A stretch of DNA of 64,000 bases, from NCBI GenBank assembly GCA_963695075.1, contig CAVOFR010000007.1:1680904-1744903 (forward strand), written 5' to 3'. Shown in pieces: positions 1 through 64,000 of this stretch. The stretch comes from an uncultured Acidimicrobiales bacterium. GTDB taxonomy: Bacteria; Actinomycetota; Acidimicrobiia; Acidimicrobiales; CAWCAL01. Within the stretch, counting starts at the first letter, position 1, and each line of letters opens with the position of its first letter. Under the pieces are notes generated by a model. That model made no database searches. It saw only the letters and a program-made list of their open reading frames with translations, and was not told the origin of the DNA. A program made the translations under genes and the position numbers.

Positions 1-223
1 CTCCCTCGTGCTCGGGGGCGCTCGGTTCCTCGTCCTGCTCCTGAAGTACATGATCATAGGGAAGCGAAAGCCGGCCCCCGAAGAGCCGACGATCCAGGTT
101 CCCCCGCCCAGCGATCGCCGGCGCCGCCGGCTCGGCGGGGCTCGCACCGGCGCGGCCCGGAGTCGCCTCGGGCAGAGCCGCGTCACCAAAGCCGCTTCGG
201 AGCCGGCCGACGTCACGGAGTGA
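1..223 (+). CDS. 3-prime end of a hypothetical membrane protein (partial, runs off the window start)
   Basis: Frame is open from the window edge to TGA at 221-223. Strong G/C bias at third codon positions. Hydrophobic stretch LVLGGARFLVLLLKYMIIG is followed by a basic, Pro-rich tail. No family recognised. Confidence 0.3.
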   Translation, partial: SLVLGGARFLVLLLKYMIIGKRKPAPEEPTIQVPPPSDRRRRRLGGARTGAARSRLGQSRVTKAASEPADVTE

Positions 224-277
224 CCCTCCTCGACGGCGCGGCGTTCCGTCTATCCTGAGCGAACGAGGGGAGCGACC

Positions 278-1015
278 ATGCTGGAGAAGCTCAGGAAGCA
301 GTACGGGATCAAGGCGTGGTGGGGTGCCTTCGTGATGCGCTCGGAGATGAAGCATCTCGGCGGCATCGTCGACCAGACGTACCTGCCGATCCTGCGCCTG
401 GCCGTGAACGACCCGGACCGCATCGAGCGCGACTGGGAGGCGGTCAAGGCCCAACGCGGGGTGATCAGACGCTGGGACTCGCCCTACGCCCGGTGGAAGA
501 AGACCTACGGCAACTTCGTGCGCGAGCTCGAATGGGCGTACGGCGAGCTGAAGCCGACCATGTCCGAGCGCGACTTCGAGGACCTGGTCGTCTTCACCAT
601 GTGCAGCCGCCTCGAGGAGTGGGTGGGTTGGATGAAGCCGCTGCTCAAACGCATGGACCAGGGCTCGTCCGGCGGTCCCGGTTCCGCTGCCAAGATCAGC
701 TCTCGATCGATGGCGACGATGTGGCCGATCGTCGGGGACATCGAGGTCCGGGGCGTCGAGGACGGGGTGGCCGTCTGTTACATCCCCGACTGCGCCATGC
801 ACACGGTCGTCAGCGAGACCGAACCGCAGACCAATGCATGCCTCTACGGGTGCAAGGCCGCGTGTGAGGCCTTCATGGGGCCCGACGACCCCATGTCGAT
901 CCACTTCGAACCGAACCTGCCGGGGTTCGACTGCGTGATGAGGGTGTCCCTGGACGGCCGGCCGGCCGCGCCGCTCAGTCCCGCGCCGGACGAAGCGGAC
1001 CTCACCTCGGTCTGA
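278..1015 (+). CDS. Cys-rich hypothetical protein, possibly ATC-hydrolase-like; paralog of 29746-30558
   Basis: ATG preceded by GAGGGGA. Shares RWDSP..RW(K/R)(K/N)YGNFVRE(L/I)EWA and a C-terminal Cys-rich block (CYIPDCAMH...CLYGCKAACEAF...FDCVMRV) with the ORF at 29746-30558. Confidence 0.75.
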   Translation: MLEKLRKQYGIKAWWGAFVMRSEMKHLGGIVDQTYLPILRLAVNDPDRIERDWEAVKAQRGVIRRWDSPYARWKKTYGNFVRELEWAYGELKPTMSERDFEDLVVFTMCSRLEEWVGWMKPLLKRMDQGSSGGPGSAAKISSRSMATMWPIVGDIEVRGVEDGVAVCYIPDCAMHTVVSETEPQTNACLYGCKAACEAFMGPDDPMSIHFEPNLPGFDCVMRVSLDGRPAAPLSPAPDEADLTSV

Positions 1016-1048
1016 TCCCGCCCAGGCGCGGAGCTCCTGACGGGGTCC

Positions 1049-1588
1049 TCAGTCGAGCTCGAGCTCGCTGGGGTCCACGCCCTGTTCGGCCGCGGCGGTC
1101 CAGCTCTCGATCGAGTCGGCCATCATCTTGCCGGCGTCGTAGGTGATCCATTTCTCGGGCACGACCTCGAAGATCAGGCGACGCTCGGAGTCGAGCATCT
1201 TCGCGAACATGTCGCTCAGCTCGCTCTGGCCTCCCATGATCGCGATGGCGAGAGCCGGATAGAACCATTCCTTGGTCTCGTCGTCGTCGTGGAGGATGCA
1301 ATGCCCCTTGGCGGTGACCGTGCGAGCCGGCCCGATCTCGGTGCCGACCCCCGACACGATCACCGAGACGCGAGGGTCCCGGCGCACGGCCGCGATGCGC
1401 TTGCGCTGGCTGGTCGCGGTCAGCCAGAACCGGCCGTCGCGCCACAGGTAGCTCATCATCACGCCGACGGGCCAATGATCCTTTGTACCCCAGACGAAGG
1501 CGCACTCGTTCTGAGTCTCGAGCAGCTTCTCCTGCATGTCGGGGTCGAGCGGGTAGTGGCCGACTTCCTCGTAGTTGGTGATCTTCAT
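1049..1588 (-). CDS. pyridoxamine 5-prime-phosphate oxidase-like (FMN/F420-binding split-barrel) family protein
   Basis: 179-aa ORF with good codon bias. Sequence pattern is typical of PPOX-class proteins (WPVGVMMSYLWRDGRFWLTATSQRKRIAAVRRDPRVSV). Lies 22 bp downstream of the SDR gene. Confidence 0.75.
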   Translation of the reverse strand: MKITNYEEVGHYPLDPDMQEKLLETQNECAFVWGTKDHWPVGVMMSYLWRDGRFWLTATSQRKRIAAVRRDPRVSVIVSGVGTEIGPARTVTAKGHCILHDDDETKEWFYPALAIAIMGGQSELSDMFAKMLDSERRLIFEVVPEKWITYDAGKMMADSIESWTAAAEQGVDPSELELD

Positions 1589-1610
1589 GGGCGTCCCCTC
1601 CTGGTGTCGT

Positions 1611-2354
1611 CTATCGAACTGCGGTCATTCCACCGTCGACCGCGAGCCACTGACCGGTCACGAAGCTCGCGTCGTCACTGCACAGGAAGGACACCGCCCC
1701 GGCCACGTCCTCGGGGAGACCGGCGCGGCCCATCGGAGTGAGCGCCACGAAGTGGTCGGTCGCTCCGAGCGGGTCGGTCATCGGTGACTTGGTGTAGCCC
1801 GGACAGACGCAGTTGATCCTGATGCCGAACGGGCCGTACTCGTCGGCCAGCGAACGGCAGAACCCGAGCAGGCCGGTCTTGGCCGTGCTGTAGGCGCCGA
1901 CCATGCTGCTGCCCACCAGACCCTCGACGCTCGAGGTGAGCACGAGCGCACCCGGTCCGTTCCGCTTGATCAGCGGCAGCGCGGCCTTGGCCGTGCGGAA
2001 CACACCCATGAGGTTGATGTCGAGAACCCGCAGGAACTCCTCCTCGGGAGTGTGCTCGAGGTGGCCGATGCCCACGACGCCGGCGTTGGCGACCGCGTAG
2101 TCGAGGCGACCCCACTGCTCGTCGATCGCCGCGACCGCGGCGACGCACGCATCCATGTCCCTCACGTCGCAGGTCGTGGCGATCGCCTCGCCCCCGGCCT
2201 GCTCGATCATCTCGACCGTCTCGGCGGAGCCTTCCTCGGCGATGTCGCCCACGGCGATACGGGCCCCCTCCGAGGCCATGCGAACGGCGATCGCGCGGCC
2301 GATTCCGGAGCCACCTCCCGTGATCCACGCCACCTTGTCGTCGAAGCGGCCCAT
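1611..2354 (-). CDS. short-chain dehydrogenase/reductase (SDR)
   Basis: TGGGSGIGRA cofactor motif, NAG, and YSTAK catalytic motif. Only a 1-nt gap to the upstream SDR. Confidence 0.92.
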   Translation of the reverse strand: MGRFDDKVAWITGGGSGIGRAIAVRMASEGARIAVGDIAEEGSAETVEMIEQAGGEAIATTCDVRDMDACVAAVAAIDEQWGRLDYAVANAGVVGIGHLEHTPEEEFLRVLDINLMGVFRTAKAALPLIKRNGPGALVLTSSVEGLVGSSMVGAYSTAKTGLLGFCRSLADEYGPFGIRINCVCPGYTKSPMTDPLGATDHFVALTPMGRAGLPEDVAGAVSFLCSDDASFVTGQWLAVDGGMTAVR

Positions 2355-2355
2355 G

Positions 2356-3123
2356 TCAGGATCCCATCGAGAGGGTGTTGGTCATCCCGCCGTCGACGGT
2401 GAGCGTCGTGCCGGTCACGTATCGCGATGCGTCCGACGCCAGGTAGACGAGGGCGGCCGCCGTGTCCTCGTCGGTGCACGGACGGCCCATCGGCAGCCCG
2501 TTTGCCAGCATGTCGACGCCGAACTCGGTGAAGAATCCGACGAAGGTCTCGGTGGCCGCCACGCCCGGAGCCAGCGAGTTGACCGTGACACCCATCGGAC
2601 CCAGCTCGGCCGCCAGGTTGCGGGTCATCGATGCCAGCGCCCCCTTGGAGGTGCCATACGCGCTCACCATCCCGAAACCGAGCGAGGCCGACGGGGACAC
2701 GATGTTGATGATCCGACCCTCGCCCTTCTCGACCATGAGGCGGGCGCAGGTCTGCGAGAAGCGGAACGGGCCGTTGATGTTGGTGTCCATGACGTCGAGC
2801 CACTGGTCTTCCTCTACCGCGAGGAACGGGGACGGTGGATACACCCCGGCGTTGTTGACGAGGATGTCGACCCCTCCCTTCCAGTCGACCACCGCTTGCA
2901 CGCACGCCTCCACCTGCTCGCGCGAGCGCTGGTCGCAACTGACCGCGAGAGCCTCCCGGCCCGCGTCGGCCAGCTCGGCGACGAGCTCGTCGAGCGGTTC
3001 GGTCCGGCGTCCGGTCACCGCCACCGCGGCTCCCGCTTCGCTCAGGGCCCGGGCGAAACCCCGCCCCAGTCCGCTACCGCCACCGGTGACGATCGCCACG
3101 CGGTCGTCGAGGGATAGTTCCAT
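2356..3123 (-). CDS. short-chain dehydrogenase/reductase (SDR)
   Basis: TGGGSGLGRG, NNAG and YGTSK motifs. Confidence 0.92.
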   Translation of the reverse strand: MELSLDDRVAIVTGGGSGLGRGFARALSEAGAAVAVTGRRTEPLDELVAELADAGREALAVSCDQRSREQVEACVQAVVDWKGGVDILVNNAGVYPPSPFLAVEEDQWLDVMDTNINGPFRFSQTCARLMVEKGEGRIINIVSPSASLGFGMVSAYGTSKGALASMTRNLAAELGPMGVTVNSLAPGVAATETFVGFFTEFGVDMLANGLPMGRPCTDEDTAAALVYLASDASRYVTGTTLTVDGGMTNTLSMGS

Positions 3124-3169
3124 CAGGCTTTCTCCTTGCCTTGTCTCGATGTTGTCTTCGGGGCCCGGT

Positions 3170-3619
3170 TCACTGGAGCGAGTTGATCGCGGAAGCGCAC
3201 ATCCACCTCGAATCTTCCCCGGCGATCCGGCCTACCTCTTCGGTCATGAGCTGTCGCAGTCTCGCAACCCCCGGGTCGGCGCTCTGCATGGCGCCGGTGA
3301 GGGACTCACCCAGGACGCGATTGCGCTCCCGCGGGTCGTCGATCGGTCCGGCGTCCACGAGCGTGGCATCGAGCTGTCCGGCGAGCGCGGGCGAGTCGGC
3401 CCGGATCTCCGAAGCGAGGTCGGCCAGACGTGTCTCCAACCGGTCGTTCACCGCGATGTACGGGTCGCCGTGCTCCAGCCGGTCCGCGACCTCGTCGAGG
3501 GCGAGTAGAGCGGCGTCGACCTGTAGTCGGGCGAAGTCGTCGTCGATCGCGGGCAGTACGTGGGTCTCCAGCGAGCGATGGATCGCAGCGAGGATCTCCT
3601 GGGAGTCCAGAAGGATCAT
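3170..3619 (-). CDS. hypothetical protein coupled to the phosphotransferase gene
   Basis: 149-aa acidic helical ORF. Its start overlaps the upstream stop (ATGA at 3616-3619). No family recognised. Confidence 0.65.
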   Translation of the reverse strand: MILLDSQEILAAIHRSLETHVLPAIDDDFARLQVDAALLALDEVADRLEHGDPYIAVNDRLETRLADLASEIRADSPALAGQLDATLVDAGPIDDPRERNRVLGESLTGAMQSADPGVARLRQLMTEEVGRIAGEDSRWMCASAINSLQ

Positions 3620-4617
3620 GAGTCCATCCCTTCGATGAGCTCCAGTTGGGACTCGAGCAGTGCGACGACCGCGTCGGCGGTGGCCGCCAGGCCCGCCACC
3701 GACAGGAGTCGCAGGTCCGTCCCGCCGGAGCGGAGGTCCTGGGCGCCGGCGAGACCGATGATCGAGCTCTTGGTCATCTCCAGCATCTGGTAGTACGCGA
3801 CCCGTTGCTCGTCGATCCGGTGGCCGGTCAGCTCGCAGTAGTAGTCGGCGAGCTCACCCAGGACGGCGAATGGTCCGGCTCCGACGGTCTGGGTGAAGGC
3901 CAGGTCGCTCACCGGGTCACCGATCCGGGCGAGCTCCCAGTCGAGGATCCCGACGATCTCGCCGTCACGCCATTTGAGGTTGGGTAGCCGGTAGTCGCCG
4001 TGGAGAAGCACGAGCCGGTCGCAGTCGGGAGCCTTGCGATCGAGAACGTCGAGAGCATGGCGAAGGACTGGTCGCGGGAGCACCTCGGTCTCGGCCAGAC
4101 GCTTCCGGCACACCGCGACGAGGGCTCGAGCCGAGCTCGGCCCGTCATCGTGGTACGCGAGGCCATGGTCCTGCGTCTGGTGGATCCGGGCGAGCATCTC
4201 GACGAACTTGGCCTGGAGGGCCTCGGTGAACTCACCACCCTCGAAGAAGCGGGGGTCGGTGGTCTGGTACGCCTCGCCGTCGATGAAGGAGGTGAGGGCG
4301 AATCGGCGGCCGAACCGAGCTTCGTCCGCCTCGACGTGAACCACGTCCGGCACGGGGAGCCCGGACTGCCCGATGCTGGTGAGCAGGTCGGTCTCCCACA
4401 CGATGTCGTAGGGGGGGATCACGCCGTGATCGGGCTCGGCGCGCAAGGCCCAGGTGCGGGGGCCGAGCTCGGTCTCGACGTCGATCCGGCAGCTCAGCGA
4501 GGACAGCCCGCCGGAGAAGCGGTCGACGGCCAGGACCCGCTTCACCGCGAGGTCCGGCGCGGCCGCGACGAGGTAGGCCTCGAGCTGGTCGGGATCGAGC
4601 AGCGAGTCTGATTTCAT
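3616..4617 (-). CDS. phosphotransferase (APH / choline-kinase-like) family protein
   Basis: Kinase-like motifs LLHGDYRLPNLKW and ILDWELARIGDPVSDLA. Start chosen at ATG 4617 (MKSDSLL) because GGGGGAG lies 4-5 nt upstream. The track ORF extends to 4659. Confidence 0.85.
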   Translation of the reverse strand: MKSDSLLDPDQLEAYLVAAAPDLAVKRVLAVDRFSGGLSSLSCRIDVETELGPRTWALRAEPDHGVIPPYDIVWETDLLTSIGQSGLPVPDVVHVEADEARFGRRFALTSFIDGEAYQTTDPRFFEGGEFTEALQAKFVEMLARIHQTQDHGLAYHDDGPSSARALVAVCRKRLAETEVLPRPVLRHALDVLDRKAPDCDRLVLLHGDYRLPNLKWRDGEIVGILDWELARIGDPVSDLAFTQTVGAGPFAVLGELADYYCELTGHRIDEQRVAYYQMLEMTKSSIIGLAGAQDLRSGGTDLRLLSVAGLAATADAVVALLESQLELIEGMDS

Positions 4618-4665
4618 ACTCTCCCCCTTGGTACAGGTCGTCGACGGCGGACTCATCATGCCTCA

Positions 4666-4681
4666 ACTTAATCGATTAAGT
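4666..4681. promoter_or_regulatory. perfect 16-bp AT-rich palindrome ACTTAATCGATTAAGT in a divergent promoter region
   Basis: Self-complementary 16-mer centred in the 104-bp gap between divergent starts 4617 (-) and 4722 (+). It abuts a -10-like TATGAT (4681-4686). Related boxes occur at four other intergenic sites. Confidence 0.5.
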
Positions 4682-4721
4682 ATGATCGCGCCCGCTCGAC
4701 CGAAGGGAGGGGCCGGAACCA

Positions 4722-6023
4722 ATGCCGCAATACGACGTCATCGTGATCGGTGCCGGGATCTCCGGGCTCGGCGTGAGCGCGTTGCTTGCCGACGCGGGCC
4801 GCAGGGTCCTGACCCTGGAGCGGGCGAAGGCGATCGGCGGGCGGGCCTACTCGTTCCGTCAGCGCGGCCATATCACCAACACCGGCGGGCCACGGGCCGG
4901 GATCGAGGGCCGGAGGGTCGACGAGCTCTTCGCCCGGGTGGGCAGGGAGCCGGGCGAGCGCGGCTTCTTCGACGGCATCATGCACTTCCGCGACGGGGAG
5001 TTCGTCAGCCTGCCCGACACGGCGATGCAGGCTCCCCCCGACCAGGCCATGGCCCTGTTCCAGGCCCTGGACGAGGTCGGCGACGACGACCTGCCGGCGC
5101 TCGACGACATCTCGGCCCATGACTGGATCACGGCCCGGGTGCAGGACCGCGACCTGATCGACGTGTGTCGGCTCAGCTCCGTCGTGATGAGCACCTTGCC
5201 GCGACTGCGGGACATCGCGGCCAGCACGATGGTCGAGTCGATGCGCCTCGTGATGGGATTCCCGCGGATCTTCCTCGCCGCGGGCGGATACGGGGACTTC
5301 ATGCGCATCCTGGCCGAGGCCTCGGAGGAACGCGGCGGTGAGATCCGGACCCGGGCGCAGGCGACGGAGATCCTGATCGAGGACGGCGCTGCGCGCGGGG
5401 TCGTGGTCGAGGATCGCGACGGGAAGGCCGAGAGGATCGAAGCTCCGCTCGTCGTCACCGCCTTTCCGATCTGGGATCTCTTCGATCTCGCCGACGAGCG
5501 TGTCTTCGAACCGGAGTTCGTCGCGAAGGTGAGGCACCTCGGACGGAAGACCGCGCTGTTCGGGATCACCGCCTCGCTGCGAGAGCCGCTCTACCCGGGC
5601 AAGGAGTTCATCCTCACCGACGCGAAGAGAGCCGAGCATCCGTTCGCTGGCTTCATGGCCAGCAACGTCGCGCCGTCGCTGGCACCCGAGGGCGAGCACC
5701 TCTTCGAGGCCTGCTGCCAGTGCGACATCGAGCTCGGAGGCGATCGCGTCGAGCTCGAACGCCGGCTCGATCTGCTTCGCGAGGACATCGACGAGATGTT
5801 CCCGGGATGGGAGGGGAGCGCCAACTGGATCCGGACGATGTTCCACTGGGAGGAGCCGGCCCGAAACCCGGGGCGCGAGGGCGTCAATCGGCCGGGCCCG
5901 GTGGCCCCGGGTGCATCCGGCCTCTACTTCGCCGGAGACACCGTCTCATCCCGTTCACTCCCCGGACTGGAGTGCGCCGCCGACTCAGCCATGATATGCG
6001 CCGACCGGATCCTCGCGTCCTGA
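4722..6023 (+). CDS. NAD(P)/FAD-dependent oxidoreductase (phytoene-desaturase-like fold)
   Basis: N-terminal dinucleotide-binding motif DVIVIGAGISGLG...LERAKAIGGRA. C-terminal GLYFAGD motif. SD GAAGGGAGGGG lies upstream. Confidence 0.88.
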   Translation: MPQYDVIVIGAGISGLGVSALLADAGRRVLTLERAKAIGGRAYSFRQRGHITNTGGPRAGIEGRRVDELFARVGREPGERGFFDGIMHFRDGEFVSLPDTAMQAPPDQAMALFQALDEVGDDDLPALDDISAHDWITARVQDRDLIDVCRLSSVVMSTLPRLRDIAASTMVESMRLVMGFPRIFLAAGGYGDFMRILAEASEERGGEIRTRAQATEILIEDGAARGVVVEDRDGKAERIEAPLVVTAFPIWDLFDLADERVFEPEFVAKVRHLGRKTALFGITASLREPLYPGKEFILTDAKRAEHPFAGFMASNVAPSLAPEGEHLFEACCQCDIELGGDRVELERRLDLLREDIDEMFPGWEGSANWIRTMFHWEEPARNPGREGVNRPGPVAPGASGLYFAGDTVSSRSLPGLECAADSAMICADRILAS

Positions 6024-6104
6024 CCGCGTCCTGGGAAACCACACCGTCCTACGAGACGACACCGTCCTCAGAAACCCCGCCCGAATCAACAAGGAGCACA
6101 AGCA

Positions 6105-6545
6105 ATGACCAACCCGCACGAGAACGCAAAGGTCCACGTCACCCACGACTTCGCCACATCGGCGGACGAGCTCTGGGGGATCCTGGGCGACTTCAGCAAT
6201 CTGAGCTGGGTGCCGCTCGTTCATCACCACGAGTTCGAGGGTGAGGGCCCCGGCATGCAGCGCCACATGTACATCGACGAGACCACGGCGATCGTCGAGA
6301 GGCTCGAGGCCCTCGATGAGGCGACCAGGACCATCTCGTATTCGATTCCGGTCAACAACCCGCTTCCGATCGCCGACTACTACGCGACGATGACCGTCCA
6401 CGAGAAGGGTTCGGACACCTGCCAGCTCGAGTGGAGCTGCACCTGGTCCGAGCCGGTCGGCATCACCGAGGACGAGGCCGTCGTCGCCATCACCGCGTTC
6501 TACGGAACGGTCATCCCGGGAATCGAAGCGGTGGTCAACGGCTAG
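6105..6545 (+). CDS. SRPBCC (Bet v1 / polyketide-cyclase-like) family protein
   Basis: 146-aa ORF with a pattern typical of SRPBCC ligand-binding proteins. SD AAGGAG lies upstream. TAG stop sits inside CTAG at the repeat boundary. Confidence 0.75.
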   Translation: MTNPHENAKVHVTHDFATSADELWGILGDFSNLSWVPLVHHHEFEGEGPGMQRHMYIDETTAIVERLEALDEATRTISYSIPVNNPLPIADYYATMTVHEKGSDTCQLEWSCTWSEPVGITEDEAVVAITAFYGTVIPGIEAVVNG

Positions 6546-6835
6546 GCGAGTGGTTCCAAGGGGTTGGGTGGGGCCTGATCACAGGAACCGAGCGCGCCGC
6601 GCTCCCCTCTCGCCGAAATCTGGTCCCTCAGCGTCGGTAGCCGACGGCTACGGCCATCCGGTTCGACACTGCGCTGGTCGCCTCGGCCCCGGACAGACGA
6701 ACTGGCGGCCCAGGAGCCCAGAACTGGGTTCTGAGGCCGCGAGTTCGTGTTGACGAGACCTCGCGGGTCGGCTCGTCGCGCCCATCGGCGAACCGCCCGC
6801 CACGAGCGCGCCAACGACCCCTTGGAACCAACCAT
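6546..6835. repeat. MITE-like repeat, copy A (apparently full length)
   Basis: Perfect 13-bp inverted repeats TGGTTCCAAGGGG (6551-6563) and CCCCTTGGAACCA (6818-6830). CTAG flanks both sides (6542-6545, 6836-6839). Positions ~6598-6839 are the reverse complement of 24765-25005 at roughly 90% identity by eye. Confidence 0.8.
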
Positions 6836-6934
6836 CTAGCCGGCTGGGGTGTTCTGCGTCTGACTTCGCCGCGGAGAGTCCACGGGAAAATGACCCGAGT
6901 CTGATCGGCTTCTCGACAACGAGAGGAGCGTCAG

Positions 6935-7165
6935 ATGACCACGATGAGCGAGGGTCGGCGACGACCGAAGATGTTGCCAGCGGAGACGAAGTGGGAGGTC
7001 TCCTTGCAGGTGACCGGCGGCGAGATCAGCCAGGCCGATGCGGCCCGCAAGCGGGGTGTGGATGTGTCGACGATCATCACTATCCGCCGGACGGTGAAGG
7101 ATGCTGCGCTCGCGGCGTTGGGTCGCAAGCCGGGCCGGCCCGCGAAGGAAAGGAACTGGGAGCGC
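6935..7165 (+). mobile_element. truncated IS3-family-like transposase OrfA (N-terminal HTH only)
   Basis: The first ~75 codons (KMLPAETKWEVSLQVTGGEISQADAARKRGVDVSTIITIRRTVKDAALAAL..PGRPAKE) look like an IS3-type OrfA HTH. The rest of the 127-aa ORF is Arg/Gly-rich and not protein-like. No OrfB or catalytic domain follows. Confidence 0.55.
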
Positions 7166-7187
7166 GAAGCCGTGTTCCGCGGCGGCC

Positions 7188-7409
7188 TCAGCCTGCAGGT
7201 GAGGCGGGTTCGTCCGTCGGTCGACCACCCTCGTCGTCGGCGGCCCGGTTGCGGGGGTGGTACTCGCAGGTCAGGCACCGGCGCGCCGCTGAGCGCATGC
7301 GCTCGATCCGGGTGGTGAGCTCGTCGTTCTGACGACGGAGCTCGTCGACCTCGCGACGCAGGCGTTGCAGCCGTCTTTCCTGGGCGATGATGTCCACGAG
7401 CTTCGACAT
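7188..7409 (-). CDS. small coiled-coil hypothetical protein (73 aa)
   Basis: ATG 7409 is preceded by GAGGAG at 5 nt. High GC3. Heptad-like RRLQRLRREVDELRRQNDELTTRIERM is followed by a CLTC motif. Confidence 0.55.
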   Translation of the reverse strand: MSKLVDIIAQERRLQRLRREVDELRRQNDELTTRIERMRSAARRCLTCEYHPRNRAADDEGGRPTDEPASPAG

Positions 7410-7457
7410 GGGTGCTCCTCGCACGCGTCGTTCGGACCCGGGGGAAGGCCACCTTAA

Positions 7458-7477
7458 CTGAAGACGACTAAGTTAGG
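7458..7477. promoter_or_regulatory. AT-rich box (CTGAAG-ACG-ACTAAG, overlapping CTAAGTTAGG)
   Basis: The right half-site ACTAAG matches the boxes at 27261, 28838 and 30718. ACTAAGTTAGG matches the reverse complement of 27256-27266 at 10 of 11 positions. The left half-site is weak. Confidence 0.35.
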
Positions 7478-7488
7478 AGTTGGAGACA

Positions 7489-7519
7489 TTGACGAGCCGC
7501 TAACTGAATGGTCTAAAGT
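7489..7519 (+). promoter_or_regulatory. candidate sigma-70-type promoter giving a leaderless ligase mRNA
   Basis: TTGACG (7489-7494), a 19-nt spacer, then TAAAGT (7514-7519). The GTG start follows 7 nt later at 7527, with no SD in between. Confidence 0.35.
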
Positions 7520-7526
7520 CATCACC

Positions 7527-9203
7527 GTGTCCACGACAACCACCGGCGGTCGGCACGACTTCCCTCGCTTCGACGACGAGTACCGCGACCGGTGGATCGC
7601 CGCCGGAATGTGGCACGACCGGACGCTCCACGACCTCTTCGACGAGACCGTCGCCGCTCGAGGTGAACAGGTGGCGGTGATCACCAGAGACCGGCAGATG
7701 ACCTTCGCCGAGTTCAAGTCGGACGCGGACGCTCTCGCCGCCGGGCTCCTCGGGATCGGCGTCGAGCGAGGCGACATCGTCGCCGTGCAGCTCCCGAACT
7801 GGATCGAGTTCTGCCTACTGCAGATCGCGCTGTCCCGCATCGGGGCCGTGATCCAGCCGACCCATAGCGTCTTCCGGGAGCTCGAGCTCCGATCGCTGCT
7901 CGGATTCTGCGACACCGATCACATCGTCGTGCCCGACACGGTCGAAGGCCACGACTACGCCGGGGCGATCCGCAACATCAGGGCCGATCTCCCCGCACTC
8001 CGGACGATGATCGTGGCCCGGGGCGACCGTCCGGTCCGAGAAGCCGACGCCGAGGCCGGCCTGGACGCGTTGCTCGACGACGGCAAGCGCAACCTGGCGC
8101 GACTCGAGGATGTGACGACCGATCCCGACGACGTCTTCTACCTGAACTTCACGTCGGGCACCGAAGGGAACCCGAAGGGCTTCCTCCACACCCACAACAC
8201 GCTGATCTCCACCTTCACGACGATGTCGCAGGCCCTGGCCAGCCTCGACCCCGGCATGGTCAACCTCACCTGTTCGCCGATGACTCACAGCTTCGGCCAT
8301 TTCACCACCTACCAGTGCGTCCTCGGGGGTATCCCGATGGTCCTCGTCGATCGCTATCGGCCCGGCGACGTGCTGGAGCTGATCCAACGGGACCATGCGA
8401 CGTCGATCTCCGGTACACCGGCCCACCTGATCGGAATCCTCCATCATCCCGACTTCGCCAGTTTCGACACGTCGAGTGTGAAGTCGGTGAGTCTGGGCGG
8501 CGCACGCAGCTCGCCGGAGCTCATCGAGGAGCTCGAGGCCGTCTGGGGCGTGAAGTCGGCCAACACCTACGGCATGGGCGAGAACATCATCCACACCCGC
8601 ACCATGCCATGGGATCCCGAGGACAAGGCCGCCGAGTCGGTCGGCCAGCCCCTGTTCGGCTCCGAGCTGAAGATCGTCGATCCGGACGACCGCACCCGCG
8701 AGCTCGCCGCGGGGGAGGTGGGCGACATCATGTTCCGCGGCCCGACGCTGTTCCTCGCCTACCACAAGCAACCGGAGCTGACGGCGGAGACACGCGACGA
8801 CGACGGGTGGTTCGTCACCGGCGACCGTGGCCACGTCGACGACGAGGGCTACCTGTACTTCGCGGCCCGAGCCAAGGAAGTCATCAATCGGGGCGGCACG
8901 AAGATCTACCCCAAGGTCGTCGAGGAGCGCCTGGCCGGCCACCCCGACATCGAGGATGCGGCCGTGGTCGGCATGCCCGACGAGCGGCTCGGCGAACGGG
9001 TCTGCGCCTATGTGATCACGCGGGGCGGCGCGACCGTCGGCGTCGAGCAGCTCAAGGCCTACTTCGCGGAGCAGCGGGCCTCGAAGTCCCTGGTACCCGA
9101 AGCGGTCGTCGTCGTCGACGACTTCCCCATGACCCCCACCGGCAAGGTGGCCAAAGCCGCGCTGGCCGAACGTGCCCGCCAGGAGCGAGAGGTGAAGCCA
9201 TGA
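7527..9203 (+). CDS. AMP-dependent synthetase/ligase (acyl-CoA or aryl/alicyclic-CoA ligase)
   Basis: Adenylation motifs FTSGTEGNPKG, YGMGE, GWFVTGD and the C-terminal PMTPTGKVAK. Confidence 0.92.
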   Translation: MSTTTTGGRHDFPRFDDEYRDRWIAAGMWHDRTLHDLFDETVAARGEQVAVITRDRQMTFAEFKSDADALAAGLLGIGVERGDIVAVQLPNWIEFCLLQIALSRIGAVIQPTHSVFRELELRSLLGFCDTDHIVVPDTVEGHDYAGAIRNIRADLPALRTMIVARGDRPVREADAEAGLDALLDDGKRNLARLEDVTTDPDDVFYLNFTSGTEGNPKGFLHTHNTLISTFTTMSQALASLDPGMVNLTCSPMTHSFGHFTTYQCVLGGIPMVLVDRYRPGDVLELIQRDHATSISGTPAHLIGILHHPDFASFDTSSVKSVSLGGARSSPELIEELEAVWGVKSANTYGMGENIIHTRTMPWDPEDKAAESVGQPLFGSELKIVDPDDRTRELAAGEVGDIMFRGPTLFLAYHKQPELTAETRDDDGWFVTGDRGHVDDEGYLYFAARAKEVINRGGTKIYPKVVEERLAGHPDIEDAAVVGMPDERLGERVCAYVITRGGATVGVEQLKAYFAEQRASKSLVPEAVVVVDDFPMTPTGKVAKAALAERARQEREVKP

Positions 9204-10117
9204 GAGTCGGCCTCAGTTGGGACTTCGGGGGCGATGACGCCGCGACCACATGGCGGCGCGCCGCCGACGAAGCCGTGGCGGCCGACGGATTCGGCTTCGA
9301 CAGCATCTGGCTCGACGAATCGCGACAGGGCGCCACCGACTGCCCCTCGCCCGGGCTCTGGTTGACCCACCTCGCTCGATTGACGAAGACCGTGCAGCTA
9401 CGGGCGATCCGCCTCGTCACGGGAATGAGCCCGGTGCGGGTGGCCGAGGAGATCGCGGTGCTCGACCTGTTCTCCCGGGGCCGGGCCGGGCTGGCGTTCG
9501 CCGCCGCATCCGGGCAGGGCGTGCCGGCGGGCCGGGTGCACGAGACCCTCGACTTCGTCACCCACGCCTGGTCCGTCGACGAGTTCCGGTATCGCGGCGA
9601 CTTCGTGCGGTTCCCGTCCCACACCCCCGACGACGTCCCCGGCGGGGCGACCATCCCCGGGACCCGTGGCGCCTACCTGCCGCAGTGGGACTGGGGTCCG
9701 GATGCGCCCGACTTCCTGTCGATCACACCCAAGCCGTACAGCACGCGTCCGCCCGTCTACGCCGAGATCACCGACGACGACACCCTCGACTGGGCCGCAG
9801 CCGGCGGGATCTCGCCTCTGGTCCCGGCGCACACACCCACCGACGAGGCCATCGAGCGCCTGGCGCGCTACCGGAACCGGGCCGACGAGGCAGGGCGCCA
9901 TCGGGGCGACGTCGAGCCGGTCGTCGAGCGACACATCGTGATGGACGGCGAGGACGACGAGGTCACCATCGGCGGCGATTCGGCCACGCTCGTCGATGCT
10001 CTCCGGAACCTGGCAGCGCAGACGTCGGTGACCCATCTCGTGTGGCGGAGAAAGGGCAAGGCCGACGGGGACATCTACCGGTTCGCCCGAGAGGTGCAGC
10101 CCATGCTGCAGGCATAG
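9200..10117 (+). CDS. LLM-class (luciferase-like) flavin/F420-dependent oxidoreductase, type A
   Basis: The ATG at 9200 overlaps the ligase stop (ATGA). Starts MRVGLSWDFG; the GFDSIWLDE and FSRGRAGLAFA patterns are typical of LLMs. The track ORF from 8315 is an out-of-context N-terminal extension. Confidence 0.85.
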   Translation: MRVGLSWDFGGDDAATTWRRAADEAVAADGFGFDSIWLDESRQGATDCPSPGLWLTHLARLTKTVQLRAIRLVTGMSPVRVAEEIAVLDLFSRGRAGLAFAAASGQGVPAGRVHETLDFVTHAWSVDEFRYRGDFVRFPSHTPDDVPGGATIPGTRGAYLPQWDWGPDAPDFLSITPKPYSTRPPVYAEITDDDTLDWAAAGGISPLVPAHTPTDEAIERLARYRNRADEAGRHRGDVEPVVERHIVMDGEDDEVTIGGDSATLVDALRNLAAQTSVTHLVWRRKGKADGDIYRFAREVQPMLQA

Positions 10118-10143
10118 GGCGAGCAGAGAACGACAGGAGCAAG

Positions 10144-11136
10144 ATGGAATTCTGGACCGGCGCATTCGGGATCACGAGGATGCGCATGATGCCGAGCGCA
10201 TTGGCCGACGGCTACGACCTCTTCGTCCAGGACGCCGCCAATGCCGAGGCGATGGGGTTCGACGCATACGGCGCGCCGGAGCACCACTTCACCTACGACG
10301 GCTTCCTGCCCTTCCCGCTGCAGGCGCTGGCGGCGGCCGCGGCGAAGACGTCGAAGATCCGTCTCGTGACGGGAGCGATGCTCCAGACCCTCTACGACCC
10401 CCTAGAGGCCGCCGAGCATGCCGCGACGCTCGACGTCCTGTCCGGCGGTCGGGTCGTCCTCGGTCTCGGTATGGGCTATCGGCCGTTCGAGTTCGACGCG
10501 TTCGGCACCGAGAAGCGGACCCGAGGAGCTCGACTGCGCGAAGCGATGGAGGTGATCCGCCTCGCGACGACGGAGGACACCTTCTCCCACCAGGGCAAGC
10601 ACTACGCCTACGACGAGGTGACCCTCCGACCCACACCGGTCCAGCGGCCCATCGACATGTGGTACTGCGGCGGGACCACCGAGTCCGCGGCGCGGCGGGC
10701 CGGGAAGGCGGGCCTGCCGTACTGGCTCGCGAACTCGCCGTACGAGCGGGTCGAGGTCATCGTCGCGGCATACCGCGAGGCGGGCCGCGAAGCGGGCTGG
10801 CCCGAGGAGCGCCTCAAGGTCGCCGCTTTCAAGGACATATTCGTCGGCGAGACGATGGCCGAGGCCGAGATGATGCGCGAAGCGATGATCGAGACCTTCT
10901 ACCGGGAGCACATCCTCGGCTACGGCTACCTCGTCGACGACGACGGTCACCACGTCTACAACCCGACCGAAGACCATCCGATGTATCAGCGCTTCCTGGA
11001 CAGCCTGTTCTGCGGCTCGGTGGACGAGGTCGTCACCGAGCTGAAGCGCTACGAGAGCCTCGGCGTCGAGGCTCTCTTCTTTCCTTCGATCCAGCGCGAG
11101 GTCATCTCGACGCGGATCATGCCCGAATTCAAGTGA
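10144..11136 (+). CDS. LLM-class flavin/F420-dependent oxidoreductase, type B
   Basis: Internal ATG (MEFWTGAFG) 26 bp after the previous stop. Carries GFDAYGAPEHHF and LSGGRVVLGLGMGYRPFEF. Confidence 0.88.
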   Translation: MEFWTGAFGITRMRMMPSALADGYDLFVQDAANAEAMGFDAYGAPEHHFTYDGFLPFPLQALAAAAAKTSKIRLVTGAMLQTLYDPLEAAEHAATLDVLSGGRVVLGLGMGYRPFEFDAFGTEKRTRGARLREAMEVIRLATTEDTFSHQGKHYAYDEVTLRPTPVQRPIDMWYCGGTTESAARRAGKAGLPYWLANSPYERVEVIVAAYREAGREAGWPEERLKVAAFKDIFVGETMAEAEMMREAMIETFYREHILGYGYLVDDDGHHVYNPTEDHPMYQRFLDSLFCGSVDEVVTELKRYESLGVEALFFPSIQREVISTRIMPEFK

Positions 11137-11161
11137 CCACGGACTGACCGGGAGCCAACCC

Positions 11162-12220
11162 ATGGACATCATCGTCGGCCCGTACGGGATGCAGAGCCCC
11201 CACCCGCACCGTCGTCCGCACGTCGATCTGTACGAGGAGCTCATCGTTCACGCGCAGCGGGCCGAAGCGCTCGGCTTCGACGGCATCGCGCTCACCGAGC
11301 ACTCGTTCTGGTACGACGGCTACTGCCCGTCGTTGCTGCCCACTCTCGCCGCGGTCGCTCAGCACACCGAGCGGATCAAGCTCGTCACGGGCGCCCTGTT
11401 GTTGCCCCAGCACGACCCGCTGAAGGTGGCCGAGGAGGCCGCGGTCGTCGACAGCCTGTCGGGCGGACGTCTCGTGCTCGGTATGGGAGCCGGCTATCGG
11501 CCGGAGGAGTTCCTCGGCCACGGAGTTCCCGAGGGCCGCTGGGGCGCCCGCCTCTTCGAGGCCATGGAGGTCGTGCGTCTCGCCCTCACCCACGAGACGT
11601 TCTCGTTCCACGGCGACTTCTACGACTACCAGGACGTGTCGCTCGCGACTCGCCCCGTTCAGTCACCGCCACCCCAGTGGGTCTGCGCTGGCTATGCCGA
11701 CTGGTCGGCCAAGGGATCGGGGCGAAGAGGTTGGCCCTACTGCACGACCGGAGACGTCGAAGGTGGCGGCAAGATCTTCGACCTCTACGAGGAGGCCGCG
11801 GCGGCCGCGGGCCACGACCCCTCGACGACCAGTCGGGGCCTCTTCCGCGACATGCTCGTCATGCCGACCGAGCGCGAAGTCGAAGCCATCGCCGACGAGG
11901 ACTTCTGGACCGCGTTCAACGACCAGTTCCTCGGCTTCGGTTTCCTGAAGCGGATGAATCCCGACGGCGAGCAGATCACGGAGCTCCCGGCCGAGCTCAA
12001 GGACATGTTCGTCTACAGCCCGCGCAACGCGGTGGGAACGCCGGACCAGGTGCGCGAGCAGATGAAGCCCGTCATCGACATGGATCTCGACCTGCTGATC
12101 GTGCGTACGATCTGGGCCAACTTCAACCACGAGAGGGCGTTGAAGACCATGGAGACGTTCGCCCGAGAGGTCATGCCGTACCTCCGAGAAGAGGCCGAAC
12201 GAGTGCGGGAGGCCCGCTGA
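11162..12220 (+). CDS. LLM-class flavin/F420-dependent oxidoreductase, type B-prime
   Basis: Carries GFDGIALTEHSF and LSGGRLVLGMGAGYRPEEF. Clear paralog of 10144-11136. Confidence 0.9.
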   Translation: MDIIVGPYGMQSPHPHRRPHVDLYEELIVHAQRAEALGFDGIALTEHSFWYDGYCPSLLPTLAAVAQHTERIKLVTGALLLPQHDPLKVAEEAAVVDSLSGGRLVLGMGAGYRPEEFLGHGVPEGRWGARLFEAMEVVRLALTHETFSFHGDFYDYQDVSLATRPVQSPPPQWVCAGYADWSAKGSGRRGWPYCTTGDVEGGGKIFDLYEEAAAAAGHDPSTTSRGLFRDMLVMPTEREVEAIADEDFWTAFNDQFLGFGFLKRMNPDGEQITELPAELKDMFVYSPRNAVGTPDQVREQMKPVIDMDLDLLIVRTIWANFNHERALKTMETFAREVMPYLREEAERVREAR

Positions 12221-13305
12221 TGCGTGTCGGACTTCTGTACGGCCTCGGTCCCCGGGACGCCGAAGGCGGCTACGAGACGGCCCTGAGTCAGATCGACGAA
12301 GCCGACCGCCTGGGTCTGGACTTCGTTCTGTTCGAGGAGCACCACGGCCAGCGGGGGTGTCCCGCCGTGGGATCGCTCGTGGCCGCGGCGGCTTCGCGAA
12401 CCAGCGCGATCAGGGTGGGGTCGGCCAACCGCCAGCTCGCGCTCGAATACCCGACCAACGTGGCAGAGGACTTCGCGATCGCGGATCTGATCTCGAGGGG
12501 TCGGGTCGTGTTCGGCGTGTCGCCCGGCGAGCGCAAGGCCGACTTCGATGCGGCCGGCGTCGCCTGGGACGAGAGGGAGGAGCGCTTCCGCGAGGCGGTC
12601 GAGATCGTGCGGATGCTCTGGACCCAGGGTGGGGCCCAGTACATCGGTGAGCACTACCAGTTCCCGCTCGAAGCGCACGGGGAGCCCGGCTGGCGGCGCG
12701 AGCCGTTCGAGGCACCCTTCGTCGACCAGTGGCGCCGCGGCCAGTCCAAGCCCGACTTCCTGGCGATGCTTCCGAGGCCGGTCCAGTGGCCGCACCCACC
12801 GATCTGGGCTACCGGATGGCGACGGGGCACGATCGAGTGGGCCGCCAGCCGTGGACTCGGCCTGCTCTGCTCCCCGCTCGAGACCGATGACGAGGTGAAG
12901 ACCAAGGTCGGCTGGTACGGCGACGCACTCGAGGCCTGCGGGCGCGACCGCACCGAGGTCGACGTCTGCGTGGCTCGCGAGCTCTACCTGGCCGCCGACG
13001 GCGAAGAGGCGCGCGAGCGAGCGTTGCCGGCCATGCGAGACCACCTCGCGGCGGTGCGGGCCGAAGCCAACGAGGATCAGGCCGGCCTGGCCGCGATCGA
13101 CGGCCTCGACGACCGGGCGCTCCTCGATCGTTGCTTTCTCGTTGGCACGCCGACCGAGGTGGTCGAGAGGGTCAAGGCCCTACAGGCCGACGCCGGGGTC
13201 ACCCACCTGGCATGCCGGGTCTGGCTCCCGGGGCGGGACCAATTCGAGGCCCTCGACTGCATCCGGCTCCTGGCATCGCAGGTCCACGCGAGGCTGGTGG
13301 CCTGA
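12220..13305 (+). CDS. LLM-class flavin/F420-dependent oxidoreductase, type A-prime
   Basis: The ATG at 12220 shares one nucleotide with the preceding TGA. Starts MRVGLLYGLG, with GLDFVLFEEHH. Shares the KPDFLAMLPRP-type insertion with 9200-10117. Confidence 0.88.
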   Translation: MRVGLLYGLGPRDAEGGYETALSQIDEADRLGLDFVLFEEHHGQRGCPAVGSLVAAAASRTSAIRVGSANRQLALEYPTNVAEDFAIADLISRGRVVFGVSPGERKADFDAAGVAWDEREERFREAVEIVRMLWTQGGAQYIGEHYQFPLEAHGEPGWRREPFEAPFVDQWRRGQSKPDFLAMLPRPVQWPHPPIWATGWRRGTIEWAASRGLGLLCSPLETDDEVKTKVGWYGDALEACGRDRTEVDVCVARELYLAADGEEARERALPAMRDHLAAVRAEANEDQAGLAAIDGLDDRALLDRCFLVGTPTEVVERVKALQADAGVTHLACRVWLPGRDQFEALDCIRLLASQVHARLVA

Positions 13306-14511
13306 GTGGACCTGCACTTCTCACCAGAGGACGAGGAGTTCCGGGCGTCGCTGCGCTCCTGGCTCGAGGAGAACACCGGCCAGATGGAGGATGCCTCGGG
13401 GGTGATGCGCGGCGCCGGGGCCGCCAACATCATGGACGCGATCCAGATGGCCCGCGACTGGCAGCGGACCCTGTGGGAGGCCGGCTACGTCGGCCTGTCA
13501 TGGCCGAAGGAGTACGGAGGCCAGGACGCGTCGTTCACCGAGCAGGTGATCGCCACCGAGGAGCTCGCCCGGGTGAACACGCCGCCCCTGATCAACACGA
13601 TCGGCCTCTCCATCCTCGGACCGACCTTGATCCGCCATGGCACCGAAGAGCAGCGGCGACGGTTCCTGCCCAGGATCCTCACCGCCGAGGAGCTGTGGTG
13701 CCAGGGATTCAGCGAACCGGAGGCGGGGAGCGACCTGGCCGCGCTCAAGACGCGCGCCGAGATCGACGGCGACGAGTTCGTCGTCAGCGGCCAGAAGGTC
13801 TGGACGAGCCTGGCTCCGATCGCCGATTGGTGCTTCCTCCTGGTTCGGACCGATCCCGATGCCCCCAAGCGAGAGGGCATCAGCTACCTGCTGTGTGACA
13901 TGAAGACGCCCGGCATCGAGGTCAATCCGCTGCGCAACGCGGCCGGCGGCATCCACTTCTCCGAGATGTTCCTCGACGACGTCCGTATCCCCAGCTCGCA
14001 GCTGGTCGGCGACCTCCACGGCGGATGGCAGATCGCACGCACGACGCTCGAGCACGAGCGGAGCGGCCTGTCCAGCGTCCTGGCGCTCGAGCAGAACCTC
14101 TCCCGGCTCCGCCGGACCGCCGGCGATCTGACGCGGGGCGACGAGCGGGTGATCGACGACCCTGCGGTCGGTCGCGAGCTGGCCCAGCTGTGGATCGAGA
14201 TCGAGGGTCTTCGCCACCTCGGGTTCAGGACGCTCAGCAACCAGATCGCCGGTCGACCCCCCGGGGCGAGTGCCTCGGTCGGCAAGCTCTTCGCCGCGCA
14301 CCTGCGGCAGCGCATCACCGAACTGGCCCTGAAGATCGAGGGTCCGCTCGCCCCGGTGGCCAAGAAATCCCCACACGTCGTCGATCGGGGCCGCTGGCAC
14401 GCGGCGTACTTCGATGCCATCGGCCACAGCATCGGCGGCGGCACGAGCGAGATCCAGCGCAACACCATCGCCGAGCGCGTGCTCGGCCTTCCCCGTTCGG
14501 TACAGGACTGA
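13306..14511 (+). CDS. acyl-CoA dehydrogenase
   Basis: GTG start immediately after the upstream stop. Carries WCQGFSEPEAGSD and GGGTSEIQRN (the segment holding the catalytic Glu). Confidence 0.92.
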   Translation: MDLHFSPEDEEFRASLRSWLEENTGQMEDASGVMRGAGAANIMDAIQMARDWQRTLWEAGYVGLSWPKEYGGQDASFTEQVIATEELARVNTPPLINTIGLSILGPTLIRHGTEEQRRRFLPRILTAEELWCQGFSEPEAGSDLAALKTRAEIDGDEFVVSGQKVWTSLAPIADWCFLLVRTDPDAPKREGISYLLCDMKTPGIEVNPLRNAAGGIHFSEMFLDDVRIPSSQLVGDLHGGWQIARTTLEHERSGLSSVLALEQNLSRLRRTAGDLTRGDERVIDDPAVGRELAQLWIEIEGLRHLGFRTLSNQIAGRPPGASASVGKLFAAHLRQRITELALKIEGPLAPVAKKSPHVVDRGRWHAAYFDAIGHSIGGGTSEIQRNTIAERVLGLPRSVQD

Positions 14512-14512
14512 C

Positions 14513-15658
14513 ATGGACTTCGAGCTGAGCGACGAGCAGGTGGCTCTGCAGGAGTCCGCCCGGGACTTCCTGGCGCAGCGCTGGAGCGCGGATCTGATGC
14601 GCAACGCGCTCGACGCCACGCCTGCGCTCATCCCCGACGAGCTCTGGAAGGAGATCGCCGCCCTCGGGTGGACCGGAATCGCGGCCGGCGAGGACGTCGG
14701 CGGAAGCGGTGGCGACATCATGACCGCGTGCCTCCTCGCCCAGGAATCGGGACGCGGCCTGCTGCCGGGATCGCTCGTCTCGGTCCTCGTGGCGGCCTTC
14801 GCGCTGGAGCGGGGCGGCGACGAGGAGGCCCGAACGGACCTGCTCCCCGCGATCCTGGCCGGTGAGCGCCACGTCGTTTGTGCGGTCGAGGAGCCGTCGG
14901 GCTCGTGGGGACCTGACGCGGTCAGCTCGGAGGCGACCGTGCAGGGCGAGGATTGGGAGCTGCGGGGAACGAAGATCCTGGTCGCCGACACCGACCGGGC
15001 CGAGGCCTTCCTCGTCGCGGCCCGGACCCCGGTCGGCCGGGGGTTCGTGATGGTCGCCGCCGACGCCCCCGGCGTCGAGGTCACACCGATGCGACGGCTC
15101 GACGGGCAGTCGATCGCCGAGATCGTCCTCGACGGGGTCGCGGTGGCGCCCTCTGCTCTCGTCGGTGGCCCGGAACGTGCCGAGTCGACACTTCGGGCCA
15201 CCTACGACGTGTGGACCATCCTCTGCGTCGCGGACCTGCTCGGCGTTGCCGAGGCCGCCCTCGAGACGGCCACCGAGTACGCGAAGGAGCGAGTCCAGTT
15301 CGGCCGTCCGATCGGCTCGTTCCAGGCCGTGAGCCACCGCCTCGCCGATCTCCTGGTCGACGTCGAGATCGGTCGGAGCCTGCTGTACGGGGCGTGTCTC
15401 GCAATCGACGAGGGTCAGGCCGATGCGGAGGCGTTGGTCTCCGCCGCGAAAGCCTTCGTGAGCGATGCCGCGGTCGAGGCGACCGAGGGTGCGCTCCACG
15501 TCCACGGCGGAATCGGCTTCACTTGGGAGCTGGACGTTCATCTCTACCTCCGTCGGGCCCGGGCCGGGGCTGCGACCCTCGGCGATGCGGACTTCCACCG
15601 CGACCGTGTCGCTCGGCTGATGAGCCGGGCCGACGCCCTCGGAGGAGACCGACGATGA
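14513..15658 (+). CDS. acyl-CoA dehydrogenase family protein (second subunit-like)
   Basis: ATG 1 nt after the upstream stop. Carries RVQFGRPIGSFQAVSHRLAD and GGIGFTWELDVHLYLRRA. Confidence 0.9.
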   Translation: MDFELSDEQVALQESARDFLAQRWSADLMRNALDATPALIPDELWKEIAALGWTGIAAGEDVGGSGGDIMTACLLAQESGRGLLPGSLVSVLVAAFALERGGDEEARTDLLPAILAGERHVVCAVEEPSGSWGPDAVSSEATVQGEDWELRGTKILVADTDRAEAFLVAARTPVGRGFVMVAADAPGVEVTPMRRLDGQSIAEIVLDGVAVAPSALVGGPERAESTLRATYDVWTILCVADLLGVAEAALETATEYAKERVQFGRPIGSFQAVSHRLADLLVDVEIGRSLLYGACLAIDEGQADAEALVSAAKAFVSDAAVEATEGALHVHGGIGFTWELDVHLYLRRARAGAATLGDADFHRDRVARLMSRADALGGDRR

Positions 15659-17643
15659 CCGGGACCGACGAGCCGTTCGGGCTGCTCTTCTCCCCGCTCG
15701 ATGTCGGACCCATGCGGGTGCCCAACCGGATCTGCGAGACGACCAACTCGATCGGCGCGGGTGCCATGCCCGGGATACCCGACGATGCCTTCATCGAGCA
15801 CCACGTGGCCAAGGCACGAGGCGGGACCGGTTGGATCGCGAGCGAGACCATCGTCCTCAACTCCCCACTGCCGAACGAAGCCGCCGACGAGTTCTTCCCC
15901 GGGGCGGGAGCAACGCGCTTCCCGCTGTACCTACTGCCCGACTTCATCGAGGGGACGACCAGGTTCGTCTCCGCAGTGCACGATGCGGGCTCGGTGGCGG
16001 TGTTCCAGCTCACCCATCTCAACCACACGCTGGCGGCGTCTTCGGTACCGATCGTCGAGGCCTACGACTGGATTCCCCACGAGCTCGACGAGGGTCAGAT
16101 CGAGTTCATCCTCAACACCTATGCGGATGCGGCCACGCAGCTCGCCACGACCGGTGCAGACGGTATCGAGATCCACTGTGCCCACGAGACCCTGCCCCAG
16201 ACCTTTCTCTCGCCGGCGCTCAACCATCGGACCGACCGATGGGGCGGAGACGCTCGCGCCCGCACCCGATTCGTCACCGAGATCCTCAGCAGGGTCCGGG
16301 AGCGGATCGGGGATGCCATGGCGCTCGGCGTCCGCATCTGCGCTCAGGAGGCGCGCGAGGGCGGATACGACCTGTTCGGGATGCGGGAGATGATCACCTA
16401 CATCGTCGAGAGCGGGATGGTCGACTTCGTCAGCGCCGACGTGGGTCACTCCTGGGGCGAACCCTATGTACAGCCGTCGTATTACGACCACGCCCAGTAT
16501 CGCGAGGTCGGGCGTGCGATTCGGGCCGATGTCGCCCCCGTGCCGGTCCTGTTCTCCGGTCGCATCAACGATCCGGTGGTGGCCGAGGAACTGATCAGTT
16601 CCGGCGTGTGCGACCTCGTCGGGATGACGAGGGCCGGAATCGCCGATCCGGACTTCCCCACCAAGGCCCGCGAGGGCCGGCTCGGAGAGATCCGCCGCTG
16701 TATCGGGTGCAACCGGTGCATTGCGCAGTCGATCGACACCACGGCTCTCGAGATGTTCCGCCGGCCGGTCTGCTCGATCAACCCGGTCGTCGGCCAGGAG
16801 CTCATGTGGAAGATGTCCTATCGCCCCACAACCGAGCCGAAACGGCTCGTAGTGGTCGGTGGGGGAGCAGCCGGGCTCGAGGTGGCCCGGGTCGCCGCGG
16901 AGCGGGGAAACGACGTCGTCGTCCTCGAGCGCTCGGACGCCCTGGGGGGCCAGGTCAGGTTGGCATCGCTGGCCCCGGGCCGTGACGCGTTCACCGACTT
17001 CATCTACTACGAGGAGAACCAGCTGGCGCTCCACGGGGTGGAATTGCGTCTGGGCGCCGAGGCTTCGATGGCCGAGGTTCTGGCCCTGGACGCCGATGTC
17101 GTCGTCTGCGCGACCGGATCGGTGCCGCGGGTTCCTGATACCCCGGGCATCGACGCCCCGCATGTCGTTCAGGGCTGGCACGTGCTCGACGGTTCGTCCG
17201 AGGTCGGGGATCGGGTCGCGGTCGTGTCGCAGGAGGACCACTTCGAGACCCCGAACATCGTCGATTTCCTGGCGGCGAGCGGCCGGCAGGTGGATGTGTT
17301 CCACAAGTGGACCGCGATCGGCAACCAGGTCGACCGCTATTCGATCGGGCCGATCATGCGGAACCTCGACCGACACGGGGTCGCGATCCACACCGGGTTG
17401 CGTCTCGCCGGGGTCGACGACTCGGCGCTCACCTTCACGTCGTCGTACTCGGGTGAGTCGCACACGTTCGACGGTTTCGACACCGTGGTGCTCGTGTACG
17501 GTTCCGTGCCCGACGATCGTCTGTACCGGCAACTCAACGACGCCGGATCGGTGGATCGTCTCTTCCTGGTGGGCTCGGCCTGGGTGCCGCGTCGGCTCGC
17601 CGAGGCCACTCAACACGGCGCCCGCGTGGGGATGGAGATATGA
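15655..17643 (+). CDS. OYE-family FMN oxidoreductase fused to Fe-S and FAD/NAD(P) domains (2,4-dienoyl-CoA-reductase-like)
   Basis: ATGA overlap with the ACAD stop. Carries the IHCAHETLPQTFLSP..NHRTDRWGG OYE core, the RRCIGCNRCI Fe-S motif and the VVVGGGAAGLE dinucleotide fold. Confidence 0.9.
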   Translation: MTGTDEPFGLLFSPLDVGPMRVPNRICETTNSIGAGAMPGIPDDAFIEHHVAKARGGTGWIASETIVLNSPLPNEAADEFFPGAGATRFPLYLLPDFIEGTTRFVSAVHDAGSVAVFQLTHLNHTLAASSVPIVEAYDWIPHELDEGQIEFILNTYADAATQLATTGADGIEIHCAHETLPQTFLSPALNHRTDRWGGDARARTRFVTEILSRVRERIGDAMALGVRICAQEAREGGYDLFGMREMITYIVESGMVDFVSADVGHSWGEPYVQPSYYDHAQYREVGRAIRADVAPVPVLFSGRINDPVVAEELISSGVCDLVGMTRAGIADPDFPTKAREGRLGEIRRCIGCNRCIAQSIDTTALEMFRRPVCSINPVVGQELMWKMSYRPTTEPKRLVVVGGGAAGLEVARVAAERGNDVVVLERSDALGGQVRLASLAPGRDAFTDFIYYEENQLALHGVELRLGAEASMAEVLALDADVVVCATGSVPRVPDTPGIDAPHVVQGWHVLDGSSEVGDRVAVVSQEDHFETPNIVDFLAASGRQVDVFHKWTAIGNQVDRYSIGPIMRNLDRHGVAIHTGLRLAGVDDSALTFTSSYSGESHTFDGFDTVVLVYGSVPDDRLYRQLNDAGSVDRLFLVGSAWVPRRLAEATQHGARVGMEI

Positions 17644-18629
17644 GCGATCCAGACACGAGCGACCCGGACACGAGCGACCGGGATGCAGACGAGATCGACC
17701 TCACCGCCTATCCGACGATCGACGTCATGAACCACCTGCTCGAGGTGCGCAGCGGCATGGCCGGGAATCCCTTCGAGTTCCGCGAGTTCCAGATCATGCT
17801 CGAGACCACCTTCAAGCCGATGTTCAACCCCAGCCCGCCGGCCGGAGAAGGCGAGCCGACGAAGAAGAAGCGCAGGGGCGGTGGCATGCTGAGCGGCCAC
17901 GCCACGACCGCCGAGTGCCTGGAGGACATGGATCGGTTCGGCTACAGCCACATCTCGGTATGCGCCACGAAGATGTGGTCGTACTACCACCACCGCGACT
18001 TCATCATGAACTACCCGATCGAGCCGGTCGGTGAGGCCGTGGCCGAGTCGGGCGGCCGCATCATCGGCACGGCCAGTTACGACCCGTTCCGCATCACCGA
18101 CAGCTGCGCCGAGGTCGAGCACGCGGTGAAGGAGCTCGGCTTTCGCTACGTGTGGTTTCACCCCCTGTCCTACGGTCTCGCACCCAACGATCGCCGCTTC
18201 TACCCGCTCTACGCGAAGTGCGCCGAGCTCGACATCCCCGTCGGCTTCCAGGTCGGTCAGTCGGCCGAGGTGCTGCCGTCGGACTGCGGTCGGCCGATGC
18301 TCGCCGACGAGGTGGCCATCGAGTTCCCCGAGTTGCGCATCAACCTGTCGCACACAGGTTGGCCCTGGGTCGACGAATGGTGCTCGATGCTCTGGCGCCA
18401 CCCGAACGTGTACGGCGACATCTCGGCGTACTACCCACACAGCCTCGACGAGCGGCTGGTGCGCTTCATGGACTCGTCGCGGGGTCGCGACAAGGTGCTG
18501 TTCGGAACGAACGGCCTCGGTCTGGAGCGCTGCAAGGCCGAGTTCCTCGAGCTCGAGATCGCCGAGGAGACCAAGCGGGCGGTACTGCACGACAACGCCG
18601 TGCGGTTCTTCGCACTGGAAGACCAATGA
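17640..18629 (+). CDS. amidohydrolase-2 (PF04909-like) metal-dependent hydrolase / lactonase / decarboxylase family
   Basis: ATGA overlap with the upstream stop. The WFHP, INLSHTGWPW and VLFGTN patterns are typical of this family. The N-terminus carries an SDPDT tandem repeat. Confidence 0.82.
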   Translation: MSDPDTSDPDTSDRDADEIDLTAYPTIDVMNHLLEVRSGMAGNPFEFREFQIMLETTFKPMFNPSPPAGEGEPTKKKRRGGGMLSGHATTAECLEDMDRFGYSHISVCATKMWSYYHHRDFIMNYPIEPVGEAVAESGGRIIGTASYDPFRITDSCAEVEHAVKELGFRYVWFHPLSYGLAPNDRRFYPLYAKCAELDIPVGFQVGQSAEVLPSDCGRPMLADEVAIEFPELRINLSHTGWPWVDEWCSMLWRHPNVYGDISAYYPHSLDERLVRFMDSSRGRDKVLFGTNGLGLERCKAEFLELEIAEETKRAVLHDNAVRFFALEDQ

Positions 18630-18656
18630 TCGACTTCGACAAGAAAGGCGTAGACA

Positions 18657-19910
18657 ATGCCGCTTCGTGAGGGAGAAGTTTGGGGGGAGATCACCCAGGC
18701 CAGCCTGGAGCGTCTCCTCGAACGCAAAGGGGTGTCGCGCGAGGAGCGCGGCACGATGTTCCGGCTCAACCTGAGCGAGGAGGAGAAGGCCAAGCATGAG
18801 GACTGGAAGCCGGAGTTCGCCAACTTCGCGGTCACCGAGGAGACCAACGGCCGTCTCGCGCGCGGGATCTCCGACCTGAACCCCCTCTACGTCGACCAGA
18901 ACTACGCCAAGAAGTCGATCTGGGGAGGGATGATCGCCCCGCCGGCGTGTCTGTGCTGGACCGAGACCGTGAACGGCGCCACCGACGGGTTCCCCGGCTG
19001 CCACACGATCTGGCGGGGCGTCGAGTACACGTGGGAGCGGCCCCTGTTCGCGGGGGAGCCCGTGGGTTCGCGCACCTACCTGACCGACGCCGAGATCGTC
19101 GAGAGCGAGTTCGCCGGCGGTGATGCCGCGGTTCAGCGTTACGAGACCGAGGCGTATCTGCTCGACGGCACGTTCCTCGGTTCGTACAGCACCTCGTGGC
19201 ACCGTTTCTCTCGCAAGAAGGCGAAGTCGGCGTCGAAGTACGCCGGTATCGAACGACACGAGTGGACCGATGAAGAGCTCGAGGAGGTGTGGGACGAGTA
19301 CAAGACGCACAACCTCGCCAACCGGCGCGGTGACGATCCGCTGTACCACGAGGATGTCGAGGTCGGCTTCGAGGTGCCCCACATCATCAAGGGTCCGATC
19401 ACCCTGACGAGCAAGATCGCCTTCGAGATGGCCTTCGGCGCCGGCGGTTGGTTCGTCGGTCACGAGCTGGCCATGCAGCTCTGGGAGGCCGCTCCACGGC
19501 TGCCGATCAAGAACGAGGAGGGGGTGCCCGAGCCGCCGGTCGCCATCCACTGGACCAACGAGCGCTGCCAGAACTACCTGGGTATGCCCGGCGCCTACGA
19601 GGCCGGCTTCGAGCGGCTGAACTGGTTCACGCAGCTCCTTATGTCGTGGTTCGGCGATCATGGCATGCTCCGCAACATGAAGCTCGCGTTCAAGGGCTTC
19701 CATTGGCAGGGCGACGCCGTTCGGTTGTTCGCCACCGTCACCGGAAAGCGCATCGAGGGGGAGCGACACCTCGTGGACCTCGAGATCTGGACGATGTCGC
19801 ATCCCCGGGGCGACAGGACCTCGGAGGGATCGGCCGTCGTCGAACTGCCCTCGCGCGAGGCCGGCAACGTGATCTGGACCAGGAGCGACGGGTCCGAAGG
19901 GGAGGCATGA
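18657..19910 (+). CDS. double hot-dog MaoC-like (R)-specific enoyl-CoA hydratase/dehydratase
   Basis: 417 aa. The N-terminal half (DLNPLYVDQNYAKKSIWGGMIAPP) and the C-terminal half (FKGFHWQGDAV..GKRIEGERHLVDLEIW) each look like a hot-dog fold. Confidence 0.8.
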   Translation: MPLREGEVWGEITQASLERLLERKGVSREERGTMFRLNLSEEEKAKHEDWKPEFANFAVTEETNGRLARGISDLNPLYVDQNYAKKSIWGGMIAPPACLCWTETVNGATDGFPGCHTIWRGVEYTWERPLFAGEPVGSRTYLTDAEIVESEFAGGDAAVQRYETEAYLLDGTFLGSYSTSWHRFSRKKAKSASKYAGIERHEWTDEELEEVWDEYKTHNLANRRGDDPLYHEDVEVGFEVPHIIKGPITLTSKIAFEMAFGAGGWFVGHELAMQLWEAAPRLPIKNEEGVPEPPVAIHWTNERCQNYLGMPGAYEAGFERLNWFTQLLMSWFGDHGMLRNMKLAFKGFHWQGDAVRLFATVTGKRIEGERHLVDLEIWTMSHPRGDRTSEGSAVVELPSREAGNVIWTRSDGSEGEA

Positions 19911-22273
19911 TGCCGGGTGCACTCGACGGCCTCCGGGTGGTCGAGCTGGGCAGACAGGTCTCGGCTCCGTTCTGTGCCCGCCTGCTCGCCGATCTGGGCG
20001 CCGACGTGCTCAAGGTCGAGCCACCGGACGGCGAGCCGGCCCGACGGGCCGGACCCTTCGCGGGTGGGGTCGCCGACCCCGAGGAGAGCGGTCTCTTCCA
20101 CTTCGTCAACGCGGGCAAGCGCGGGGCCACCTGTGATCTCGACACGGCCGAGGGTCGCGAGTGGCTGGATCGCATACTCGCCGGTTCGGACGTATTCGTC
20201 GAGAACCTCGATCCCGGTGAGCGGGATCGCTGGGGTGTCGATTTCGCCTCCCTCGAATCCGGGCACCCACATCTCGTCGTCGTGTCGCTGTCGCCCTTCG
20301 GCCGGAGTGGGGAACTGGCCGAGCGGCTCGGGACCGACCTGACCGCGCAGGCCGTGAGCTCGCTGGTGCTCGGGTTGGGTTCGGCCGATCAGCGCCCGCT
20401 GCGCATACCGTGGGATCACGCCGACTACCAGGCGGGCTTCCACGGTTCGGCCGCGGCGCTGTGCGCTCTGCGGGAGCGTCGCCGTTCGGGCCGCGGGCAG
20501 GGTATCGACATCTCGACGGCCCAGGTCATGGGTTACCTGGTCGGCGGCATGCACAACGTCACGGCCAAGAACGGCAACAAGTGGGAGCGGCAGGGGACGC
20601 TCATGGGTGGAGCGCCCTATCCGTCCGGATTCTTCAAGTGCGGCGACGGATTCGTCTGTATCGCATCGACCACGCCGGCGCAGTGGGAGGCGTTCCTCGG
20701 TCTGATGGACAACCCGAAATGGGCCAAGGGCGATGCCCGCAACTCGATCCATCTGGGACTCGTCGACTCCACGCCCGCTCACGGGCACTTCCAGGAATGG
20801 CTGATGACCTACTCGCGCGCCGAGCTCCTCGAGATGGCCGCCGCCGAGAGGATCGTGATGGGCGTCGCGCAGACCGTCGACGAGGTGCTGGCCAGCGAGC
20901 AGTTCGCCTACCGGGGGTTGTGGGCCGATCTCGTCGTCGGCGGCGAGGACGTGCGCATCCCCAAGCCGGGCTACTCGCTGTCGGAGTCACCGACCGAGAT
21001 CGCCGGGCGCGGCCCCGCACTCGCCACCGAGGCGATGACCGGAGAGGTTCCCGAGCCGATCGAGCTCACCATGGCCGAGCGGCCCGACCGGGCGCTCGAG
21101 GGCATCCGCGTGCTCGACTTCGGCTGGAACTGGGCCGGACCGATGGCGGGCCAGCTGCTCGCCGACATGGGGGCCGAGGTCATCCGGGTCGAGACGTCGA
21201 AGCGCCAGGACCTCATGCGGTTCCTCGACTACACGTCGCACTTCTTCTGCCACAACAACCGCTCGAAGATGTCGACCACCATCAACGTGGCGGTCCCGGA
21301 GGGCGCCGCGCTGGTCCTCGAGCTCGCGAAGACGGCAGACATCGTCATGGACAACTTCGCGGCGGGCAAGATGGCCAAGAACGGGCTCGGCTACGACGCA
21401 TTGCACGAGGCGAACCCGGAGCTGGTCGTGGTCTCGATGAGCATGGCCGGCCAGGAGGGTCCACTGCGCGGCATGCGCGGGTTCGCTTCGATCGCCACCG
21501 GCTACTCGGGCCTCGAGCTGATGGTCGGCTATCCCGAAGCCGAGGTCAGCACCGGCCTGCTGCCCTTCGGGCTCGGCGACACCTCGATGTCGGTCCAGGC
21601 CGTCGTGGGCGCGCTCGCCGCACTCGAGCACCGCGACCGCACGGGCGAGGGCCAGTTCGTGGACGTCAGCCAGATCGACTGCTCGGCCGCGACGATGGGT
21701 GAACCGTTGCTCGACTACCAGCTCACCGGCAAGATCGCCGGCCCGCAGGGCAACTCCCATCCGGCGTTCTGCCCGCACGGCCTGTACCCGACTGCGGGCG
21801 AGGACCGCTGGATCGCCGTCGCGGTCCGCGATGGCGGCGAGTGGGAGCGACTGGCCTCGGTCATCGGTCGTGACGACTTGGCAGCCGACGCCGCGCTGGC
21901 GACTCCCGGCGGACGCCGGGAACGTATCGCCGAGATCGATCAGGCGATCGCGGCGTGGACTGCGACCATCGAGCGTGACGACGCCACCGACCGCCTGGTC
22001 GCGGCCAGCGTGCCAGTGGCCGCGGCACTCGAGCTCGAGGAGCGCAACGAGCACCCACACTGGAAGTCCCGGGGCTTCACGGTGTCGCACGACTTCGAGG
22101 GCTTCGACCCCTGCACGATCTACGCCACGCCGTGGTGGTTGACCGCCACGCCGCCCGAGGTCACCCGTCCCACCCCCCGACTCGGCGAGCACAACGACTA
22201 CGTGTACCGCGACCTCCTCGGCCTGCCCGAGGACGAGATCAGGCGACTCACCGACGAGGGCGTCCTTGTCTGA
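19907..22273 (+). CDS. fused tandem family-III CoA-transferase (two CaiB/BaiF-like modules in one polypeptide)
   Basis: The start overlaps the upstream stop (ATGATG). Module 1 begins LDGLRVVELGRQVSAPFCARLLADLGADVLKVEPP. Module 2 begins LEGIRVLDFGWNWAGPMAGQLLADMGAEVIRVET. 788 aa. Confidence 0.88.
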   Translation: MMPGALDGLRVVELGRQVSAPFCARLLADLGADVLKVEPPDGEPARRAGPFAGGVADPEESGLFHFVNAGKRGATCDLDTAEGREWLDRILAGSDVFVENLDPGERDRWGVDFASLESGHPHLVVVSLSPFGRSGELAERLGTDLTAQAVSSLVLGLGSADQRPLRIPWDHADYQAGFHGSAAALCALRERRRSGRGQGIDISTAQVMGYLVGGMHNVTAKNGNKWERQGTLMGGAPYPSGFFKCGDGFVCIASTTPAQWEAFLGLMDNPKWAKGDARNSIHLGLVDSTPAHGHFQEWLMTYSRAELLEMAAAERIVMGVAQTVDEVLASEQFAYRGLWADLVVGGEDVRIPKPGYSLSESPTEIAGRGPALATEAMTGEVPEPIELTMAERPDRALEGIRVLDFGWNWAGPMAGQLLADMGAEVIRVETSKRQDLMRFLDYTSHFFCHNNRSKMSTTINVAVPEGAALVLELAKTADIVMDNFAAGKMAKNGLGYDALHEANPELVVVSMSMAGQEGPLRGMRGFASIATGYSGLELMVGYPEAEVSTGLLPFGLGDTSMSVQAVVGALAALEHRDRTGEGQFVDVSQIDCSAATMGEPLLDYQLTGKIAGPQGNSHPAFCPHGLYPTAGEDRWIAVAVRDGGEWERLASVIGRDDLAADAALATPGGRRERIAEIDQAIAAWTATIERDDATDRLVAASVPVAAALELEERNEHPHWKSRGFTVSHDFEGFDPCTIYATPWWLTATPPEVTRPTPRLGEHNDYVYRDLLGLPEDEIRRLTDEGVLV

Positions 22274-23948
22274 GCCGGACCGCGGCGGGCCCGGGGACGT
22301 GGACGATCAACCGTCGACGTTGTCGAGCCTGCTTCGGCGCAGCGTCGAGTCCCACGGTGATCGCCCCGCGCTCATCACCGAGGAGACGCGGCACACCTAT
22401 CGGGAGCTGGCCGAGCTGGTCGAGCGCTACCAGCGGGCGCTGGTGTCCTGTGGTGTCGGAAAGGGCTCGCACGTCGGTCTGCTCATGGAGAACGATCCCC
22501 ACTGGGTGGCCTTCGCTTTCGCCGCGACCGGCCTGGGTGCGTTGCTCGTTCCCATCAGCACCTTCGTGCGTCGTGACGATCTCGCCTACCAGTTGACCCA
22601 CGCCGACGTCGAGTACCTCTTCATGACATCGCGGTTCCTCGACAACGACTACCTCGGGATGCTCACCGGGATCCTGCCCGCGCTCGAGGAGGCCGAATCC
22701 GGGGGGCTCTACCTTCCCGAGGTCCCGTCATTGCGCCACGTCGTCGTGCGCGGTGCCGAGGACCCACCCTCGGGATGTCGATCGTGGGACGACTTCCTCG
22801 CCCGGGCCGACGAGGTTCCGGCGGCGGTCGTTGCGGGCCTGGAATCCGCTGTCGATCCAGAGGACGCGTGCTACCTGTTGACGACCTCGGGCACCACAGC
22901 CCGACCGAAGGGCGTGTTGCTCTCACACCGTGCCGTCGCGGGCAATGGTGGCCGAATCGGCGACTACCAGGGGTTGGGCACCGATGACGTGGTGTGGTTC
23001 TACTTCCCGCTGTTCTTCTCGGCCGGCTGCGTCAACGTCATGCTGGGTGCCCTCTCGCACGGTGCTGCTCTCATCATCCAGCCGAACCTCGATCCGGCGG
23101 TGACGCTCGAGCTGATCGAGCGGGAGGAAGCGACCACCTGGCACCTGTGGCCCCATCAGCTGCAGCAGCTGCTCGACCATCCCGACTGGAGCACCCGCGA
23201 CCACAGCGGGCTCCACAAGGGCACCGCGCCGTACGACGTGCTGTGCGAGACGCCCCCGGCCGACGGGCTCGGAGGCGTCAACATGTACGGGATGACCGAG
23301 ACCGCCACCGCATTCTCCTGTACCCGAGCCGACGAATCTCTCGATATCCGCATGAGCACCCAGGGGCATCTGCTTCCCGGAAACGAGATCAAGGTCGTCG
23401 ACCCCGAAACGGGCGAGCGTCTGCCCGACGGCCAGCAGGGGGAACTCTGCGTCAGGGGTCCCAGTGTCATGAGCCGCTACTACAAGGTCGACCCGGCCAC
23501 GACCTTCGACTCCGAGGGGTTCTTCCCCACCGGCGACGCCGGCTTCGTCGACGGTGACGGCCGAGTGCACTTCGTCCAGCGGCTGAAGGACGTGATCAAG
23601 ACCGGCGGGATCAACGTGAGCCCGGCCGACATCGAAGGGTCTTTGGCGCGCATCCCGGGTGTCCGCGCCGCCCATGTGTTCGCGCTTCCGGGCGACGACA
23701 AGGGCGAGCTGGTCGGTGTCGCACTCGTGCCCGATGTCGGGGCCACGATCGACGAGGTCGGGGTGAGCGAGTTCTGTCGATCCGAGCTTCCCGGATACAA
23801 GCGGCCGCGAGGTGTGCTCGTGCTCGGCGCGGACGACGTGCCGATGACCGGTACCGGAAAAGTGCAGAAACACGTCCTGCGGGATCGTCTCCGGGCGGCG
23901 ATCGATCAGGGGCTGGGACCGTTCGTCGAGTGGGAAGTCGTCGAGTAG
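22266..23948 (+). CDS. AMP-dependent synthetase/ligase (acyl-CoA synthetase)
   Basis: Carries TSGTTARPKGV, YGMTE, GFFPTGD and PMTGTGKVQK. The TTG start is taken from the track and overlaps the upstream gene by 8 nt, so the exact start is uncertain. Confidence 0.9.
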   Translation: MSEPDRGGPGDVDDQPSTLSSLLRRSVESHGDRPALITEETRHTYRELAELVERYQRALVSCGVGKGSHVGLLMENDPHWVAFAFAATGLGALLVPISTFVRRDDLAYQLTHADVEYLFMTSRFLDNDYLGMLTGILPALEEAESGGLYLPEVPSLRHVVVRGAEDPPSGCRSWDDFLARADEVPAAVVAGLESAVDPEDACYLLTTSGTTARPKGVLLSHRAVAGNGGRIGDYQGLGTDDVVWFYFPLFFSAGCVNVMLGALSHGAALIIQPNLDPAVTLELIEREEATTWHLWPHQLQQLLDHPDWSTRDHSGLHKGTAPYDVLCETPPADGLGGVNMYGMTETATAFSCTRADESLDIRMSTQGHLLPGNEIKVVDPETGERLPDGQQGELCVRGPSVMSRYYKVDPATTFDSEGFFPTGDAGFVDGDGRVHFVQRLKDVIKTGGINVSPADIEGSLARIPGVRAAHVFALPGDDKGELVGVALVPDVGATIDEVGVSEFCRSELPGYKRPRGVLVLGADDVPMTGTGKVQKHVLRDRLRAAIDQGLGPFVEWEVVE

Positions 23949-23955
23949 GAAGCAG

Positions 23956-24768
23956 GTGGTCGAGATGAGCGGATCCGAACAACGCCTCGGAGGCATGGTG
24001 GCCGTCGTGACCGGCGGGGCCAGTGGGATCGGCGAGGGAATCGCACGGAGATTCGTGGCCGAGGGGGCCAACGTCGTCATCGGAGACATCCAGGACGAGG
24101 CGGGCGAGGCGGTCGTCGACGCTCTCGGTGAGCGTGCCGCCTATCGCCGGTGCGACGTGACCGACGAAGGGGAGGTCGCGGCCCTCGTGCAGGCCGCCCC
24201 GGACGAGTTCGGCAGGCTCGACATCATGGTGAACAACGCCGGGGCCATCGGGGCCAGGGGTTCGATCCTCGAGGTGACCGCCGACGAGTGGGATGCGACG
24301 ATCAACCTGTTGTTGCGCAGTGTGTTCCTCGGCATGCGCCACGCGGGGCGCCTTCTCGTCGACCAGGGCGACGGCGGCTCGATCATCAGCACGTCGAGCA
24401 TCGCGGCTCACGCGCCGGGGAACGGGCCTCACGCCTACGGCACCGCCAAGGCGGGTGTCGTCCACCTCACCCAGCGGGTGGCGCTAGAGCTCGGGGAGCA
24501 TCGGATCCGGGTGAACGCGATCTGCCCCGGTGGGATCGTGACGCCCCTGGTGCTCGGGGCGGTCGGTCTGGGTCCCGAGGCGACCGGCGTCATGGAGGAT
24601 GCCGCCGCGGCCATGCGACCGTATCCCCGAGCAGGCAGGACCGAGGACGTCGCGGCGACCGCGGCCTGGCTGGCGAGCCGAGACGGCGAGTTCGTGACCG
24701 GTCAGGCGATCACGGTCGACGGCGGCGAGAGCGTCGGCCCCAAGTGGTCCGACCAGATGGTCCACTAG
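23956..24768 (+). CDS. short-chain dehydrogenase/reductase (SDR)
   Basis: Carries TGGASGIGEG, NNAG and YGTAK. The TAG stop lies inside the CTAG that begins repeat copy B. The start may instead be the ATG at 23965. Confidence 0.9.
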   Translation: MVEMSGSEQRLGGMVAVVTGGASGIGEGIARRFVAEGANVVIGDIQDEAGEAVVDALGERAAYRRCDVTDEGEVAALVQAAPDEFGRLDIMVNNAGAIGARGSILEVTADEWDATINLLLRSVFLGMRHAGRLLVDQGDGGSIISTSSIAAHAPGNGPHAYGTAKAGVVHLTQRVALELGEHRIRVNAICPGGIVTPLVLGAVGLGPEATGVMEDAAAAMRPYPRAGRTEDVAATAAWLASRDGEFVTGQAITVDGGESVGPKWSDQMVH

Positions 24769-25005
24769 ATGATTGGTTCCAAGGGGTCGTTGGCGCGCTC
24801 GTGGGGGGCGGTTCGTTGATAGGCGCGACAAGCCGACCCGCGGGGTCTCGTCAACACGAACTCGCGGCCTCAGAACCCAGTTCTGGGCTCCTGGGCCGCC
24901 AGTTCGTCTGTCCGGGGCCGAGGCGACCAGTGCGGTATCGAACTGGGTGGCCGTAGCCGTCGGATACCGACGCTGAGGGACCAGATTTCGGCGACAGGGG
25001 AGCGC
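24765..25005. repeat. MITE-like repeat, copy B (inverted relative to copy A, distal end missing)
   Basis: Reverse complement of ~6598-6839 with about 20 scattered mismatches. Starts CTAGATGATTGGTTCCAAGGGG. Lacks the ~50 bp that carry the second 13-bp terminal repeat. Confidence 0.8.
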
Positions 25006-25012
25006 AGCCTCT

Positions 25013-25414
25013 CTACTCGAACCAGAGGGCGTCGAGTACGTGGTGCGAGATCCGCCATCCGTCGGCGGTTCGTACGAGCTCTTCCCGGTAGACACCACCG
25101 ACGACGAAGTTGCCGTCGGGGAGCAGGTGCGTGGCGATCAGATTCGCCCGGAGGTGAGCCGTGTCTCCCGACACCTCGACCTCGCAGTTGCTGATCGAGT
25201 GGTGGGTGCGGTCGTACACGGAGAGGGCGGCACGCACGGCCTCCTCGATGGCGGTGTAGCCCTCCAGCTGTGGTCCCCCGGCGAGGATGCCGGTGGCCCC
25301 AGGGGTGAAGCAGGTCTCGAGGCGAGCCCAGTCCTTCTCGTCGAGGCTGCTGCCATAGCGGAACAGCACATCGGCGACGTCGGCTCGGTCCCGCAGCGTC
25401 AGGTTCTCGTCCAC
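25013..25414 (-). CDS. SnoaL-like / NTF2-fold protein
   Basis: 133 aa. The pattern DVLFRYGSSLDEKDWARLETCF...GGVYREELVRTADGWRI is typical of SnoaL_4 proteins. Confidence 0.8.
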   Translation of the reverse strand: MDENLTLRDRADVADVLFRYGSSLDEKDWARLETCFTPGATGILAGGPQLEGYTAIEEAVRAALSVYDRTHHSISNCEVEVSGDTAHLRANLIATHLLPDGNFVVGGVYREELVRTADGWRISHHVLDALWFE

Positions 25415-25424
25415 GTCCGCCTCG

Positions 25425-26183
25425 TCAGGATCTGACGGCCATGATGCCGCCGTCGATGCTGATGCCGTCGCCGGTGACGAACCGCGCGTCGTCGCTGCAG
25501 AGGAACAGGACGACGCCGACCACGTCGTCGGGCGTGCCGACCCGACCCATTGGCGACTTGTTCGCCCAGTCGGTCTTGAAGTCGGGCATCATGGCGGCGA
25601 TCGGCTCGGTCATCGGGGTCTCGATGTAGCCGGGGTGGATGCAGTTGACGCGGATGTCGGGAGCGCCTTCTTCGGCCAGTGATCGGCACAGCCCGACCAG
25701 GGCGGTCTTCGCCGTGCTGTAGGCGGGGAGCATCGCGTTGCCCACGAGTCCCTCGATGCTGGATGCGAGCACCATGGCTCCGCCCCCCGAGCGCCGCATG
25801 GCCGGAAGTGCCGCTTTGGCGGTGCGGAAGACCCCGTTGAGGTTCACGTCGACCACGCTGTAGAAGTCCTGCTCGCCGATCATCTCCACTCCACCGGCAC
25901 CGACCATTCCGGCGCTGGCGAAGACGTTGTCGAGGCGGCCGTAGCTCTCCTCGATGGCGGCTACGGCGTCAATGCACGTCGCGAGGTCGGTCACGTCGCA
26001 CGGAGCGCTGAGTGCGGTGCCGCCCGCCTGTTCGATCAACTCGACCGTCTCGTCGGAGCTCTCCTGGTTTAGATCGCTGATGACGACCTTGGATCCCTCG
26101 GCGGCGAACCGCAGCGCGGTGGCTCGGCCGAGCCCCGAGGCGCCTCCGGTCACCCAGGAGACCTGGCCCTCGAATCGGTTCAT
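25425..26183 (-). CDS. short-chain dehydrogenase/reductase (SDR)
   Basis: Carries TGGASGLGRA and YSTAK. Start placed at ATG 26183 because AAGGAG lies 5 nt upstream. The track ORF extends to 26216. Confidence 0.9.
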   Translation of the reverse strand: MNRFEGQVSWVTGGASGLGRATALRFAAEGSKVVISDLNQESSDETVELIEQAGGTALSAPCDVTDLATCIDAVAAIEESYGRLDNVFASAGMVGAGGVEMIGEQDFYSVVDVNLNGVFRTAKAALPAMRRSGGGAMVLASSIEGLVGNAMLPAYSTAKTALVGLCRSLAEEGAPDIRVNCIHPGYIETPMTEPIAAMMPDFKTDWANKSPMGRVGTPDDVVGVVLFLCSDDARFVTGDGISIDGGIMAVRS

Positions 26184-26203
26184 TGCCTGCTCCTTCGGTC
26201 GGT

Positions 26204-27226
26204 TCACACGAGCCACTGGGGGAGGGGAGGAAAGACGCTGTACTCGGCGACCCCGGTCCCGGTCTCGCCGGTCTCCTCGACCTCCCAGTCGACGAAGGCC
26301 TCGTAGCAGTCCATCCGGTTCTCGAGCTCATTCTCGCCCCGGAGCCACAGCTTGATCTGGCCGTGCTTCTTGGTCGAGCGAACGTGGATGACCTCGCCGT
26401 CGGGCGTCGTCAGCTCGTATCGGAATGCGTTCGCGTCGCGGACCCCGTCGGGTTCGGTGTCGAGAATCTCGGCGGCGGCATTGAGCATCGCTCCGCTGCC
26501 CTGCGCAGTCGACTCGAAGCCGCCGATGCTCGCCTCCTCGTTCGCCTCGCCCATCTCGGACTGGAAGTAGAACCCGAACACGTTGATGTGTCGGTCCGGG
26601 AGCTGGATCGAGGGCCAGAAGTGGCCGGGCATGTGCCCGCCGCCGAGCTGCCATTCCTGATCCTCGGCGAATCGGTCCGACCAGGTGTGATCACGGTGCG
26701 ACCAGCAGTCGATCGAACGGGTCTCACCCTCGGCGGGCCCACCCCGGATCTCGAAGTTGCCGGTGCAGTCCATGCCCTGCTCGAAATGGCCGGCGTGGAA
26801 GGGAAAGGCGACGGCGAGCGGGTCACCGCGGACCGAATCGTGGTAGTCGAACGGGGCGAAGCGACCCTTGAAATCGAGCTCGAACCCGTAGCGGGGGCCG
26901 TCCATCTCGATGCGGATGTGCTCGAAGGGGTCCACGACCTCGTAGCTGAGTGTGCCGTCGGTCCAGGGCCCTGAGTCCGGCTCGGGATCGAGGGGGGCCC
27001 GGAGCCCGTAGGACTGCTGGACTCCGTCGATGACGAAGTAGCTCTCGTGGCGACCGAAACCATGGTTGGTCAGGTGCCAGTGGAGCACCCCGAAGACGTT
27101 GGCTTCGGGGTCGACCACGCTCACCCAGAGCGTGTCGCCGAAGAGCCCATCGGCCCCCTCGGGGGCGGCATGTCGTCCCTCGTCGGCGGCCGTGAGGCCC
27201 TTCGGTAGTTCGAATCGAGTTCCCAT
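26204..27226 (-). CDS. conserved hypothetical protein (no family confidently recognised)
   Basis: 340-aa ORF with good codon bias, His/Trp/Phe-rich and beta-rich in appearance. First gene of a three-gene minus-strand unit. Confidence 0.7.
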   Translation of the reverse strand: MGTRFELPKGLTAADEGRHAAPEGADGLFGDTLWVSVVDPEANVFGVLHWHLTNHGFGRHESYFVIDGVQQSYGLRAPLDPEPDSGPWTDGTLSYEVVDPFEHIRIEMDGPRYGFELDFKGRFAPFDYHDSVRGDPLAVAFPFHAGHFEQGMDCTGNFEIRGGPAEGETRSIDCWSHRDHTWSDRFAEDQEWQLGGGHMPGHFWPSIQLPDRHINVFGFYFQSEMGEANEEASIGGFESTAQGSGAMLNAAAEILDTEPDGVRDANAFRYELTTPDGEVIHVRSTKKHGQIKLWLRGENELENRMDCYEAFVDWEVEETGETGTGVAEYSVFPPLPQWLV

Positions 27227-27260
27227 CGTGCTCCCAGTTCAGGCCGTGGACGGAGCCTAA

Positions 27261-27275
27261 CTTAGGCTGACTAAC
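27261..27275. promoter_or_regulatory. AT-rich inverted-repeat box CTTAGG-CTG-ACTAAC
   Basis: 6-3-6 inverted repeat with 5 of 6 matches per arm to CTTAGT/ACTAAG. Lies 35-49 nt upstream of the minus-strand start at 27226. Confidence 0.45.
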
Positions 27276-27305
27276 AAAGCGAGCCCCTGGTCGCCGCGCG
27301 ATCGC

Positions 27306-28310
27306 TCACGCGGTCTGGAGCTCGCCCTCTTCGCGCAGCCACTGCAGGGTGTCCCTCGCGATGTCCTCCAGGGAGGGCGGGTCGTACCCGAGCTCCTCGA
27401 TCGCCTTGCCGGAGTTCGTGTACCAGCAGTGGCGGAACGCCTTGGTGAACGTGCGGGTGATGGCTGGGGGACGGTTGGTGACGGCCGCCACGAGCTCGAG
27501 CGCGGCCCCGACCGCGTAGAAGACCGAGCCCGGGATCTCGTACTTCGGCGCCTTCGCTCCCGCCACCTCGGCGATGACCCGGGCCATCTCGAGCTGGGTG
27601 GTGTTCGGACCGCCGAGGAGGTAGTTCTCTCCGGTCCGGCCCTTCTCGTAGGCCAGGATGTGGGCTCGGCCGACCTCGCGGATGTGACAGAACGAGGTCT
27701 TGGCCGGCATGACCGCAGGTAGCCGGCCCGCCGCGATCTGCTTGAACAGGATCGTGAAGTTCGGATCCCGCGGTCCGAGGACGGCGGCGGGGTTCAGGAT
27801 GACCGCGTCGAGTCCCTCCTCGATGCCGGATCGCACCTCGTTTTCGGCGAGCCACTTGGTGCGGTCGTAGTTGACCGGCGAGATGAGCGCCTTGGAGGCC
27901 AACCCCTCATGGAGGGTCTCGTTCTGCTGGCCGTAGGCGGCGCCACTCGACGTGTAGACGAAGCGGTTTGCCCCGTTCTCGAGGGCCGCGGCGACGAGCG
28001 ACCGGGTGCCGAGGACGTTGTCCCGGTACTGCGCGTCGAACTCGCGGGGCCAGAACGTGCTGTTGCCGGCGACGTGGAAGACGCAGTCGAGGCCGGTGGG
28101 CATGTCCGCGGCCACCCGATCGGCGTCGTGGATGTCGGTCTCCACCCATTCGATGTCGTAGTCGGCGAGGTCGTCGATGTTGGACGTGGCCCGGCGCGAT
28201 GCGGTGACCTTCCAGCCGGCCTCGCAGAGCTGGATGGCGACCTCGGAGCCTACGAACCCCGATGCTCCGGTGACGAAAGCGTGCGACATGTCGTTGTCCC
28301 CCGAGCTCAT
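27306..28310 (-). CDS. NAD-dependent epimerase/dehydratase family (extended SDR, dihydroflavonol-reductase-like)
   Basis: Carries VTGASGFVGSEV and YDRTK. Start set at ATG 28310, which overlaps the upstream stop (ATGA). The ATG at 28289 is an alternative. Confidence 0.88.
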   Translation of the reverse strand: MSSGDNDMSHAFVTGASGFVGSEVAIQLCEAGWKVTASRRATSNIDDLADYDIEWVETDIHDADRVAADMPTGLDCVFHVAGNSTFWPREFDAQYRDNVLGTRSLVAAALENGANRFVYTSSGAAYGQQNETLHEGLASKALISPVNYDRTKWLAENEVRSGIEEGLDAVILNPAAVLGPRDPNFTILFKQIAAGRLPAVMPAKTSFCHIREVGRAHILAYEKGRTGENYLLGGPNTTQLEMARVIAEVAGAKAPKYEIPGSVFYAVGAALELVAAVTNRPPAITRTFTKAFRHCWYTNSGKAIEELGYDPPSLEDIARDTLQWLREEGELQTA

Positions 28311-28780
28311 TCCATGTGCCCGACGAGCTTGCGGTACACCTTGGAGGCTCGCGGGAATGCGTCGATCATGTCTCCCCACAGGTCGAAGTAGTCCCGGTGG
28401 TCGATGACGCGACCGTCCTCGTCGAGGAGGAGTCTCGTGCACCCATCGTCGGCGAGGGTCGGGATCCGGCTGTTGATGACCATCTCGGTGGTCCATTCCA
28501 CGAAGATGACGTCTCCCTCCTGCATCACCCGGTGGACGGTGCAGCGCAATTCCTTGCAGCGCTGAGGGAAGCGGAGCAGCATCTCGATCACGGCGTCACG
28601 GCCGTGGACTTCCTGGATCGCGTCGCGGAAGCGCACGTCGGGGTGATAGTGCTTTCGCACGATCGACGTGTCGACGCCCTCGCCGGTCTCCGACTTGCCC
28701 CGGAAGGAGAACATCTTCCTCGCCGTGTCCGCGGTGAATCGCTCGTCGGTGTCATCGGCCGGGGCCGTTTCGGTTTCCAT
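28307..28780 (-). CDS. SnoaL / ketosteroid-isomerase-like NTF2-fold protein
   Basis: Carries HYHPDVRFRDAI...VIFVEWT. Start at ATG 28780 (METETAP) has GAGGAG 9 nt upstream. The track ORF extends to 28828. Confidence 0.78.
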   Translation of the reverse strand: METETAPADDTDERFTADTARKMFSFRGKSETGEGVDTSIVRKHYHPDVRFRDAIQEVHGRDAVIEMLLRFPQRCKELRCTVHRVMQEGDVIFVEWTTEMVINSRIPTLADDGCTRLLLDEDGRVIDHRDYFDLWGDMIDAFPRASKVYRKLVGHME

Positions 28781-28837
28781 GCCTTGGCTCCTCGCTTGGT
28801 CCGGTCGCCGGGCGGCGGCCACGTCCATCGAGACTAG

Positions 28838-28852
28838 ATTAGTGGGACTAAG
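28838..28852. promoter_or_regulatory. AT-rich inverted-repeat box ATTAGT-GGG-ACTAAG
   Basis: Sits in the divergent region between starts 28780 (-) and 28882 (+). Overlaps a -10-like TAGATT (28835-28840). Confidence 0.45.
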
Positions 28853-28881
28853 TAACGCAGGCGTCGGGGACGGAGCGCGAG

Positions 28882-29712
28882 ATGGATGTCGAGGACCTCA
28901 ACGGCCGCTGGGTGGGCGTCACCGGCGCCGGGAGCGGAATCGGCGAGGCGACCGCCAGGTTCGCGGCCGAACGGGGCGCAAGCGTCGCCATCTGTGACAT
29001 CGACGCCGGTCGATTGGACGCGGTGGAAGCGTCGCTCCGCGCCGGTGGCACCGACGTGGTGGCCGTCGAGGTCGACGTCGCCGACGTGGCGTCGATGGAC
29101 CGGTTCGCCGAGGTAGTGCACGATCGTGTCGACGCGCTCGACATCCTGGTCAACAACGCAGGGGTGACGCTCGCCGCGAGTGCGCTCGAGACCTCGCCCG
29201 AGGACTGGGACTGGGTGCTCGGCATCGATCTGATGGGCGTGATCCACGGATGCAGCGCCTTCGGCCCGGCGATGCGCGACCGGGGGAGTGGGGGCCACGT
29301 CGTGAACATCGCATCGATGGACGGGTTCGCCGCGATGGAGGGCTTCGCCGCGTACTCCACCGCCAAGTTCGCCGTCGTCGGCTACTCCGAGAGCCTCCGG
29401 GCCGAGCTCGCCCGCGCCGGGATCGGCGTGAGCGTCATCTGTCCCGGCCCCATCCGCACCGCGCTCGTCGCCGAGATGCCCGAGCGGGGTCGGTTCGCCG
29501 GCGCCTACGGCGATCGCATCCGCTCCGAGAACAGGAACAAGGGAGTGCCGGCCGAGCGCGTCGCCAAGGCCGTGTTCCGCTCGGTCGAGAAGAACCGCGC
29601 CGTCTGTCCGGTCACCACGCTCTCGTGGATGACGTACTACTCGAAACGAATCATGCCCGGTATGACCGCGAGGGCGCTCGACCGGGTGGAGCGGGACTTC
29701 CTCCGGAACTGA
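28882..29712 (+). CDS. short-chain dehydrogenase/reductase (SDR)
   Basis: Carries TGAGSGIGEA, NNAG and YSTAK. Confidence 0.9.
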   Translation: MDVEDLNGRWVGVTGAGSGIGEATARFAAERGASVAICDIDAGRLDAVEASLRAGGTDVVAVEVDVADVASMDRFAEVVHDRVDALDILVNNAGVTLAASALETSPEDWDWVLGIDLMGVIHGCSAFGPAMRDRGSGGHVVNIASMDGFAAMEGFAAYSTAKFAVVGYSESLRAELARAGIGVSVICPGPIRTALVAEMPERGRFAGAYGDRIRSENRNKGVPAERVAKAVFRSVEKNRAVCPVTTLSWMTYYSKRIMPGMTARALDRVERDFLRN

Positions 29713-29745
29713 CGAGCCGGGGCCCCTCTACGACCCCGGGGTTGT

Positions 29746-30558
29746 CTAGAACGACAGGCGGATCGTGCACGACGTCTCGGGCAGGTGGGGGTCGAACTCC
29801 ATCTTGATACCCGGATCGCCGTCGAAGATCTCTTCGAAGACGCCCTTGCAGATCAGCAGGCAGCCCTGCTCCGGCAGCGCATCGGGCTTGGGGAGCGAGG
29901 CGGGATCCGGGCAGGTGTGCCACGCGCAGTTGGGAACCTCCATCACGGCCGTGCCCGCGGCTTCGTCGATCTCGGTCATCTCGGACTCGCCGACCAGGAA
30001 GGCGGCGAATCGGCCCGGGTCGAAGACCTTCATCAGCACGGAGCGCAGGGCACCGGGCTCGGACTGCTGGCCGGGGTTGCGCTGCCGCTCGAGCTCGGCC
30101 TTCATCGCCTGCTTGTTGAGGAAGTCCATCTCCTTCTGGGAGTTCTGACGCGAGATGGCCGCACAGGTGCCGATCACGAGCTCCTCGTACTGGGCCTGGG
30201 TGAAGTACTTGCGCAGCTCGAGCAGGGCCCACTCGATCTCGCGCACGAAGTTGCCGTAGTTCTTGCGCCAGCGTTCGCGGGGCGAATCCCAGAAGCGGAG
30301 CTTCTCGCGCCGCGATCGGATCTCCAGATAGGCGCGGTCGACCTCGGCGGGGTCCTCTGCGGCCATCCGGATCATCGGGAAGAACGTGAGCTGGACCATT
30401 GGTCCACCCTGGTCGGCGATCATGCGCTGCGACATGGCCATGTCGATGAACGCCTGGAGGCCCCAGTTGTAGACGAAGCCGCCTTCCGGTCGTTGCACCA
30501 CGGGCTTCTGTGGTCCGGTCGGTGCGGCCTTCGGTCGGATGTCGGTCTCGGTCTGCAT
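29746..30558 (-). CDS. Cys-rich hypothetical protein, possibly ATC-hydrolase-like; paralog of 278-1015
   Basis: Start at ATG 30558 (MQTETD) has GGGGGAG upstream. Shares FWDSPRERWRKNYGNFVREIEWA and the C-terminal block NCAWHTC...CLLICKGVFEE...TSCTIRL with 278-1015. Confidence 0.75.
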   Translation of the reverse strand: MQTETDIRPKAAPTGPQKPVVQRPEGGFVYNWGLQAFIDMAMSQRMIADQGGPMVQLTFFPMIRMAAEDPAEVDRAYLEIRSRREKLRFWDSPRERWRKNYGNFVREIEWALLELRKYFTQAQYEELVIGTCAAISRQNSQKEMDFLNKQAMKAELERQRNPGQQSEPGALRSVLMKVFDPGRFAAFLVGESEMTEIDEAAGTAVMEVPNCAWHTCPDPASLPKPDALPEQGCLLICKGVFEEIFDGDPGIKMEFDPHLPETSCTIRLSF

Positions 30559-30717
30559 TGTGCTCCCCCGTGCAATCGGCAACCAGACAGATACTCGCAC
30601 ACGGTCGACGGGCCTGCCGGGTTTCCGTCGCGGCGCGGGCCGGGTCCGCGGGAACGTCGGACTCGGCGCCGCCGCTGGACAGGTGATCGGCACCGTGTCA
30701 TGGTGACAACCCGGTAA

Positions 30718-30732
30718 CTTAGTCATACTAAG
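30718..30732. promoter_or_regulatory. perfect AT-rich inverted repeat CTTAGT-CAT-ACTAAG
   Basis: Perfect 6-3-6 inverted repeat 9-23 nt upstream of ATG 30741. It overlaps a candidate -10 element (TACTAA); GTGACA lies 17 nt further upstream. Confidence 0.5.
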
Positions 30733-30740
30733 GAACGCTC

Positions 30741-32129
30741 ATGACCAGCACAGAATTCGAGAACCCGTACCTCCAGGGTCTCCTCACCCCGGTCGGCGAC
30801 GAGCGCGACGACCACGATCTCGACGTCGTGGGAGAGATCCCCGCGGGGCTCCAGGGGGTGTTCACCCGCAACGGGCCGAACCCCCAGTTCGCACCCCTCG
30901 GCGGATATCACCCCTTCGATGGAGACGGGATGGTGCACGCCGTCTACTTCGAGGACGGGGTCGCCCGCTATCGCAATCGGTTCGTCGAATCGAAGGGTCT
31001 GCTGGCCGAGCGCGAACGGGGGCGGGCCTGCTACGGAGGCCTCGGCGAGTTCCGCCTGCCCGAGGAGGGCGTCGGCGAAGAGGCGGGGATGGTCAAGAAC
31101 GTCGCCAACACCCACTTCGTCCGTCACGCCGACCGCTACCTGGCCCTGCTGGAGGTGGCACCGCCGACCGAGATGACCCGTGATCTCGACACGATCGGCG
31201 AATACGACTTCGATGGACGACTGGCCGGCGGGATGACAGCTCACCCGAAGATGGACAGGAAGACCGGCGAGATGCTGTTCTTCGGGTACAGCCCGTTTCC
31301 TCCCTACCTGCGCTACCACGTGGTCGACGCCGAGGGCGTGCTGGTGCACAGTGTCGAGATCGATCTGCCCGGCCCGGTGATGATGCACGACTTCCTCATC
31401 ACCGAGAACCACGCGATCTTCTTCGACTCGCCGGCCGTCTTCGACGCCGAGGCACTGCTCAGCGGTGGATCTGCGATGCGCTGGGAGCCCGAGGCGGGAA
31501 CCCGCATCGGTGTCATACCGCGCATGGGCCGCGGAGACGAGATCCGCTGGTTCGAGATTCCGAACTGCTACCTCGTCCACTTCTTCAACGCGTGGGAGAC
31601 CGGCGACACGATCGAGGTCTTCGGTCCGCGTATGGAGAGGATGCCGGGCGGCTTCGAGTTCCACGATCCGCAGGCATCCCCCGATTCCTTTCCCTGGCAC
31701 TGGACGATCGATCTGGCGGGCGGTTCGGTCCGCGAGGAGCAGATCGACGATCGCGCCGGTGAGTTCCCGAGGATCAACGACGACCTGGCCGGCCGGAAAC
31801 ACCGCTACGGCTACCTCGACCTCCAACGCAGGCAGGACTTCGACTTCTCGTTCCACGGGGTCATCAAGCACGACCTGGAGACGGGCGACTCGCGATCGCA
31901 CTTCTACAACGACACGTCGACCTGTGGTGAGCACGTCTTCGCTCCGGATCCGGCCGGTTCGGCCGAGGACGACGGTTGGCTGCTCAGCTTCGTCACCGAC
32001 GAGGCCACCGACCGGTCCGAGCTGGTGGTCCTCGATGCTCGCGACCTCGAAGCCGACCCGGTGGCCAGGATCGAGATGAGACGGCGCGTCCCCATCGGGT
32101 TCCATGCGAATTGGCTCCCCGAGGCGTGA
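30741..32129 (+). CDS. carotenoid / stilbene cleavage oxygenase (RPE65 / CCD family)
   Basis: Carries GNPQF, HPFDGDGMVH, MMHDF, VHFFNAWE and FHANW, which are typical of the four-His iron dioxygenase family. Confidence 0.92.
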   Translation: MTSTEFENPYLQGLLTPVGDERDDHDLDVVGEIPAGLQGVFTRNGPNPQFAPLGGYHPFDGDGMVHAVYFEDGVARYRNRFVESKGLLAERERGRACYGGLGEFRLPEEGVGEEAGMVKNVANTHFVRHADRYLALLEVAPPTEMTRDLDTIGEYDFDGRLAGGMTAHPKMDRKTGEMLFFGYSPFPPYLRYHVVDAEGVLVHSVEIDLPGPVMMHDFLITENHAIFFDSPAVFDAEALLSGGSAMRWEPEAGTRIGVIPRMGRGDEIRWFEIPNCYLVHFFNAWETGDTIEVFGPRMERMPGGFEFHDPQASPDSFPWHWTIDLAGGSVREEQIDDRAGEFPRINDDLAGRKHRYGYLDLQRRQDFDFSFHGVIKHDLETGDSRSHFYNDTSTCGEHVFAPDPAGSAEDDGWLLSFVTDEATDRSELVVLDARDLEADPVARIEMRRRVPIGFHANWLPEA

Positions 32130-33307
32130 GCTATCAGCGGGTCGAGGAGGCGGGAGGGGCTGGTCTCGACGCCGAGGGGCTGCATCGCCTGCGAAATGCC
32201 ATCGAACAGGACATCGCCCGGGGGACATACGACGGTGCGGTGTTCATCGTGGCCCGACACGGCACGGTCGCGATGCACGAGGCGATCGGACGCACCGACA
32301 CCGCCAACGATCGCGCCGCCGACACGGGCGACGTATTCCATCTCATGTCGATCACCAAGCAGTTCACCACGCTCGCCGTGCTCGCGACGATCGACCGAGG
32401 CGACCTCTCGCTCACGACCCGAGTCAGCGAGATCATCCCCGAGTTCGGTACGAGAGGTAAGCAGAACATCACGGTCGCTCATCTGCTGACTCACATGAGC
32501 GGTCTGAACACCGAGCTGCCGATGATGACGATGCCGGACGAGTTCCTGAACATCGACAAGCTCGTGGCGAAGGTCTGCGACGAGCGGTTGTTCCGCCGTC
32601 CGGGGCGAGTGGTCTCGTACAACACCATGACGGCTCACGCGGTGCTGGCCGCGCTGGTGTGCCGGCTCGACGACGCGCGGCGGCCCTTCGGGCAGATTCT
32701 GACCGAAGATCTGTTCGCGCCGCTGGGAATGGTCGACACTTCGTTCTCGCTCCGTGCCGATCTCGCGGAGCGAAGGGTCCCGATCCGATGTCGATACGGG
32801 ACCGAAGGTCTCTTCGATCCCGCGATGCTCGAGATGATGAACGACATGTACACGGTCGAGTCGGAGTTCCCGGCGGGTGGCGCCATCGGGACGGCGTCGG
32901 ACCTGTTCCGCTTCACGGAGATGCTCCGACGGGGGGGAGCACTCGACGGGGCGCGGGTCGTGTCCCCCGGACTCCTCGAGCTGGCCCTCACGAATCAGAC
33001 CGGCTCACTGCCCAACGACATCTTCGACTACGCCCGCGAGATGAGGGGTTGGCCCGACTGGCCCGCCTGGATCGGTCTCACCTTCTTCCTACGGGGCGAA
33101 GGAGTGTTCCCGACTCCGCTCGGCGTGGCGACCTCGCCGCGGACCTTCTCCGGTCAGGGTGCCGGGTCGACGCTGTTCTGGGTCGATCCCGAGCGGGACC
33201 TGACCTTCGTGTGTCTCACCGCCGGGCTCCTCGAGGACAGCGACAACCTCCTGCGCTTTCAGCGACTGTCCGACCTCGTCGTGGCGGCATCGGTGGACGA
33301 GCGGTGA
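32126..33307 (+). CDS. serine hydrolase (beta-lactamase / esterase class C-like family)
   Basis: The GTG start overlaps the CCD stop (GTGA). Carries the SITK (SxxK) nucleophile motif and THMSGL. Confidence 0.85.
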   Translation: MSYQRVEEAGGAGLDAEGLHRLRNAIEQDIARGTYDGAVFIVARHGTVAMHEAIGRTDTANDRAADTGDVFHLMSITKQFTTLAVLATIDRGDLSLTTRVSEIIPEFGTRGKQNITVAHLLTHMSGLNTELPMMTMPDEFLNIDKLVAKVCDERLFRRPGRVVSYNTMTAHAVLAALVCRLDDARRPFGQILTEDLFAPLGMVDTSFSLRADLAERRVPIRCRYGTEGLFDPAMLEMMNDMYTVESEFPAGGAIGTASDLFRFTEMLRRGGALDGARVVSPGLLELALTNQTGSLPNDIFDYAREMRGWPDWPAWIGLTFFLRGEGVFPTPLGVATSPRTFSGQGAGSTLFWVDPERDLTFVCLTAGLLEDSDNLLRFQRLSDLVVAASVDER

Positions 33308-34308
33308 AGCAGGTTCGGATCCATGGGCCCGACGATGCGCGACTCGATGAAGTGCCCGACCCGGATCCCGGTCCGCGTGACGTTCTGGTGGCCGTGGCCG
33401 CCTGCGGGGTGTGTGGGAGCGACCTGAAGTACATCGCCATGGGCGGTATCGCCGGTCCGACCGGCACGCCGATGCCTCTGGGCCACGAGCTCGCCGGCGT
33501 GGTCGAGGCTGTCGGGGAGGAGGTCACCGGCGTGGCCGTCGGAGACCGGGTCGTCGTGCACCCCGGCGACGATCGGAGCGGGAGGATCGGCAATGGTGGC
33601 GCCGAGGGAGCGTTCGCCCCCCGACTGCTCGTCCGGGACGCCGCCAGGGGCGGCCGCATCTTCCCCGTGCCCGACGACCTGCCACTCGAGGTCGCAGCGC
33701 TCGCCGAGCCTCTCGGCGTGGGCATGAACGCCGTGGACAAGGCGCAGGTGGGCGAAGGTGACAACGTCGTCGTGTTCGGTGCCGGTCCCATCGGATTGGC
33801 GGCGATCGCCGCATGCGTCGACCGTGGTGCGGCCGACGTGGTGGCCGTCGACCTTTCTCCCGAGCGCCTGGTGCTGGCTCGATCGCTCGGAGCCGGTGCG
33901 GCTCTTCACGCAGCCGAGGAGGATGTCTGGGCCACGATCAGGGATCGCCACGGTTCGGTGCCGTTCCTCCTGGCTCCGATGGCCGGTACCGACGCGTTCG
34001 TGGAGGCGTCGGGAGCGGCGCCGGTGATCGGCCAGGTGCTCGACAACGCGGGCCCCGGGGCGAGGCTGTCGGTTGCCGGGCTGCATTTCGATCCCGTTCC
34101 CACATCGTTCATGGCCATCATGATGAAGGAGCTGACCATCCGGGGAGCGATGGAGTATCCGAAGAGGTTCGAAGACGCCATCGACCTGCTCGGCCGGCGC
34201 GATCTGTCGGCGATGATCACTCACCGACACCCGCTCGGCGACTGGCCGGAGGTGATGCGGATGGTGCTCGGCCCGCCCACGTTCGGCAAGGTGCTCGTGA
34301 CGATGTGA
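33304..34308 (+). CDS. zinc-binding medium-chain alcohol dehydrogenase
   Basis: GTGA overlap with the upstream stop. Carries CGVCGSDL, GHELAGVV and the GAGPIGL Rossmann motif. Confidence 0.88.
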   Translation: MKQVRIHGPDDARLDEVPDPDPGPRDVLVAVAACGVCGSDLKYIAMGGIAGPTGTPMPLGHELAGVVEAVGEEVTGVAVGDRVVVHPGDDRSGRIGNGGAEGAFAPRLLVRDAARGGRIFPVPDDLPLEVAALAEPLGVGMNAVDKAQVGEGDNVVVFGAGPIGLAAIAACVDRGAADVVAVDLSPERLVLARSLGAGAALHAAEEDVWATIRDRHGSVPFLLAPMAGTDAFVEASGAAPVIGQVLDNAGPGARLSVAGLHFDPVPTSFMAIMMKELTIRGAMEYPKRFEDAIDLLGRRDLSAMITHRHPLGDWPEVMRMVLGPPTFGKVLVTM

Positions 34309-34323
34309 GGGCCGACGAGCTCG

Positions 34324-34698
34324 TCAGGGATGCACGCGGTCGAGCAGGGCGTCGATCCGACCGGCGAGCTCACGGGGACTGAACGGTTTCACGATGTAGT
34401 CGTCGGCTCCGGCCGCGTAACCGCGCTTCATGTCGGCTTCCTGGGCCTTGGCCGTCAGCATGACCACCGGAACGTGAGCGAGCGACGGCTCGGCCCGGAT
34501 GGCGACGCACGCTTCGGGGCCGGTGAGCAGCGGCATCATCCAGTCGAGGAGGATCAGGTCGGGATGGTCGGCGACGGCGGCGGCCAGTCCGCCTCGGCCG
34601 TCGTGTTCGACGATCACCTCGTGACCCATCTGCTCGAGCTTGAACTCGACGAGGGTGCAGATGTCGCGGTCGTCGTCGACGACGAGGATCTTGCTCAC
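34324..34698 (-). CDS. single-domain response regulator (CheY-like receiver)
   Basis: Carries ILVVDDD, ILLDWMMP (phospho-acceptor Asp context), LTAK and YIVKPF. The start overlaps the kinase stop. Confidence 0.92.
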   Translation of the reverse strand: MSKILVVDDDRDICTLVEFKLEQMGHEVIVEHDGRGGLAAAVADHPDLILLDWMMPLLTGPEACVAIRAEPSLAHVPVVMLTAKAQEADMKRGYAAGADDYIVKPFSPRELAGRIDALLDRVHP

Positions 34699-37328
34699 GC
34701 TGGGACCTCCCGGGGATTCGATGTTCGATGGGGGATCGAGTCGGCGGGGAGTCGAACGGTCACCGTGGTGCCGATCCCTTCGCTGGACGTGACCTCGATC
34801 GTTCCTCCGTGGCGCTCGACGATGCGGGCCACGATGCTGAGACCCAGTCCCGTGCCGTCGATGGCCTGATCCTCGGCCGAGCGCGATCGGAAGAACCGGG
34901 TGAACAGCTGATCCTGTTCGTCGGCGGGGATGCCGATGCCGTGGTCCTGGATGGCCACGATGATCCCGTCGTCGTCCGCGATCGCCGTTACCTCGACGCG
35001 GCCCCCCTCGTGGGAGAACTTGACGGCGTTGCTGAGGAGGTTCAGGAAGACCCGCTCGAGTTGGGGTTCGTCGGCGCTCATCATCGGGAGATCCCCCATC
35101 GCCCGGTGGACGGCGACGGAGCGAGCATCGGCCAACGGCGCCACCGCATCGCAGGCTGCGTCGAGGATTCGCGCGCAGCTGGCCGGCTTCCGATTGAGGT
35201 GGAACGATCCCGACTCGATCCGGGACAGGGAGAGCAGGTCCTCGACGAGCAGGAGGAGGCGGCCGGCGTTCCGCTCGATCATCTCGACGATCTCCCCGGA
35301 TCGTCCCGCCCCGGCCGAACCGAACTCGTCGGCCAACAGCTCGGAGTAGCCGATGATGCTCGTCAGCGGCGTGCGCAGCTCGTGGGACGTGGTCGAGATG
35401 AAGTCGCTCTTCGCCCGGTCGAGGTCGGTCAGCTTGGCCACCATCTGCCGCTGGCGCTCCATCGCGTCGCGTCCGGCCTGCTCAGCCGCCATCCGGTCGG
35501 TGACATCCCATGAGATCCCGATGAACCCGTTCGGCTCCCCGTCCCGACCGTGCATCGGTGAGATGGTCAGCTCGGCGGGAAAGCTGGTCCCGTTCTTCCG
35601 GACGTGGGTCCAGGTTCTCGTCTCGGGCATCCCCATGCGCGCCGCCTGGACGAACACCTCGAAGCCGGGCTCCATCCCCAGTTCCTCTGCTCTGGCCCGG
35701 ACCTCCGCCGGATCGTGGAAGACCATCGGACCCTCCTGCCCGATTAGCTCGTCGGCGGTCCACCCGAGCATCCGTTCGGCCCCGGCATTGACCAACGCGA
35801 TCTTGCCGGACGGGTGGTATCCGATGATCGCCAGCTCGGTTGCCGCGTCCAGTACAGCGGCCAGCAGGTCGCTGGTCTCCCTGATCTGGCGCCGGGCCTC
35901 GACCCGCTCGGTGACGTCGCGCATGAAGCCCGTCAGGAACGTTCGGCCCCGAGCGGTCCAACGGGACACGGACAGCTCTATGGGGAACTCGTGGTCGTCG
36001 GTGTGTCGCGCCAGCAACTCGCGCTGTTCGACGATGACGCTGTCGTCGGCGTCGGAGAACGCCTCCGCCATTCCGGCTCGGAATCGACCCCGGTATGCGT
36101 CGGGCACGAGGTCGACGATCGATTTTCCCATCCGCTCGTTCGCATCCCAGCCGAAGATCTCGGTCGCTCCCCGGTTCCAGGCCACGATCGTGCCGGTCTC
36201 GTCGACCGAGATGATCGCCTCGCTGGTCGATTCGGTGATCGCCTCGAGCTCGGCGGTCATCTCCATGGCGAGAGAGGCGGAGCGGGCGCGCCCCGTGATG
36301 AGCGAACCGATGAGGGTGGCCAGAAGGGCGGCCACGCCCAGACCGGAGAGCAGGACGGCCAGGGGAGCGGCGCGCTCCATCGTGGAGAGCAACGGCTCGC
36401 CGCCGTGGATGCGGACCACCCACTGCCGACCGCCGACCATGAGCTCACCACTCCGATCGTCGGGGGTGGCGGACAGGTCGGGATCGCTCGTCGGGTCGCC
36501 GTCGAAGAGCAGGCGTCCGCTGTACCGGTCGATCACCTCGATGTCGCCGACCACATCGTCGCTGAACACGGCTGCCAGGAGATCGCCCATCCGGAAGGCC
36601 GCGCTCACCACCCCGACGAACGCATCGCGGCGCTCCTCGTCGGTGTCGAGGGGAAGGCCGGGCCGATAGATCGGCATCATCACGGCCACGGCGAGCTGGG
36701 TCTCGGATTCCTGGGCGAGCCTGATCGGGCCGGTGGCGGCCGGAAGGCCGGAGTCCTGGGCCCGGACCGCCGCTTCCCGCCGGCTCGATTCACTCATGAC
36801 GTCGAATCCGAAGGCGGGCGCGTTGCCGACCTGCGGCTCGATGTGGTCGATCGCCAGGACCAGGCCGTTGGCGGTGGCGGGGTGGACCTCGAACGGTGGG
36901 TAGTCGAGGCCAGACGCGGAAGCAGCCCGGTTTACCGTCTCCTCCCACGCGGGGAGGACGTCGCGGTCCACCAGGCGGGCGGTTCCGATCATCTGCACGC
37001 CCGGATAGCGGCCGTCGACGTCGAGCTCCTCGATGAGCTCGTGATACTCGGTGTGGGAGAGCTGCCCACCGCGGCTGAGCGCGCTCCGGACTCCGTACAG
37101 CACCTCGGTGTAGGCGATCATGCGGGCCTCGATCGCCACGACCGCATCCTCGGTGCGGGCCCGGGTGGCCTGACTCTCCTGGTGGTCGATCGACCGTCGG
37201 ACGAGGATCGTCACCGCCACGACGAGGAGGAGGAGGAACGCGAAGGCCAGTACGGCGACGGCGCGACCGGTTCGAGACTCGGTCGAGAGTGACATCCGAA
37301 GTGGTGCAGATGCCTGTCGCTCGTTCAC
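34695..37328 (-). CDS. sensor histidine kinase: TM - CHASE - TM - 2x PAS - HisKA - HATPase
   Basis: N-terminal TM segment. A CHASE-like periplasmic segment (GVQMIGTARLV ... FGFDVMSE ... PIYRPG ... FRMGDLL). Two PAS-like segments. H-box TSHELRTPLTS. N, G1 and G2 boxes (NLLSNAVKF, DHGIGI, GTGLGLSI). Confidence 0.9.
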   Translation of the reverse strand: MNERQASAPLRMSLSTESRTGRAVAVLAFAFLLLLVVAVTILVRRSIDHQESQATRARTEDAVVAIEARMIAYTEVLYGVRSALSRGGQLSHTEYHELIEELDVDGRYPGVQMIGTARLVDRDVLPAWEETVNRAASASGLDYPPFEVHPATANGLVLAIDHIEPQVGNAPAFGFDVMSESSRREAAVRAQDSGLPAATGPIRLAQESETQLAVAVMMPIYRPGLPLDTDEERRDAFVGVVSAAFRMGDLLAAVFSDDVVGDIEVIDRYSGRLLFDGDPTSDPDLSATPDDRSGELMVGGRQWVVRIHGGEPLLSTMERAAPLAVLLSGLGVAALLATLIGSLITGRARSASLAMEMTAELEAITESTSEAIISVDETGTIVAWNRGATEIFGWDANERMGKSIVDLVPDAYRGRFRAGMAEAFSDADDSVIVEQRELLARHTDDHEFPIELSVSRWTARGRTFLTGFMRDVTERVEARRQIRETSDLLAAVLDAATELAIIGYHPSGKIALVNAGAERMLGWTADELIGQEGPMVFHDPAEVRARAEELGMEPGFEVFVQAARMGMPETRTWTHVRKNGTSFPAELTISPMHGRDGEPNGFIGISWDVTDRMAAEQAGRDAMERQRQMVAKLTDLDRAKSDFISTTSHELRTPLTSIIGYSELLADEFGSAGAGRSGEIVEMIERNAGRLLLLVEDLLSLSRIESGSFHLNRKPASCARILDAACDAVAPLADARSVAVHRAMGDLPMMSADEPQLERVFLNLLSNAVKFSHEGGRVEVTAIADDDGIIVAIQDHGIGIPADEQDQLFTRFFRSRSAEDQAIDGTGLGLSIVARIVERHGGTIEVTSSEGIGTTVTVRLPADSIPHRTSNPREVPA

Positions 37329-37348
37329 GTGACTCGTTTCTCCGCGGA

Positions 37349-37369
37349 GGACCGGCGAACCGCCGGTCC
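37349..37369. promoter_or_regulatory. perfect 9-3-9 palindrome GGACCGGCG-AAC-CGCCGGTCC between divergent kinase and LuxR genes
   Basis: Seen directly in the sequence. Lies 21-41 nt upstream of the kinase start, in the 148-bp divergent region. A 9-bp direct repeat AGGTATTGT occurs at 37392-37400 and 37466-37474. Confidence 0.4.
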
Positions 37370-37476
37370 CGGATCCCTTCGGCCGGGAGGGAGGTATTGT
37401 GAGGTTGCTCGGTGGGTGATGTCGGCGCGATTCGCGTGCCGGACCCTCGGCTGTGACTTCTCGTAAGGTATTGTAC

Positions 37477-38106
37477 GTGCGAGTACTGATCGTCGACGAC
37501 CATGACCTCTTCGCCCGGAGTCTTCAACGACTGCTCGACGACCTCGACCACATCGACGTCGTCGGCATCGCGACCCGGGTTTCCGGGCTGGCCGAACAGT
37601 GCGCAGCAGACAGGCCCGATGTCGCTCTCGTCGACTGGAATCTTCCCGATGGAACGGGAGCGTCGGCCATCGGCGAGCTCCGACGAGCCGATCCCGAGAT
37701 CCGGATCGTCGTCCTGACCGGAGAGCGCGACGCCGACGTCGTCGTGAGCGCGCTCGCGGCCGGCTGTGACGGGTTCGTGACCAAGGACCGGGCTCCCGAG
37801 GAGCTCATCGCCTCGCTCGAATCGGCCCATCGGGGCGAGGTACAGCTGACCGCCGCCGCGGTTCGCTCAGGGGTCGAGCAGGACCAGCGGAGGACCGACG
37901 ACCTCGGTCTGTCCGAGCGGGAGATCGAGGTGGTCCGGCTCCTGGCCGATTCCCTGTCGAACAGCGCCATCGCCGAGCGGCTGTACCTCAGCCCGAACAC
38001 CGTGCGGAATCACGTCCAGCGGATCTCGCGCAAGCTCGGCGTCAACTCCCGGCTCGAGATAGTCGTCACCGCGGCGCGGGCTGGACTGGTCGATCTGTCC
38101 CGATGA
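37477..38106 (+). CDS. NarL/LuxR-family response regulator
   Basis: Receiver motifs (VLIVDDH, ALVDWNLPD) plus a C-terminal LuxR HTH (LSEREIEVVRLLADSLSNSAIAERLYLSPNTVRNHV). Start set at GTG 37477 (VRVLIVDD). The track start at 37453 is also possible. Confidence 0.9.
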   Translation: MRVLIVDDHDLFARSLQRLLDDLDHIDVVGIATRVSGLAEQCAADRPDVALVDWNLPDGTGASAIGELRRADPEIRIVVLTGERDADVVVSALAAGCDGFVTKDRAPEELIASLESAHRGEVQLTAAAVRSGVEQDQRRTDDLGLSEREIEVVRLLADSLSNSAIAERLYLSPNTVRNHVQRISRKLGVNSRLEIVVTAARAGLVDLSR

Positions 38107-40444
38107 GCTCCCTGCCTGCCGGCTCCACGCCGAGCACTCTCAGGGCCTCGCTGATCGCCAGGGGTTTCGCCAGCACGGGCCGATCCTCCGGCAGCTCGTC
38201 CCGGTGGTCGGCCGCGTAGCCGGTCATGAAGGCGACGGTCAGATGGGGATGTCGTCTGGCGAGGATCTGTTCGAGCTCGAGTCCTGATCGGCCCGGCATG
38301 AGGATGTCGCAGAGCACGGCCCCGACGACGACATCCGATTCCAGGACCAGGAGAGCCTCGTCGACCGAGCCCGCGGTGACGACCGGCACGTCGTGAGCCT
38401 CCAGGAGAAGGGCGGTCGATCGGAGGACGTCCGGATCGTCGTCGACGACGAGGACGGGACGTGAGCCCACGTCGCTGACCGGTCGTCGGAGCATGGGGAG
38501 CAGGGCGGTGATCTCGGCGCCCCGGTCGGAGCCTCCGATGTCGAGCTTCCCGCCGGCTGCTTCGGTGACGCCGTGGACCACCGCCAGGCCCAGCCCCGTG
38601 CCGCGCCCGACCTCCTTGGTCGTGAAGAACGGCTCGATGACCTGGTCGCGGATGTCCTCGGGAATGCCGGGACCCTCGTCCTGAACCGTTACCCGGACGT
38701 GCGGGGTGTCGGCGAGCGAGGGATCGGCGGCCAGTTCGTCATCGGCGGCGCGTGCCACCGTCACGGTGACGAGGCCGTCGGCGGGCGAGGCATCCTGAGC
38801 GTTCATGATCAGGTTGACGACGAGCTGCTCCAGTTGGGATCGGTCGATCAGCACGTCGCAGGGTTCCGATGTGATCCGGGTCTCGATCGCCGGACCAGCG
38901 GTCCCGGTGAGCGACCGACAGCACTCGGCGACCACGCCGGTGACGTCGAGGGGTGACGGCGGTCTACCGTCGGCCCGACCGAAGAGCAGCAGCCGGCGGG
39001 TGAGCTCGGAACCACGGCGCACGGCCTTCTCGATCTCGGTCAGATCGTCGAGCACGGCGGTCTCGGGGATGGACCGCCGGATCACGGCGACATAGTTGCC
39101 GATCACTCCCAGGAGGTTGTTCACGTCGTGGGCGACCCCCCCGGCCAGTCGCCCGAGGGACTCCAGGCGGGCTGTCCGCTGGATCTGCTCCTCGAGTGCG
39201 GCCCGCTCCTCGGCCGCCACCCGACGCTGCACCTCGAGCTCCCACCCGATCCGCGCCTCCTCGGCCCGGCGCAGTTCGGTCACGTCACGGATGATCGCGA
39301 CGATCGAATCGGGTCCGCTCGGGGCGAGCCGAGCACTCCACATCCTCGGGACCCTCTCACCCGGGCCGCCGCCGACCCGAGCCACCCACCCGTGGGTGAA
39401 CGCCACGTCCTGAGTCTGACCCGAGCCCAGGGTCCGCTGGATCGCAGACTGGATCGCCGAAGCGGCATCGGAGGGCAGGAGGTCGTGGATCGTTCGACCG
39501 AGCAGCTCCTCCGGGGGTGCGGGGAGGTCGTCGATCGTCCGGGTGTGGAAGTCGAGGTAGGTCCCGCGTTCGTCCAGATGGAGCATGAGGTCGGGAAGCG
39601 CGTCGAGCAGTGCCCGCTGCCTGCTCCGCTCCCTCGCGACCCGCTCGTGTTCGAGATGCTGCTCGGTGATGTCCGAGACGACGGCGATCGCCCCGCGGTA
39701 GGGATCACCGGCGCCCAGGGGTGTCGTGTTCATCCGGGTCCAGATCGGGTGCCCGTCCCGGTGCACGAAACGGAACGGGTGGTTCTCGGCCGGCCCCGCG
39801 CCCCGCCGCTCGAACTGTTGTTCGGCGACCGCCACCCCGTCGTCGTCCATGAAATCGAAGATCTTCCGGCCGAGCATCTCCCCGGCGGTCCAGCCCAGCA
39901 TGGCGGCCATGGGCGGGCTGGTAAATGTCGTTCGGCTCTCATCGTCGATGATCCAGACTCCCTCGGCGGCCAGCTCGACCACCTGGCGGTAGAGCTCGGA
40001 GCGATCGACGAGCATCTCCTCGTAGCCGAGCTGCCCGGTACGGTCGCGCAGGCTGAGTACCACGGTTCCCCGGGGATCGGCGAGCGAGTTGGCGACGAGC
40101 TCGAGCGGTCGCCAGGAACCGGACTTGTCCCGGAACCGGATCCGCAGCGGAGAGTGGCGGCCGACTTCGGCCACCGTGCCGGCCAGTGACGCCATGGCCG
40201 CCCCGGCATCGTCGGGGTGGGCCAGGTCCATGCCCCAGCGGCCGAGTAGTTCCTCGGCCCGATAGCCCGATCGGCGCAGCATCGAGTCGGAGACCGCGAC
40301 GATGTGTCCGCCCGAATCCAACACGACGGTCGCGTCGACCGACTCGTCCAGGAAACGCGCGGCATCGCTCGTGAGCGCGGAGGTCATGCCCCAATGGGTC
40401 GGCGGATCCGACGGGACCATGAGCGGATGGCCCGGCTCGATCAC
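38066..40444 (-). CDS. hybrid sensor histidine kinase (multiple PAS - HisKA - HATPase - receiver)
   Basis: PAS-like repeats. H-box region GGVAHDVNNLL, plus NLIMNAQDA and GTGLGLAV. C-terminal receiver (VLVVDDDPD ... CDILMPG ... LAKP). Start is uncertain; ATG 40387 is an alternative. The 3-prime end overlaps the LuxR gene by 41 bp (convergent). Confidence 0.88.
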   Translation of the reverse strand: MIEPGHPLMVPSDPPTHWGMTSALTSDAARFLDESVDATVVLDSGGHIVAVSDSMLRRSGYRAEELLGRWGMDLAHPDDAGAAMASLAGTVAEVGRHSPLRIRFRDKSGSWRPLELVANSLADPRGTVVLSLRDRTGQLGYEEMLVDRSELYRQVVELAAEGVWIIDDESRTTFTSPPMAAMLGWTAGEMLGRKIFDFMDDDGVAVAEQQFERRGAGPAENHPFRFVHRDGHPIWTRMNTTPLGAGDPYRGAIAVVSDITEQHLEHERVARERSRQRALLDALPDLMLHLDERGTYLDFHTRTIDDLPAPPEELLGRTIHDLLPSDAASAIQSAIQRTLGSGQTQDVAFTHGWVARVGGGPGERVPRMWSARLAPSGPDSIVAIIRDVTELRRAEEARIGWELEVQRRVAAEERAALEEQIQRTARLESLGRLAGGVAHDVNNLLGVIGNYVAVIRRSIPETAVLDDLTEIEKAVRRGSELTRRLLLFGRADGRPPSPLDVTGVVAECCRSLTGTAGPAIETRITSEPCDVLIDRSQLEQLVVNLIMNAQDASPADGLVTVTVARAADDELAADPSLADTPHVRVTVQDEGPGIPEDIRDQVIEPFFTTKEVGRGTGLGLAVVHGVTEAAGGKLDIGGSDRGAEITALLPMLRRPVSDVGSRPVLVVDDDPDVLRSTALLLEAHDVPVVTAGSVDEALLVLESDVVVGAVLCDILMPGRSGLELEQILARRHPHLTVAFMTGYAADHRDELPEDRPVLAKPLAISEALRVLGVEPAGRELIGTDRPVQPAPR

Positions 40445-42860
40445 ACGACGCGTCCGTGCCGGGCGTCCGTGCCGGCGGGCTCACTATGCTCCCCCCATTC
40501 CTGAGACGAGCGAGGAGGTCTGGCTGCGGCACCCGTCCGATGCGGCGCGCCTGGTGTTCAACCTGCTCGTTCTCGCCCTGCTCTCCGGTTTCGTGGCGGT
40601 TGCACCGAGCTCGATCGAGGCGGCGTCCAGCGACCTCGTCGAGCTGGTGACCAACCTCCCCTCGGGGGTCAGAGCGTTCCTGGCCGGGACGGCGCAACTG
40701 CTCACCGTCGTCGTCCCCGTGGCGATCGTGGCCTACAGCCTGTGGCAACGGCGCTTCCGCGAGTTGCTCCTGGTCGCCTCCTCCGCGGTGACCGCCTGGA
40801 TCGCCGTCGCGCTGATCGAGGGTTGGTTCGGGCGGGTGGAGCCCTCCGAGACGCTGAACACCTACGAGTTCGAATCCTGGCTCACCGACGCATCGTTCCC
40901 CTCGGTGGTCTACCTGGCCGCCCTCACGGCGGCGATCACCGCGGCGAGTCCCCTGTTCGGCCGAGCCTGGCGGCGGGCAGGCTGGGTTGCGATCGCCGCC
41001 GCCGTACTGGTCCGTATGCTCACCGGCACCCAGGCGCCCGTCAGCTTGTTGCTCACCGTGGTGGTCGGAACGGCCGCAGCCTCGCTCGTGCTCATCATCA
41101 TGGGCGCCCCGGCTCGCAGGCCGGGCACCGATGAATTGAAGGACGCAGCACGCCGGACCGGGATACACCTCGACCGGCTCGAGCCTCTGCAGCGGGTCGG
41201 CGGCGAAGGCCGCTGGTTCCGCGGTGTCGCCACCGATGACACCGTCGTCGCGGTGAAGTACCTGGACGGCGACGAGCGCGATGCCGACCTGTTGTTCCGG
41301 TTGTGGCGGTCGATCCGGGTCAAGGGAATCGAGGACACCCGGACTGCGGTGTCACCCGACGCGGCCGTGAGCCACGAGGCCATGGTGACGATGCTGGCAG
41401 CCAGCGCGGGGGTCGACACCGTCGATGTGCTCGGCGTGGCCGAGACCGATCGGGGGGCCGTGCTCATCAGCACGCTCGCGCCGGGTGAGCTCCTCGCGGA
41501 ACTGCCGGCGGAGGCGATCACCGACGAGGTGCTCAGCGCGGTGTGGGAGCAGATCCAGACGATGCACGATCAGCGCATAGCTCATCGACAGCTCGACGCC
41601 CATCACCTCGCGCTCCACGGAGCCGGTGCCTCCGTGCTGCGATTCCGCTGGTCGACTCCGGCCGCATCGGATGAGCTCCTGGCCATCGACGTCGCCGATC
41701 TCCTCACCGCCACCGGTGCACTGGTCGGCGCCGACCGCGCCGTCGCAGCGGCCGAGGCGGTGCTGGGCTCCGACCCGTTGGTCGAAGCACTGCCGTACCT
41801 GCAACCGCTGGCGCTGGCCTCGGCCAACAAGAAAGCCGCTCGCGCCGACAAGCAACTCCTCTCCGAACTGCACGAGCTCGTCATCGCAGACACCGGCGCG
41901 GACGACGTCGAGATGGCCGAGCTCGAACGCATCGGCGTAAAGCGCATCATCGGCGTCTTCGGCTTCGGGGTCCTGGCCCTCTTCCTGCTCGGACTCGTCA
42001 GCAACTGGGACCAGATCGTCGACGTATTCAGTCAGGCGAACCTGGCCGACGTGCCGGTGATGATCGTCCTGATCCTGCTCACCAACGTGGCCGGAGCGGC
42101 GTCGCTGATCGGTGCGGTCACCAAGCAGCTCCCCCTGGGCGACACCACCATCGTCATGTTCGGGCAGAGCTTCCTCAACCGGTTCACCCCGGCCAATGCC
42201 GGAGGCATGGCCATGCGGATCCGGTACCTTCAGAAGGGCGGTACCGATCTCACCCTCGGGACCGCGGCGGTGGGGCTCACGTCGGTTGCCAGCGGGATCG
42301 TGCAGACCGTGTTTCTCGTCGGTTTCACGGCCTGGGCGGGGAGCGTCGACACCGGCATCGAGCCCGAGTCACCTCCGTGGGACACGATCGCGGTCGTGGT
42401 CCTGCTGATCGTGGCCTGCGTGGTGTTCGTGTTCGCCATCCCGAAGCTCCGCAAGGCGGTGCTACAGGTCGTACGACGGTTCACCGACAAGATTCGGGAC
42501 GAGTTCGGGGAGCTTCTGCGTCGCCCGGGCAAGCTGACGCTGCTGTTCGGCGGAGCCACGGTGTCGAAGCTCCTGACCATCTCGACGTTCATCATCGCCT
42601 GTCGGGCATTCGACATCGACATCGGAGGAGCCCAGCTCGCGTCCGCCTACATGGTCGCGACCACCATCGCGTCCGCCGTGCCGACACCCGGCGGTGTCGG
42701 CGCCGTCGAGGCAGCGTTGGTGCTGGTTCTCCAGGGCCTTGGTGTCGACGAGGCCGTCGCCTGGTCGGCGACGCTGCTCTTCCGGCTGATCAGCTACTGG
42801 ATGCCGATCATCCCGGGTGCGATCGGCCTCAAGTGGTCGGAGCGTCGGGACCTGGTCTGA
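40419..42860 (+). CDS. multi-pass membrane protein: N-terminal TM block - kinase-like domain - flippase-like (LPG-synthase-TM / UPF0104-like) block
   Basis: Hydrophobic helices at both ends. The central soluble segment has a kinase-like layout (VAVKYLDGDERD ... IAHRQLDAHHL). The C-terminal part has RFTPANAGGMAMR and VPTPGGVGAVEAAL, typical of flippase-like domains. Start is uncertain (40386, 40419 or GTG 40554). Confidence 0.8.
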   Translation: MSGWPGSITRRVRAGRPCRRAHYAPPIPETSEEVWLRHPSDAARLVFNLLVLALLSGFVAVAPSSIEAASSDLVELVTNLPSGVRAFLAGTAQLLTVVVPVAIVAYSLWQRRFRELLLVASSAVTAWIAVALIEGWFGRVEPSETLNTYEFESWLTDASFPSVVYLAALTAAITAASPLFGRAWRRAGWVAIAAAVLVRMLTGTQAPVSLLLTVVVGTAAASLVLIIMGAPARRPGTDELKDAARRTGIHLDRLEPLQRVGGEGRWFRGVATDDTVVAVKYLDGDERDADLLFRLWRSIRVKGIEDTRTAVSPDAAVSHEAMVTMLAASAGVDTVDVLGVAETDRGAVLISTLAPGELLAELPAEAITDEVLSAVWEQIQTMHDQRIAHRQLDAHHLALHGAGASVLRFRWSTPAASDELLAIDVADLLTATGALVGADRAVAAAEAVLGSDPLVEALPYLQPLALASANKKAARADKQLLSELHELVIADTGADDVEMAELERIGVKRIIGVFGFGVLALFLLGLVSNWDQIVDVFSQANLADVPVMIVLILLTNVAGAASLIGAVTKQLPLGDTTIVMFGQSFLNRFTPANAGGMAMRIRYLQKGGTDLTLGTAAVGLTSVASGIVQTVFLVGFTAWAGSVDTGIEPESPPWDTIAVVVLLIVACVVFVFAIPKLRKAVLQVVRRFTDKIRDEFGELLRRPGKLTLLFGGATVSKLLTISTFIIACRAFDIDIGGAQLASAYMVATTIASAVPTPGGVGAVEAALVLVLQGLGVDEAVAWSATLLFRLISYWMPIIPGAIGLKWSERRDLV

Positions 42861-42876
42861 ACCCGGGCCGGTTGAT

Positions 42877-44127
42877 CTACACCAGCGTGTAGCGGATCGG
42901 CAGGTGCTTCACGCCGCCCACGAATGCGGCCTCGGACCACTCGGCCTCGCCGTCGATCTCGAGCGAGCTGACGCGGTCCAGGAGCTTGGGCAGGATGGTC
43001 CGGATCTCGCGGCGGGCGAACTGTGAGCCGAGGCAGTAGTGGGCGCCGAGCCCGAACGATATGAGATCGCCGGCGTCGGGCCGGCGAATGTCGAAGGTTT
43101 CGGGATCGTCGAACACGTTCGGGTCGCGGTTGGCAGCCGGATAGGACAGCAGAACACGATCGCCTTCGGGTATCCCGACTCCCGAGACGTCGAAGTCCTC
43201 GTGGGCGTACCGGAGGAAGTGGCGTACGGGCGTGGTCCATCGGATCATCTCCTCGGTGGCGCCGAACGCCAGCCCGGGATCGGCCCGCAGGGCGGCGACC
43301 TGATCGGGGTGGCGGAGGAGCGCTTCCATCCCGCCTGACAATCCGTAGGAGGTCGTGTCGTGGCCGGCGGTGGCGACGATGATGTAGTACCAGAGCGTTG
43401 CGTGGTCGTCCATGGGGCAGCCGTCGACCTCGCCGTTGGCGATCACCGTGGCGAGGTCGTCGGTGGGATTGGCCCGCCGGTCGGCCGAGATCGCCGCGAA
43501 GTACTCCTCGAAGCCGCGGATCGTGTCGGTGACCATGGTCAACGGATCGGTCGCGTCGCCGAGGTACTCGGGGTCGGCCGCTCCGAACAGTCCCTGGGTG
43601 AGCTGGAGCATCAGCTGCTCGTCGCTCTCGGGCACGCCGTAGATGCTCATTATCACCCTCAGCGTGTAGGGCACGGCGATGTCCTGGGCGAAGTCGCACG
43701 TACCACCGAGATCGGCGAGCTTCGCGACGAACTCGTCGGCGATGGCGTCGATCGCGGCCTGCCGCTTCTTCACCGCGGCCGGCTTGAACCAGTCGTTGGC
43801 GACGTTGCGGTGGTCCCGGTGCTCGATGCCGTCCATGTGGATCAGGGTCTTCGGTTCCACGCCGAGCGAATTGATGAAGTCCATCTGGAAGTCGGGGGCC
43901 AGCACGGATTGGCGGGTGTTGAACATGACGTCGCTGCGGCGGGAGATCTCGAAGACGTCGGCGTGGCGGGTGACGGCCCAGAAGGGGGTGAATCCCTCGG
44001 CCTCGACCCGAAGGGCCGGAGTGTCGCTTCGGATCGACGAGGCGGTGGCGTGCCACGCGTCCTGATCGGTGTAGGCCGCAGGGTCCATGAAGATGGCACC
44101 GCGGGGGTCGGTGGTGATGTCGATCAT
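42877..44127 (-). CDS. cytochrome P450
   Basis: I-helix ATAGHDTT, ExxR motif (EEMIRW) and heme loop FGLGAHYCLG. Start at ATG 44127 (MIDITTD). The longer track ORF is an upstream extension. Confidence 0.92.
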   Translation of the reverse strand: MIDITTDPRGAIFMDPAAYTDQDAWHATASSIRSDTPALRVEAEGFTPFWAVTRHADVFEISRRSDVMFNTRQSVLAPDFQMDFINSLGVEPKTLIHMDGIEHRDHRNVANDWFKPAAVKKRQAAIDAIADEFVAKLADLGGTCDFAQDIAVPYTLRVIMSIYGVPESDEQLMLQLTQGLFGAADPEYLGDATDPLTMVTDTIRGFEEYFAAISADRRANPTDDLATVIANGEVDGCPMDDHATLWYYIIVATAGHDTTSYGLSGGMEALLRHPDQVAALRADPGLAFGATEEMIRWTTPVRHFLRYAHEDFDVSGVGIPEGDRVLLSYPAANRDPNVFDDPETFDIRRPDAGDLISFGLGAHYCLGSQFARREIRTILPKLLDRVSSLEIDGEAEWSEAAFVGGVKHLPIRYTLV

Positions 44128-44244
44128 GGCCACGGCGATCTCCGATTCGTTGTCCGTGCAACCGCATCCTGTCAGAGATCCGGTCCGGAGCAGACCGTTG
44201 ATGGCAACATGGCGGGGTCGGTGATGCCCGAGGGGGTCAGGTCC

Positions 44245-45363
44245 ATGCGAATCGGCGTTCCGCGCGAAGTAAAGGATGCCGAGCGTCGCGTCGGCCTGAC
44301 ACCCGTGAGCGTGCTCGAGCTGGTCGCCCACGGCCACGAGGTCCTGGTCGAGAGCGGCGCCGGGAGCGGCATCTTGAAGTCGGATGACGACTACATCGCC
44401 GCGGGTGCCGAGGTCGGCCCGGCCGACGAGATCTGGGCCGAAGCGGAGCTGGTGGTGAAGGTCAAGGAGCCGCAGCCGGCGGAGCGGTCGCGGCTCCGAC
44501 CCGACCAGGGGCTGTTCGCCTACCTGCATCTGGCACCCGACCCCGACCAGACCGCCGACCTCGTCGACAGTGGCGCCACGTGCATCGCCTACGAGACCGT
44601 CACCGACGTGAGAGGCGGCCTCCCGCTGCTGTCGCCGATGTCGCAGGTGGCCGGCCGTATGTCGATCCAGGCCGGGGCCCACTGCCTCGAAGCGGAGCAG
44701 GGCGGCTCCGGACTGCTCATAGGTGGGGTGCCGGGGGTGCGGTCGGCCGACGTCGTGGTGATCGGCGGTGGCGTGGTGGGTGAGAACGCGATCGAGATGG
44801 CCGTCGGCCTCGGCGCTGCGGTGACCGTGCTGGATCGCGACGTGGCGGTCCTCGACCGGCTGTCACGCCGGTTCGGGGCGACCCTCGAGACGGTCTACTC
44901 GACCAAGGCCACGCTGGAGAACCTCGTTCTCTCGGCCGACCTCGTCATCGGCGCCGTTCTGGTGGCGGGGAGCCGAGCGCCGCGGCTGGTGACCGCCGAA
45001 ATGGTCCGGGCCATGCGGCCGGGCTCGGTGATCGTCGACGTCGCCATCGACCAGGGCGGCTGCGTCGAGACCGCCCACCCCACCACGCACGACGATCCTA
45101 CCTACGTCGTGGACGACGTCGTCCACTACTGCGTGGCCAACATGCCCGGGGCGGTGCCGAAGACATCGACGTACGCCCTGAACAACGTCACGCTCCCGTT
45201 CGTGCTGGCCCTGGCCGACCGTGGCATCGAGGAGGCCCTCATGGCCGACGAGCACCTCCTCGACGGGCTGAACATCTGTCGCGGCGCCGTGACCGAATCC
45301 CACGTCGCCGACGCGCTGGGCTACGACTACGTCGAACCCGCCGCCGCCCTCTCCGCCCATTGA
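44245..45363 (+). CDS. ald: alanine dehydrogenase
   Basis: [57 protein letters not shown] and [13 protein letters not shown] closely follow the canonical Ald pattern. Confidence 0.93.
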
Positions 45364-45396
45364 GTGCGTTACCGGGGACAGACCCCGATAACGCAC
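45364..45396 (+). terminator. stem-loop immediately after ald (I-shaped terminator candidate)
   Basis: GTGCGTTA-C-CGGGG-ACAGA-CCCCG-A-TAACGCAC gives 13 paired positions. It starts 1 nt after the ald stop and has no U-tract. Confidence 0.55.
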
Positions 45397-45437
45397 TCGG
45401 GTAGCGTCGCCCGGGTGACTCCACCGATCGAGGCGAG

Positions 45438-46475
45438 ATGCGACAGCTGATCATTCCCGAAGCCGGTGGACCCGAGGTCTTCGAGATGCGCGAGGCCCCT
45501 GATCCCACGCCCGGCCGGGACGAGGTGCGGGTGCGGATCCGAGCCGCCGGGGTCAACTTCGCCGATCTGGCTGCTCGGATGGGGACCTACCAGGACGCGC
45601 CGCCCTTCCCCTGTTGCATCGGTTATGAGATGGCAGGTGTCATCGACGAGGTCGGTCCGACCGGATCCTCCCGAGCGGGCGAGGCGCTCGCGGTCGGCGA
45701 TGAGGTCTTCGGGATGACCATGTTCGGCGGCTACGCCGACACGGTCGTCGTTCCCGCCTATCAGGTCCGTCGCATCCCCGCCGGCCTGGATACGGTGACT
45801 GCCGCCGGTGTGCCCGTCGTTTCGCTCACCGCCCACATGATGGTGGTCCGGCTCGGCTCCATCCGGGCCGGGGAGACCGTTCTCGTCCACGGTGTCGGGG
45901 GTGGTGTCGGCCTCGCCGCACTGCAGTTGGCGCTCGACCGGGGTGCGACCGTCATCGGAACGGCCAGTGGTCCGAAGCACCAGCGGTTGGCCGCCATGGG
46001 CGTTCACCACCTCATCGACTACCGGAGCCAGGACCTCACGACCGAGGTCCGCCGCATCGTGGGGGACCGGGGCGTGGACGTCATCCTCGACCCGATCGGA
46101 GGTCCGGCCACCCGGACGAACTACAGGCTCCTGGCACCGCTGGGCCGGCTCTTCCTCTACGGGATGTCGTCTACCAGCGCCCGGGGGGCACGGACCCGCA
46201 ACTACCGCCAGATCCTGGGCGCCGTCGCCCGCACGCCGCTGTTCCACCCGTTCCAGCTGATGAACGCCAACAAGGGCGTGTTCGGTATCAACATGAACCG
46301 GCTGGCCAGCGACGTTCCGTCGATGACCGCAGCGTTCGACGACGTCGTCGACGCCCTCCGCCGAGCTGTTCTCGTCCCGGTCATCGACTCGACGTACCCC
46401 TTGGAAGAGGCCGGTCGGGCCCACACGCACCTGGCTGACGGCAGGAACTTCGGAAAAGTCGTGCTCACCCTCTGA
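45438..46475 (+). CDS. NADPH:quinone oxidoreductase-like medium-chain reductase
   Basis: Carries GVNFADL, GYEMAGVI and VLVHGVGGGVGLAA. Lacks the structural-zinc Cys cluster. Confidence 0.85.
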   Translation: MRQLIIPEAGGPEVFEMREAPDPTPGRDEVRVRIRAAGVNFADLAARMGTYQDAPPFPCCIGYEMAGVIDEVGPTGSSRAGEALAVGDEVFGMTMFGGYADTVVVPAYQVRRIPAGLDTVTAAGVPVVSLTAHMMVVRLGSIRAGETVLVHGVGGGVGLAALQLALDRGATVIGTASGPKHQRLAAMGVHHLIDYRSQDLTTEVRRIVGDRGVDVILDPIGGPATRTNYRLLAPLGRLFLYGMSSTSARGARTRNYRQILGAVARTPLFHPFQLMNANKGVFGINMNRLASDVPSMTAAFDDVVDALRRAVLVPVIDSTYPLEEAGRAHTHLADGRNFGKVVLTL

Positions 46476-46497
46476 GCCGGTGGGTGAGACTTGGGCC

Positions 46498-47136
46498 ATG
46501 GCTGCGTCGCCACTGCCCGAAGCGATCTCGTGTCCCAGGCTCGAGATCCGGACCTGGCAGCCCGACGATGCCGTGACCCTGGCCGAGTTGATCGAGGCGA
46601 ATCTGGATCACCTTCGCCCTTGGATGCCGTGGATCGCCGCCGAGCCGCGGACGCTCGCCGAGCGTCGAGCCCTCTTCGCCGGGTGGGAGGCGAGTCGCTC
46701 GAGGGGCGATGACGTCACCTATGGCGTATTCCTCGACGGTGAGCCCGTCGGTGGCACCGGGCTCCACGGGCGGATCGGGCCCGGGGGATTCGAGATCGGG
46801 TACTGGATCGGTCGAGCCCACACCCGTCGAGGCTTCGCCACCGAAGTCGCCCGTACGCTGACCGAGGCGGCACTGGCGCGGCCCGACATCGACAGGGTCG
46901 AGATCCACCACGACGAGGAGAATCGTGCCAGCGGCGGGATCCCGAAAACGCTCGGATTCGAGCTCGTCGACCGTCGGGCCTACGAGGTGGGCGCTCCGGG
47001 CGAGAGCGGTGTCCGGCTGATCTGGCGTCTGAAACGCCACTCGGGTTCGGGGTGGCGCCGCGGCCGACGGGGTTCGTACCCTTCAGGGGGCGCCCTTCCG
47101 TGGCGCGACGAGAAAGGCGGTTCGACCGATGAGTGA
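46498..47136 (+). CDS. GNAT family N-acetyltransferase (RimJ/RimL-like)
   Basis: Carries RLEIRTWQPDD, GFEIGYWIGRAHTRRGFATE and RVEIHHDEEN. The start at ATG 46498 is preferred over GTG 46480. Confidence 0.8.
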   Translation: MAASPLPEAISCPRLEIRTWQPDDAVTLAELIEANLDHLRPWMPWIAAEPRTLAERRALFAGWEASRSRGDDVTYGVFLDGEPVGGTGLHGRIGPGGFEIGYWIGRAHTRRGFATEVARTLTEAALARPDIDRVEIHHDEENRASGGIPKTLGFELVDRRAYEVGAPGESGVRLIWRLKRHSGSGWRRGRRGSYPSGGALPWRDEKGGSTDE

Positions 47137-48427
47137 GATCCCACCCGGTGGTCCACCGCCCGGACCACCGCCCGGTGGCCCCCCGCCGGCGAGTGGCCCT
47201 CCTGGCTCGGGGTCTTCCGCGGCAGCCCCGACCTCGGGTGGAGGCGACAACACCAACCGGAACCTGCTCATCATCGCCGGCGTCCTGGTGGTGCTCGCAC
47301 TCGCGGCCGGGGCGTTCGTCCTCCTGTCCGGTGACGACGACGCTGACGAGCTCACCCTCGCTCAGGGTGAGGTCTTCCTCGAGCCGGCCGCCGAATCCGG
47401 GCCCGATCCGTTCACCGAGAAGATCGACGTCGCACCTGCGGAGACCCTCGCCTCTCGACCCCCACCCGGCGAGACGACGACCACCAGCAGTCCCGCGGGT
47501 CCCTCCACCACGGCGACCACCGCCGCCATTCCGTCGGCGGTCGGGTCGACTCCCGGCCTCTACGGGGGTACGCAGGACACCGCTCGGTGCGATCCGGGCC
47601 AGCTCAGGACGTTCCTCGAGGCGAATCCGGACAAAGCGGCGGCGTGGGTCGCAGCGCAGAACGCCGATCCGACCTTCGAGTGGTCCGACGGGCCGCTCAC
47701 GACGGCCAACGTCGGCGCGTACATCGCCACGCTCACTCCGATCACGCTCGTCACCGACACCCGGGTGACCAACCACGGTTTCGTCAGCGGGCAACCAACA
47801 CCTCGGGCGGCCGTGCTCCAGGCGGGGACCGCCGTTCTGGTCGACAAGTTCGGCACACCGCGGGTGAAGTGCAATTGCGGTAACCCGCTGATTCCGCCGG
47901 TCGCCGTCCAGGGTGCCACGACCTACACGGGGTCCAGGTGGCCGGGCTTCAGCCCGACGACGATCGTCGTGGTGCAGCCGGCGCCCGTGATCATCGACAT
48001 CTTCATCCTCATCGACATCGACACCGGCGGCCGGTTCAGCCGCCCGGCCGCCACCACGGGTGCCGATGACACACCGACCGACACGCCGCCCCAGACGGTC
48101 CCGACGACGGTGCCTCCCACCGAGCCTCCGGGGACCACCATCCTCTCCGCGACGGACTTCTGCGGGGCGATCGCCGAGTACGACAACCTCGGGAACGAGC
48201 TGTCACTCGACGACGAGGATGCGTGGTTGGAGTTCGCCATCAGCGCGTTCACCGAGCTCGAACGGCTGGCGCCGGATGACATCCAGCCCGAGGTCGAGCT
48301 CTTGCTGAACGCCGTCCAGGCCGGCGACTACTTCGCGGGCGACAACGCGGCCTACGAGGCCGCCGACGAGCGCTGGTACCAGTGGACGCTCGACAACTGC
48401 GGCTACGACTGGTACGCCAACGACTGA
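47129..48427 (+). CDS. membrane-anchored hypothetical protein with Pro/Gly-rich N-terminus
   Basis: A PPGGPPPGPPPGGPPP tract, then one TM helix (LLIIAGVLVVLALAAGAFVLL), then an extracytoplasmic domain with GLYGGT...C...FL..NPDKAAAW and CNCGNP. Overlaps the GNAT gene by 8 nt. Confidence 0.7.
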   Translation: MSEIPPGGPPPGPPPGGPPPASGPPGSGSSAAAPTSGGGDNTNRNLLIIAGVLVVLALAAGAFVLLSGDDDADELTLAQGEVFLEPAAESGPDPFTEKIDVAPAETLASRPPPGETTTTSSPAGPSTTATTAAIPSAVGSTPGLYGGTQDTARCDPGQLRTFLEANPDKAAAWVAAQNADPTFEWSDGPLTTANVGAYIATLTPITLVTDTRVTNHGFVSGQPTPRAAVLQAGTAVLVDKFGTPRVKCNCGNPLIPPVAVQGATTYTGSRWPGFSPTTIVVVQPAPVIIDIFILIDIDTGGRFSRPAATTGADDTPTDTPPQTVPTTVPPTEPPGTTILSATDFCGAIAEYDNLGNELSLDDEDAWLEFAISAFTELERLAPDDIQPEVELLLNAVQAGDYFAGDNAAYEAADERWYQWTLDNCGYDWYAND

Positions 48428-48439
48428 CGGCGCACCGCA

Positions 48440-49420
48440 TCACGTGAGTGCGATGGATGCGGCGATGCCCATGTTGTGAATCGATCGCTCGAGCCGGTCG
48501 GCCAGATCGGGGTCGATCAGCTGAATGGCGCGTTCGACGGTGATGTCGGTTCTCACGACGCCCGGCTCGTCGACGGTCCAGTCGGCCCCCGCCTTGTCGA
48601 ACACCTTGCGCATGGCGACGTTGTCGCTCAGCACCTCACCGCCGAGCCGGGTCAAACCGCTGGCTCGGGCCGCCACCCCCAGTGCTCCGACGAGCATCGT
48701 GCCCAGCCCCTGCCCTTGGAACTCGTCGGCCACGCCCAGGGCCAGGTCGGCGTGGTCGGCCGGCGAGTCGCTGGTGCATATGTATCGAGCGACCGCGACG
48801 CCGGGATGTTCGGCGTTGGCGGGATCGACGACCACCCAGGCGAAGTGGCGGGCGTAGTCGAGGTCGAGGAGATAGTCGATCACCGATGCCGGCGGCTGAC
48901 CCGCCGTGAAGAAGCGCCTTCGCAGCGTCTCCTGCGAAACGCGCCCGAGTGCCTCGATGTAGGCGTTGCGATCCTGGGGCAGGAGCGGCCGGATCTGGAC
49001 CGGCAGCCCGTTCCGTAGCGTCGTCTCGACCGGGTCCGCCATCTCGGCCAGGCGTTCGGCCGCGGTGAGAGCGAAATGGTGGCGCACGGGCTCGAGCTCG
49101 AGGAGCCGGGCGAATGCCGGCTCCTCGCCGGCGAAGGCCATCACGTCGTCCAGAGCGGTGACGGTGTTGGACCGTGGCGAGCCGGTGAGGAGGGACAGCT
49201 CGCCGAGCAGCGCCCCCGGTCCGACCCGGGCGATCTCGCGGAGGTCGCCGCCCGTTCCCCGCTGCACGACGGCGTGGCCGTCGGCCATGATCAGGAACCG
49301 ATGGCCGGCCGAACCCTCGTCGAACAGTCTCGCTCCGGGAGCGAAGCTGACGATGTGGAGATCGTCGGCCACCGACGAGGTCCGGACGGCTTCGAGCCAG
49401 TCGGCTTCCGATTCAGCCAC
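48440..49420 (-). CDS. cyclic-nucleotide-binding domain fused to GNAT acetyltransferase (mycobacterial Pat / KATmt-like protein lysine acetyltransferase)
   Basis: cNMP phosphate-binding cassette GELSLLTGSPRSNTVTA, then the GNAT core VADEFQGQGLGTML. Start at GTG 49420 gives 326 aa. The track ORF up to 49900 is a non-protein-like extension. Confidence 0.82.
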   Translation of the reverse strand: MAESEADWLEAVRTSSVADDLHIVSFAPGARLFDEGSAGHRFLIMADGHAVVQRGTGGDLREIARVGPGALLGELSLLTGSPRSNTVTALDDVMAFAGEEPAFARLLELEPVRHHFALTAAERLAEMADPVETTLRNGLPVQIRPLLPQDRNAYIEALGRVSQETLRRRFFTAGQPPASVIDYLLDLDYARHFAWVVVDPANAEHPGVAVARYICTSDSPADHADLALGVADEFQGQGLGTMLVGALGVAARASGLTRLGGEVLSDNVAMRKVFDKAGADWTVDEPGVVRTDITVERAIQLIDPDLADRLERSIHNMGIAASIALT

Positions 49421-49496
49421 GCAGGCGATCGTAACCCGGGGGCATGTAGGACTCGACCGTCCGCCGGTCCGACGGTGCTGACATCGGTCGCGTCCG

Positions 49497-50735
49497 TCAG
49501 ACGGCTGTGAACCGGATCGGCAGACTCGCCACGCTGCGCAGGACCATCCGTTCGGACCAGGTCGGTTCGCCGGCGAGCTCGAGGTCGGTACAACGACGGA
49601 GCAGCTCACCGAGTGCGACCTCGGCCTGGACGCGGGCGAGATGGCCGCCCAGGCAGGCGTGGATGCCCGCCCCGAGCTGGAGGTGCTGGCCGGCGTCGGG
49701 GCGGTCGACGCGGATCGAGTCGGCGTCGGGGCCCCACCTTTCGGGGTCGTGGTTGGCGGCGGCGAGGCTGACATAGAGCACATCGCCGGGCTGCACCACT
49801 GCGCCGTCGAACCTCGTCTCCCGCATAGCGACGCGCCGGACGAACTGGTTCGGCCCGTCGAATCGAAGCAGCTCGAGCACGGCGTTGACGAGCAGCCCAT
49901 CGAGATCAGCCTGGAGCATGGCCAGCTGGTCGGGCTGGCGGAGGAGGCCGAGCAGGCCGTTGGCGATCAGGGCCGTCGTGGGCTCGTGACCGGCCACGTA
50001 GAGCGTGACGAGCTGGGCCAGCAGATCACCGTGGGAGAGGCGCCGGCCGTCCTCGTCCTCGGCGAACACGAGGTTGGTCATCAGGTCGTCTCTCGGATCG
50101 GCCTCGACGACGGCGATCTGCTCCTCCAGGTAGCCGTACATGTCCTCGACCGCCGCCATGCACTCCGCCCGATCCTCGGGAGTGAGCACGGGGTCGAGGT
50201 TCTTGGCAACGCATTGCGTCCAGTACCGGAACCTGGGATGGTCCTCCTCCGGGAATCCGAGCATCTTGCAGAAGACGGTCACCGGAAGGGGGTAGGCGAA
50301 GTCGACGAGCACGTCCATCCGGCCGGTCTCGCCCCCGGCCGGCAGCTGCCTGGCGAGCAGGGTGTCGACCTCGGCCTGGATCATCTCGCGCCACGCCTCG
50401 ATCGCCCGTGCCCGGAACGGCGGTGCCATCAGTCGGCGGATCCGGGCGTGTTCGGGGTCGTCGAGCAGCACGAGGGTCATCCCGTCGCGGTCACCGATCT
50501 CCCGCTGTTCGATCTCGGCTTCGGTGATCGGTGTCGGATTCGCCCTGTCGATCTCGACGCTTACGGTCGGGTCCTTGAGGAGCGACGCGATGTCCTCGAA
50601 CCGGGTGAGCACCCATCCACCGAGGAGCTCGGAGCGATGCACCGGTTCGGCGGAACGGAGTCGGGCGTACTGGTCGTATGGCCACTCGACGAAGCCTTCC
50701 TCGAAGGGGTCGAAGGCCACCGAGGTGTCGGTCAC
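49497..50735 (-). CDS. cytochrome P450
   Basis: Carries AGHEPT, ELLRF (ExxR) and heme loop LGAGIHACLG. The GTG start at 50735 overlaps the upstream stop (GTGA). Confidence 0.9.
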   Translation of the reverse strand: MTDTSVAFDPFEEGFVEWPYDQYARLRSAEPVHRSELLGGWVLTRFEDIASLLKDPTVSVEIDRANPTPITEAEIEQREIGDRDGMTLVLLDDPEHARIRRLMAPPFRARAIEAWREMIQAEVDTLLARQLPAGGETGRMDVLVDFAYPLPVTVFCKMLGFPEEDHPRFRYWTQCVAKNLDPVLTPEDRAECMAAVEDMYGYLEEQIAVVEADPRDDLMTNLVFAEDEDGRRLSHGDLLAQLVTLYVAGHEPTTALIANGLLGLLRQPDQLAMLQADLDGLLVNAVLELLRFDGPNQFVRRVAMRETRFDGAVVQPGDVLYVSLAAANHDPERWGPDADSIRVDRPDAGQHLQLGAGIHACLGGHLARVQAEVALGELLRRCTDLELAGEPTWSERMVLRSVASLPIRFTAV

Positions 50736-51979
50736 GACTGATCCGCCAGCATCTTGGCCTGGGCGAACGCCGGGCAGCGAAGCCCCTCGGGCGGGATGTC
50801 GGACGGGGCCAAGCCGGCGGAGACTTCGGCCACGGTCGGTCCGTACCGGGCGGCCAAGGGGGCGAGCTTCCCCAGATCGAGTCTGTAGACCTCGGCGGCG
50901 TTGCCGCCGACCATGGCGGCCACCTCGTCCGGATCGACTCCCCCGAAGGCCATGGCGATGTGCTCTTTCGAGAACGGCCAGCAGCCCTCGAGGTGGGGGA
51001 AGTCGCTTCCCCACATGATGCGGTCCGTGCCGATGGTGTGGCGCATGGCGACTTCGTGTTGACGGATGAAGCTCGAGCCGAGGTGGCATTGGCGAGCGAA
51101 GTACTCGGAGGGCTTGAGCGACAGCCGCGACATGACGTCGCCGCCGAAGGCCTGCTCCTGTGATCCCACCGCCTTGCTCATGCGGTCGTGGTAATAGTCG
51201 AGTCGGGTCAGCTCCTCGGGTATCCAGGCCGAGCCCTGCTCGGTGAACACGAACTGGAGATCGGGATGCCGCTCCATCACGCCGGCCATGATGAGATGCC
51301 ACAGCGTCCGGTGGGCCCACCACGTGACCTCCAACAGGAAGATCACGTTGGCCTCGGGGTAGGGCCCCATGTCGGGAGCGGCACTGCCCCCGTGGTGGGT
51401 GATGGGCAGGCCCCGTTCGGCGCACGCCGCCCAGATCGGTTCGTAGTCGGGGGCGTAGAGCGGGGGGACACCCGATCCGGGAGGCGCTCCCGGGAGGAGG
51501 ACGCCGCCGGTGAGGCCGTTGTCGGCCACCCAGTTGATCTCGTCGACGGCTGCTTCGACGTCGTGCAGCATGATCTGCGCGATGCCGGCCCGCTGGCCGG
51601 GTGCGGCCGAACAGAAGTCGGCCAGCCACCGGTTGTGGGCCCGGATGCCGGCCATGCGACTGTCGAGATCACCGGAGCCGGCACCGGGCGGTTGGCTCAC
51701 GAGCGACACCTTCGGGAAGAAGGGCGGGATCGTGTTGGGAAACACCACCTCGGCGACGATGCCGTCTGCGTGCATCTCTCCAAGGCGTCGATCCGAATCC
51801 CAGTTGCGATCGGCATCGGCCCCCTTCACGTCGTCGTAGGGGTTCTCGTAGCCGGCCACCCACGTGTCGAAGGCCTCGTGGTACCCGGACTCCAGGTAGG
51901 GCCGGTAGTCGGCGACGTTGGCACCGGCGTGGCAGTCGGCGGAGATGACGGTGTAGCGATGGTCGTCGGCCAGCGGCAT
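50732..51979 (-). CDS. amidohydrolase-2 (PF04909-like) family protein
   Basis: Carries ISADCHAG, VVFPN, ITHHGG and IMWGSDFPHLEG. Start at ATG 51979, with GAGGGGA upstream. Confidence 0.85.
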   Translation of the reverse strand: MPLADDHRYTVISADCHAGANVADYRPYLESGYHEAFDTWVAGYENPYDDVKGADADRNWDSDRRLGEMHADGIVAEVVFPNTIPPFFPKVSLVSQPPGAGSGDLDSRMAGIRAHNRWLADFCSAAPGQRAGIAQIMLHDVEAAVDEINWVADNGLTGGVLLPGAPPGSGVPPLYAPDYEPIWAACAERGLPITHHGGSAAPDMGPYPEANVIFLLEVTWWAHRTLWHLIMAGVMERHPDLQFVFTEQGSAWIPEELTRLDYYHDRMSKAVGSQEQAFGGDVMSRLSLKPSEYFARQCHLGSSFIRQHEVAMRHTIGTDRIMWGSDFPHLEGCWPFSKEHIAMAFGGVDPDEVAAMVGGNAAEVYRLDLGKLAPLAARYGPTVAEVSAGLAPSDIPPEGLRCPAFAQAKMLADQS

Positions 51980-52147
51980 GTGTGGTTCCCCTCGGAGGCG
52001 AGCGTGGTCGGGGGGTCGCCACGTCACCAGCGGGGCGCACCGGTCCCGTCGCGGGTATAACACGGCCCTGCGACCGGAGCCAGACGAATTCGAGATCTGT
52101 CTCGAGCGTTCAGATCAGAGCGCTCGGGCGACGCCGGAGACCCACCG

Positions 52148-52930
52148 TCATGCACCGCCCGAACGTTCGAACCTGAGCTTGAACTCGATGATGGCATCCT
52201 CGTGGGCCGAACGGCCGAAGATGTCGGGCCGGGGCACCTCGAACTCGGCGAGCGTGACGTCGACCGACCCGACCACTTCGATGACGTCGCCCGCCCACTG
52301 GGCATCGACCGGGACCGTCTTGGGAAGCGTCAGCCCCCGGATGGTGAAATCGCCGCCCACCTCGTAGCCGGCGGTCGTGGCCTCGTCGGGGAGAGGAGTC
52401 AGGTCGAGGGGTGCGGACTGGGCGAAGACGGCGGTGGGATGATCCTCGGTCTGGAAGTAGCCGCCGACGAGAAGGCCGTCCCTGAGCTCGTTGCCCGAGC
52501 TGAGGCTGGCCATGTCGATGGTGAGCTCGGTGGCGGTCAGCGACCCGTTCTCTATCGTCAGCGTCCCCGTCACCTGCTCGGTTCGTCCGACGACGGTCTC
52601 GGGTCCGCCCACCGGTACGTCCTCCAGGATCCGGTAACCCGCTCCGAATTCACCGCTGGCGGGAAGTGCGACCGACCAGGTGCCGTCGAGCGCTCGGGCA
52701 TCGTCGATCACCGAGGTGGATGTGGTCCTCGACGAGCCGGTCGCGGTACCGGGATCGGAGCCGCTGGTCGGCCTCGAGGTGGAGCCGAGCTGCTCGGTCG
52801 GTACGAAGGCCTCGGGAGCGTCGGAGGAGGAGAGCCACGCGTTGACCGCGAAGAAGCCCCCGACGGCGAGCACGACGATCGCTCCGACGATGAAGGGCCA
52901 GCGCTGCCGAGGCGAATCGGGCGGGCTCAT
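52148..52930 (-). CDS. YceI-like lipid/polyisoprenoid-binding protein, membrane anchored
   Basis: N-terminal TM helix, then YceI-type motifs (GTW, RDGLLVGGYFQTEDHPTAVF, GDFTIRGLT). ATGA overlap with the pgl stop. Confidence 0.8.
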   Translation of the reverse strand: MSPPDSPRQRWPFIVGAIVVLAVGGFFAVNAWLSSSDAPEAFVPTEQLGSTSRPTSGSDPGTATGSSRTTSTSVIDDARALDGTWSVALPASGEFGAGYRILEDVPVGGPETVVGRTEQVTGTLTIENGSLTATELTIDMASLSSGNELRDGLLVGGYFQTEDHPTAVFAQSAPLDLTPLPDEATTAGYEVGGDFTIRGLTLPKTVPVDAQWAGDVIEVVGSVDVTLAEFEVPRPDIFGRSAHEDAIIEFKLRFERSGGA

Positions 52931-53598
52931 GAGCCTCGGCCCGTTGCAGCACGGTCGAACACCATCATCGAGGCGGTCGATCGCACCCGAGCCGCGATCA
53001 GGTCGGGATCGCCGGCGAGCAGCCGCTCGGCCGCGTCGACCTTCCCCTCGCCGGTCACGAGCCAGAGTCTGAGCCGCGCCGCGTCGAGGACCGGTCGGGT
53101 CAACGTCATGCGTCGGTGGCCCGCATGGCTTCCCGTGACGGCGACGCGGCGATCGACGACATCGAGCACGGCGTCGTTCGGCAAGAGGCTGGCCGTGTGG
53201 CCGTCGGATCCGAGACCGAGGTGCACCAGATCGAACGCACCGGGCAGTTGCGCCGCGTATCGGCGCGCCGCTGAGTCGAGATCCACCGTCGCGACCGGCA
53301 TCAGGTGCAGGTGGGCGTCGGTACCGCCGAGCGCGGCGGTGAGGGCGTTCGCATTGCGGGCCCGGTCACCATCCGGTGCGACGCGCTCGTCGACCTGGAA
53401 CACGTGGACCTCGGGCCAGGGAAGGGTGAGGACCCCGAGCAGGTCGAGCATCCGTCGAGGAGTCAAGCCCCCGCTGACCGCGATGTCAGCGCGACCCCGC
53501 GCCTCGACCGCGTGCTCGATCGACGACGCGACCACCGCAGCGGCGTAGCGGCACGCGTCCTCGTCGTCGTCCCTGACCTCGACGACCTGGTCGCTCAT
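52927..53598 (-). CDS. pgl: 6-phosphogluconolactonase
   Basis: Carries SGGLTP, VDERVAP and [13 protein letters not shown]. The ATG at 53598 overlaps the zwf stop (ATGA). Confidence 0.88.
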
Positions 53599-54983
53599 TC
53601 CTGCCGCCACCGGCGCTCACCGAGCAGCGCCGCCGCCGCCGGCGGCCCCCACGACCCGGGGGCGTACGGCAGCGGATCCGATGACGCCGAAAGCAACGGA
53701 TCGACGATCCTCCAGGCCTCTTCGACCCCGTCCTGACGGGCGAACAGGCTCGCATCGCCATCCATCGCGTCGTCGAGGAGGCGCTCGTAGGCGGCGGGCC
53801 CGCTTCCGACCACGGCGTCGTAGTCGACCGACAGGGGAATCGACTCGCTCACCAGCTCGTCGCCGGGTTGTTTGGCCTGCATCTCGATGGTGATCGTGTC
53901 GTCGGGTTTCATCCGGAAGACGAGACGATTCGGTACGGGGTGGCACTCGTCGGCGGTGAACAGAGGCCGGGGAGGAGCCTTGAACTCGACGACCGCCTCG
54001 GTCACGGTCTGACCCAGGGCTTTGCCGGCCCTGATGAACCAGGGCACGCCCGCCCAGTGCCACGAATCCACTGCGGTTCTGAGGGCCACGAACGTGTCCG
54101 TGATCGAGCCGTCGGCGACCCCGGGCTCGTCTCGGTACCCGTCGTATTGACCTCGCACGACCAGATTCGGATCCAACGCAGGGATTGCTCGCAGGACCTT
54201 GACCCTCTCGTCGCGCAGGGCGTCAGGGTCGCGCGAGACCGGGGGCTCCATCGCCAGCAGCGCCATGAGCTGAAGGAGGTGGTTCTGCACCACGTCGCGC
54301 AGGGCGCCGACCGAATCGTAGAACCAGCCGCGCCCCTCCACGTCGAAGGACTCCGCCATCGTGATCTGGACGTGGTCGATGTAGTGGCGGTTCCAGACCG
54401 GCTCGAGCAGGGTGTTCGCGAAGCGGAACACCATCAGGTTCTGGACCGGCTCCTTGCCCAGGAAGTGGTCGATCCGGAAGATCTGCTTCTCGTCGTAGTG
54501 GGCCGACAGGATCCGATTGAGGTCGCGCGCCGACGCGAGATCGCGGCCGAACGGCTTCTCGACGACGATGCGGCCGGAGCGGTCGAGTCCGCAGCCGGCG
54601 AGCCCGTCGGCGACATCTCCGAAGATCGCCGGCGGGATCGCGAGATAGGCGAGAGGCCGGCGCGCCGACCCCAGCTTCCCGGTCAGTTCGGCGTAGGTCT
54701 CGGCCGAGCGGTAGTCGCCGCACACGTACTCGACCCGATCGGTCAGTCGGTCGATCACGGCCGGATCGAGGTCGGTGGCCTCCGATGCCCCCTCACGCAG
54801 TGAACGGGCGATGTGACGGCGGAGCTCCTCGGTGGTCCATTCCGATCGGGCGACACCGATGACCGGCATGCCGAGACGCCCTCGCTCCTCGAGCGTGTAG
54901 AGCGCACCGAACAGCTTGCGCCTGGCCAGGTCGCCGGTGATACCGAACATGACCAGCGCGTCGGAGCGTCGTTCCGGCTTCAC
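53595..54983 (-). CDS. zwf: glucose-6-phosphate dehydrogenase
   Basis: Carries [28 protein letters not shown] and [12 protein letters not shown]. Start is GTG 54983 or TTG 54995. Confidence 0.92.
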
Positions 54984-55020
54984 GACCTGCCTCAAGGGGT
55001 GGTCCTCGACCCGTGAGCTC

Positions 55021-56061
55021 TCAAGCGCTGTCGCTCCGTTCGTGCTCTGGTTCTGAAGTCTCGTGGTGGCCGCCGAATTCCCGTCGCATCGCGGACAGGG
55101 CCTTTCCGGCGAACTCGGCGTTGTCCCGGGAGGCGAATCGCTCGTACAGCGCCGCCGTGATGGTGTGGGCCGGCACTCCCAGATCGACGGCGGCCTGGAC
55201 GGTCCATCGACCCTCGCCGGAATCGGACACCCGGCCCGCGAAGCCCTCCAGGTCGGGGTCGGCGGCCAGTGCGGCGGCGGTGAGGTCGACGAGCCAGGAG
55301 CTGACCACACTGCCGCGGCGCCAAACCTCGACGATCGAAGCGATGTCGAGGTCGTACCGGTAGGCGGCGGGATCACGCAGTGGGGCGGTCTCCGCATCGT
55401 CGCTGTGGTCGTCGTTTCCGAGGTCGGCCCGGTCCAGGATCGCCAGCCCTTCGGCCAGGGCGGCCATGGCCCCGTACTCGATGCCGTTGTGCACCATCTT
55501 CACGAAGTGTCCGGCTCCGTGGGGGCCGCAGTGGAGCCAACCGGCCTCACCGGGGTCGGGGCTTCCGCTGCGGCCGCGGGTGCGCGCTGCCGCATCCACA
55601 CCGGGAGCCAGGGACTCGAAGACGGGGGAGAGGCGCTCCACCGGCTCGTGATCACCACCGACCATCAGCGAAAAGCCACGCTCGAGTCCGTGGACGCCGC
55701 CGGACGTACCGACGTCGACGAAGTGGACACCGGTCGGGTTGAGCGACGCGGCCCGGTCGATGGCGTCCCGGTAGAAGCTGTTACCTCCGTCGATGATCGC
55801 GTCACCGGGTCCGAGGAGTGGGCCCAGCTCGTCCACGACGGCGCCGACGAAGGCGGCCGGCACCATGATCCACACGTGACGAGGTGTCTCGAGCTGTTCG
55901 ACGAGAGAGTCGAGCGAGGTCGCGGCTTCCGCTCCATCGGCGGCGAGTGCGTTGACGGCTGCAACGTCGCGGTCGTACACGACGCAGCGATGACCGCTGC
56001 CGAGCAGACGGCGGGCGAGGTTCGATCCCATACGTCCGATCCCGATCAATCCGAGTTGCAT
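55021..56061 (-). CDS. gnd: 6-phosphogluconate dehydrogenase (decarboxylating, short-chain type)
   Basis: Carries [41 protein letters not shown] and [16 protein letters not shown] lies 7 nt upstream of ATG 56061. Confidence 0.9.
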
Positions 56062-56115
56062 CAGGGTGCCTCCTCGTTCGATGCTGGCATGGATCGCGAG
56101 CACACGGGGGCTTCG

Positions 56116-56529
56116 ATGACGATGGGCGAACGGCCAGGACTCGAATCCCTGAACGAGGCCGAGTGTTGGGCCTTGCTCGAATCGCACCATCTCGGTCGGT
56201 TGGCGACGGCGATCGACGGCTGGCCTGAGATCTTTCCGGTCAACTATCACGCCGTGGACGGCACCATCGTGTTCCAGACCGCGGCCGGGACGAAGTTGGC
56301 CTCGGCGGTACTCGGTGTCGGGGTGGCCTTCGAAGTCGACCATGCCGACGCGTTGTACCACTCCGGATGGAGCGTCGTCGTCAAGGGCAACGCCTCCGAG
56401 ATCGAGGATCTCGAGGAGCGACTGGCGGCCGAGGCGCTGCCCCTCCAGCCGTGGGCGCCGGCCGACAGGGATCGCTACGTGCGGATCCGGCCCACCGAGG
56501 TCACCGGTCGGCGGATCGCCAAGCGCTGA
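56116..56529 (+). CDS. pyridoxamine 5-prime-phosphate oxidase family (Pyridox_ox_2-like) protein
   Basis: The 137-aa protein is the C-terminal part of the track ORF 55063-56529. Carries ECWALLESHHLGRLA, FPVNY and VVKG...YVRIRPTEVTGRRI. Confidence 0.78.
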   Translation: MTMGERPGLESLNEAECWALLESHHLGRLATAIDGWPEIFPVNYHAVDGTIVFQTAAGTKLASAVLGVGVAFEVDHADALYHSGWSVVVKGNASEIEDLEERLAAEALPLQPWAPADRDRYVRIRPTEVTGRRIAKR

Positions 56530-56596
56530 AAGCTCCCTCGGCGCGGCGCATCTCGACCTGCTCAACCGGGCCCGCTCGGTGCCGACAGGTCAAGCC

Positions 56597-56995
56597 GTGA
56601 TCGACGTGCTCCAGATGATGATGGCCCCGGCTGCCCTGCTCCTGAGGTTCGCGATGATCGTCGGGTCGTTCTGGCTGGTTCCGATGGCATGGCGACTCCT
56701 CCGCGACGAGGCCCGGGATGCTCGCCACCAGGCGATGATCGAACACGCTCGTTATCTTCATCCGGCGGGCGGAACCCCGGGCGAGGGGTGGTCATGGGAC
56801 GAGACCGACCTGCCCTACGACTTCGACCTGGAGAACGAGATCGAGCCGGAAGCAGATCTCCTCGCCGTCTATGACGAAGTCGTCCTCGGTGGCTACCGTC
56901 CCGACGCGGACGAGACCTTCGAAGAGGTGGCCGATCGGCTGGACGTGCCCGTCGAGCACGTGCGGGCGCTGCTCGGGAGATCCTGGCTCGAGTGA
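56597..56995 (+). CDS. small hypothetical membrane protein with a C-terminal HTH-like segment
   Basis: Hydrophobic N-terminus (MMMAPAALLLRFAMIVGSFWLV), an acidic middle, and ETFEEVADRLDVPVEHVRALLGRS at the C-terminus. Start is GTG 56597 or ATG 56615. Confidence 0.5.
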   Translation: MIDVLQMMMAPAALLLRFAMIVGSFWLVPMAWRLLRDEARDARHQAMIEHARYLHPAGGTPGEGWSWDETDLPYDFDLENEIEPEADLLAVYDEVVLGGYRPDADETFEEVADRLDVPVEHVRALLGRSWLE

Positions 56996-57018
56996 GGATC
57001 TCTCGGGTTAGGTGCGGA

Positions 57019-57033
57019 CCGGGGCAGCCCCGG
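57019..57033 (+). terminator. short GC hairpin CCGGGG-CAG-CCCCGG after 56995
   Basis: 6-bp stem and 3-nt loop, 24 nt after the stop, followed by a T-containing stretch. Confidence 0.35.
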
Positions 57034-57100
57034 CCTGTCGTTCTCCTCACAGAACCTCCGGTGACAGCTGAGTGCACTTTCACCGTGAACCCCCGTACCG

Positions 57101-58480
57101 TTGCCGTCGAACATGGCTGATCCTCGCTCCTGGCCTCATCGCCCGCCGCCCGCTCCGCCCGACCAGTGGCCGCCCTGGTCGCCCGCGCCGCTGCAGCCCC
57201 GGGCCGAGGCCGATCCCGAATCCCGGGGCCGTCCCCGCTGGCTGGCCCCGGTGGCGGTCGGTGTGGTGATCGCCATGCTCGCCGTGGTGGGCGCCGGTGT
57301 CCTGACCGCTCGGGACGATCCCGTGGTGGAAGCGGGACCTGATGTCCTCGACTCGGCAACCGACGAGGCCGGTTCGGCCGACCCTGATCCCACCCCGGCC
57401 GATCCCCCCACGACAGACCCATCACCTCCCACCTCCACCGACCCCGACGAACTCGATGCGCTCGTCGCCGAGCTGGTCGCATTCGTCGAGACGGCCCGTG
57501 AAGCCGACTTCGTGACCGACCCGGTCGTGGAGTTCTACGGTGATGCCGACTTCGAGCAACGGCTCGAGGAGACCTTCCTGGACGACGAGACGCTCGAGCT
57601 GACCGAGATCGAGGACAAGCTCTACCACGCGCTGGGTCTACTCGAACCCGGCGAGTCCCAGCTGGAGATCGTCACCGATCTCCTCGCCAGTGGTGTCGTC
57701 GGGTTCTACGACCCCGAGACCGCCGAGCTCGCCGTACGAGGCACGGACCTGAATCCGTACGTGGCCAGCACGGTGGTCCACGAGCTGGTCCACGCCCTCG
57801 ACGACCAGCTCCACGACCTCGACAAGGAGGAATGGGACGAGCTCAGCATCGACGAGTCCGGGGCGGTAACCGCCGTCATCGAGGGCAACGCCCGCCGGGT
57901 CGAGGAGGAGTGGACCGACACGCTCTCGTCCGGCGAGCTCGATGAATACGCAGCCGAGGAGGCGGCGGCCGCGGCGGGCGCCGACTACGAGTCGTTCCCG
58001 CAGTGGATGGTCGAGCTGCTCCTGGCTCCCTACCAGCTCGGCCAGCAGATGGTCAGCGCGGTCGACGCCGAGGAGGACGTGGACGCGCTGTTCGCGGACC
58101 CGCCCGATTCCACCGAACAGGTCCTGGATCCGGCGGCCCTGGACTCTGACGAACAACCGCTGGCGGTGCCGACCCCTGAGTCCGATGGCCTCGTGGTCGA
58201 GGAGGGCACGCTCGGCGCTCTCATGCTGTACGTGATGATGCTCGAGTACGTGGACGACTCGTCGGCCGCCGCGGTGGCGACGGGGTGGGGTGGCGACTCG
58301 TACGTCCTCTACGACCACGGCGACGCCGCCTGCGTTCGAATCGACGTCGTCGGCGACTCGGCCTCGGCCACGACGGCGATCTCCGAGGCGCTCGGCGCAT
58401 TCGCCGAGGCGTCGCCGGCCGAGGCCTCGGCCGAGACGGTCGATGGTCGACCCCGACTCACGAGCTGCGGCCTCCGCTGA
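57101..58480 (+). CDS. membrane-anchored putative zinc metalloprotease (HExxH)
   Basis: Pro-rich N-terminus, one TM helix (WLAPVAVGVVIAMLAVVGAGVL), then VVHELVHALD with a downstream EGNA. Start may be ATG 57113. Confidence 0.72.
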   Translation: MPSNMADPRSWPHRPPPAPPDQWPPWSPAPLQPRAEADPESRGRPRWLAPVAVGVVIAMLAVVGAGVLTARDDPVVEAGPDVLDSATDEAGSADPDPTPADPPTTDPSPPTSTDPDELDALVAELVAFVETAREADFVTDPVVEFYGDADFEQRLEETFLDDETLELTEIEDKLYHALGLLEPGESQLEIVTDLLASGVVGFYDPETAELAVRGTDLNPYVASTVVHELVHALDDQLHDLDKEEWDELSIDESGAVTAVIEGNARRVEEEWTDTLSSGELDEYAAEEAAAAAGADYESFPQWMVELLLAPYQLGQQMVSAVDAEEDVDALFADPPDSTEQVLDPAALDSDEQPLAVPTPESDGLVVEEGTLGALMLYVMMLEYVDDSSAAAVATGWGGDSYVLYDHGDAACVRIDVVGDSASATTAISEALGAFAEASPAEASAETVDGRPRLTSCGLR

Positions 58481-58496
58481 CCCTCGGGCGCTGACC

Positions 58497-59758
58497 TCAG
58501 GAGTCGAGGAGACCCTGGATGCTGTCCGTGCTCCCGACGGCCTGCTCGTCGGCCACCTTCTCGAGATAATCCCGGCCCTCGTCGTTGCCGGCCAACTCCA
58601 CCATGCGTTTGGGGATGGCGGGGATCGTGTAGCCCTCGGGCAGGGGAGGGGCGGTCTCGACGCGACGGCTCATCGCCTGCTCGATCGCCGGGGTCAGCCG
58701 TTTCTGCTTCTTCGCGATGTGGGAGGTGTCGCGCTCGGCGAACTCCGGTAGCACCTCGGTGCCGAAAAGCTCGATCGAGGTCATGATGTCCTCGTGGCTG
58801 TTGCGGCCGGCCTGCATGACGAAGATCAGCTGGTCGACGCCCGCCTCCTCGTAGCGCCGGATGAACTCGCGGATCTGGTCGGGCGTGCCTATGGCGCCGC
58901 GCAGTCCGGTGTTCTCACCGGCGACGATCTTCGCTCCGAGTGTCTCCTGTTCGCTCGCGAGCGCCGCCTCCGGCGAGTAGCCCACTTCGTTTCTGCGCTC
59001 GACGAACTCCTGCCATACGTCGGTTTCGGCGGGTACGTGGTCACCGAAGATGTAGTAGTGGCCCAGGGAGTACCCGAAGAAGTTGGCCCCCTTCGAGTCC
59101 CATCGCCAGAGCGACCGACTCGCCGTGGTCGCACATCATCGGCGTGACGAAGGCGATGGTCGGGTTGATCTCGAGGCCGATCGGCACACACTTCGTGACC
59201 AGCACCTCCTCGTAGTCGGCGACCCACAGGGGAGGATGAGGTTTCTGCACCGGCTTGGGTACGACGTTGGCGGGGCGGCATCGTGACGTAGGTTCCCTCG
59301 ACGCCGGTGAACGGTGTCTCGGTCATGCACCGCAGCGAGACCTCGAGGCCCTCGAGCCATTGCTCGCGCTTGGTCACCATGTCGATACCGAAGCCACCGA
59401 GCTCGGCCTCGGACGAGGACTCGCCGGACCCGAAATCGACCCGCCCTCCCGACACGAGATCGAGCATCGCGACCCGCTCGGCGGTGCGGGCCGGGTGGTT
59501 GTATCGGGGTGCGGTCTGGATGATGCCGTGGCCCAGGCGGATGTTCTCGGTTCGCTGGCTCACCGCGGCCAGAAAGACCTCGGGGGCCGACGAGTGGGAG
59601 TACTCCTCGAGGAAGTGGTGCTCGACCTCCCACACGTAGTCGAACCCGAGCCGGTCGGCCAGCTCGATCTGGTCGAGGGCGTCGGAGATCAGCTGCTGTT
59701 CGCTGGTGTCGGTCCAGGGGCGTGGCAGCTGGTGTTCGTAGAAGAGGCCGAACTTCAC
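58497..59758 (-). pseudogene. LLM-class flavin-dependent oxidoreductase, disrupted by two +1 frameshifts
   Basis: Three consecutive minus-strand ORF pieces (59758-59270, 59250-59090 and 58985-58497) together read as one LLM protein: MKFGLFYEHQLPRPW ... MPPR/NVVPKPVQKPHPPLWVA ... GLEGG/NFFGYSLGHYY ... The total length of 1262 nt is not a multiple of 3. The shifts fall at a G4 run (59272-59275) and a C5 run (59087-59091). Confidence 0.8.
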
Positions 59759-59778
59759 TCGGTCACGGCGGGCGCGGT

Positions 59779-60309
59779 TCAGCTCACCGTGAACGTGTTG
59801 ACCATGCCCTCGTCGAAGTGGCTCTCGAACGTGCCGTCGGCTTCCTCCTCGACGATGTTGCAGAAGAGGATGTAGCTGCCGGCCTCGAGGTCGAAGGACG
59901 CGCTCTCGGTGCCTCCAGCGTCGAACTCCTCGATCTCGCCGATGAACGCACCCTCTTCGAGCTCGTCCTCGAGCACGAGACCTGTGTCGTCCTGTGGGAG
60001 CGCGGCGGGATCGTCACCCTTCACGACGACGAGCTCGTGGGCCTCGCCTCCTTCGTTGGAGGCGACGAACTCGACCGTGCCGGCCGCCGCGCTCGTCGGG
60101 TCGGGCTCGACGATCCATTCGGACAGGACGACGTTGACGGTTCCATCTCCACCGCCCGTGTCGGCCATCTCGGTGTCGGTACCCGCGGTGTCGGTACTCG
60201 CGGTGTCGGCTGTGTCACTGCTCGCGTCGTCGTCGTCGCCGCACGCGGTCAGCGCCATCATCAGGACCAGCGCGGAGCCGACTGCCATCATCTTCGTGAA
60301 TCTCACCAT
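59779..60309 (-). CDS. cupredoxin-like lipoprotein
   Basis: Signal peptide with lipobox LTAC. Acidic Thr/Asp-rich linker. Candidate type-1 copper ligands H (GEAHEL), C (ILFCNI), H and M (SHFDEGM). Confidence 0.75.
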   Translation of the reverse strand: MVRFTKMMAVGSALVLMMALTACGDDDDASSDTADTASTDTAGTDTEMADTGGGDGTVNVVLSEWIVEPDPTSAAAGTVEFVASNEGGEAHELVVVKGDDPAALPQDDTGLVLEDELEEGAFIGEIEEFDAGGTESASFDLEAGSYILFCNIVEEEADGTFESHFDEGMVNTFTVS

Positions 60310-60338
60310 GGGGTACCTCTCCAGTCCCGGCCAGAAGG

Positions 60339-60815
60339 TCAGGGTTGTTCTTCATCACTCGATGCTTCCGGATCGGAAACACGAGCCTCTTCCGCGGGTG
60401 CGCCCGCGACGATCTCTGCCTCCATACCCTGCTCCCGGTGGCCGGGCACGGTGCACCACAGGAGCTGCCCGGCAGACACGACGCCGAGGTTGACCTCGGC
60501 CGAGTCGCCCGGGGCCAACCGTTCGGTTCCGATCTCGCCTTCGAGCTTCAGGTCGTGTTGGATCTCACCACTGTTGCGAACCTGGATGACCAGCTCGGTG
60601 TTCGGCGCAACCGCGATCGTGTCCGGTCTCACCAGGAAGTCCTCGAGCTCCACGGCCTCGATCTGGGTGAAGTCGACGCCGCCGGCGGAGTCGTCGGCCA
60701 GCAGCAGAGCGGTGCCGATCAGGATCGCACCGAGCACGGCCCAGACGACGAAGGCTCCTCCGACGAGGAGCAGACCGAAATGGTCACGCCCCGCGCCTGC
60801 CGTTTCATCGGCCAC
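60339..60815 (-). CDS. membrane-anchored cupredoxin (plastocyanin/azurin-like)
   Basis: One TM helix, then IQHDL and the classic copper site LWCTVPGHREQGM. Confidence 0.8.
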   Translation of the reverse strand: MADETAGAGRDHFGLLLVGGAFVVWAVLGAILIGTALLLADDSAGGVDFTQIEAVELEDFLVRPDTIAVAPNTELVIQVRNSGEIQHDLKLEGEIGTERLAPGDSAEVNLGVVSAGQLLWCTVPGHREQGMEAEIVAGAPAEEARVSDPEASSDEEQP

Positions 60816-60879
60816 GGTCTCCCCTCCCCGGAAAAGACGGTGTCGTTCGGGACGCTACTCGCTTTCTCGGCCGCCGTCG

Positions 60880-61776
60880 TCAACTCTGGAGCGGCAGCAC
60901 CGACTCGGCCAACCGACCGAGCTCCTCGGGCCAGTCGGGCGGGTCGAACAAGGGCATGACGATGAACTTGGACGCACCGGCGGCGAGATGGCGCTCGATC
61001 AGTTCTCGGATGTGGTCATGGCCGGTGGCGATCAGCTCGGCGGGGTCGACGCCGGGCCGGCGGGCGGCCAATGCCGAGCGGACCTCGTCGGGCAGGGCCT
61101 GGTCGCCGTAGACGATGAGAGCGCCGAAGTGCTCGGGATCGATCTCGCGGTCGTGTTCGGCGGCGGTCGCGTTGACGGTGGCGATGCCGGCCTCGACGTC
61201 GGCCGGTGTGCAGAAGGAGGGCAGCCATCCGTCGCCCAGCCGGCCTGTGCGGCGGAGCTCGCTGGGAGCGATCCCTCCCAGCCAGACCTCCAGGGGGTCC
61301 TGCACCGGCGTCGGTCGGACCCTGACCTCGTCCAGGTGGAATCGGGCGCCGTGGTGGGTCACCGGCTCGCCGGTCCAGAGTTGCCGGATGAGCGGCAGGG
61401 CCTCGTCGAACAGGGCCGAGCGGTCCGTGCGGCTGACGGCGAACGCCTGGTGTTCCAGGGAATTGACCGCTCCGAGGCCGACGGCGGCGAGCAGGCGTCC
61501 GTTCGACAGCCGGTCCAGGCTGGCGAGCATCTTGGCCACCTCGACCGGATTGCGGCCGGGCAGCACCATGACGGCCGGCCCGAACTTGAGCGTGCGCGTA
61601 CGGCCGGCCACCCAGGACATCGCCACGAGCGGATCGACCAGGGGCCCGGTGAGCCGCTCGGCGAACCACAGCGAGTCGAAGCCATGGTGTTCCAGGCCGT
61701 CGACGACGCGACCGAGGTCCTCTGGGTCGGTCAGGCCACTGCGCGTGCCGACGCCGAATCCGATCCGCACCTTCAT
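60880..61776 (-). CDS. LLM-class F420-dependent oxidoreductase-like protein
   Basis: Starts at ATG 61776 (MKVRIGFGVG). Carries GFDSLWFAERL, LDRLSNGRLLAAVGLG and WLGG. The track ORF up to 62427 is an extension. Confidence 0.85.
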   Translation of the reverse strand: MKVRIGFGVGTRSGLTDPEDLGRVVDGLEHHGFDSLWFAERLTGPLVDPLVAMSWVAGRTRTLKFGPAVMVLPGRNPVEVAKMLASLDRLSNGRLLAAVGLGAVNSLEHQAFAVSRTDRSALFDEALPLIRQLWTGEPVTHHGARFHLDEVRVRPTPVQDPLEVWLGGIAPSELRRTGRLGDGWLPSFCTPADVEAGIATVNATAAEHDREIDPEHFGALIVYGDQALPDEVRSALAARRPGVDPAELIATGHDHIRELIERHLAAGASKFIVMPLFDPPDWPEELGRLAESVLPLQS

Positions 61777-61813
61777 GAGCGCCGATGCTACGTCGGCGTA
61801 GCCTCCAACCCGG

Positions 61814-61836
61814 GAACCGCCGCGCCGCGGCGGTTC
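61814..61836. promoter_or_regulatory. strong GC palindrome/hairpin in the divergent region upstream of the ABC-F gene
   Basis: GAACCGCCGCG-C-CGCGGCGGTTC has perfect 11-nt arms. A second inverted repeat, GCTACG-TCGG-CGTAGC, lies at 61787-61802. Confidence 0.4.
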
Positions 61837-61870
61837 AACCCGGCGGCCGGGTCCGTGCGACGATGACACC

Positions 61871-63478
61871 ATGCTCGGTGCGCAGGACCTCACGGTCGAG
61901 ATCGGCGGAATGACGGTGGTGGCCAACGCCTCGTTCAGGGTCGCGGTCGGCGACAAGGTGGGTCTGGTGGGCCGGAACGGGGCCGGCAAGACGACGCTCT
62001 TCCGGGTGCTCGGCGGTGCGGCCGAACCGACCACCGGCTCGGTAACTCGGACCGGTGCGGTCGGATACCTCTCCCAGGATCCCCGGGTGGATGCGGTGGA
62101 CCCGTCGACGAGCTGTCTGGCCCACGTCCTGTCCGGACGGGGGCTGGCCGAGGCCGAGGTGCATCTGGAGAAGCTCAGGCTCCGAATGGAGGAGAACCCC
62201 TCCGACAAGAACGTCGGACGCTTCACGCGGGCCCAGGAGCGATTCGAGATCGAAGGTGGATACGCGGCCACTTCCGAGGTCCGTCGATTGGCCGCCGGCC
62301 TGGGGCTGGGGGCCGACCGCCTCGACCTGCCGCTCAGCGTGCTGTCGGGAGGCGAGCGCCGTCGCGTCGAGCTCGCCCGGATCCTGTTCGCCGGCAGCCA
62401 TCTCCTCCTCCTCGACGAACCGACCAATCACCTCGACAACGACGCCAAGACCTGGCTGATGTCGTTCCTCCGTTCCTACAGCGGTGCGCTGCTGGTGATC
62501 AGCCACGATCTGGATCTCCTCGACGAGTCGATCACGCGGGTGCTCCATCTGGAGCGGGAGGAGGAGGCGTCGGTCGGCAAGATCGTCGAGTACAAGGGCA
62601 CCTACTCGGAATACCTCGTCGAACGGGAGTTGGACGAGGCCCGCCAGGTCAAGATCGCCGCCCGCCAGAAGGGGGAGATCGACCGGTTGTCAAAACTGGC
62701 CGATTCGATGCGCGGATCGACCGAGAAGCGGGCTCGCAAGGCCAAGGTCCTCGACAAGCGGGTGGGACGACTGGAGGCGAATCTGATCGATGCCCCGCTG
62801 CGGCAGCGGCTGCTCGATCTCGACCTGCCCGATCCGCCGCACTGCGGCAAGACCGTGCTCGACGTGAGCGATCTCGCGCTCTCGTACGGCCCGCTCGACG
62901 TGTTCGAGGACATCTCGTTCTCTCTGGCTCGCGGCGAACGGCTGCTCATCCTGGGCCTCAACGGCGCAGGCAAGACCAGCCTGCTCCGCTGCATCGCAGG
63001 TCTGGTGGAGCCGGCCCTGGGAGAGGTCGATCTCGGCTATCAGGTCTCCCTGGGGTACTATGCCCAGGAGCACGAGGGGATCGAAACCGGTCGCTCGCTC
63101 TTCGACCACCTGCACGGGTCGGGCGATCTCGACGACCGGCAGGTCCGCGGCCTCCTCGGGATGTTCGGGCTACGGGGCGACAAGGTGTTCCAGGACGCGA
63201 GCACCCTCTCGGGTGGAGAGAAGACGAAGCTCGCGCTCGCCCAACTCGTGGCCGGGAACCACAACCTGCTGATGCTCGACGAGCCGTCGAACAACCTCGA
63301 CCCGCCGTCGCGCACGGCCACGGCCACGGCCCTGGCCGGATGGAAGGGCTCGATGATGCTGGTCAGCCACGACCGTGCGTTCGTCCAGGCCCTCGCTCCC
63401 GACCGGGTTCTGATGATGCCCGACGGGACCCTGGACTACTGGTCCGAGGAGATGCTCGATCTGGTGATCCTGGCATGA
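61871..63478 (+). CDS. ABC-F family ATPase (two ABC cassettes, no transmembrane domain)
   Basis: Walker A motifs GRNGAGKTT and GLNGAGKTS. Signature motifs LSGGERRR and LSGGEKTK. Walker B motifs LLLDEPTNHLD and LMLDEPSNNLD. A charged inter-domain linker is present. Confidence 0.92.
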   Translation: MLGAQDLTVEIGGMTVVANASFRVAVGDKVGLVGRNGAGKTTLFRVLGGAAEPTTGSVTRTGAVGYLSQDPRVDAVDPSTSCLAHVLSGRGLAEAEVHLEKLRLRMEENPSDKNVGRFTRAQERFEIEGGYAATSEVRRLAAGLGLGADRLDLPLSVLSGGERRRVELARILFAGSHLLLLDEPTNHLDNDAKTWLMSFLRSYSGALLVISHDLDLLDESITRVLHLEREEEASVGKIVEYKGTYSEYLVERELDEARQVKIAARQKGEIDRLSKLADSMRGSTEKRARKAKVLDKRVGRLEANLIDAPLRQRLLDLDLPDPPHCGKTVLDVSDLALSYGPLDVFEDISFSLARGERLLILGLNGAGKTSLLRCIAGLVEPALGEVDLGYQVSLGYYAQEHEGIETGRSLFDHLHGSGDLDDRQVRGLLGMFGLRGDKVFQDASTLSGGEKTKLALAQLVAGNHNLLMLDEPSNNLDPPSRTATATALAGWKGSMMLVSHDRAFVQALAPDRVLMMPDGTLDYWSEEMLDLVILA

Positions 63479-63567
63479 CCGGGGACGCCTTCACCTGGGT
63501 TGGCGGCGAGGGATTCAGCTATGTTGGCGCCGTCATACACCAAGGCGGGGGTCTTGAGGTAGAGACC

Positions 63568-64000
63568 ATGCGCGCACCGGTCGGAACACGGTGGTTGCAG
63601 AACCTGATGCTCGTGGCGGGGGCCGCGGTGATCCTGGCCGCGGCGTGTACACCGCCGCCCTATCCAACCGAGGATCGGATCGACCTGTGGACCGAGTCCT
63701 TCGAGCGGGTCACCGTTCCAACGCCCGTCGGGCCGTTCGCGCAGTTCAGCGGGACGATCGAGAACTCGGCCGACTCCTCCAGCATCGATCTCTCCTGGAT
63801 CGGATCCCAGGCGTTCGTGAACTACACATGGGAGTTCTGGTGCACCGGTCCCCAGGTCGCGACCGACGAAGGACTGGCCTGCCCGGCCGCGGGGACCTAT
63901 GTCCGAACCGAGGATCGGTACTCGTTCCCGTGGGGTCAGCAACAGTGGGTGTTGGAGGACGTCCTGGGCACCCTGACCACGTCCGGGCCCGGCGGTGCGG
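63568..64000 (+). CDS. putative lipoprotein (5-prime partial, runs off the window end)
   Basis: ATG preceded by GAGGT. Signal peptide MRAPVGTRWLQNLMLVAGAAVILAAAC carries a lipobox. The frame stays open to the window end. It is absent from the ORF track because no stop is reached. Confidence 0.5.
   Translation, partial: MRAPVGTRWLQNLMLVAGAAVILAAACTPPPYPTEDRIDLWTESFERVTVPTPVGPFAQFSGTIENSADSSSIDLSWIGSQAFVNYTWEFWCTGPQVATDEGLACPAAGTYVRTEDRYSFPWGQQQWVLEDVLGTLTTSGPGGA

Follow-up and report, generated by a model that had tools for sequence, protein, structure and literature searches.

Predicted TetR_C_33-type repressor operators at five promoter regions of a catabolic island in an uncultured Acidimicrobiia bacterium

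KstR and KstR2 are TetR-family repressors of steroid catabolism. The 64-kb stretch of DNA analysed here (the window), from an uncultured Acidimicrobiia bacterium, resembles KstR/KstR2-like regulons of Actinobacteria in that an AT-rich palindromic candidate operator recurs at several promoters of a catabolic island in GC-rich DNA, genes for acyl-CoA ligases, acyl-CoA dehydrogenases and SDRs are abundant, and a TetR-family regulator is predicted. It differs in its host, in the predicted regulator, which falls in subfamily TetR_C_33, and in the operator itself, which reads T[A/G]ACTTA[G/A]T-N3-A[C/T]TAAGT[C/T]A in the window versus TnnAACnnGTTnnA for KstR and AnCAAGnnCTTGnT for KstR2. Neither of these two operators has a match in the window, as the first-pass annotation of this DNA had reported. 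For the 19-bp IdeR/DtxR sequence (TWAGGTWAGSCTWACCTWA) and the 20-bp DosR sequence (TTSGGGACTWWAGTCCCSAA), the best matches carry at least six mismatches and none is in register with a box; two 7-mismatch IdeR matches overlap site 2a no more than partially.

The divergent TetR/TetA and QacR/QacA pairs, whose common spacer contains an autoregulatory operator, are matched in layout by loci L118 and L378, where TetR gene, box and carotenoid oxygenase gene follow one another. In the window, by contrast, no box has a regulator next to it, and five or more separate promoters would form a multi-operon regulon instead of a switch for one gene. A further comparison is offered by the mmpL-tetR efflux operons of Actinomycetota (cf. 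mycobacterial MmpL regulators), in which more distant members of the subfamily lie downstream of an MMPL-type gene with the 21-bp palindrome at its promoter; these operons target a transporter, whereas catabolic enzymes are the predicted targets in the window. Even the closest solved structures are no more than distantly related (best profile E-value 1.7e-18).

The boxes are genuine palindromic sites of 21 bp that have been conserved in evolution (Table 1). The five AT-rich sequences reported by the first-pass annotation were all found in place, but their length of 15 bp did not hold, since a 21-bp palindrome encloses them and forms the full unit, with the pattern TAACTTAG-N5-CTAAGTTA. Its half-site is T[A/G]ACTTA[G/A]T, and the whole can also be written as two inverted 10-bp half-sites T[A/G]ACTTA[G/A]TN around a 1-nt centre. 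With at most three mismatches in 16 positions, this pattern matches sites 2a, 3, 4 and 5 in the 64-kb window, against an expectation of 0.00 from 100 dinucleotide shuffles and about 0.01 chance matches in the 4.76 kb of non-coding DNA by a rough zero-order estimate. With a half-site PWM, the 21-bp sites, five in number, reach 19.8-27.5 bits and the top decoy on both strands of the 64 kb 12.3; the PWM added a sixth site (2b) to the five boxes counted before. The same scan found no box in the remaining intergenic regions of the window, in agreement with the earlier reading, and none near its two-component block. CTAAG/CTTAG occurs in only five copies in 64 kb, all within boxes, and none of the 38 half-sites of the 19 sites compared departs from T1 or T5.

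Table 1. Palindromic sites and predicted target units in the 64-kb window.
Feature	Coordinates	Strand	Sequence or content	PWM score (bits)	Position or basis	Orthologous sites
Site 1	4664..4683	none	20-bp variant CAACTTAATCGATTAAGTAT, half-sites as in the 21-bp sites, centre base absent	20.1 (kept out of training; 0-nt centre only)	46 nt upstream of APH start (4617, minus); 38 nt upstream of FAD oxidoreductase ATG (4722)	L295 8994-9013; L296 8838-8857
Site 2a	7455..7475	none	TAACTGAAGACGACTAAGTTA	26.8	51 nt upstream of 13-gene operon GTG; 45 nt from divergent small ORF	L295 9927-9947
Site 2b	7501..7521	none	TAACTGAATGGTCTAAAGTCA	19.8	ends 5 nt before GTG 7527; conserved TTGACG upstream	L295 9972-9992; L296 9962-9982
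Site 3	27258..27278	none	TAACTTAGGCTGACTAACAAA	24.0	31 nt upstream of 340-aa unknown gene (start 27226, minus)	L291 4625; L292 13288
Site 4	28835..28855	none	TAGATTAGTGGGACTAAGTAA	24.6	between divergent SnoaL_2 gene (start 28780, minus) and SDR gene (ATG 28882)	L291 6275; L292 6801; L293 8205
Site 5	30715..30735	none	TAACTTAGTCATACTAAGGAA	27.5	ends 5 nt before carotenoid-oxygenase ATG (30741)	L291 9973; L292 9974; L293 9973; L005 2545
APH unit	1049..4617	-	APH phosphotransferase, 149-aa unknown, two SDRs, PNPOx-like		gene calls, Pfam; synteny L295, L296; predicted target	
FAD unit	4722..6545	+	FAD amine-oxidase-like oxidoreductase, SRPBCC (Polyketide_cyc2) protein		Pfam; predicted target	
13-gene operon	7527..24768	+	acyl-CoA synthetase, 4 luciferase-like monooxygenases, 2 acyl-CoA dehydrogenases, OYE/dienoyl-CoA-reductase-like protein, amidohydrolase, MaoC-like hydratase, double family III CoA-transferase, second AMP-ligase, SDR		gene calls, Pfam; preceded by sites 2a and 2b; predicted target	
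340-aa unit	25013..27226	-	340-aa unknown, SDR, SnoaL_4		preceded by site 3; predicted target	
SnoaL_2 unit	27306..28780	-	SnoaL_2 protein, 3-beta-HSD/epimerase-like protein		preceded by site 4; predicted target	
SDR gene	28882..29712	+	SDR, divergent from SnoaL_2 unit		preceded by site 4; predicted target	
Carotenoid-oxygenase unit	30741..33307	+	carotenoid cleavage oxygenase (RPE65 family), beta-lactamase-fold hydrolase		preceded by site 5; predicted target	

Start codons lie 5-55 nt downstream of the sites, and three of the five site regions are placed between divergent genes. Membership of the APH unit in the regulon is predicted from site 1. Syntenic loci of three to four relatives, at 73-82 % protein identity, have boxes at the orthologous promoters; these loci are L291 and L295 (79-82 % identity), L292 (77 %), L293 (76 %) and L296 (80 %). 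The spacers of the relatives are otherwise diverged or unalignable, and the boxes are conserved islands therein; at site 5, the orthologs of L291, L292 and L293 stop 7-8 nt short of the ATG. L292 has its 340-aa gene in a different place, and the box of site 3 has moved along with it; in L295 and L296 the FAD gene has decayed and its box is retained. Such phylogenetic footprinting at five regions supports a protein-binding function at all five promoter regions, and with it the earlier proposal of a repressor operator common to several catabolic promoters. The likeness among AT-rich intergenic stretches might otherwise be put down to chance, as no enrichment is seen for the 5-mer CTAAG by itself (about 7 expected versus 5 seen, an estimate for an AT-rich intergenic background); the boxes at orthologous positions in relatives refute this origin, and the shuffle and PWM statistics, together with the enrichment at TetR loci at N7 spacing described below, leave it a negligible probability.

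A strict sigma-70 scan returned no promoter at any box, so that the promoter positions given here are predicted ones, and the overlap with -10 hexamers claimed by the first-pass annotation was not borne out. TANNNT-like hexamers can be read from the sequence inside several boxes.

The boxes might instead be promoter elements (AT-rich -10/UP, in leaderless actinobacterial promoters) that act without a dedicated regulator, or RNA hairpins of the 5' leader, as could be argued from their AT-richness, their location 5-55 nt upstream of start codons (5 nt for the ends of sites 2b and 5) and the TANNNT-like hexamers. A directional element, however, needs no two-fold symmetry, whereas that of the boxes is conserved in orthologs, with T1 and T5 invariant in both arms; one box serves divergent gene pairs, and the other promoters of the window have none. 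As for a hairpin or other structured RNA, the arms of the 19 sites show 51 one-arm deviations from the consensus versus 3 compensatory changes, and pairing is possible at 119 of 190 arm positions. The arms thus vary independently and pair incompletely, which argues against a hairpin and for a protein site, and the structured-RNA candidate was rejected on these counts. Since the motif also co-occurs with one TetR subfamily, both the promoter-element and the hairpin explanation are very unlikely.

The link to this subfamily, TetR_C_33 (WHG), with a recognition helix of the approximate sequence VGxTPP(A/S)IYLHF, comes from other genomes. In L118, an unrelated actinomycete MAG, the spacer that separates a TetR_C_33 TetR gene from a carotenoid oxygenase gene is filled by a perfect TAACTTAGTATAACTAAGTTA, and this oxygenase is 43 % identical to that of the window; in L378 and L379, the gene of a 68 %-identical TetR is likewise divergent from a carotenoid oxygenase gene, with ACTTAGT repeats in between. 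The pattern TAACTTA-N7-TAAGTTA (at most three mismatches) gave 43 matches in 38 of 80 TetR_C_33 loci, located either next to the TetR gene or in the promoter region of an mmpL-tetR operon, versus 2 matches in 379 kb of control high-GC loci, one of which is the true L005 site. Enrichment was confined to the N7 spacing. The box adjoins the TetR gene in all four loci with the closest TetR orthologs (L297, L298, L300 and L304), and double overlapping sites with a 14-nt offset lie beside the TetR genes of L297, L298, L304 and L299, resembling operators to which two dimers bind, as in QacR. The TetR homologs of L168 and L169 (46-50 % identity) have no strong box beside the gene; L169 has a weak box at its mmpL promoter. 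As in TetR operators of about 15-30 bp, the 21-bp palindrome is an inverted repeat with two-fold symmetry, and it co-occurs with the subfamily at a fixed spacing (N7, 38 of 80 loci).

According to these findings, we tentatively assign the regulon to a TetR_C_33-type TetR repressor, and consider the boxes to be probable operators of a homodimeric repressor of this subfamily (probability about 0.7). A regulator of another family, such as a MarR-like protein, an Xre/antitoxin-type protein or the LuxR-type response regulator encoded at 37471-38106, could bind them instead, the TetR link seen elsewhere being coincidental here. In other phyla, outer palindromes identical to those of the window lie beside MarR-like genes (L096, L151) and precede Phd/VapC-type operons (L101, L121, L148), so sequence alone cannot dictate the regulator family, and the window itself encodes a NarL/LuxR-type regulator but no TetR. 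However, half-site position 9 is C or G in the non-TetR sites but T in the sites of the window and L118; in Actinomycetota the palindrome tracks TetR_C_33 (the 38 of 80 loci above), a TetR_C_33 TetR flanks the syntenic island, and no box lies near the two-component block. On balance, a regulator of another family is rather unlikely.

By Pfam, the 64-kb window contains no TetR, GntR or IclR gene, as the first-pass annotation had also found. The gene of a TetR repressor as a rule lies next to its operators and is autoregulated; a TetR gene linked to boxes is present in relatives (L296/L299, L297, L298, L300, L304, L118 and L378). In L296/L299, the TetR gene is followed by a 122-aa gene, two FAD genes, a 152-aa gene and the homolog of window gene 278-1015; at its C-terminus this TetR shares 62 % identity with the L118 TetR, and its gene has a box about 150 nt upstream. 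The end of the 152-aa gene is matched by window bases 1-115. Because of this synteny with a close relative, the regulator gene is predicted to be present in the source genome, where it would lie about 4 kb past the left end of the window.

Site 1 stands apart from the other sites by its 6-nt inner spacing, which is found there alone and is 1 bp below that of the others. This short spacing is conserved in three genomes including the window (Table 1), so the binding mode at this variant may differ from that at the 21-bp sites, and a single dimer geometry that fits both the 20-bp and the 21-bp forms is not obvious. The conserved spacing might point to two related regulators, one for the 21-bp sites and a paralog for the 20-bp site 1 at the APH/FAD-oxidoreductase promoter, all the more as sample ERZ25039603 has paralogous TetR-FAD loci (L297 versus L295). 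Yet the half-sites of site 1 equal those of the 21-bp sites by a PWM from whose training it was excluded, a 1-bp change of spacing is tolerated by some TetR dimers, and no second regulator was identified; two regulators are therefore unlikely.

Most likely, one TetR repressor would switch about 30 catabolic genes on or off from five or more promoters. Bound at the five promoter regions, which are predicted to drive the roughly 30 genes of the 34-kb island, it would block RNA polymerase, and binding of a pathway substrate or intermediate to its C-terminal domain would release it, permitting synthesis of the acyl-CoA ligases, F420/luciferase-type monooxygenases, acyl-CoA dehydrogenases, SDRs, SnoaL-fold proteins and carotenoid-cleavage-type oxygenase of the island. 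The prediction of this regulon is sound, but this kind of bacterial gene control is ordinary. A more speculative and doubtful extension is that this TetR subfamily, with one conserved 21-bp operator, is widespread in uncultured Actinomycetota as an mmpL-tetR autoregulatory switch and was recruited in this Acidimicrobiia lineage to a multi-operon regulon of about 30 genes degrading a lipophilic substrate. The conserved 20-bp variant would then reflect binding in a second mode or by a paralogous repressor, for two-tier control. The conserved carotenoid-oxygenase target suggests that the substrate might be apocarotenoid-, isoprenoid- or stilbene-like.

A symmetric and conserved site, linked to one subfamily of TetR regulators, is present at five promoter regions of the window. 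The five AT-rich inverted-repeat boxes of the first-pass annotation all lie exactly where it had placed them, and after gene calling by codon-usage score, every box is located in a short intergenic spacer (see table). The 15-mers it had taken as the unit are present as the cores of a longer palindrome, in which a half-site of 10 nt, TAACTTAGTC, flanks one centre base when both arms are aligned. The pattern TAACTTAG-N5-CTAAGTTA with up to three mismatches matches four boxes (0.00 expected from shuffles), and CTAAG/CTTAG occurs five times in 64 kb, each time within a box. With a position weight matrix (PWM) of the half-site, five 21-bp sites scored 19.8-27.5 bits, whereas no decoy anywhere in the window exceeded 12.3 bits; one of the five, site 2b, was absent from the earlier list. 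The 16-mer at 4666, which was excluded from PWM training, reached 20.1 bits only without the centre base (site 1). The motif is real and specific to these spacers, and the earlier observation of no box in the other intergenic regions read was borne out by the PWM scan, which gave none elsewhere in the window. Searches of the window for IdeR and DosR motifs gave no match, and a sigma-70 scan found no promoter at the boxes. A resemblance of the boxes to GntR or DasR sites was set aside because the GT/AC core is not conserved among them.

Coordinates of predicted operator sites and associated features (window coordinates, or those of the named locus from another genome)
Feature	Locus	Position	Remark
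Spacer with site 1 (20 bp)	window	4618-4721; site 4664-4683	between divergent APH and FAD oxidoreductase genes
Spacer with sites 2a and 2b (21 bp)	window	7410-7526; sites 7455 and 7501-7521	between divergent small ORF and 13-gene operon
Spacer with site 3 (21 bp)	window	27227-27305; site 27258	upstream of 340-aa gene of unknown function
Spacer with site 4 (21 bp)	window	28781-28881; site 28835	between divergent SnoaL_2 and SDR genes
Spacer with site 5 (21 bp)	window	30559-30740; site 30715	between divergent Cys/His protein and carotenoid oxygenase genes
Box upstream of carotenoid oxygenase	L291; L292; L293	9973; 9974; 9973	each ending 7-8 nt before ATG
Box in SnoaL_2/SDR spacer	L291; L292; L293	6275; 6801; 8205	
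Box upstream of 340-aa gene	L291; L292	4625; 13288	
Sites 2a and 2b	L295	9927 and 9972	
Site 2b only	L296	9962	
20-bp site 1	L295; L296	8994; 8838	
FAD amine-oxidase-like gene	window; L295; L296	4722-6023; ~9060-9310; 8855-9232	intact in window, decayed/truncated in L295 and L296
Molybdopterin oxidoreductase	L291; L292; L005	7448-9604; 7673-9829; 269-2497	divergent from carotenoid oxygenase
Box of molybdopterin oxidoreductase	L291	9653-9673	
Overlapping palindromes	L297; L298; L304; L299; L378	10723-10757; 3744-3778; 3619-3653; ~2798-2834; 4930-4960	offset 14 nt, central TAACTTA in common
Exact TAACTTAG(C/G)-N3-(G/C)CTAAGTTA	L101; L121; L148	6540; 5315; 2664	before Phd/VapC-type toxin-antitoxin operons (Rhodoplanes, Acidobacteriota)
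Exact TAACTTAG(C/G)-N3-(G/C)CTAAGTTA	L096; L151	3043; 4548	beside MarR-like genes with Cys-rich C-terminal domain (Lysobacter, Gemmatimonadota)

Protein searches led to closer relatives at 73-82 % identity, whose contigs syntenic with the window are L291 and L295 (both on one 634-kb contig), L292, L293/L294, and L296. The PWM trained on the window sites was applied to the relatives' loci and gave matches at orthologous positions, where the spacer alignments show the boxes as conserved islands within otherwise diverged spacers. In L292, the 340-aa gene is found at a different place and the box has been relocated along with it. In L005, a more distant ortholog, a box likewise precedes the oxygenase, at a distance of 47 nt. 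Site 1 persists in L295 and L296 despite the decay of the FAD oxidoreductase gene. All 38 half-sites of 19 sites have T1 and T5, and deviations from the consensus affect one arm in 51 cases versus 3 compensatory ones; such independent deviation of the arms, together with invariant T1 and T5, is the mark of a site for a dimeric DNA-binding protein rather than of a hairpin. The symmetry of the boxes, their independently deviating arms, their conservation at the orthologous places and the statistics all contradict a promoter element, an RNA hairpin or chance as the explanation.

The exact outer palindrome was scanned in 185,579 species genomes, yielding 86 loci. Most come from AT-rich genomes and match by chance; informative loci are limited to those of high GC, every one of which adjoins a regulator gene. 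A scan of metagenome contigs with the exact pattern returned, among the matches listed, repeats of 45-47 % GC and no useful Acidimicrobiia match. In L118, an unrelated actinomycete MAG, a carotenoid oxygenase gene, whose product is 43 % identical to that of the window, and a TetR gene (TetR_N and TetR_C_33 domains) are separated by a spacer that is occupied by a perfect TAACTTAGTATAACTAAGTTA. In L378 and L379, a 68 %-identical TetR likewise diverges from a carotenoid oxygenase gene, and ACTTAGT repeats lie between the two. Among genome contigs, close homologs of the L118 TetR numbered only three, none of them with a strong box next to its gene. In a sample of 80 loci of the TetR_C_33 subfamily, TAACTTA-N7-TAAGTTA with up to three mismatches occurs 43 times, in 38 of the loci, while 379 kb of high-GC control loci contain 2 matches, the genuine L005 site among them. 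The N7 spacing alone is enriched (43 plus 19 matches versus 0-3 at other spacings).

In the closest TetR orthologs (L297, L298, L304, L299, and L300), boxes are located directly beside the TetR gene, often as overlapping double sites with a 14-nt offset, suggesting that two dimers may sit on one composite operator next to TetR genes. More distant members have the box at mmpL-tetR operon promoters, where it often directly follows TTGACA/TTGACG. The recognition helices of the L118 clade and the Acidimicrobiia clade are nearly identical, VGCT(A/P)P(S/A)IYLHF; solved structures exist only for distant TetR relatives. Literature searches with the motif string, TetR plus carotenoid cleavage, and TetR_C_33/WHG found nothing on this operator or subfamily. 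It is rather improbable that the boxes serve a regulator of another family. A similar palindrome does serve MarR-like and antitoxin genes in other phyla, where the same outer sequence appears to be used by unrelated regulator families, but those sites differ at half-site position 9, and the actinobacterial evidence favours TetR.

A regulator gene that itself carries the box, proposed as a check in the first-pass annotation, was found in relatives, namely in the closest TetR orthologs, but not in the window, which encodes no TetR, GntR or IclR gene, as the annotation had noted. L296 (Acidimicrobiia FR_2, an 80 % relative) opens with the C-terminal part of a TetR_C_33 protein that shares 62 % identity with the L118 TetR, followed by a 122-aa gene, two FAD genes, a 152-aa gene, and a homolog of window gene 278-1015. 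Because window bases 1-115 match the end of this 152-aa gene, and given the gene order of L296, we infer that the TetR gene lies ~4 kb beyond the left end of the window.

Several local candidates were rejected. The ORF at 6931-7452 (-), considered as a hidden regulator, is a wrong-frame artefact, and the ORF at 6935-7318 (+) has only a weak HTH_28 match (E = 0.022) and lies inside an insertion absent from relatives. The latter ORF resembles the N-terminus of an IS-type transposase, and the ~700 nt at 6531-7228, between the SRPBCC gene and the operon promoter, have low coding potential and no counterpart in L295 and L296, probably representing a remnant of an insertion. The proteins at 278-1015 (+) and 29746-30558 (-) were also rejected, as paralogous Cys/His proteins without HTH. 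They are 245-270 aa long, without Pfam match, and have in common RWDSP..RW.K.YGNFVRE.EWA and a C-terminal Cys/His pattern. Their homologs are encoded immediately upstream of TetR in L300, and at this position L297 and the contig of P0247 have an unannotated gene of similar size; this family looks like a conserved partner of the regulon.

Bases 1-34,000 of the window, which comes from a 2.2-Mb contig, form a single catabolic island. It encodes SDRs, a PNPOx-like protein, an APH kinase, an FAD amine-oxidase-like enzyme, an SRPBCC protein, SnoaL-fold proteins, a 3-beta-HSD-like epimerase, an RPE65-family oxygenase, and a beta-lactamase-fold hydrolase. The 13-gene operon contributes two AMP-ligases, four luciferase-like monooxygenases, two acyl-CoA dehydrogenases, an OYE-type reductase, an amidohydrolase, a MaoC-type hydratase, a double family III CoA-transferase, and an SDR. 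In the public call of its first gene (P0121, 531 aa), the start is at 7608, 27 codons after GTG 7527; the longer form is probably right, because orthologs of 555-562 aa span the longer N-terminus. Divergent from this operon, with sites 2a and 2b in common, is a small coiled-coil ORF (7188-7409 (-), 73 aa, MSKLVDIIAQERRLQRL...), whose start region is kept in L295 (39-aa call) and L296 (61-aa call).

Repression by a TetR-type protein through palindromic operators is a textbook mechanism, and the predicted system would work like classic divergent TetR-target switches. According to established TetR-family behaviour, a homodimer would bind each site and occlude the promoter, and a pathway metabolite would then release the repressor. 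With GTG 7527 as start, site 2b, which follows a conserved TTGACG, ends 5 nt before the start codon, and the distance from site 5 to its ATG is also 5 nt; both placements would fit leaderless or short-leader transcripts. Since the pairing of the box with carotenoid-oxygenase genes is conserved, an apocarotenoid-, isoprenoid- or stilbenoid-like inducer is suggested. Site 1 has the same half-sites as the 21-bp sites and is 1 bp shorter, a spacing which three genomes conserve and which occurs nowhere else; either the dimer tolerates the shorter spacing or a paralog would bind there.

The predicted regulon would work like KstR-type catabolic regulons, but it is not part of the KstR or KstR2 regulons, for whose motifs the window contains zero matches, in agreement with the first-pass annotation. 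It is mechanistically unsurprising, and its use lies in a regulon map and an operator assignment for uncultured Actinomycetota. We know of essentially no transcriptional regulation described in this uncultured Acidimicrobiia lineage, for which a concrete map of six sites, at least five promoters and ~30 genes is predicted here. It links many redox and CoA-dependent genes that lack annotation into one pathway, including two families without Pfam match (the 340-aa protein and the 245-270-aa Cys/His protein). The operator consensus is assigned to an uncharacterised TetR_C_33 subfamily, which is common in environmental Actinomycetota, and can be used to predict its targets elsewhere, namely mmpL operons and carotenoid-oxygenase genes.

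The best labelled relatives of the carotenoid oxygenase are from Acidimicrobiia MAGs (Ilumatobacteraceae, Iamiaceae), at identities of up to 66 %. In L001, L018, L016, and L003 (Acidimicrobiia, 55-66 % identity), a palindrome GT(A/G)AACA-N-TGTT(C/T)AC lies upstream of the carotenoid-oxygenase orthologs, and in these lineages the gene appears to be controlled through another operator. In relatives, the gene that diverges from the carotenoid oxygenase encodes a molybdopterin oxidoreductase, which has its own box in L291 and shares that of the oxygenase in L005; the window has a Cys/His paralog at this position instead. Finally, a different perfect palindrome, CTAGATTGACACTGTCAATCTAG, was observed at L297 8940-8990, where it separates an amine-oxidase gene from a 239-aa gene a little upstream of TetR, and is possibly the operator of another regulator.

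Follow-up and report, generated by a model that had tools for sequence, protein, structure and literature searches.

The two inverted repeat copies, A and B, that lie on either side of an 18-kb catabolic operon in the window (the whole 64-kb stretch of DNA analysed here) are very probably one complete and one truncated IS982-derived MITE, inserted separately at rare CTAG sites beside a long-resident operon. The two copies do not make up a transposon and were not the vehicle of the operon's arrival; the sole structural consequence of the pair is that it is a potential substrate of homologous recombination.

The repeat finder placed the arms of the pair at 6596-6839 and 24765-25008, where they are reverse complements over 244 nt (94% complementary); the copies sit at different sites in inverted orientation to each other. 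The exact count between copy A and copy B gave 15 substitutions (12 transitions and 3 transversions) and no indels, or 93.9% identity over the 244 nt, which agrees with the inverted near-identical copies of the original prediction and is slightly better than its estimate of about 90% identity and 20 substitutions. The conserved ends, at 6839 in copy A and 24765 in copy B, both point to the enclosed 18 kb, as had been proposed. A stretch of 87 nt (6674-6760) is without any difference between the copies, the chance of a run so long with 15 randomly placed substitutions being about 0.017; an imperfect palindrome with 25-nt arms (6697-6748) lies inside it.

Copy A (6542-6839, plus strand) is a complete, non-coding MITE of 298 bp with CTAG at both edges (6542-6545 and 6836-6839). 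Its terminal inverted repeats were found at 6539-6564 and 6817-6842 (26 nt, 85%) and contain a perfect 14-nt core, TGGTTCCAAGGGGT, at 6551-6564 with its reverse complement at 6817-6830, so the completeness claimed earlier for this copy holds. In terms of the parent IS982-family insertion sequence (IS), copy A has an IRL-like left end and an IRR-like right one. The left repeat, CTAGGCGAGTGGTTCCAAGGGGTT (6542-6565, plus strand), includes at 6543-6545 the TAG stop of the upstream Polyketide_cyc2 gene, and the right repeat, CTAGATGGTTGGTTCCAAGGGGTCG (6815-6839, given in minus-strand letters), is of the same type as the transposase-3′ end of IS982-family IS.

Copy B (24765-25008, minus strand) is 244 bp long and truncated on its IRL side. 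The right inverted repeat and its CTAG are kept at 24765-24789, with a single core at 24774-24787, and the first 54 nt of copy A, left inverted repeat and second core included, are absent, close to the loss of about 50 bp that had been predicted. On the outer side of copy B lies a SnoaL_4 gene (25013-25414, minus strand) whose C-terminus is two codons shorter than in its closest orthologues, and this shortening fits a deletion that would have taken the outer end of copy B too.

Just inside copy A, at 6840-7190 on the plus strand, there is the remnant of an rve-type (IS3/IS481-like) insertion sequence that is absent in the relatives. Only the N-terminal HTH of its orfA is recognisable (6935 to about 7170), and the HTH ORF starting at 6935 is 44% identical to an HTH orfA of Mycobacterium intracellulare plasmids that is followed there by an rve 'integrase core' ORF; the truncated IS orfA that was suspected at this place is thereby confirmed.

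The repeat itself does not have the properties of coding sequence. The 67-aa ORFs present in both copies (6628-6831 on the minus strand and 24773-24976 on the plus strand) have no codon-position GC bias, and their GC3 is 0.63-0.71 against 0.84-0.92 in the neighbouring genes. Copy A contains no Pfam or NCBIfam domain and showed no similarity to IS transposase by tblastn. A 97-aa pseudo-ORF of the element gave 0 matches in a phmmer search of 1.84 billion representative proteins, and four pseudo-ORFs were absent from the protein collection by exact look-up. The earlier reading of the repeat as non-coding is in line with all of these results.

The affiliation of the element was obtained from its ends. 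An exact 20-mer of the right end was searched in 185,579 representative genomes and matched an Ilumatobacteraceae MAG immediately 3′ of the stop codon that ends a truncated IS982-family transposase gene, where 29 of 30 nt are identical, CTAG included; a second match, within a coding region of a Clostridiales MAG, was set aside as due to chance. A metagenome scan with the terminal 23-mer yielded 107 loci, and pairing of their ends gave 45 full-length elements (1031-1085 bp) and 11 short derivatives that have both ends (190-601 bp). CTAG stands at both edges of 54 of the 57 paired elements when copy A is counted (53 of the 56 others), and no further flanking direct repeat was seen. The full-length elements encode a protein of 303-305 aa which scores 178.7 bits on the NCBIfam model NF033520 (IS982; cutoff 130), and a transposase of the IS982 family is encoded by all 45 elements that have these termini. 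Compared with the metagenomic IS L078, copy A agrees in 24 of 27 nt at its left end and in 23 of 23 nt at its right end. The interior of copy A is unrelated to the IS, since blastn and nhmmer searches against 111 IS/MITE loci and an IS profile matched only the terminal 25-45 nt or so. The parent-type IS, of about 1,050 bp, occurs in Acidimicrobiia and in other actinobacterial DNA, and the same CTAGATGRT ends are carried by IS of Streptomyces and Rhodococcus whose annotation is IS982 family. Copy A thus shares its terminal inverted repeats and its two CTAG edges with the actinobacterial IS982 elements (those of L078/L017 type, that of the Streptomyces antimycoticus plasmid NZ_CP108859.1 and that of Rhodococcus ruber pmega_1), whereas these are about 1,000-1,085 bp long with a DDE transposase of 296-305 aa and the window element is 298 bp long and non-coding. 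With IS982-type termini and no transposase gene of its own, the repeat conforms to the non-autonomous, MITE-like element of the original prediction. The 64-kb window contains no IS982 transposase gene, and any autonomous partner in the same genome is therefore putative.

Further copies were searched for in several collections. The 304-bp unit gave no blastn match in the plasmid collection, the JGI metagenome scan yielded no complete element with its two 13-nt cores at a distance of 239-269 nt, and an interior 20-mer had 0 matches in viral contigs. Over plasmids, metagenomes, viral contigs and called ORFs, and over genomes by the exact end 20-mer, the interior of this element was found in two copies only, both of them in the window.

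An IS982-derived MITE of about 240 bp, derived from ISCca4, has already been described in the Cardinium endosymbiont cOegib (PMC9769881). Like copy A it is short (the two span about 240-300 bp), lacks a transposase, has inverted repeats that closely resemble those of an IS982-family IS and is presumed to be mobilised in trans. The Cardinium element belongs to a Bacteroidota endosymbiont, is unrelated in sequence to the Acidimicrobiia element and is highly multi-copy, against the two copies seen here; and, unlike it, the window element has an interior without homology to the parent IS beyond the 25-45 nt or so at the ends.

The enclosed operon (7527-24768, plus strand) comprises two acyl-CoA synthetases, luciferase-like monooxygenases, two acyl-CoA dehydrogenases, an OYE-like reductase region, an Amidohydro_2 protein, a MaoC-like dehydratase, a CoA-transferase III and an SDR. 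In three related Acidimicrobiia assemblies (loci L112-L117) gene order and orientation are unchanged across both junctions and the repeats are absent, which indicates that each copy was inserted independently into a chromosomal locus that is itself ancestral. The spacer between the SDR and SnoaL genes is 34, 34 and 17 nt in the relatives against 244 nt here, and the distance from Polyketide_cyc2 to the AMP-binding gene is 259 and 247 nt against 981 nt. The relatives are about 80% identical at the protein level and thus do not give the exact pre-insertion sequences. A 16-nt likeness of the SDR-SnoaL spacer in L112/L113 to the outer edge of copy B was considered as an older relic and rejected for lack of significance: shuffling gave p 0.03-0.06, and 2% of L112 windows score equally. 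Divergent from the operon there is a small conserved coiled-coil ORF of 73 aa (7188-7409, minus strand) with orthologues in the same place in L115, L116 and L117; this conserved position assigns it to the ancestral intergenic region and not to the mobile elements. The operon itself is, on the same comparison of gene order, ancestral and syntenic in the relatives and not mobile.

CTAG is extremely scarce in this DNA. The 64 kb contain 7 occurrences where 48-190 are expected, and 3 of the 7 are element edges; of the 6 original sites in the window, 3 coincide with TAG stop codons. The original prediction had let the element edges coincide with three TAG stops, and this stands for two of them, 6543-6545 (the stop of Polyketide_cyc2, 6105-6545, plus strand, on the outer side of copy A) and 24766-24768 (the stop of the SDR), which both lie inside an element-edge CTAG. 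The third, the SnoaL stop at 25013-25015, is 4 nt past the truncated, non-CTAG side of copy B and so marks no edge of the element. In L117 the Polyketide_cyc2 orthologue has the same length, 146 aa, and likewise ends in TAG, so this TAG is older than the insertion. At no fewer than 20 of 121 metagenome element ends the CTAG is the stop of a coding-like ORF, and three elements (L007, L024 and L069) lie between convergent ORFs; among the metagenome loci retrieved there was no exact empty site. The coincidence of element edges with TAG stops is explained by the choice of CTAG as target together with its extreme scarcity.

The course of events may be pictured as follows. A full-length IS of L078 type would provide, in trans, an IS982-family DDE transposase that would bind the termini of about 24 nt (CTAG-N5-TGGTTCCAAGGGG), and the element would be inserted at the tetranucleotide CTAG so that CTAG is left at both edges, the duplication being either 4-bp CTAG or 2-bp TA. 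Copy A would have entered the CTAG at the Polyketide_cyc2 stop and copy B the one at the SDR stop, in independent events, and the position exactly at gene ends is accounted for by a high-GC genome nearly devoid of CTAG in which half of the original sites fall on TAG stops. The two target sites would merely happen to flank the long-resident chromosomal operon. Copy B would afterwards have lost its outer 54 nt with the adjoining spacer and the last two SnoaL codons, and owing to the loss of these 54 nt it would now be immobile.

A more far-reaching reading is that the CTAG-specific IS982 clade of actinobacteria and its MITEs use the TAG stops of high-GC genomes as 'safe-haven' landing pads, the stop being regenerated on insertion, and that the inverted MITE pair in addition recombines, with gene conversion and an occasional inversion of the 18-kb operon. 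The 87-nt identical tract hints at such recombination. We regard the combination as unlikely; if true, it would mean a structural polymorphism affecting operon orientation in natural populations of Acidimicrobiia.

That the operon is an invertible segment, flipped by RecA-type recombination between the 244-bp repeats as a regulatory switch or a neutral structural polymorphism, is quite unlikely in our judgement. The length and 93.9% identity of the repeats would permit it, and their 87-nt perfect run, longer than expected for 15 random substitutions, could be a gene-conversion tract. Against it, the orientation in the window is the ancestral one of all three relatives, a flip would carry along the promoter region and the divergent small ORF, which are both within the segment, and so bring no obvious change of expression, and random pairs of insertions come out inverted half the time. 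The invertible architecture of the original prediction is thus no more than theoretical.

That the unit acts mainly as a structured RNA or as a regulatory module, such as a terminator or insulator at gene ends, and not as a mobile element, is very unlikely. Either of its strands folds much more stably than shuffled controls do (z -5.8 and -5.2), both copies stand directly 3′ of stop codons, and the central hairpin falls within the invariant 87-nt run, all of which would suit such a function. The inverted repeats and palindromes of any MITE, however, give strong folding on both strands, and the termini of the unit are those of a transposase-bearing IS. The Rfam check proposed earlier gave no known RNA family that accounts for the unit: no Rfam 15 family reached its gathering score in the whole 64-kb window, and at E<=1 the region 6400-7600 gave one weak, unrelated match outside the unit. 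Promoter and terminator scans found nothing at either copy, so that a terminator-like site is lacking, and none of the 15 substitutions between A and B is compensatory, a count which with two sequences has no statistical power.

The idea that the copies are the arms of a composite transposon, an architecture which the original prediction had considered, and that this transposon carried the operon into the locus is highly implausible. Two related inverted copies around a gene block recall the Tn5/Tn10-type composite transposons, and an additional IS remnant lies at one junction. Unlike in Tn5/Tn10, one arm is without the outer end that a composite requires, the intact operon-side ends are both IRR, the wrong polarity, with the element interior directed away from the operon, and the block is ancestral in arm-less relatives; the synteny check proposed with the idea, which found the same operon with the same flanking genes, order and orientation there, thus speaks against it. 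The GC content is also alike inside (0.679) and outside (0.675 and 0.676) the segment.

The proposed descent from IS630/Tc1-mariner elements, with TA within CTAG as target, is almost certainly wrong: IS630 elements do insert at TA, often within CTAG, and CTAG stands at both edges here, and their MITEs (RUP, Correia-like; TA duplication) are likewise small, carry terminal inverted repeats, use a palindromic target that contains TA and lie between genes, near gene ends, while the termini of the window element belong to IS982 (related to IS5/IS4), bound the 45 elements that encode its transposase, and were accompanied by an IS630-type transposase in none of the loci examined.

The copies are thus best taken as IS982-derived MITEs, which documents such an element in a poorly studied and largely uncultured actinobacterial class, the kind of element itself being already known. 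A whole actinobacterial IS982 clade is CTAG-bounded and often sits exactly on TAG stops, since these genomes have hardly any CTAG elsewhere, and this pattern is useful for the annotation of IS and MITEs and for explaining assembly breaks at such sites. The main value of the analysis is that it corrects the view of the locus as a catabolic island that is mobile or was recently acquired; the operon is to be regarded as belonging to the core chromosomal gene content of this Acidimicrobiia lineage.

In the window, the repeat finder returned a single long inverted pair, 6596-6839 and 24765-25008 (244 nt, 94% complementary), and a direct count gave 15 substitutions between the copies (12 transitions and 3 transversions), no indels and 93.9% identity. 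Copy A (6542-6839, 298 bp) reaches further left than the portion it has in common with copy B (24765-25008, 244 bp), which is without the first 54 nt of copy A. Terminal inverted repeats of 26 nt (85%) were found in copy A at 6539-6564 and 6817-6842; they hold a perfect 14-nt core, TGGTTCCAAGGGGT, at 6551-6564 with its reverse complement at 6817-6830, and CTAG stands at both edges (6542-6545 and 6836-6839). With up to two mismatches allowed, the window has three occurrences of the core against 0.3 expected by chance, copy B having a single core at 24774-24787, and the conserved intact end of both copies is oriented toward the enclosed 18 kb. The original prediction had described the repeat correctly, with only small differences in coordinates and identity. 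A central run of 87 nt (6674-6760) is free of substitutions between the copies (p ~0.017 under random placement), which may be due either to constraint or to a tract of gene conversion between them.

The repeat was confirmed as non-coding. The pseudo-ORFs of the element are without codon-position GC bias (GC3 0.63-0.71 against 0.84-0.92 in neighbouring genes), gave no family match and are absent from the protein collection, and the 97-aa pseudo-ORF had no matches among 1.84 billion representative proteins. A structured RNA was weighed as the alternative. Copy A folds much better than shuffled controls on both strands (z -5.8 and -5.2), and its fold is governed by the pairing of the terminal inverted repeats along with a central hairpin (6697-6748); a strong fold of such terminal repeats and hairpin is expected of any MITE. 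The Rfam search, which had been proposed together with the RNA alternative, gave no family at gathering score across the window, nor at E<=1 around copy A, and no family explains the unit. The scans found no promoter-like or terminator-like sites, and there are no compensatory pairs among the 15 substitutions, a count of two sequences that has no statistical power.

The right-end 20-mer was scanned against 185,579 representative genomes and matched two, of which one is real, L001, a locus of an Ilumatobacteraceae MAG; the other, L002, is a chance match located within a Clostridiales coding region. At L001, 30 nt including CTAG are identical to the end of copy A at 29 of 30 positions and stand directly after the stop of a truncated ORF, which matches the C-terminus of the NCBIfam IS982 transposase. 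This transposase fragment has abundant homologues in metagenomes of Acidimicrobiia and other actinobacteria, several of them named 'IS982 family transposase'. A metagenome scan for the terminal 23-mer CTAGATGRTTGGYTCCAAGGGGT gave 107 loci, and pairing of opposed ends resulted in a bimodal size distribution of 45 elements of 1031-1085 bp and 11 elements of 190-601 bp, in addition to copy A. CTAG is present at both edges in 54 of these 57 paired elements, and no extra flanking direct repeat is visible beyond it. An intact gene for a 303-305 aa protein is present in the long elements; on NF033520 'IS982 family transposase' (cutoff 130) this protein reaches 178.7 bits, and its scores on the IS5 and IS4 models are much lower.

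On its 5' side the transposase gene is typically flanked by the IS end CTAGAYGAKTAGTTCCAAGGGRTT, and on its 3' side by the end CTAGATGRTTGGTTCCAAGGGGTC. The right end of copy A is of the 3' type and its left end is nearest to the 5' end of two fetched elements, L078 and L003; copy A matches the L078 IS at 24 of 27 nt on the left and 23 of 23 nt on the right. Beyond ~25-45 nt per end, the interior has no similarity to any IS, IS profile or other short derivative. Some short derivatives (L024, L025 and L069) are simply the IS with an internal deletion, and others have just their termini in common, like copy A. Because the ends match IS982-family elements and the interior is non-coding, the repeat unit is, as judged from its sequence, a MITE with IS982-family termini and not an IS630/Tc1 derivative. 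The original prediction of a non-autonomous transposable element thus holds, with IS982-family termini and no transposase gene, and its IS630/Tc1 type is set aside as the termini are those of IS982-transposase-bearing elements. There is no IS982 transposase gene within the 64-kb window, and the termini common to element and IS suggest that transposition would take place in trans. The plasmid collection gave no match to the repeat unit, and no further copy of the interior was found in any collection searched, the large ones by exact patterns. Such an element is not new in kind, since an IS982-derived MITE of ~240 bp, against 298 bp for copy A, has been described in Cardinium (PMC9769881).

Plasmids of Streptomyces antimycoticus and Rhodococcus ruber carry PGAP-annotated IS982-family IS with CTAGATGRT... 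termini, whose transposases share 63% and 54% identity with the metagenomic one, so the CTAG-bounded IS982 clade is widespread in Actinomycetota. Many database proteins of the clade are C-terminal fragments of only ~60-125 aa and the L003 copy (2313-3395) is frameshifted at several points; Acidimicrobiia MAGs appear to contain degraded copies commonly.

The enclosed block (7527-24768) contains two acyl-CoA synthetases, several luciferase-like monooxygenases, two acyl-CoA dehydrogenases, amidohydrolase_2, MaoC-like dehydratase, family III CoA-transferase and SDR, with the Polyketide_cyc2 gene (6105-6545, plus) and the SnoaL_4 gene (25013-25414, minus) outside it, and GC content is equal inside and outside. 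The closest relatives compared were Acidimicrobiia assemblies, namely GCA_027494115.1, a Logan contig and ERZ25039603 (~80% protein identity). All three have the right junction as in the window, with CoA-transferase, AMP-binding and SDR (plus) followed by SnoaL_4, SDR and a 340-aa gene (all minus), and an SDR-SnoaL spacer of 34, 34 and 17 nt against 244 nt in the window. The left junction also agrees in all three, with APH (minus) and, further on, Polyketide_cyc2 and AMP-binding on the plus strand, a small minus-strand ORF between them, and then luciferase-like genes; the interval separating the stop of Polyketide_cyc2 from the start of AMP-binding is 259/247 nt in the relatives against 981 nt in the window, the ~680 extra nt being copy A and a ~350-nt IS remnant. 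Since gene order and orientation are the same and the spacers are short, the operon, like the flanks on either side, is ancestral at the locus in its present orientation, and copies A and B are later, independent insertions at two intergenic spots. The synteny comparison proposed in the original prediction found the same locus without the repeats, the operon being neither missing nor inverted. Inversion of the operon by homologous recombination between the copies is possible in principle but unsupported, as its orientation in the window is the ancestral one of the relatives. A composite transposon, as had been suggested, is excluded by geometry, because both intact ends beside the operon are 3'-type with the element interior pointing away and the outward-facing end required of copy B is deleted, and it is contradicted by the repeat-free relatives.

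A deletion of ~90 nt would have removed the left end of copy B, the old spacer and the SnoaL terminus, which fits with SnoaL ending two codons before its closest orthologues (WFE* against WFEGP*). The 34-nt spacer of the closest relative (L112 10805-10838, L113 5827-5860) contains GCGCTCCCCGATCGCC, a sequence similar to copy B's outer edge, GCGCTCCCCTGTCGCC, and placed at almost the same distance from the SnoaL stop (shuffling p 0.03-0.06, not significant); the likeness may be accidental or the trace of a very old insertion relic. In Logan sample ERR12037370, a 1,333-bp contig encodes the identical SnoaL protein (window 25013-25414) and ends 48 nt past its stop, at the end of a 30-nt stretch common to both copies, a point at which branching of a k=31 assembly graph would be expected; the contig is consistent with the presence of both copies in the sample. 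Paralogous SDR genes 23.8 kb apart (1611-2354 and 25425-26216, minus) give rise to direct-repeat families D2 and D3 (78-85% identity over 46-113 nt), which are unrelated to the MITE.

Next to copy A, on the side of the operon, lies the rve-type insertion-sequence remnant (6840-7190), absent from the relatives. Its ORF (6935 to ~7170) is 44% identical to the HTH orfA preceding an rve 'integrase core' ORF on Mycobacterium intracellulare plasmids, where the matched element is multi-copy, and is reduced to the HTH N-terminus. The partner ORF scores best on the IS3 and IS481 models, below cutoff on both; the remnant with a truncated orfA that was first proposed stands, as IS3/IS481-like. A small conserved ORF of 73 aa (7188-7409, minus; MSKLVDIIAQERRLQRLRREVDELRRQNDELTTRIERMRSAARRCLTCEY..., GC3 0.81), divergent from the first gene of the operon, has orthologues of 61 and 39 aa at the same position in relatives (L115 9752-9937, L117 9767-9886) and a 3' extension where the remnant abuts; it is possibly a small regulator or coiled-coil protein. 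The AT-richer stretch 7430-7525, just 5' of the AMP-binding gene, has a twice-repeated motif, TAACTGAAGACGACTAAGTTA ... CTAACTGAATGGTCTAAAGTCA, kept at the same position in L117 and L115, and is likely to be the operon's operator or promoter.

CTAG occurs 7 times in 64 kb, against 190 expected from base composition or 48 from a second-order estimate, and element edges account for three of these sites. The others are at 10402, 24484, 28834 and 29746, the last being the stop codon of a minus-strand gene (29746-30726). Once duplications are removed, six original sites are left: three coincide with the TAG stop codons of real genes (Polyketide_cyc2, SDR and the one that ends at 29746), another is intergenic and two are intragenic. 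From this scarcity and these positions, a CTAG-specific element has very few targets, concentrated at gene ends. The element edges had been said to coincide with the TAG stops of three flanking genes, and this is true of Polyketide_cyc2 (6543-6545, within the left CTAG of copy A) and SDR (24766-24768, within the copy B CTAG); that of SnoaL (25013-25015) lies 4 nt past the truncated non-CTAG side of copy B. The Polyketide_cyc2 orthologue of the related locus L117 has the same length and is also TAG-terminated, so the stop is older than the insertion and CTAG is at least partly target sequence.

In the metagenome loci, CTAG is the stop of a long coding-like ORF at at least 20 of 121 element ends. 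At L007, L024 and L069, IS982-family elements or short derivatives lie exactly between convergent coding-like ORFs with each CTAG forming the stop of one of them, an arrangement suggestive of insertion at a CTAG common to two overlapping stops. As a side-finding, the CTAG-bounded actinobacterial IS982 clade tends to occupy TAG stop codons.
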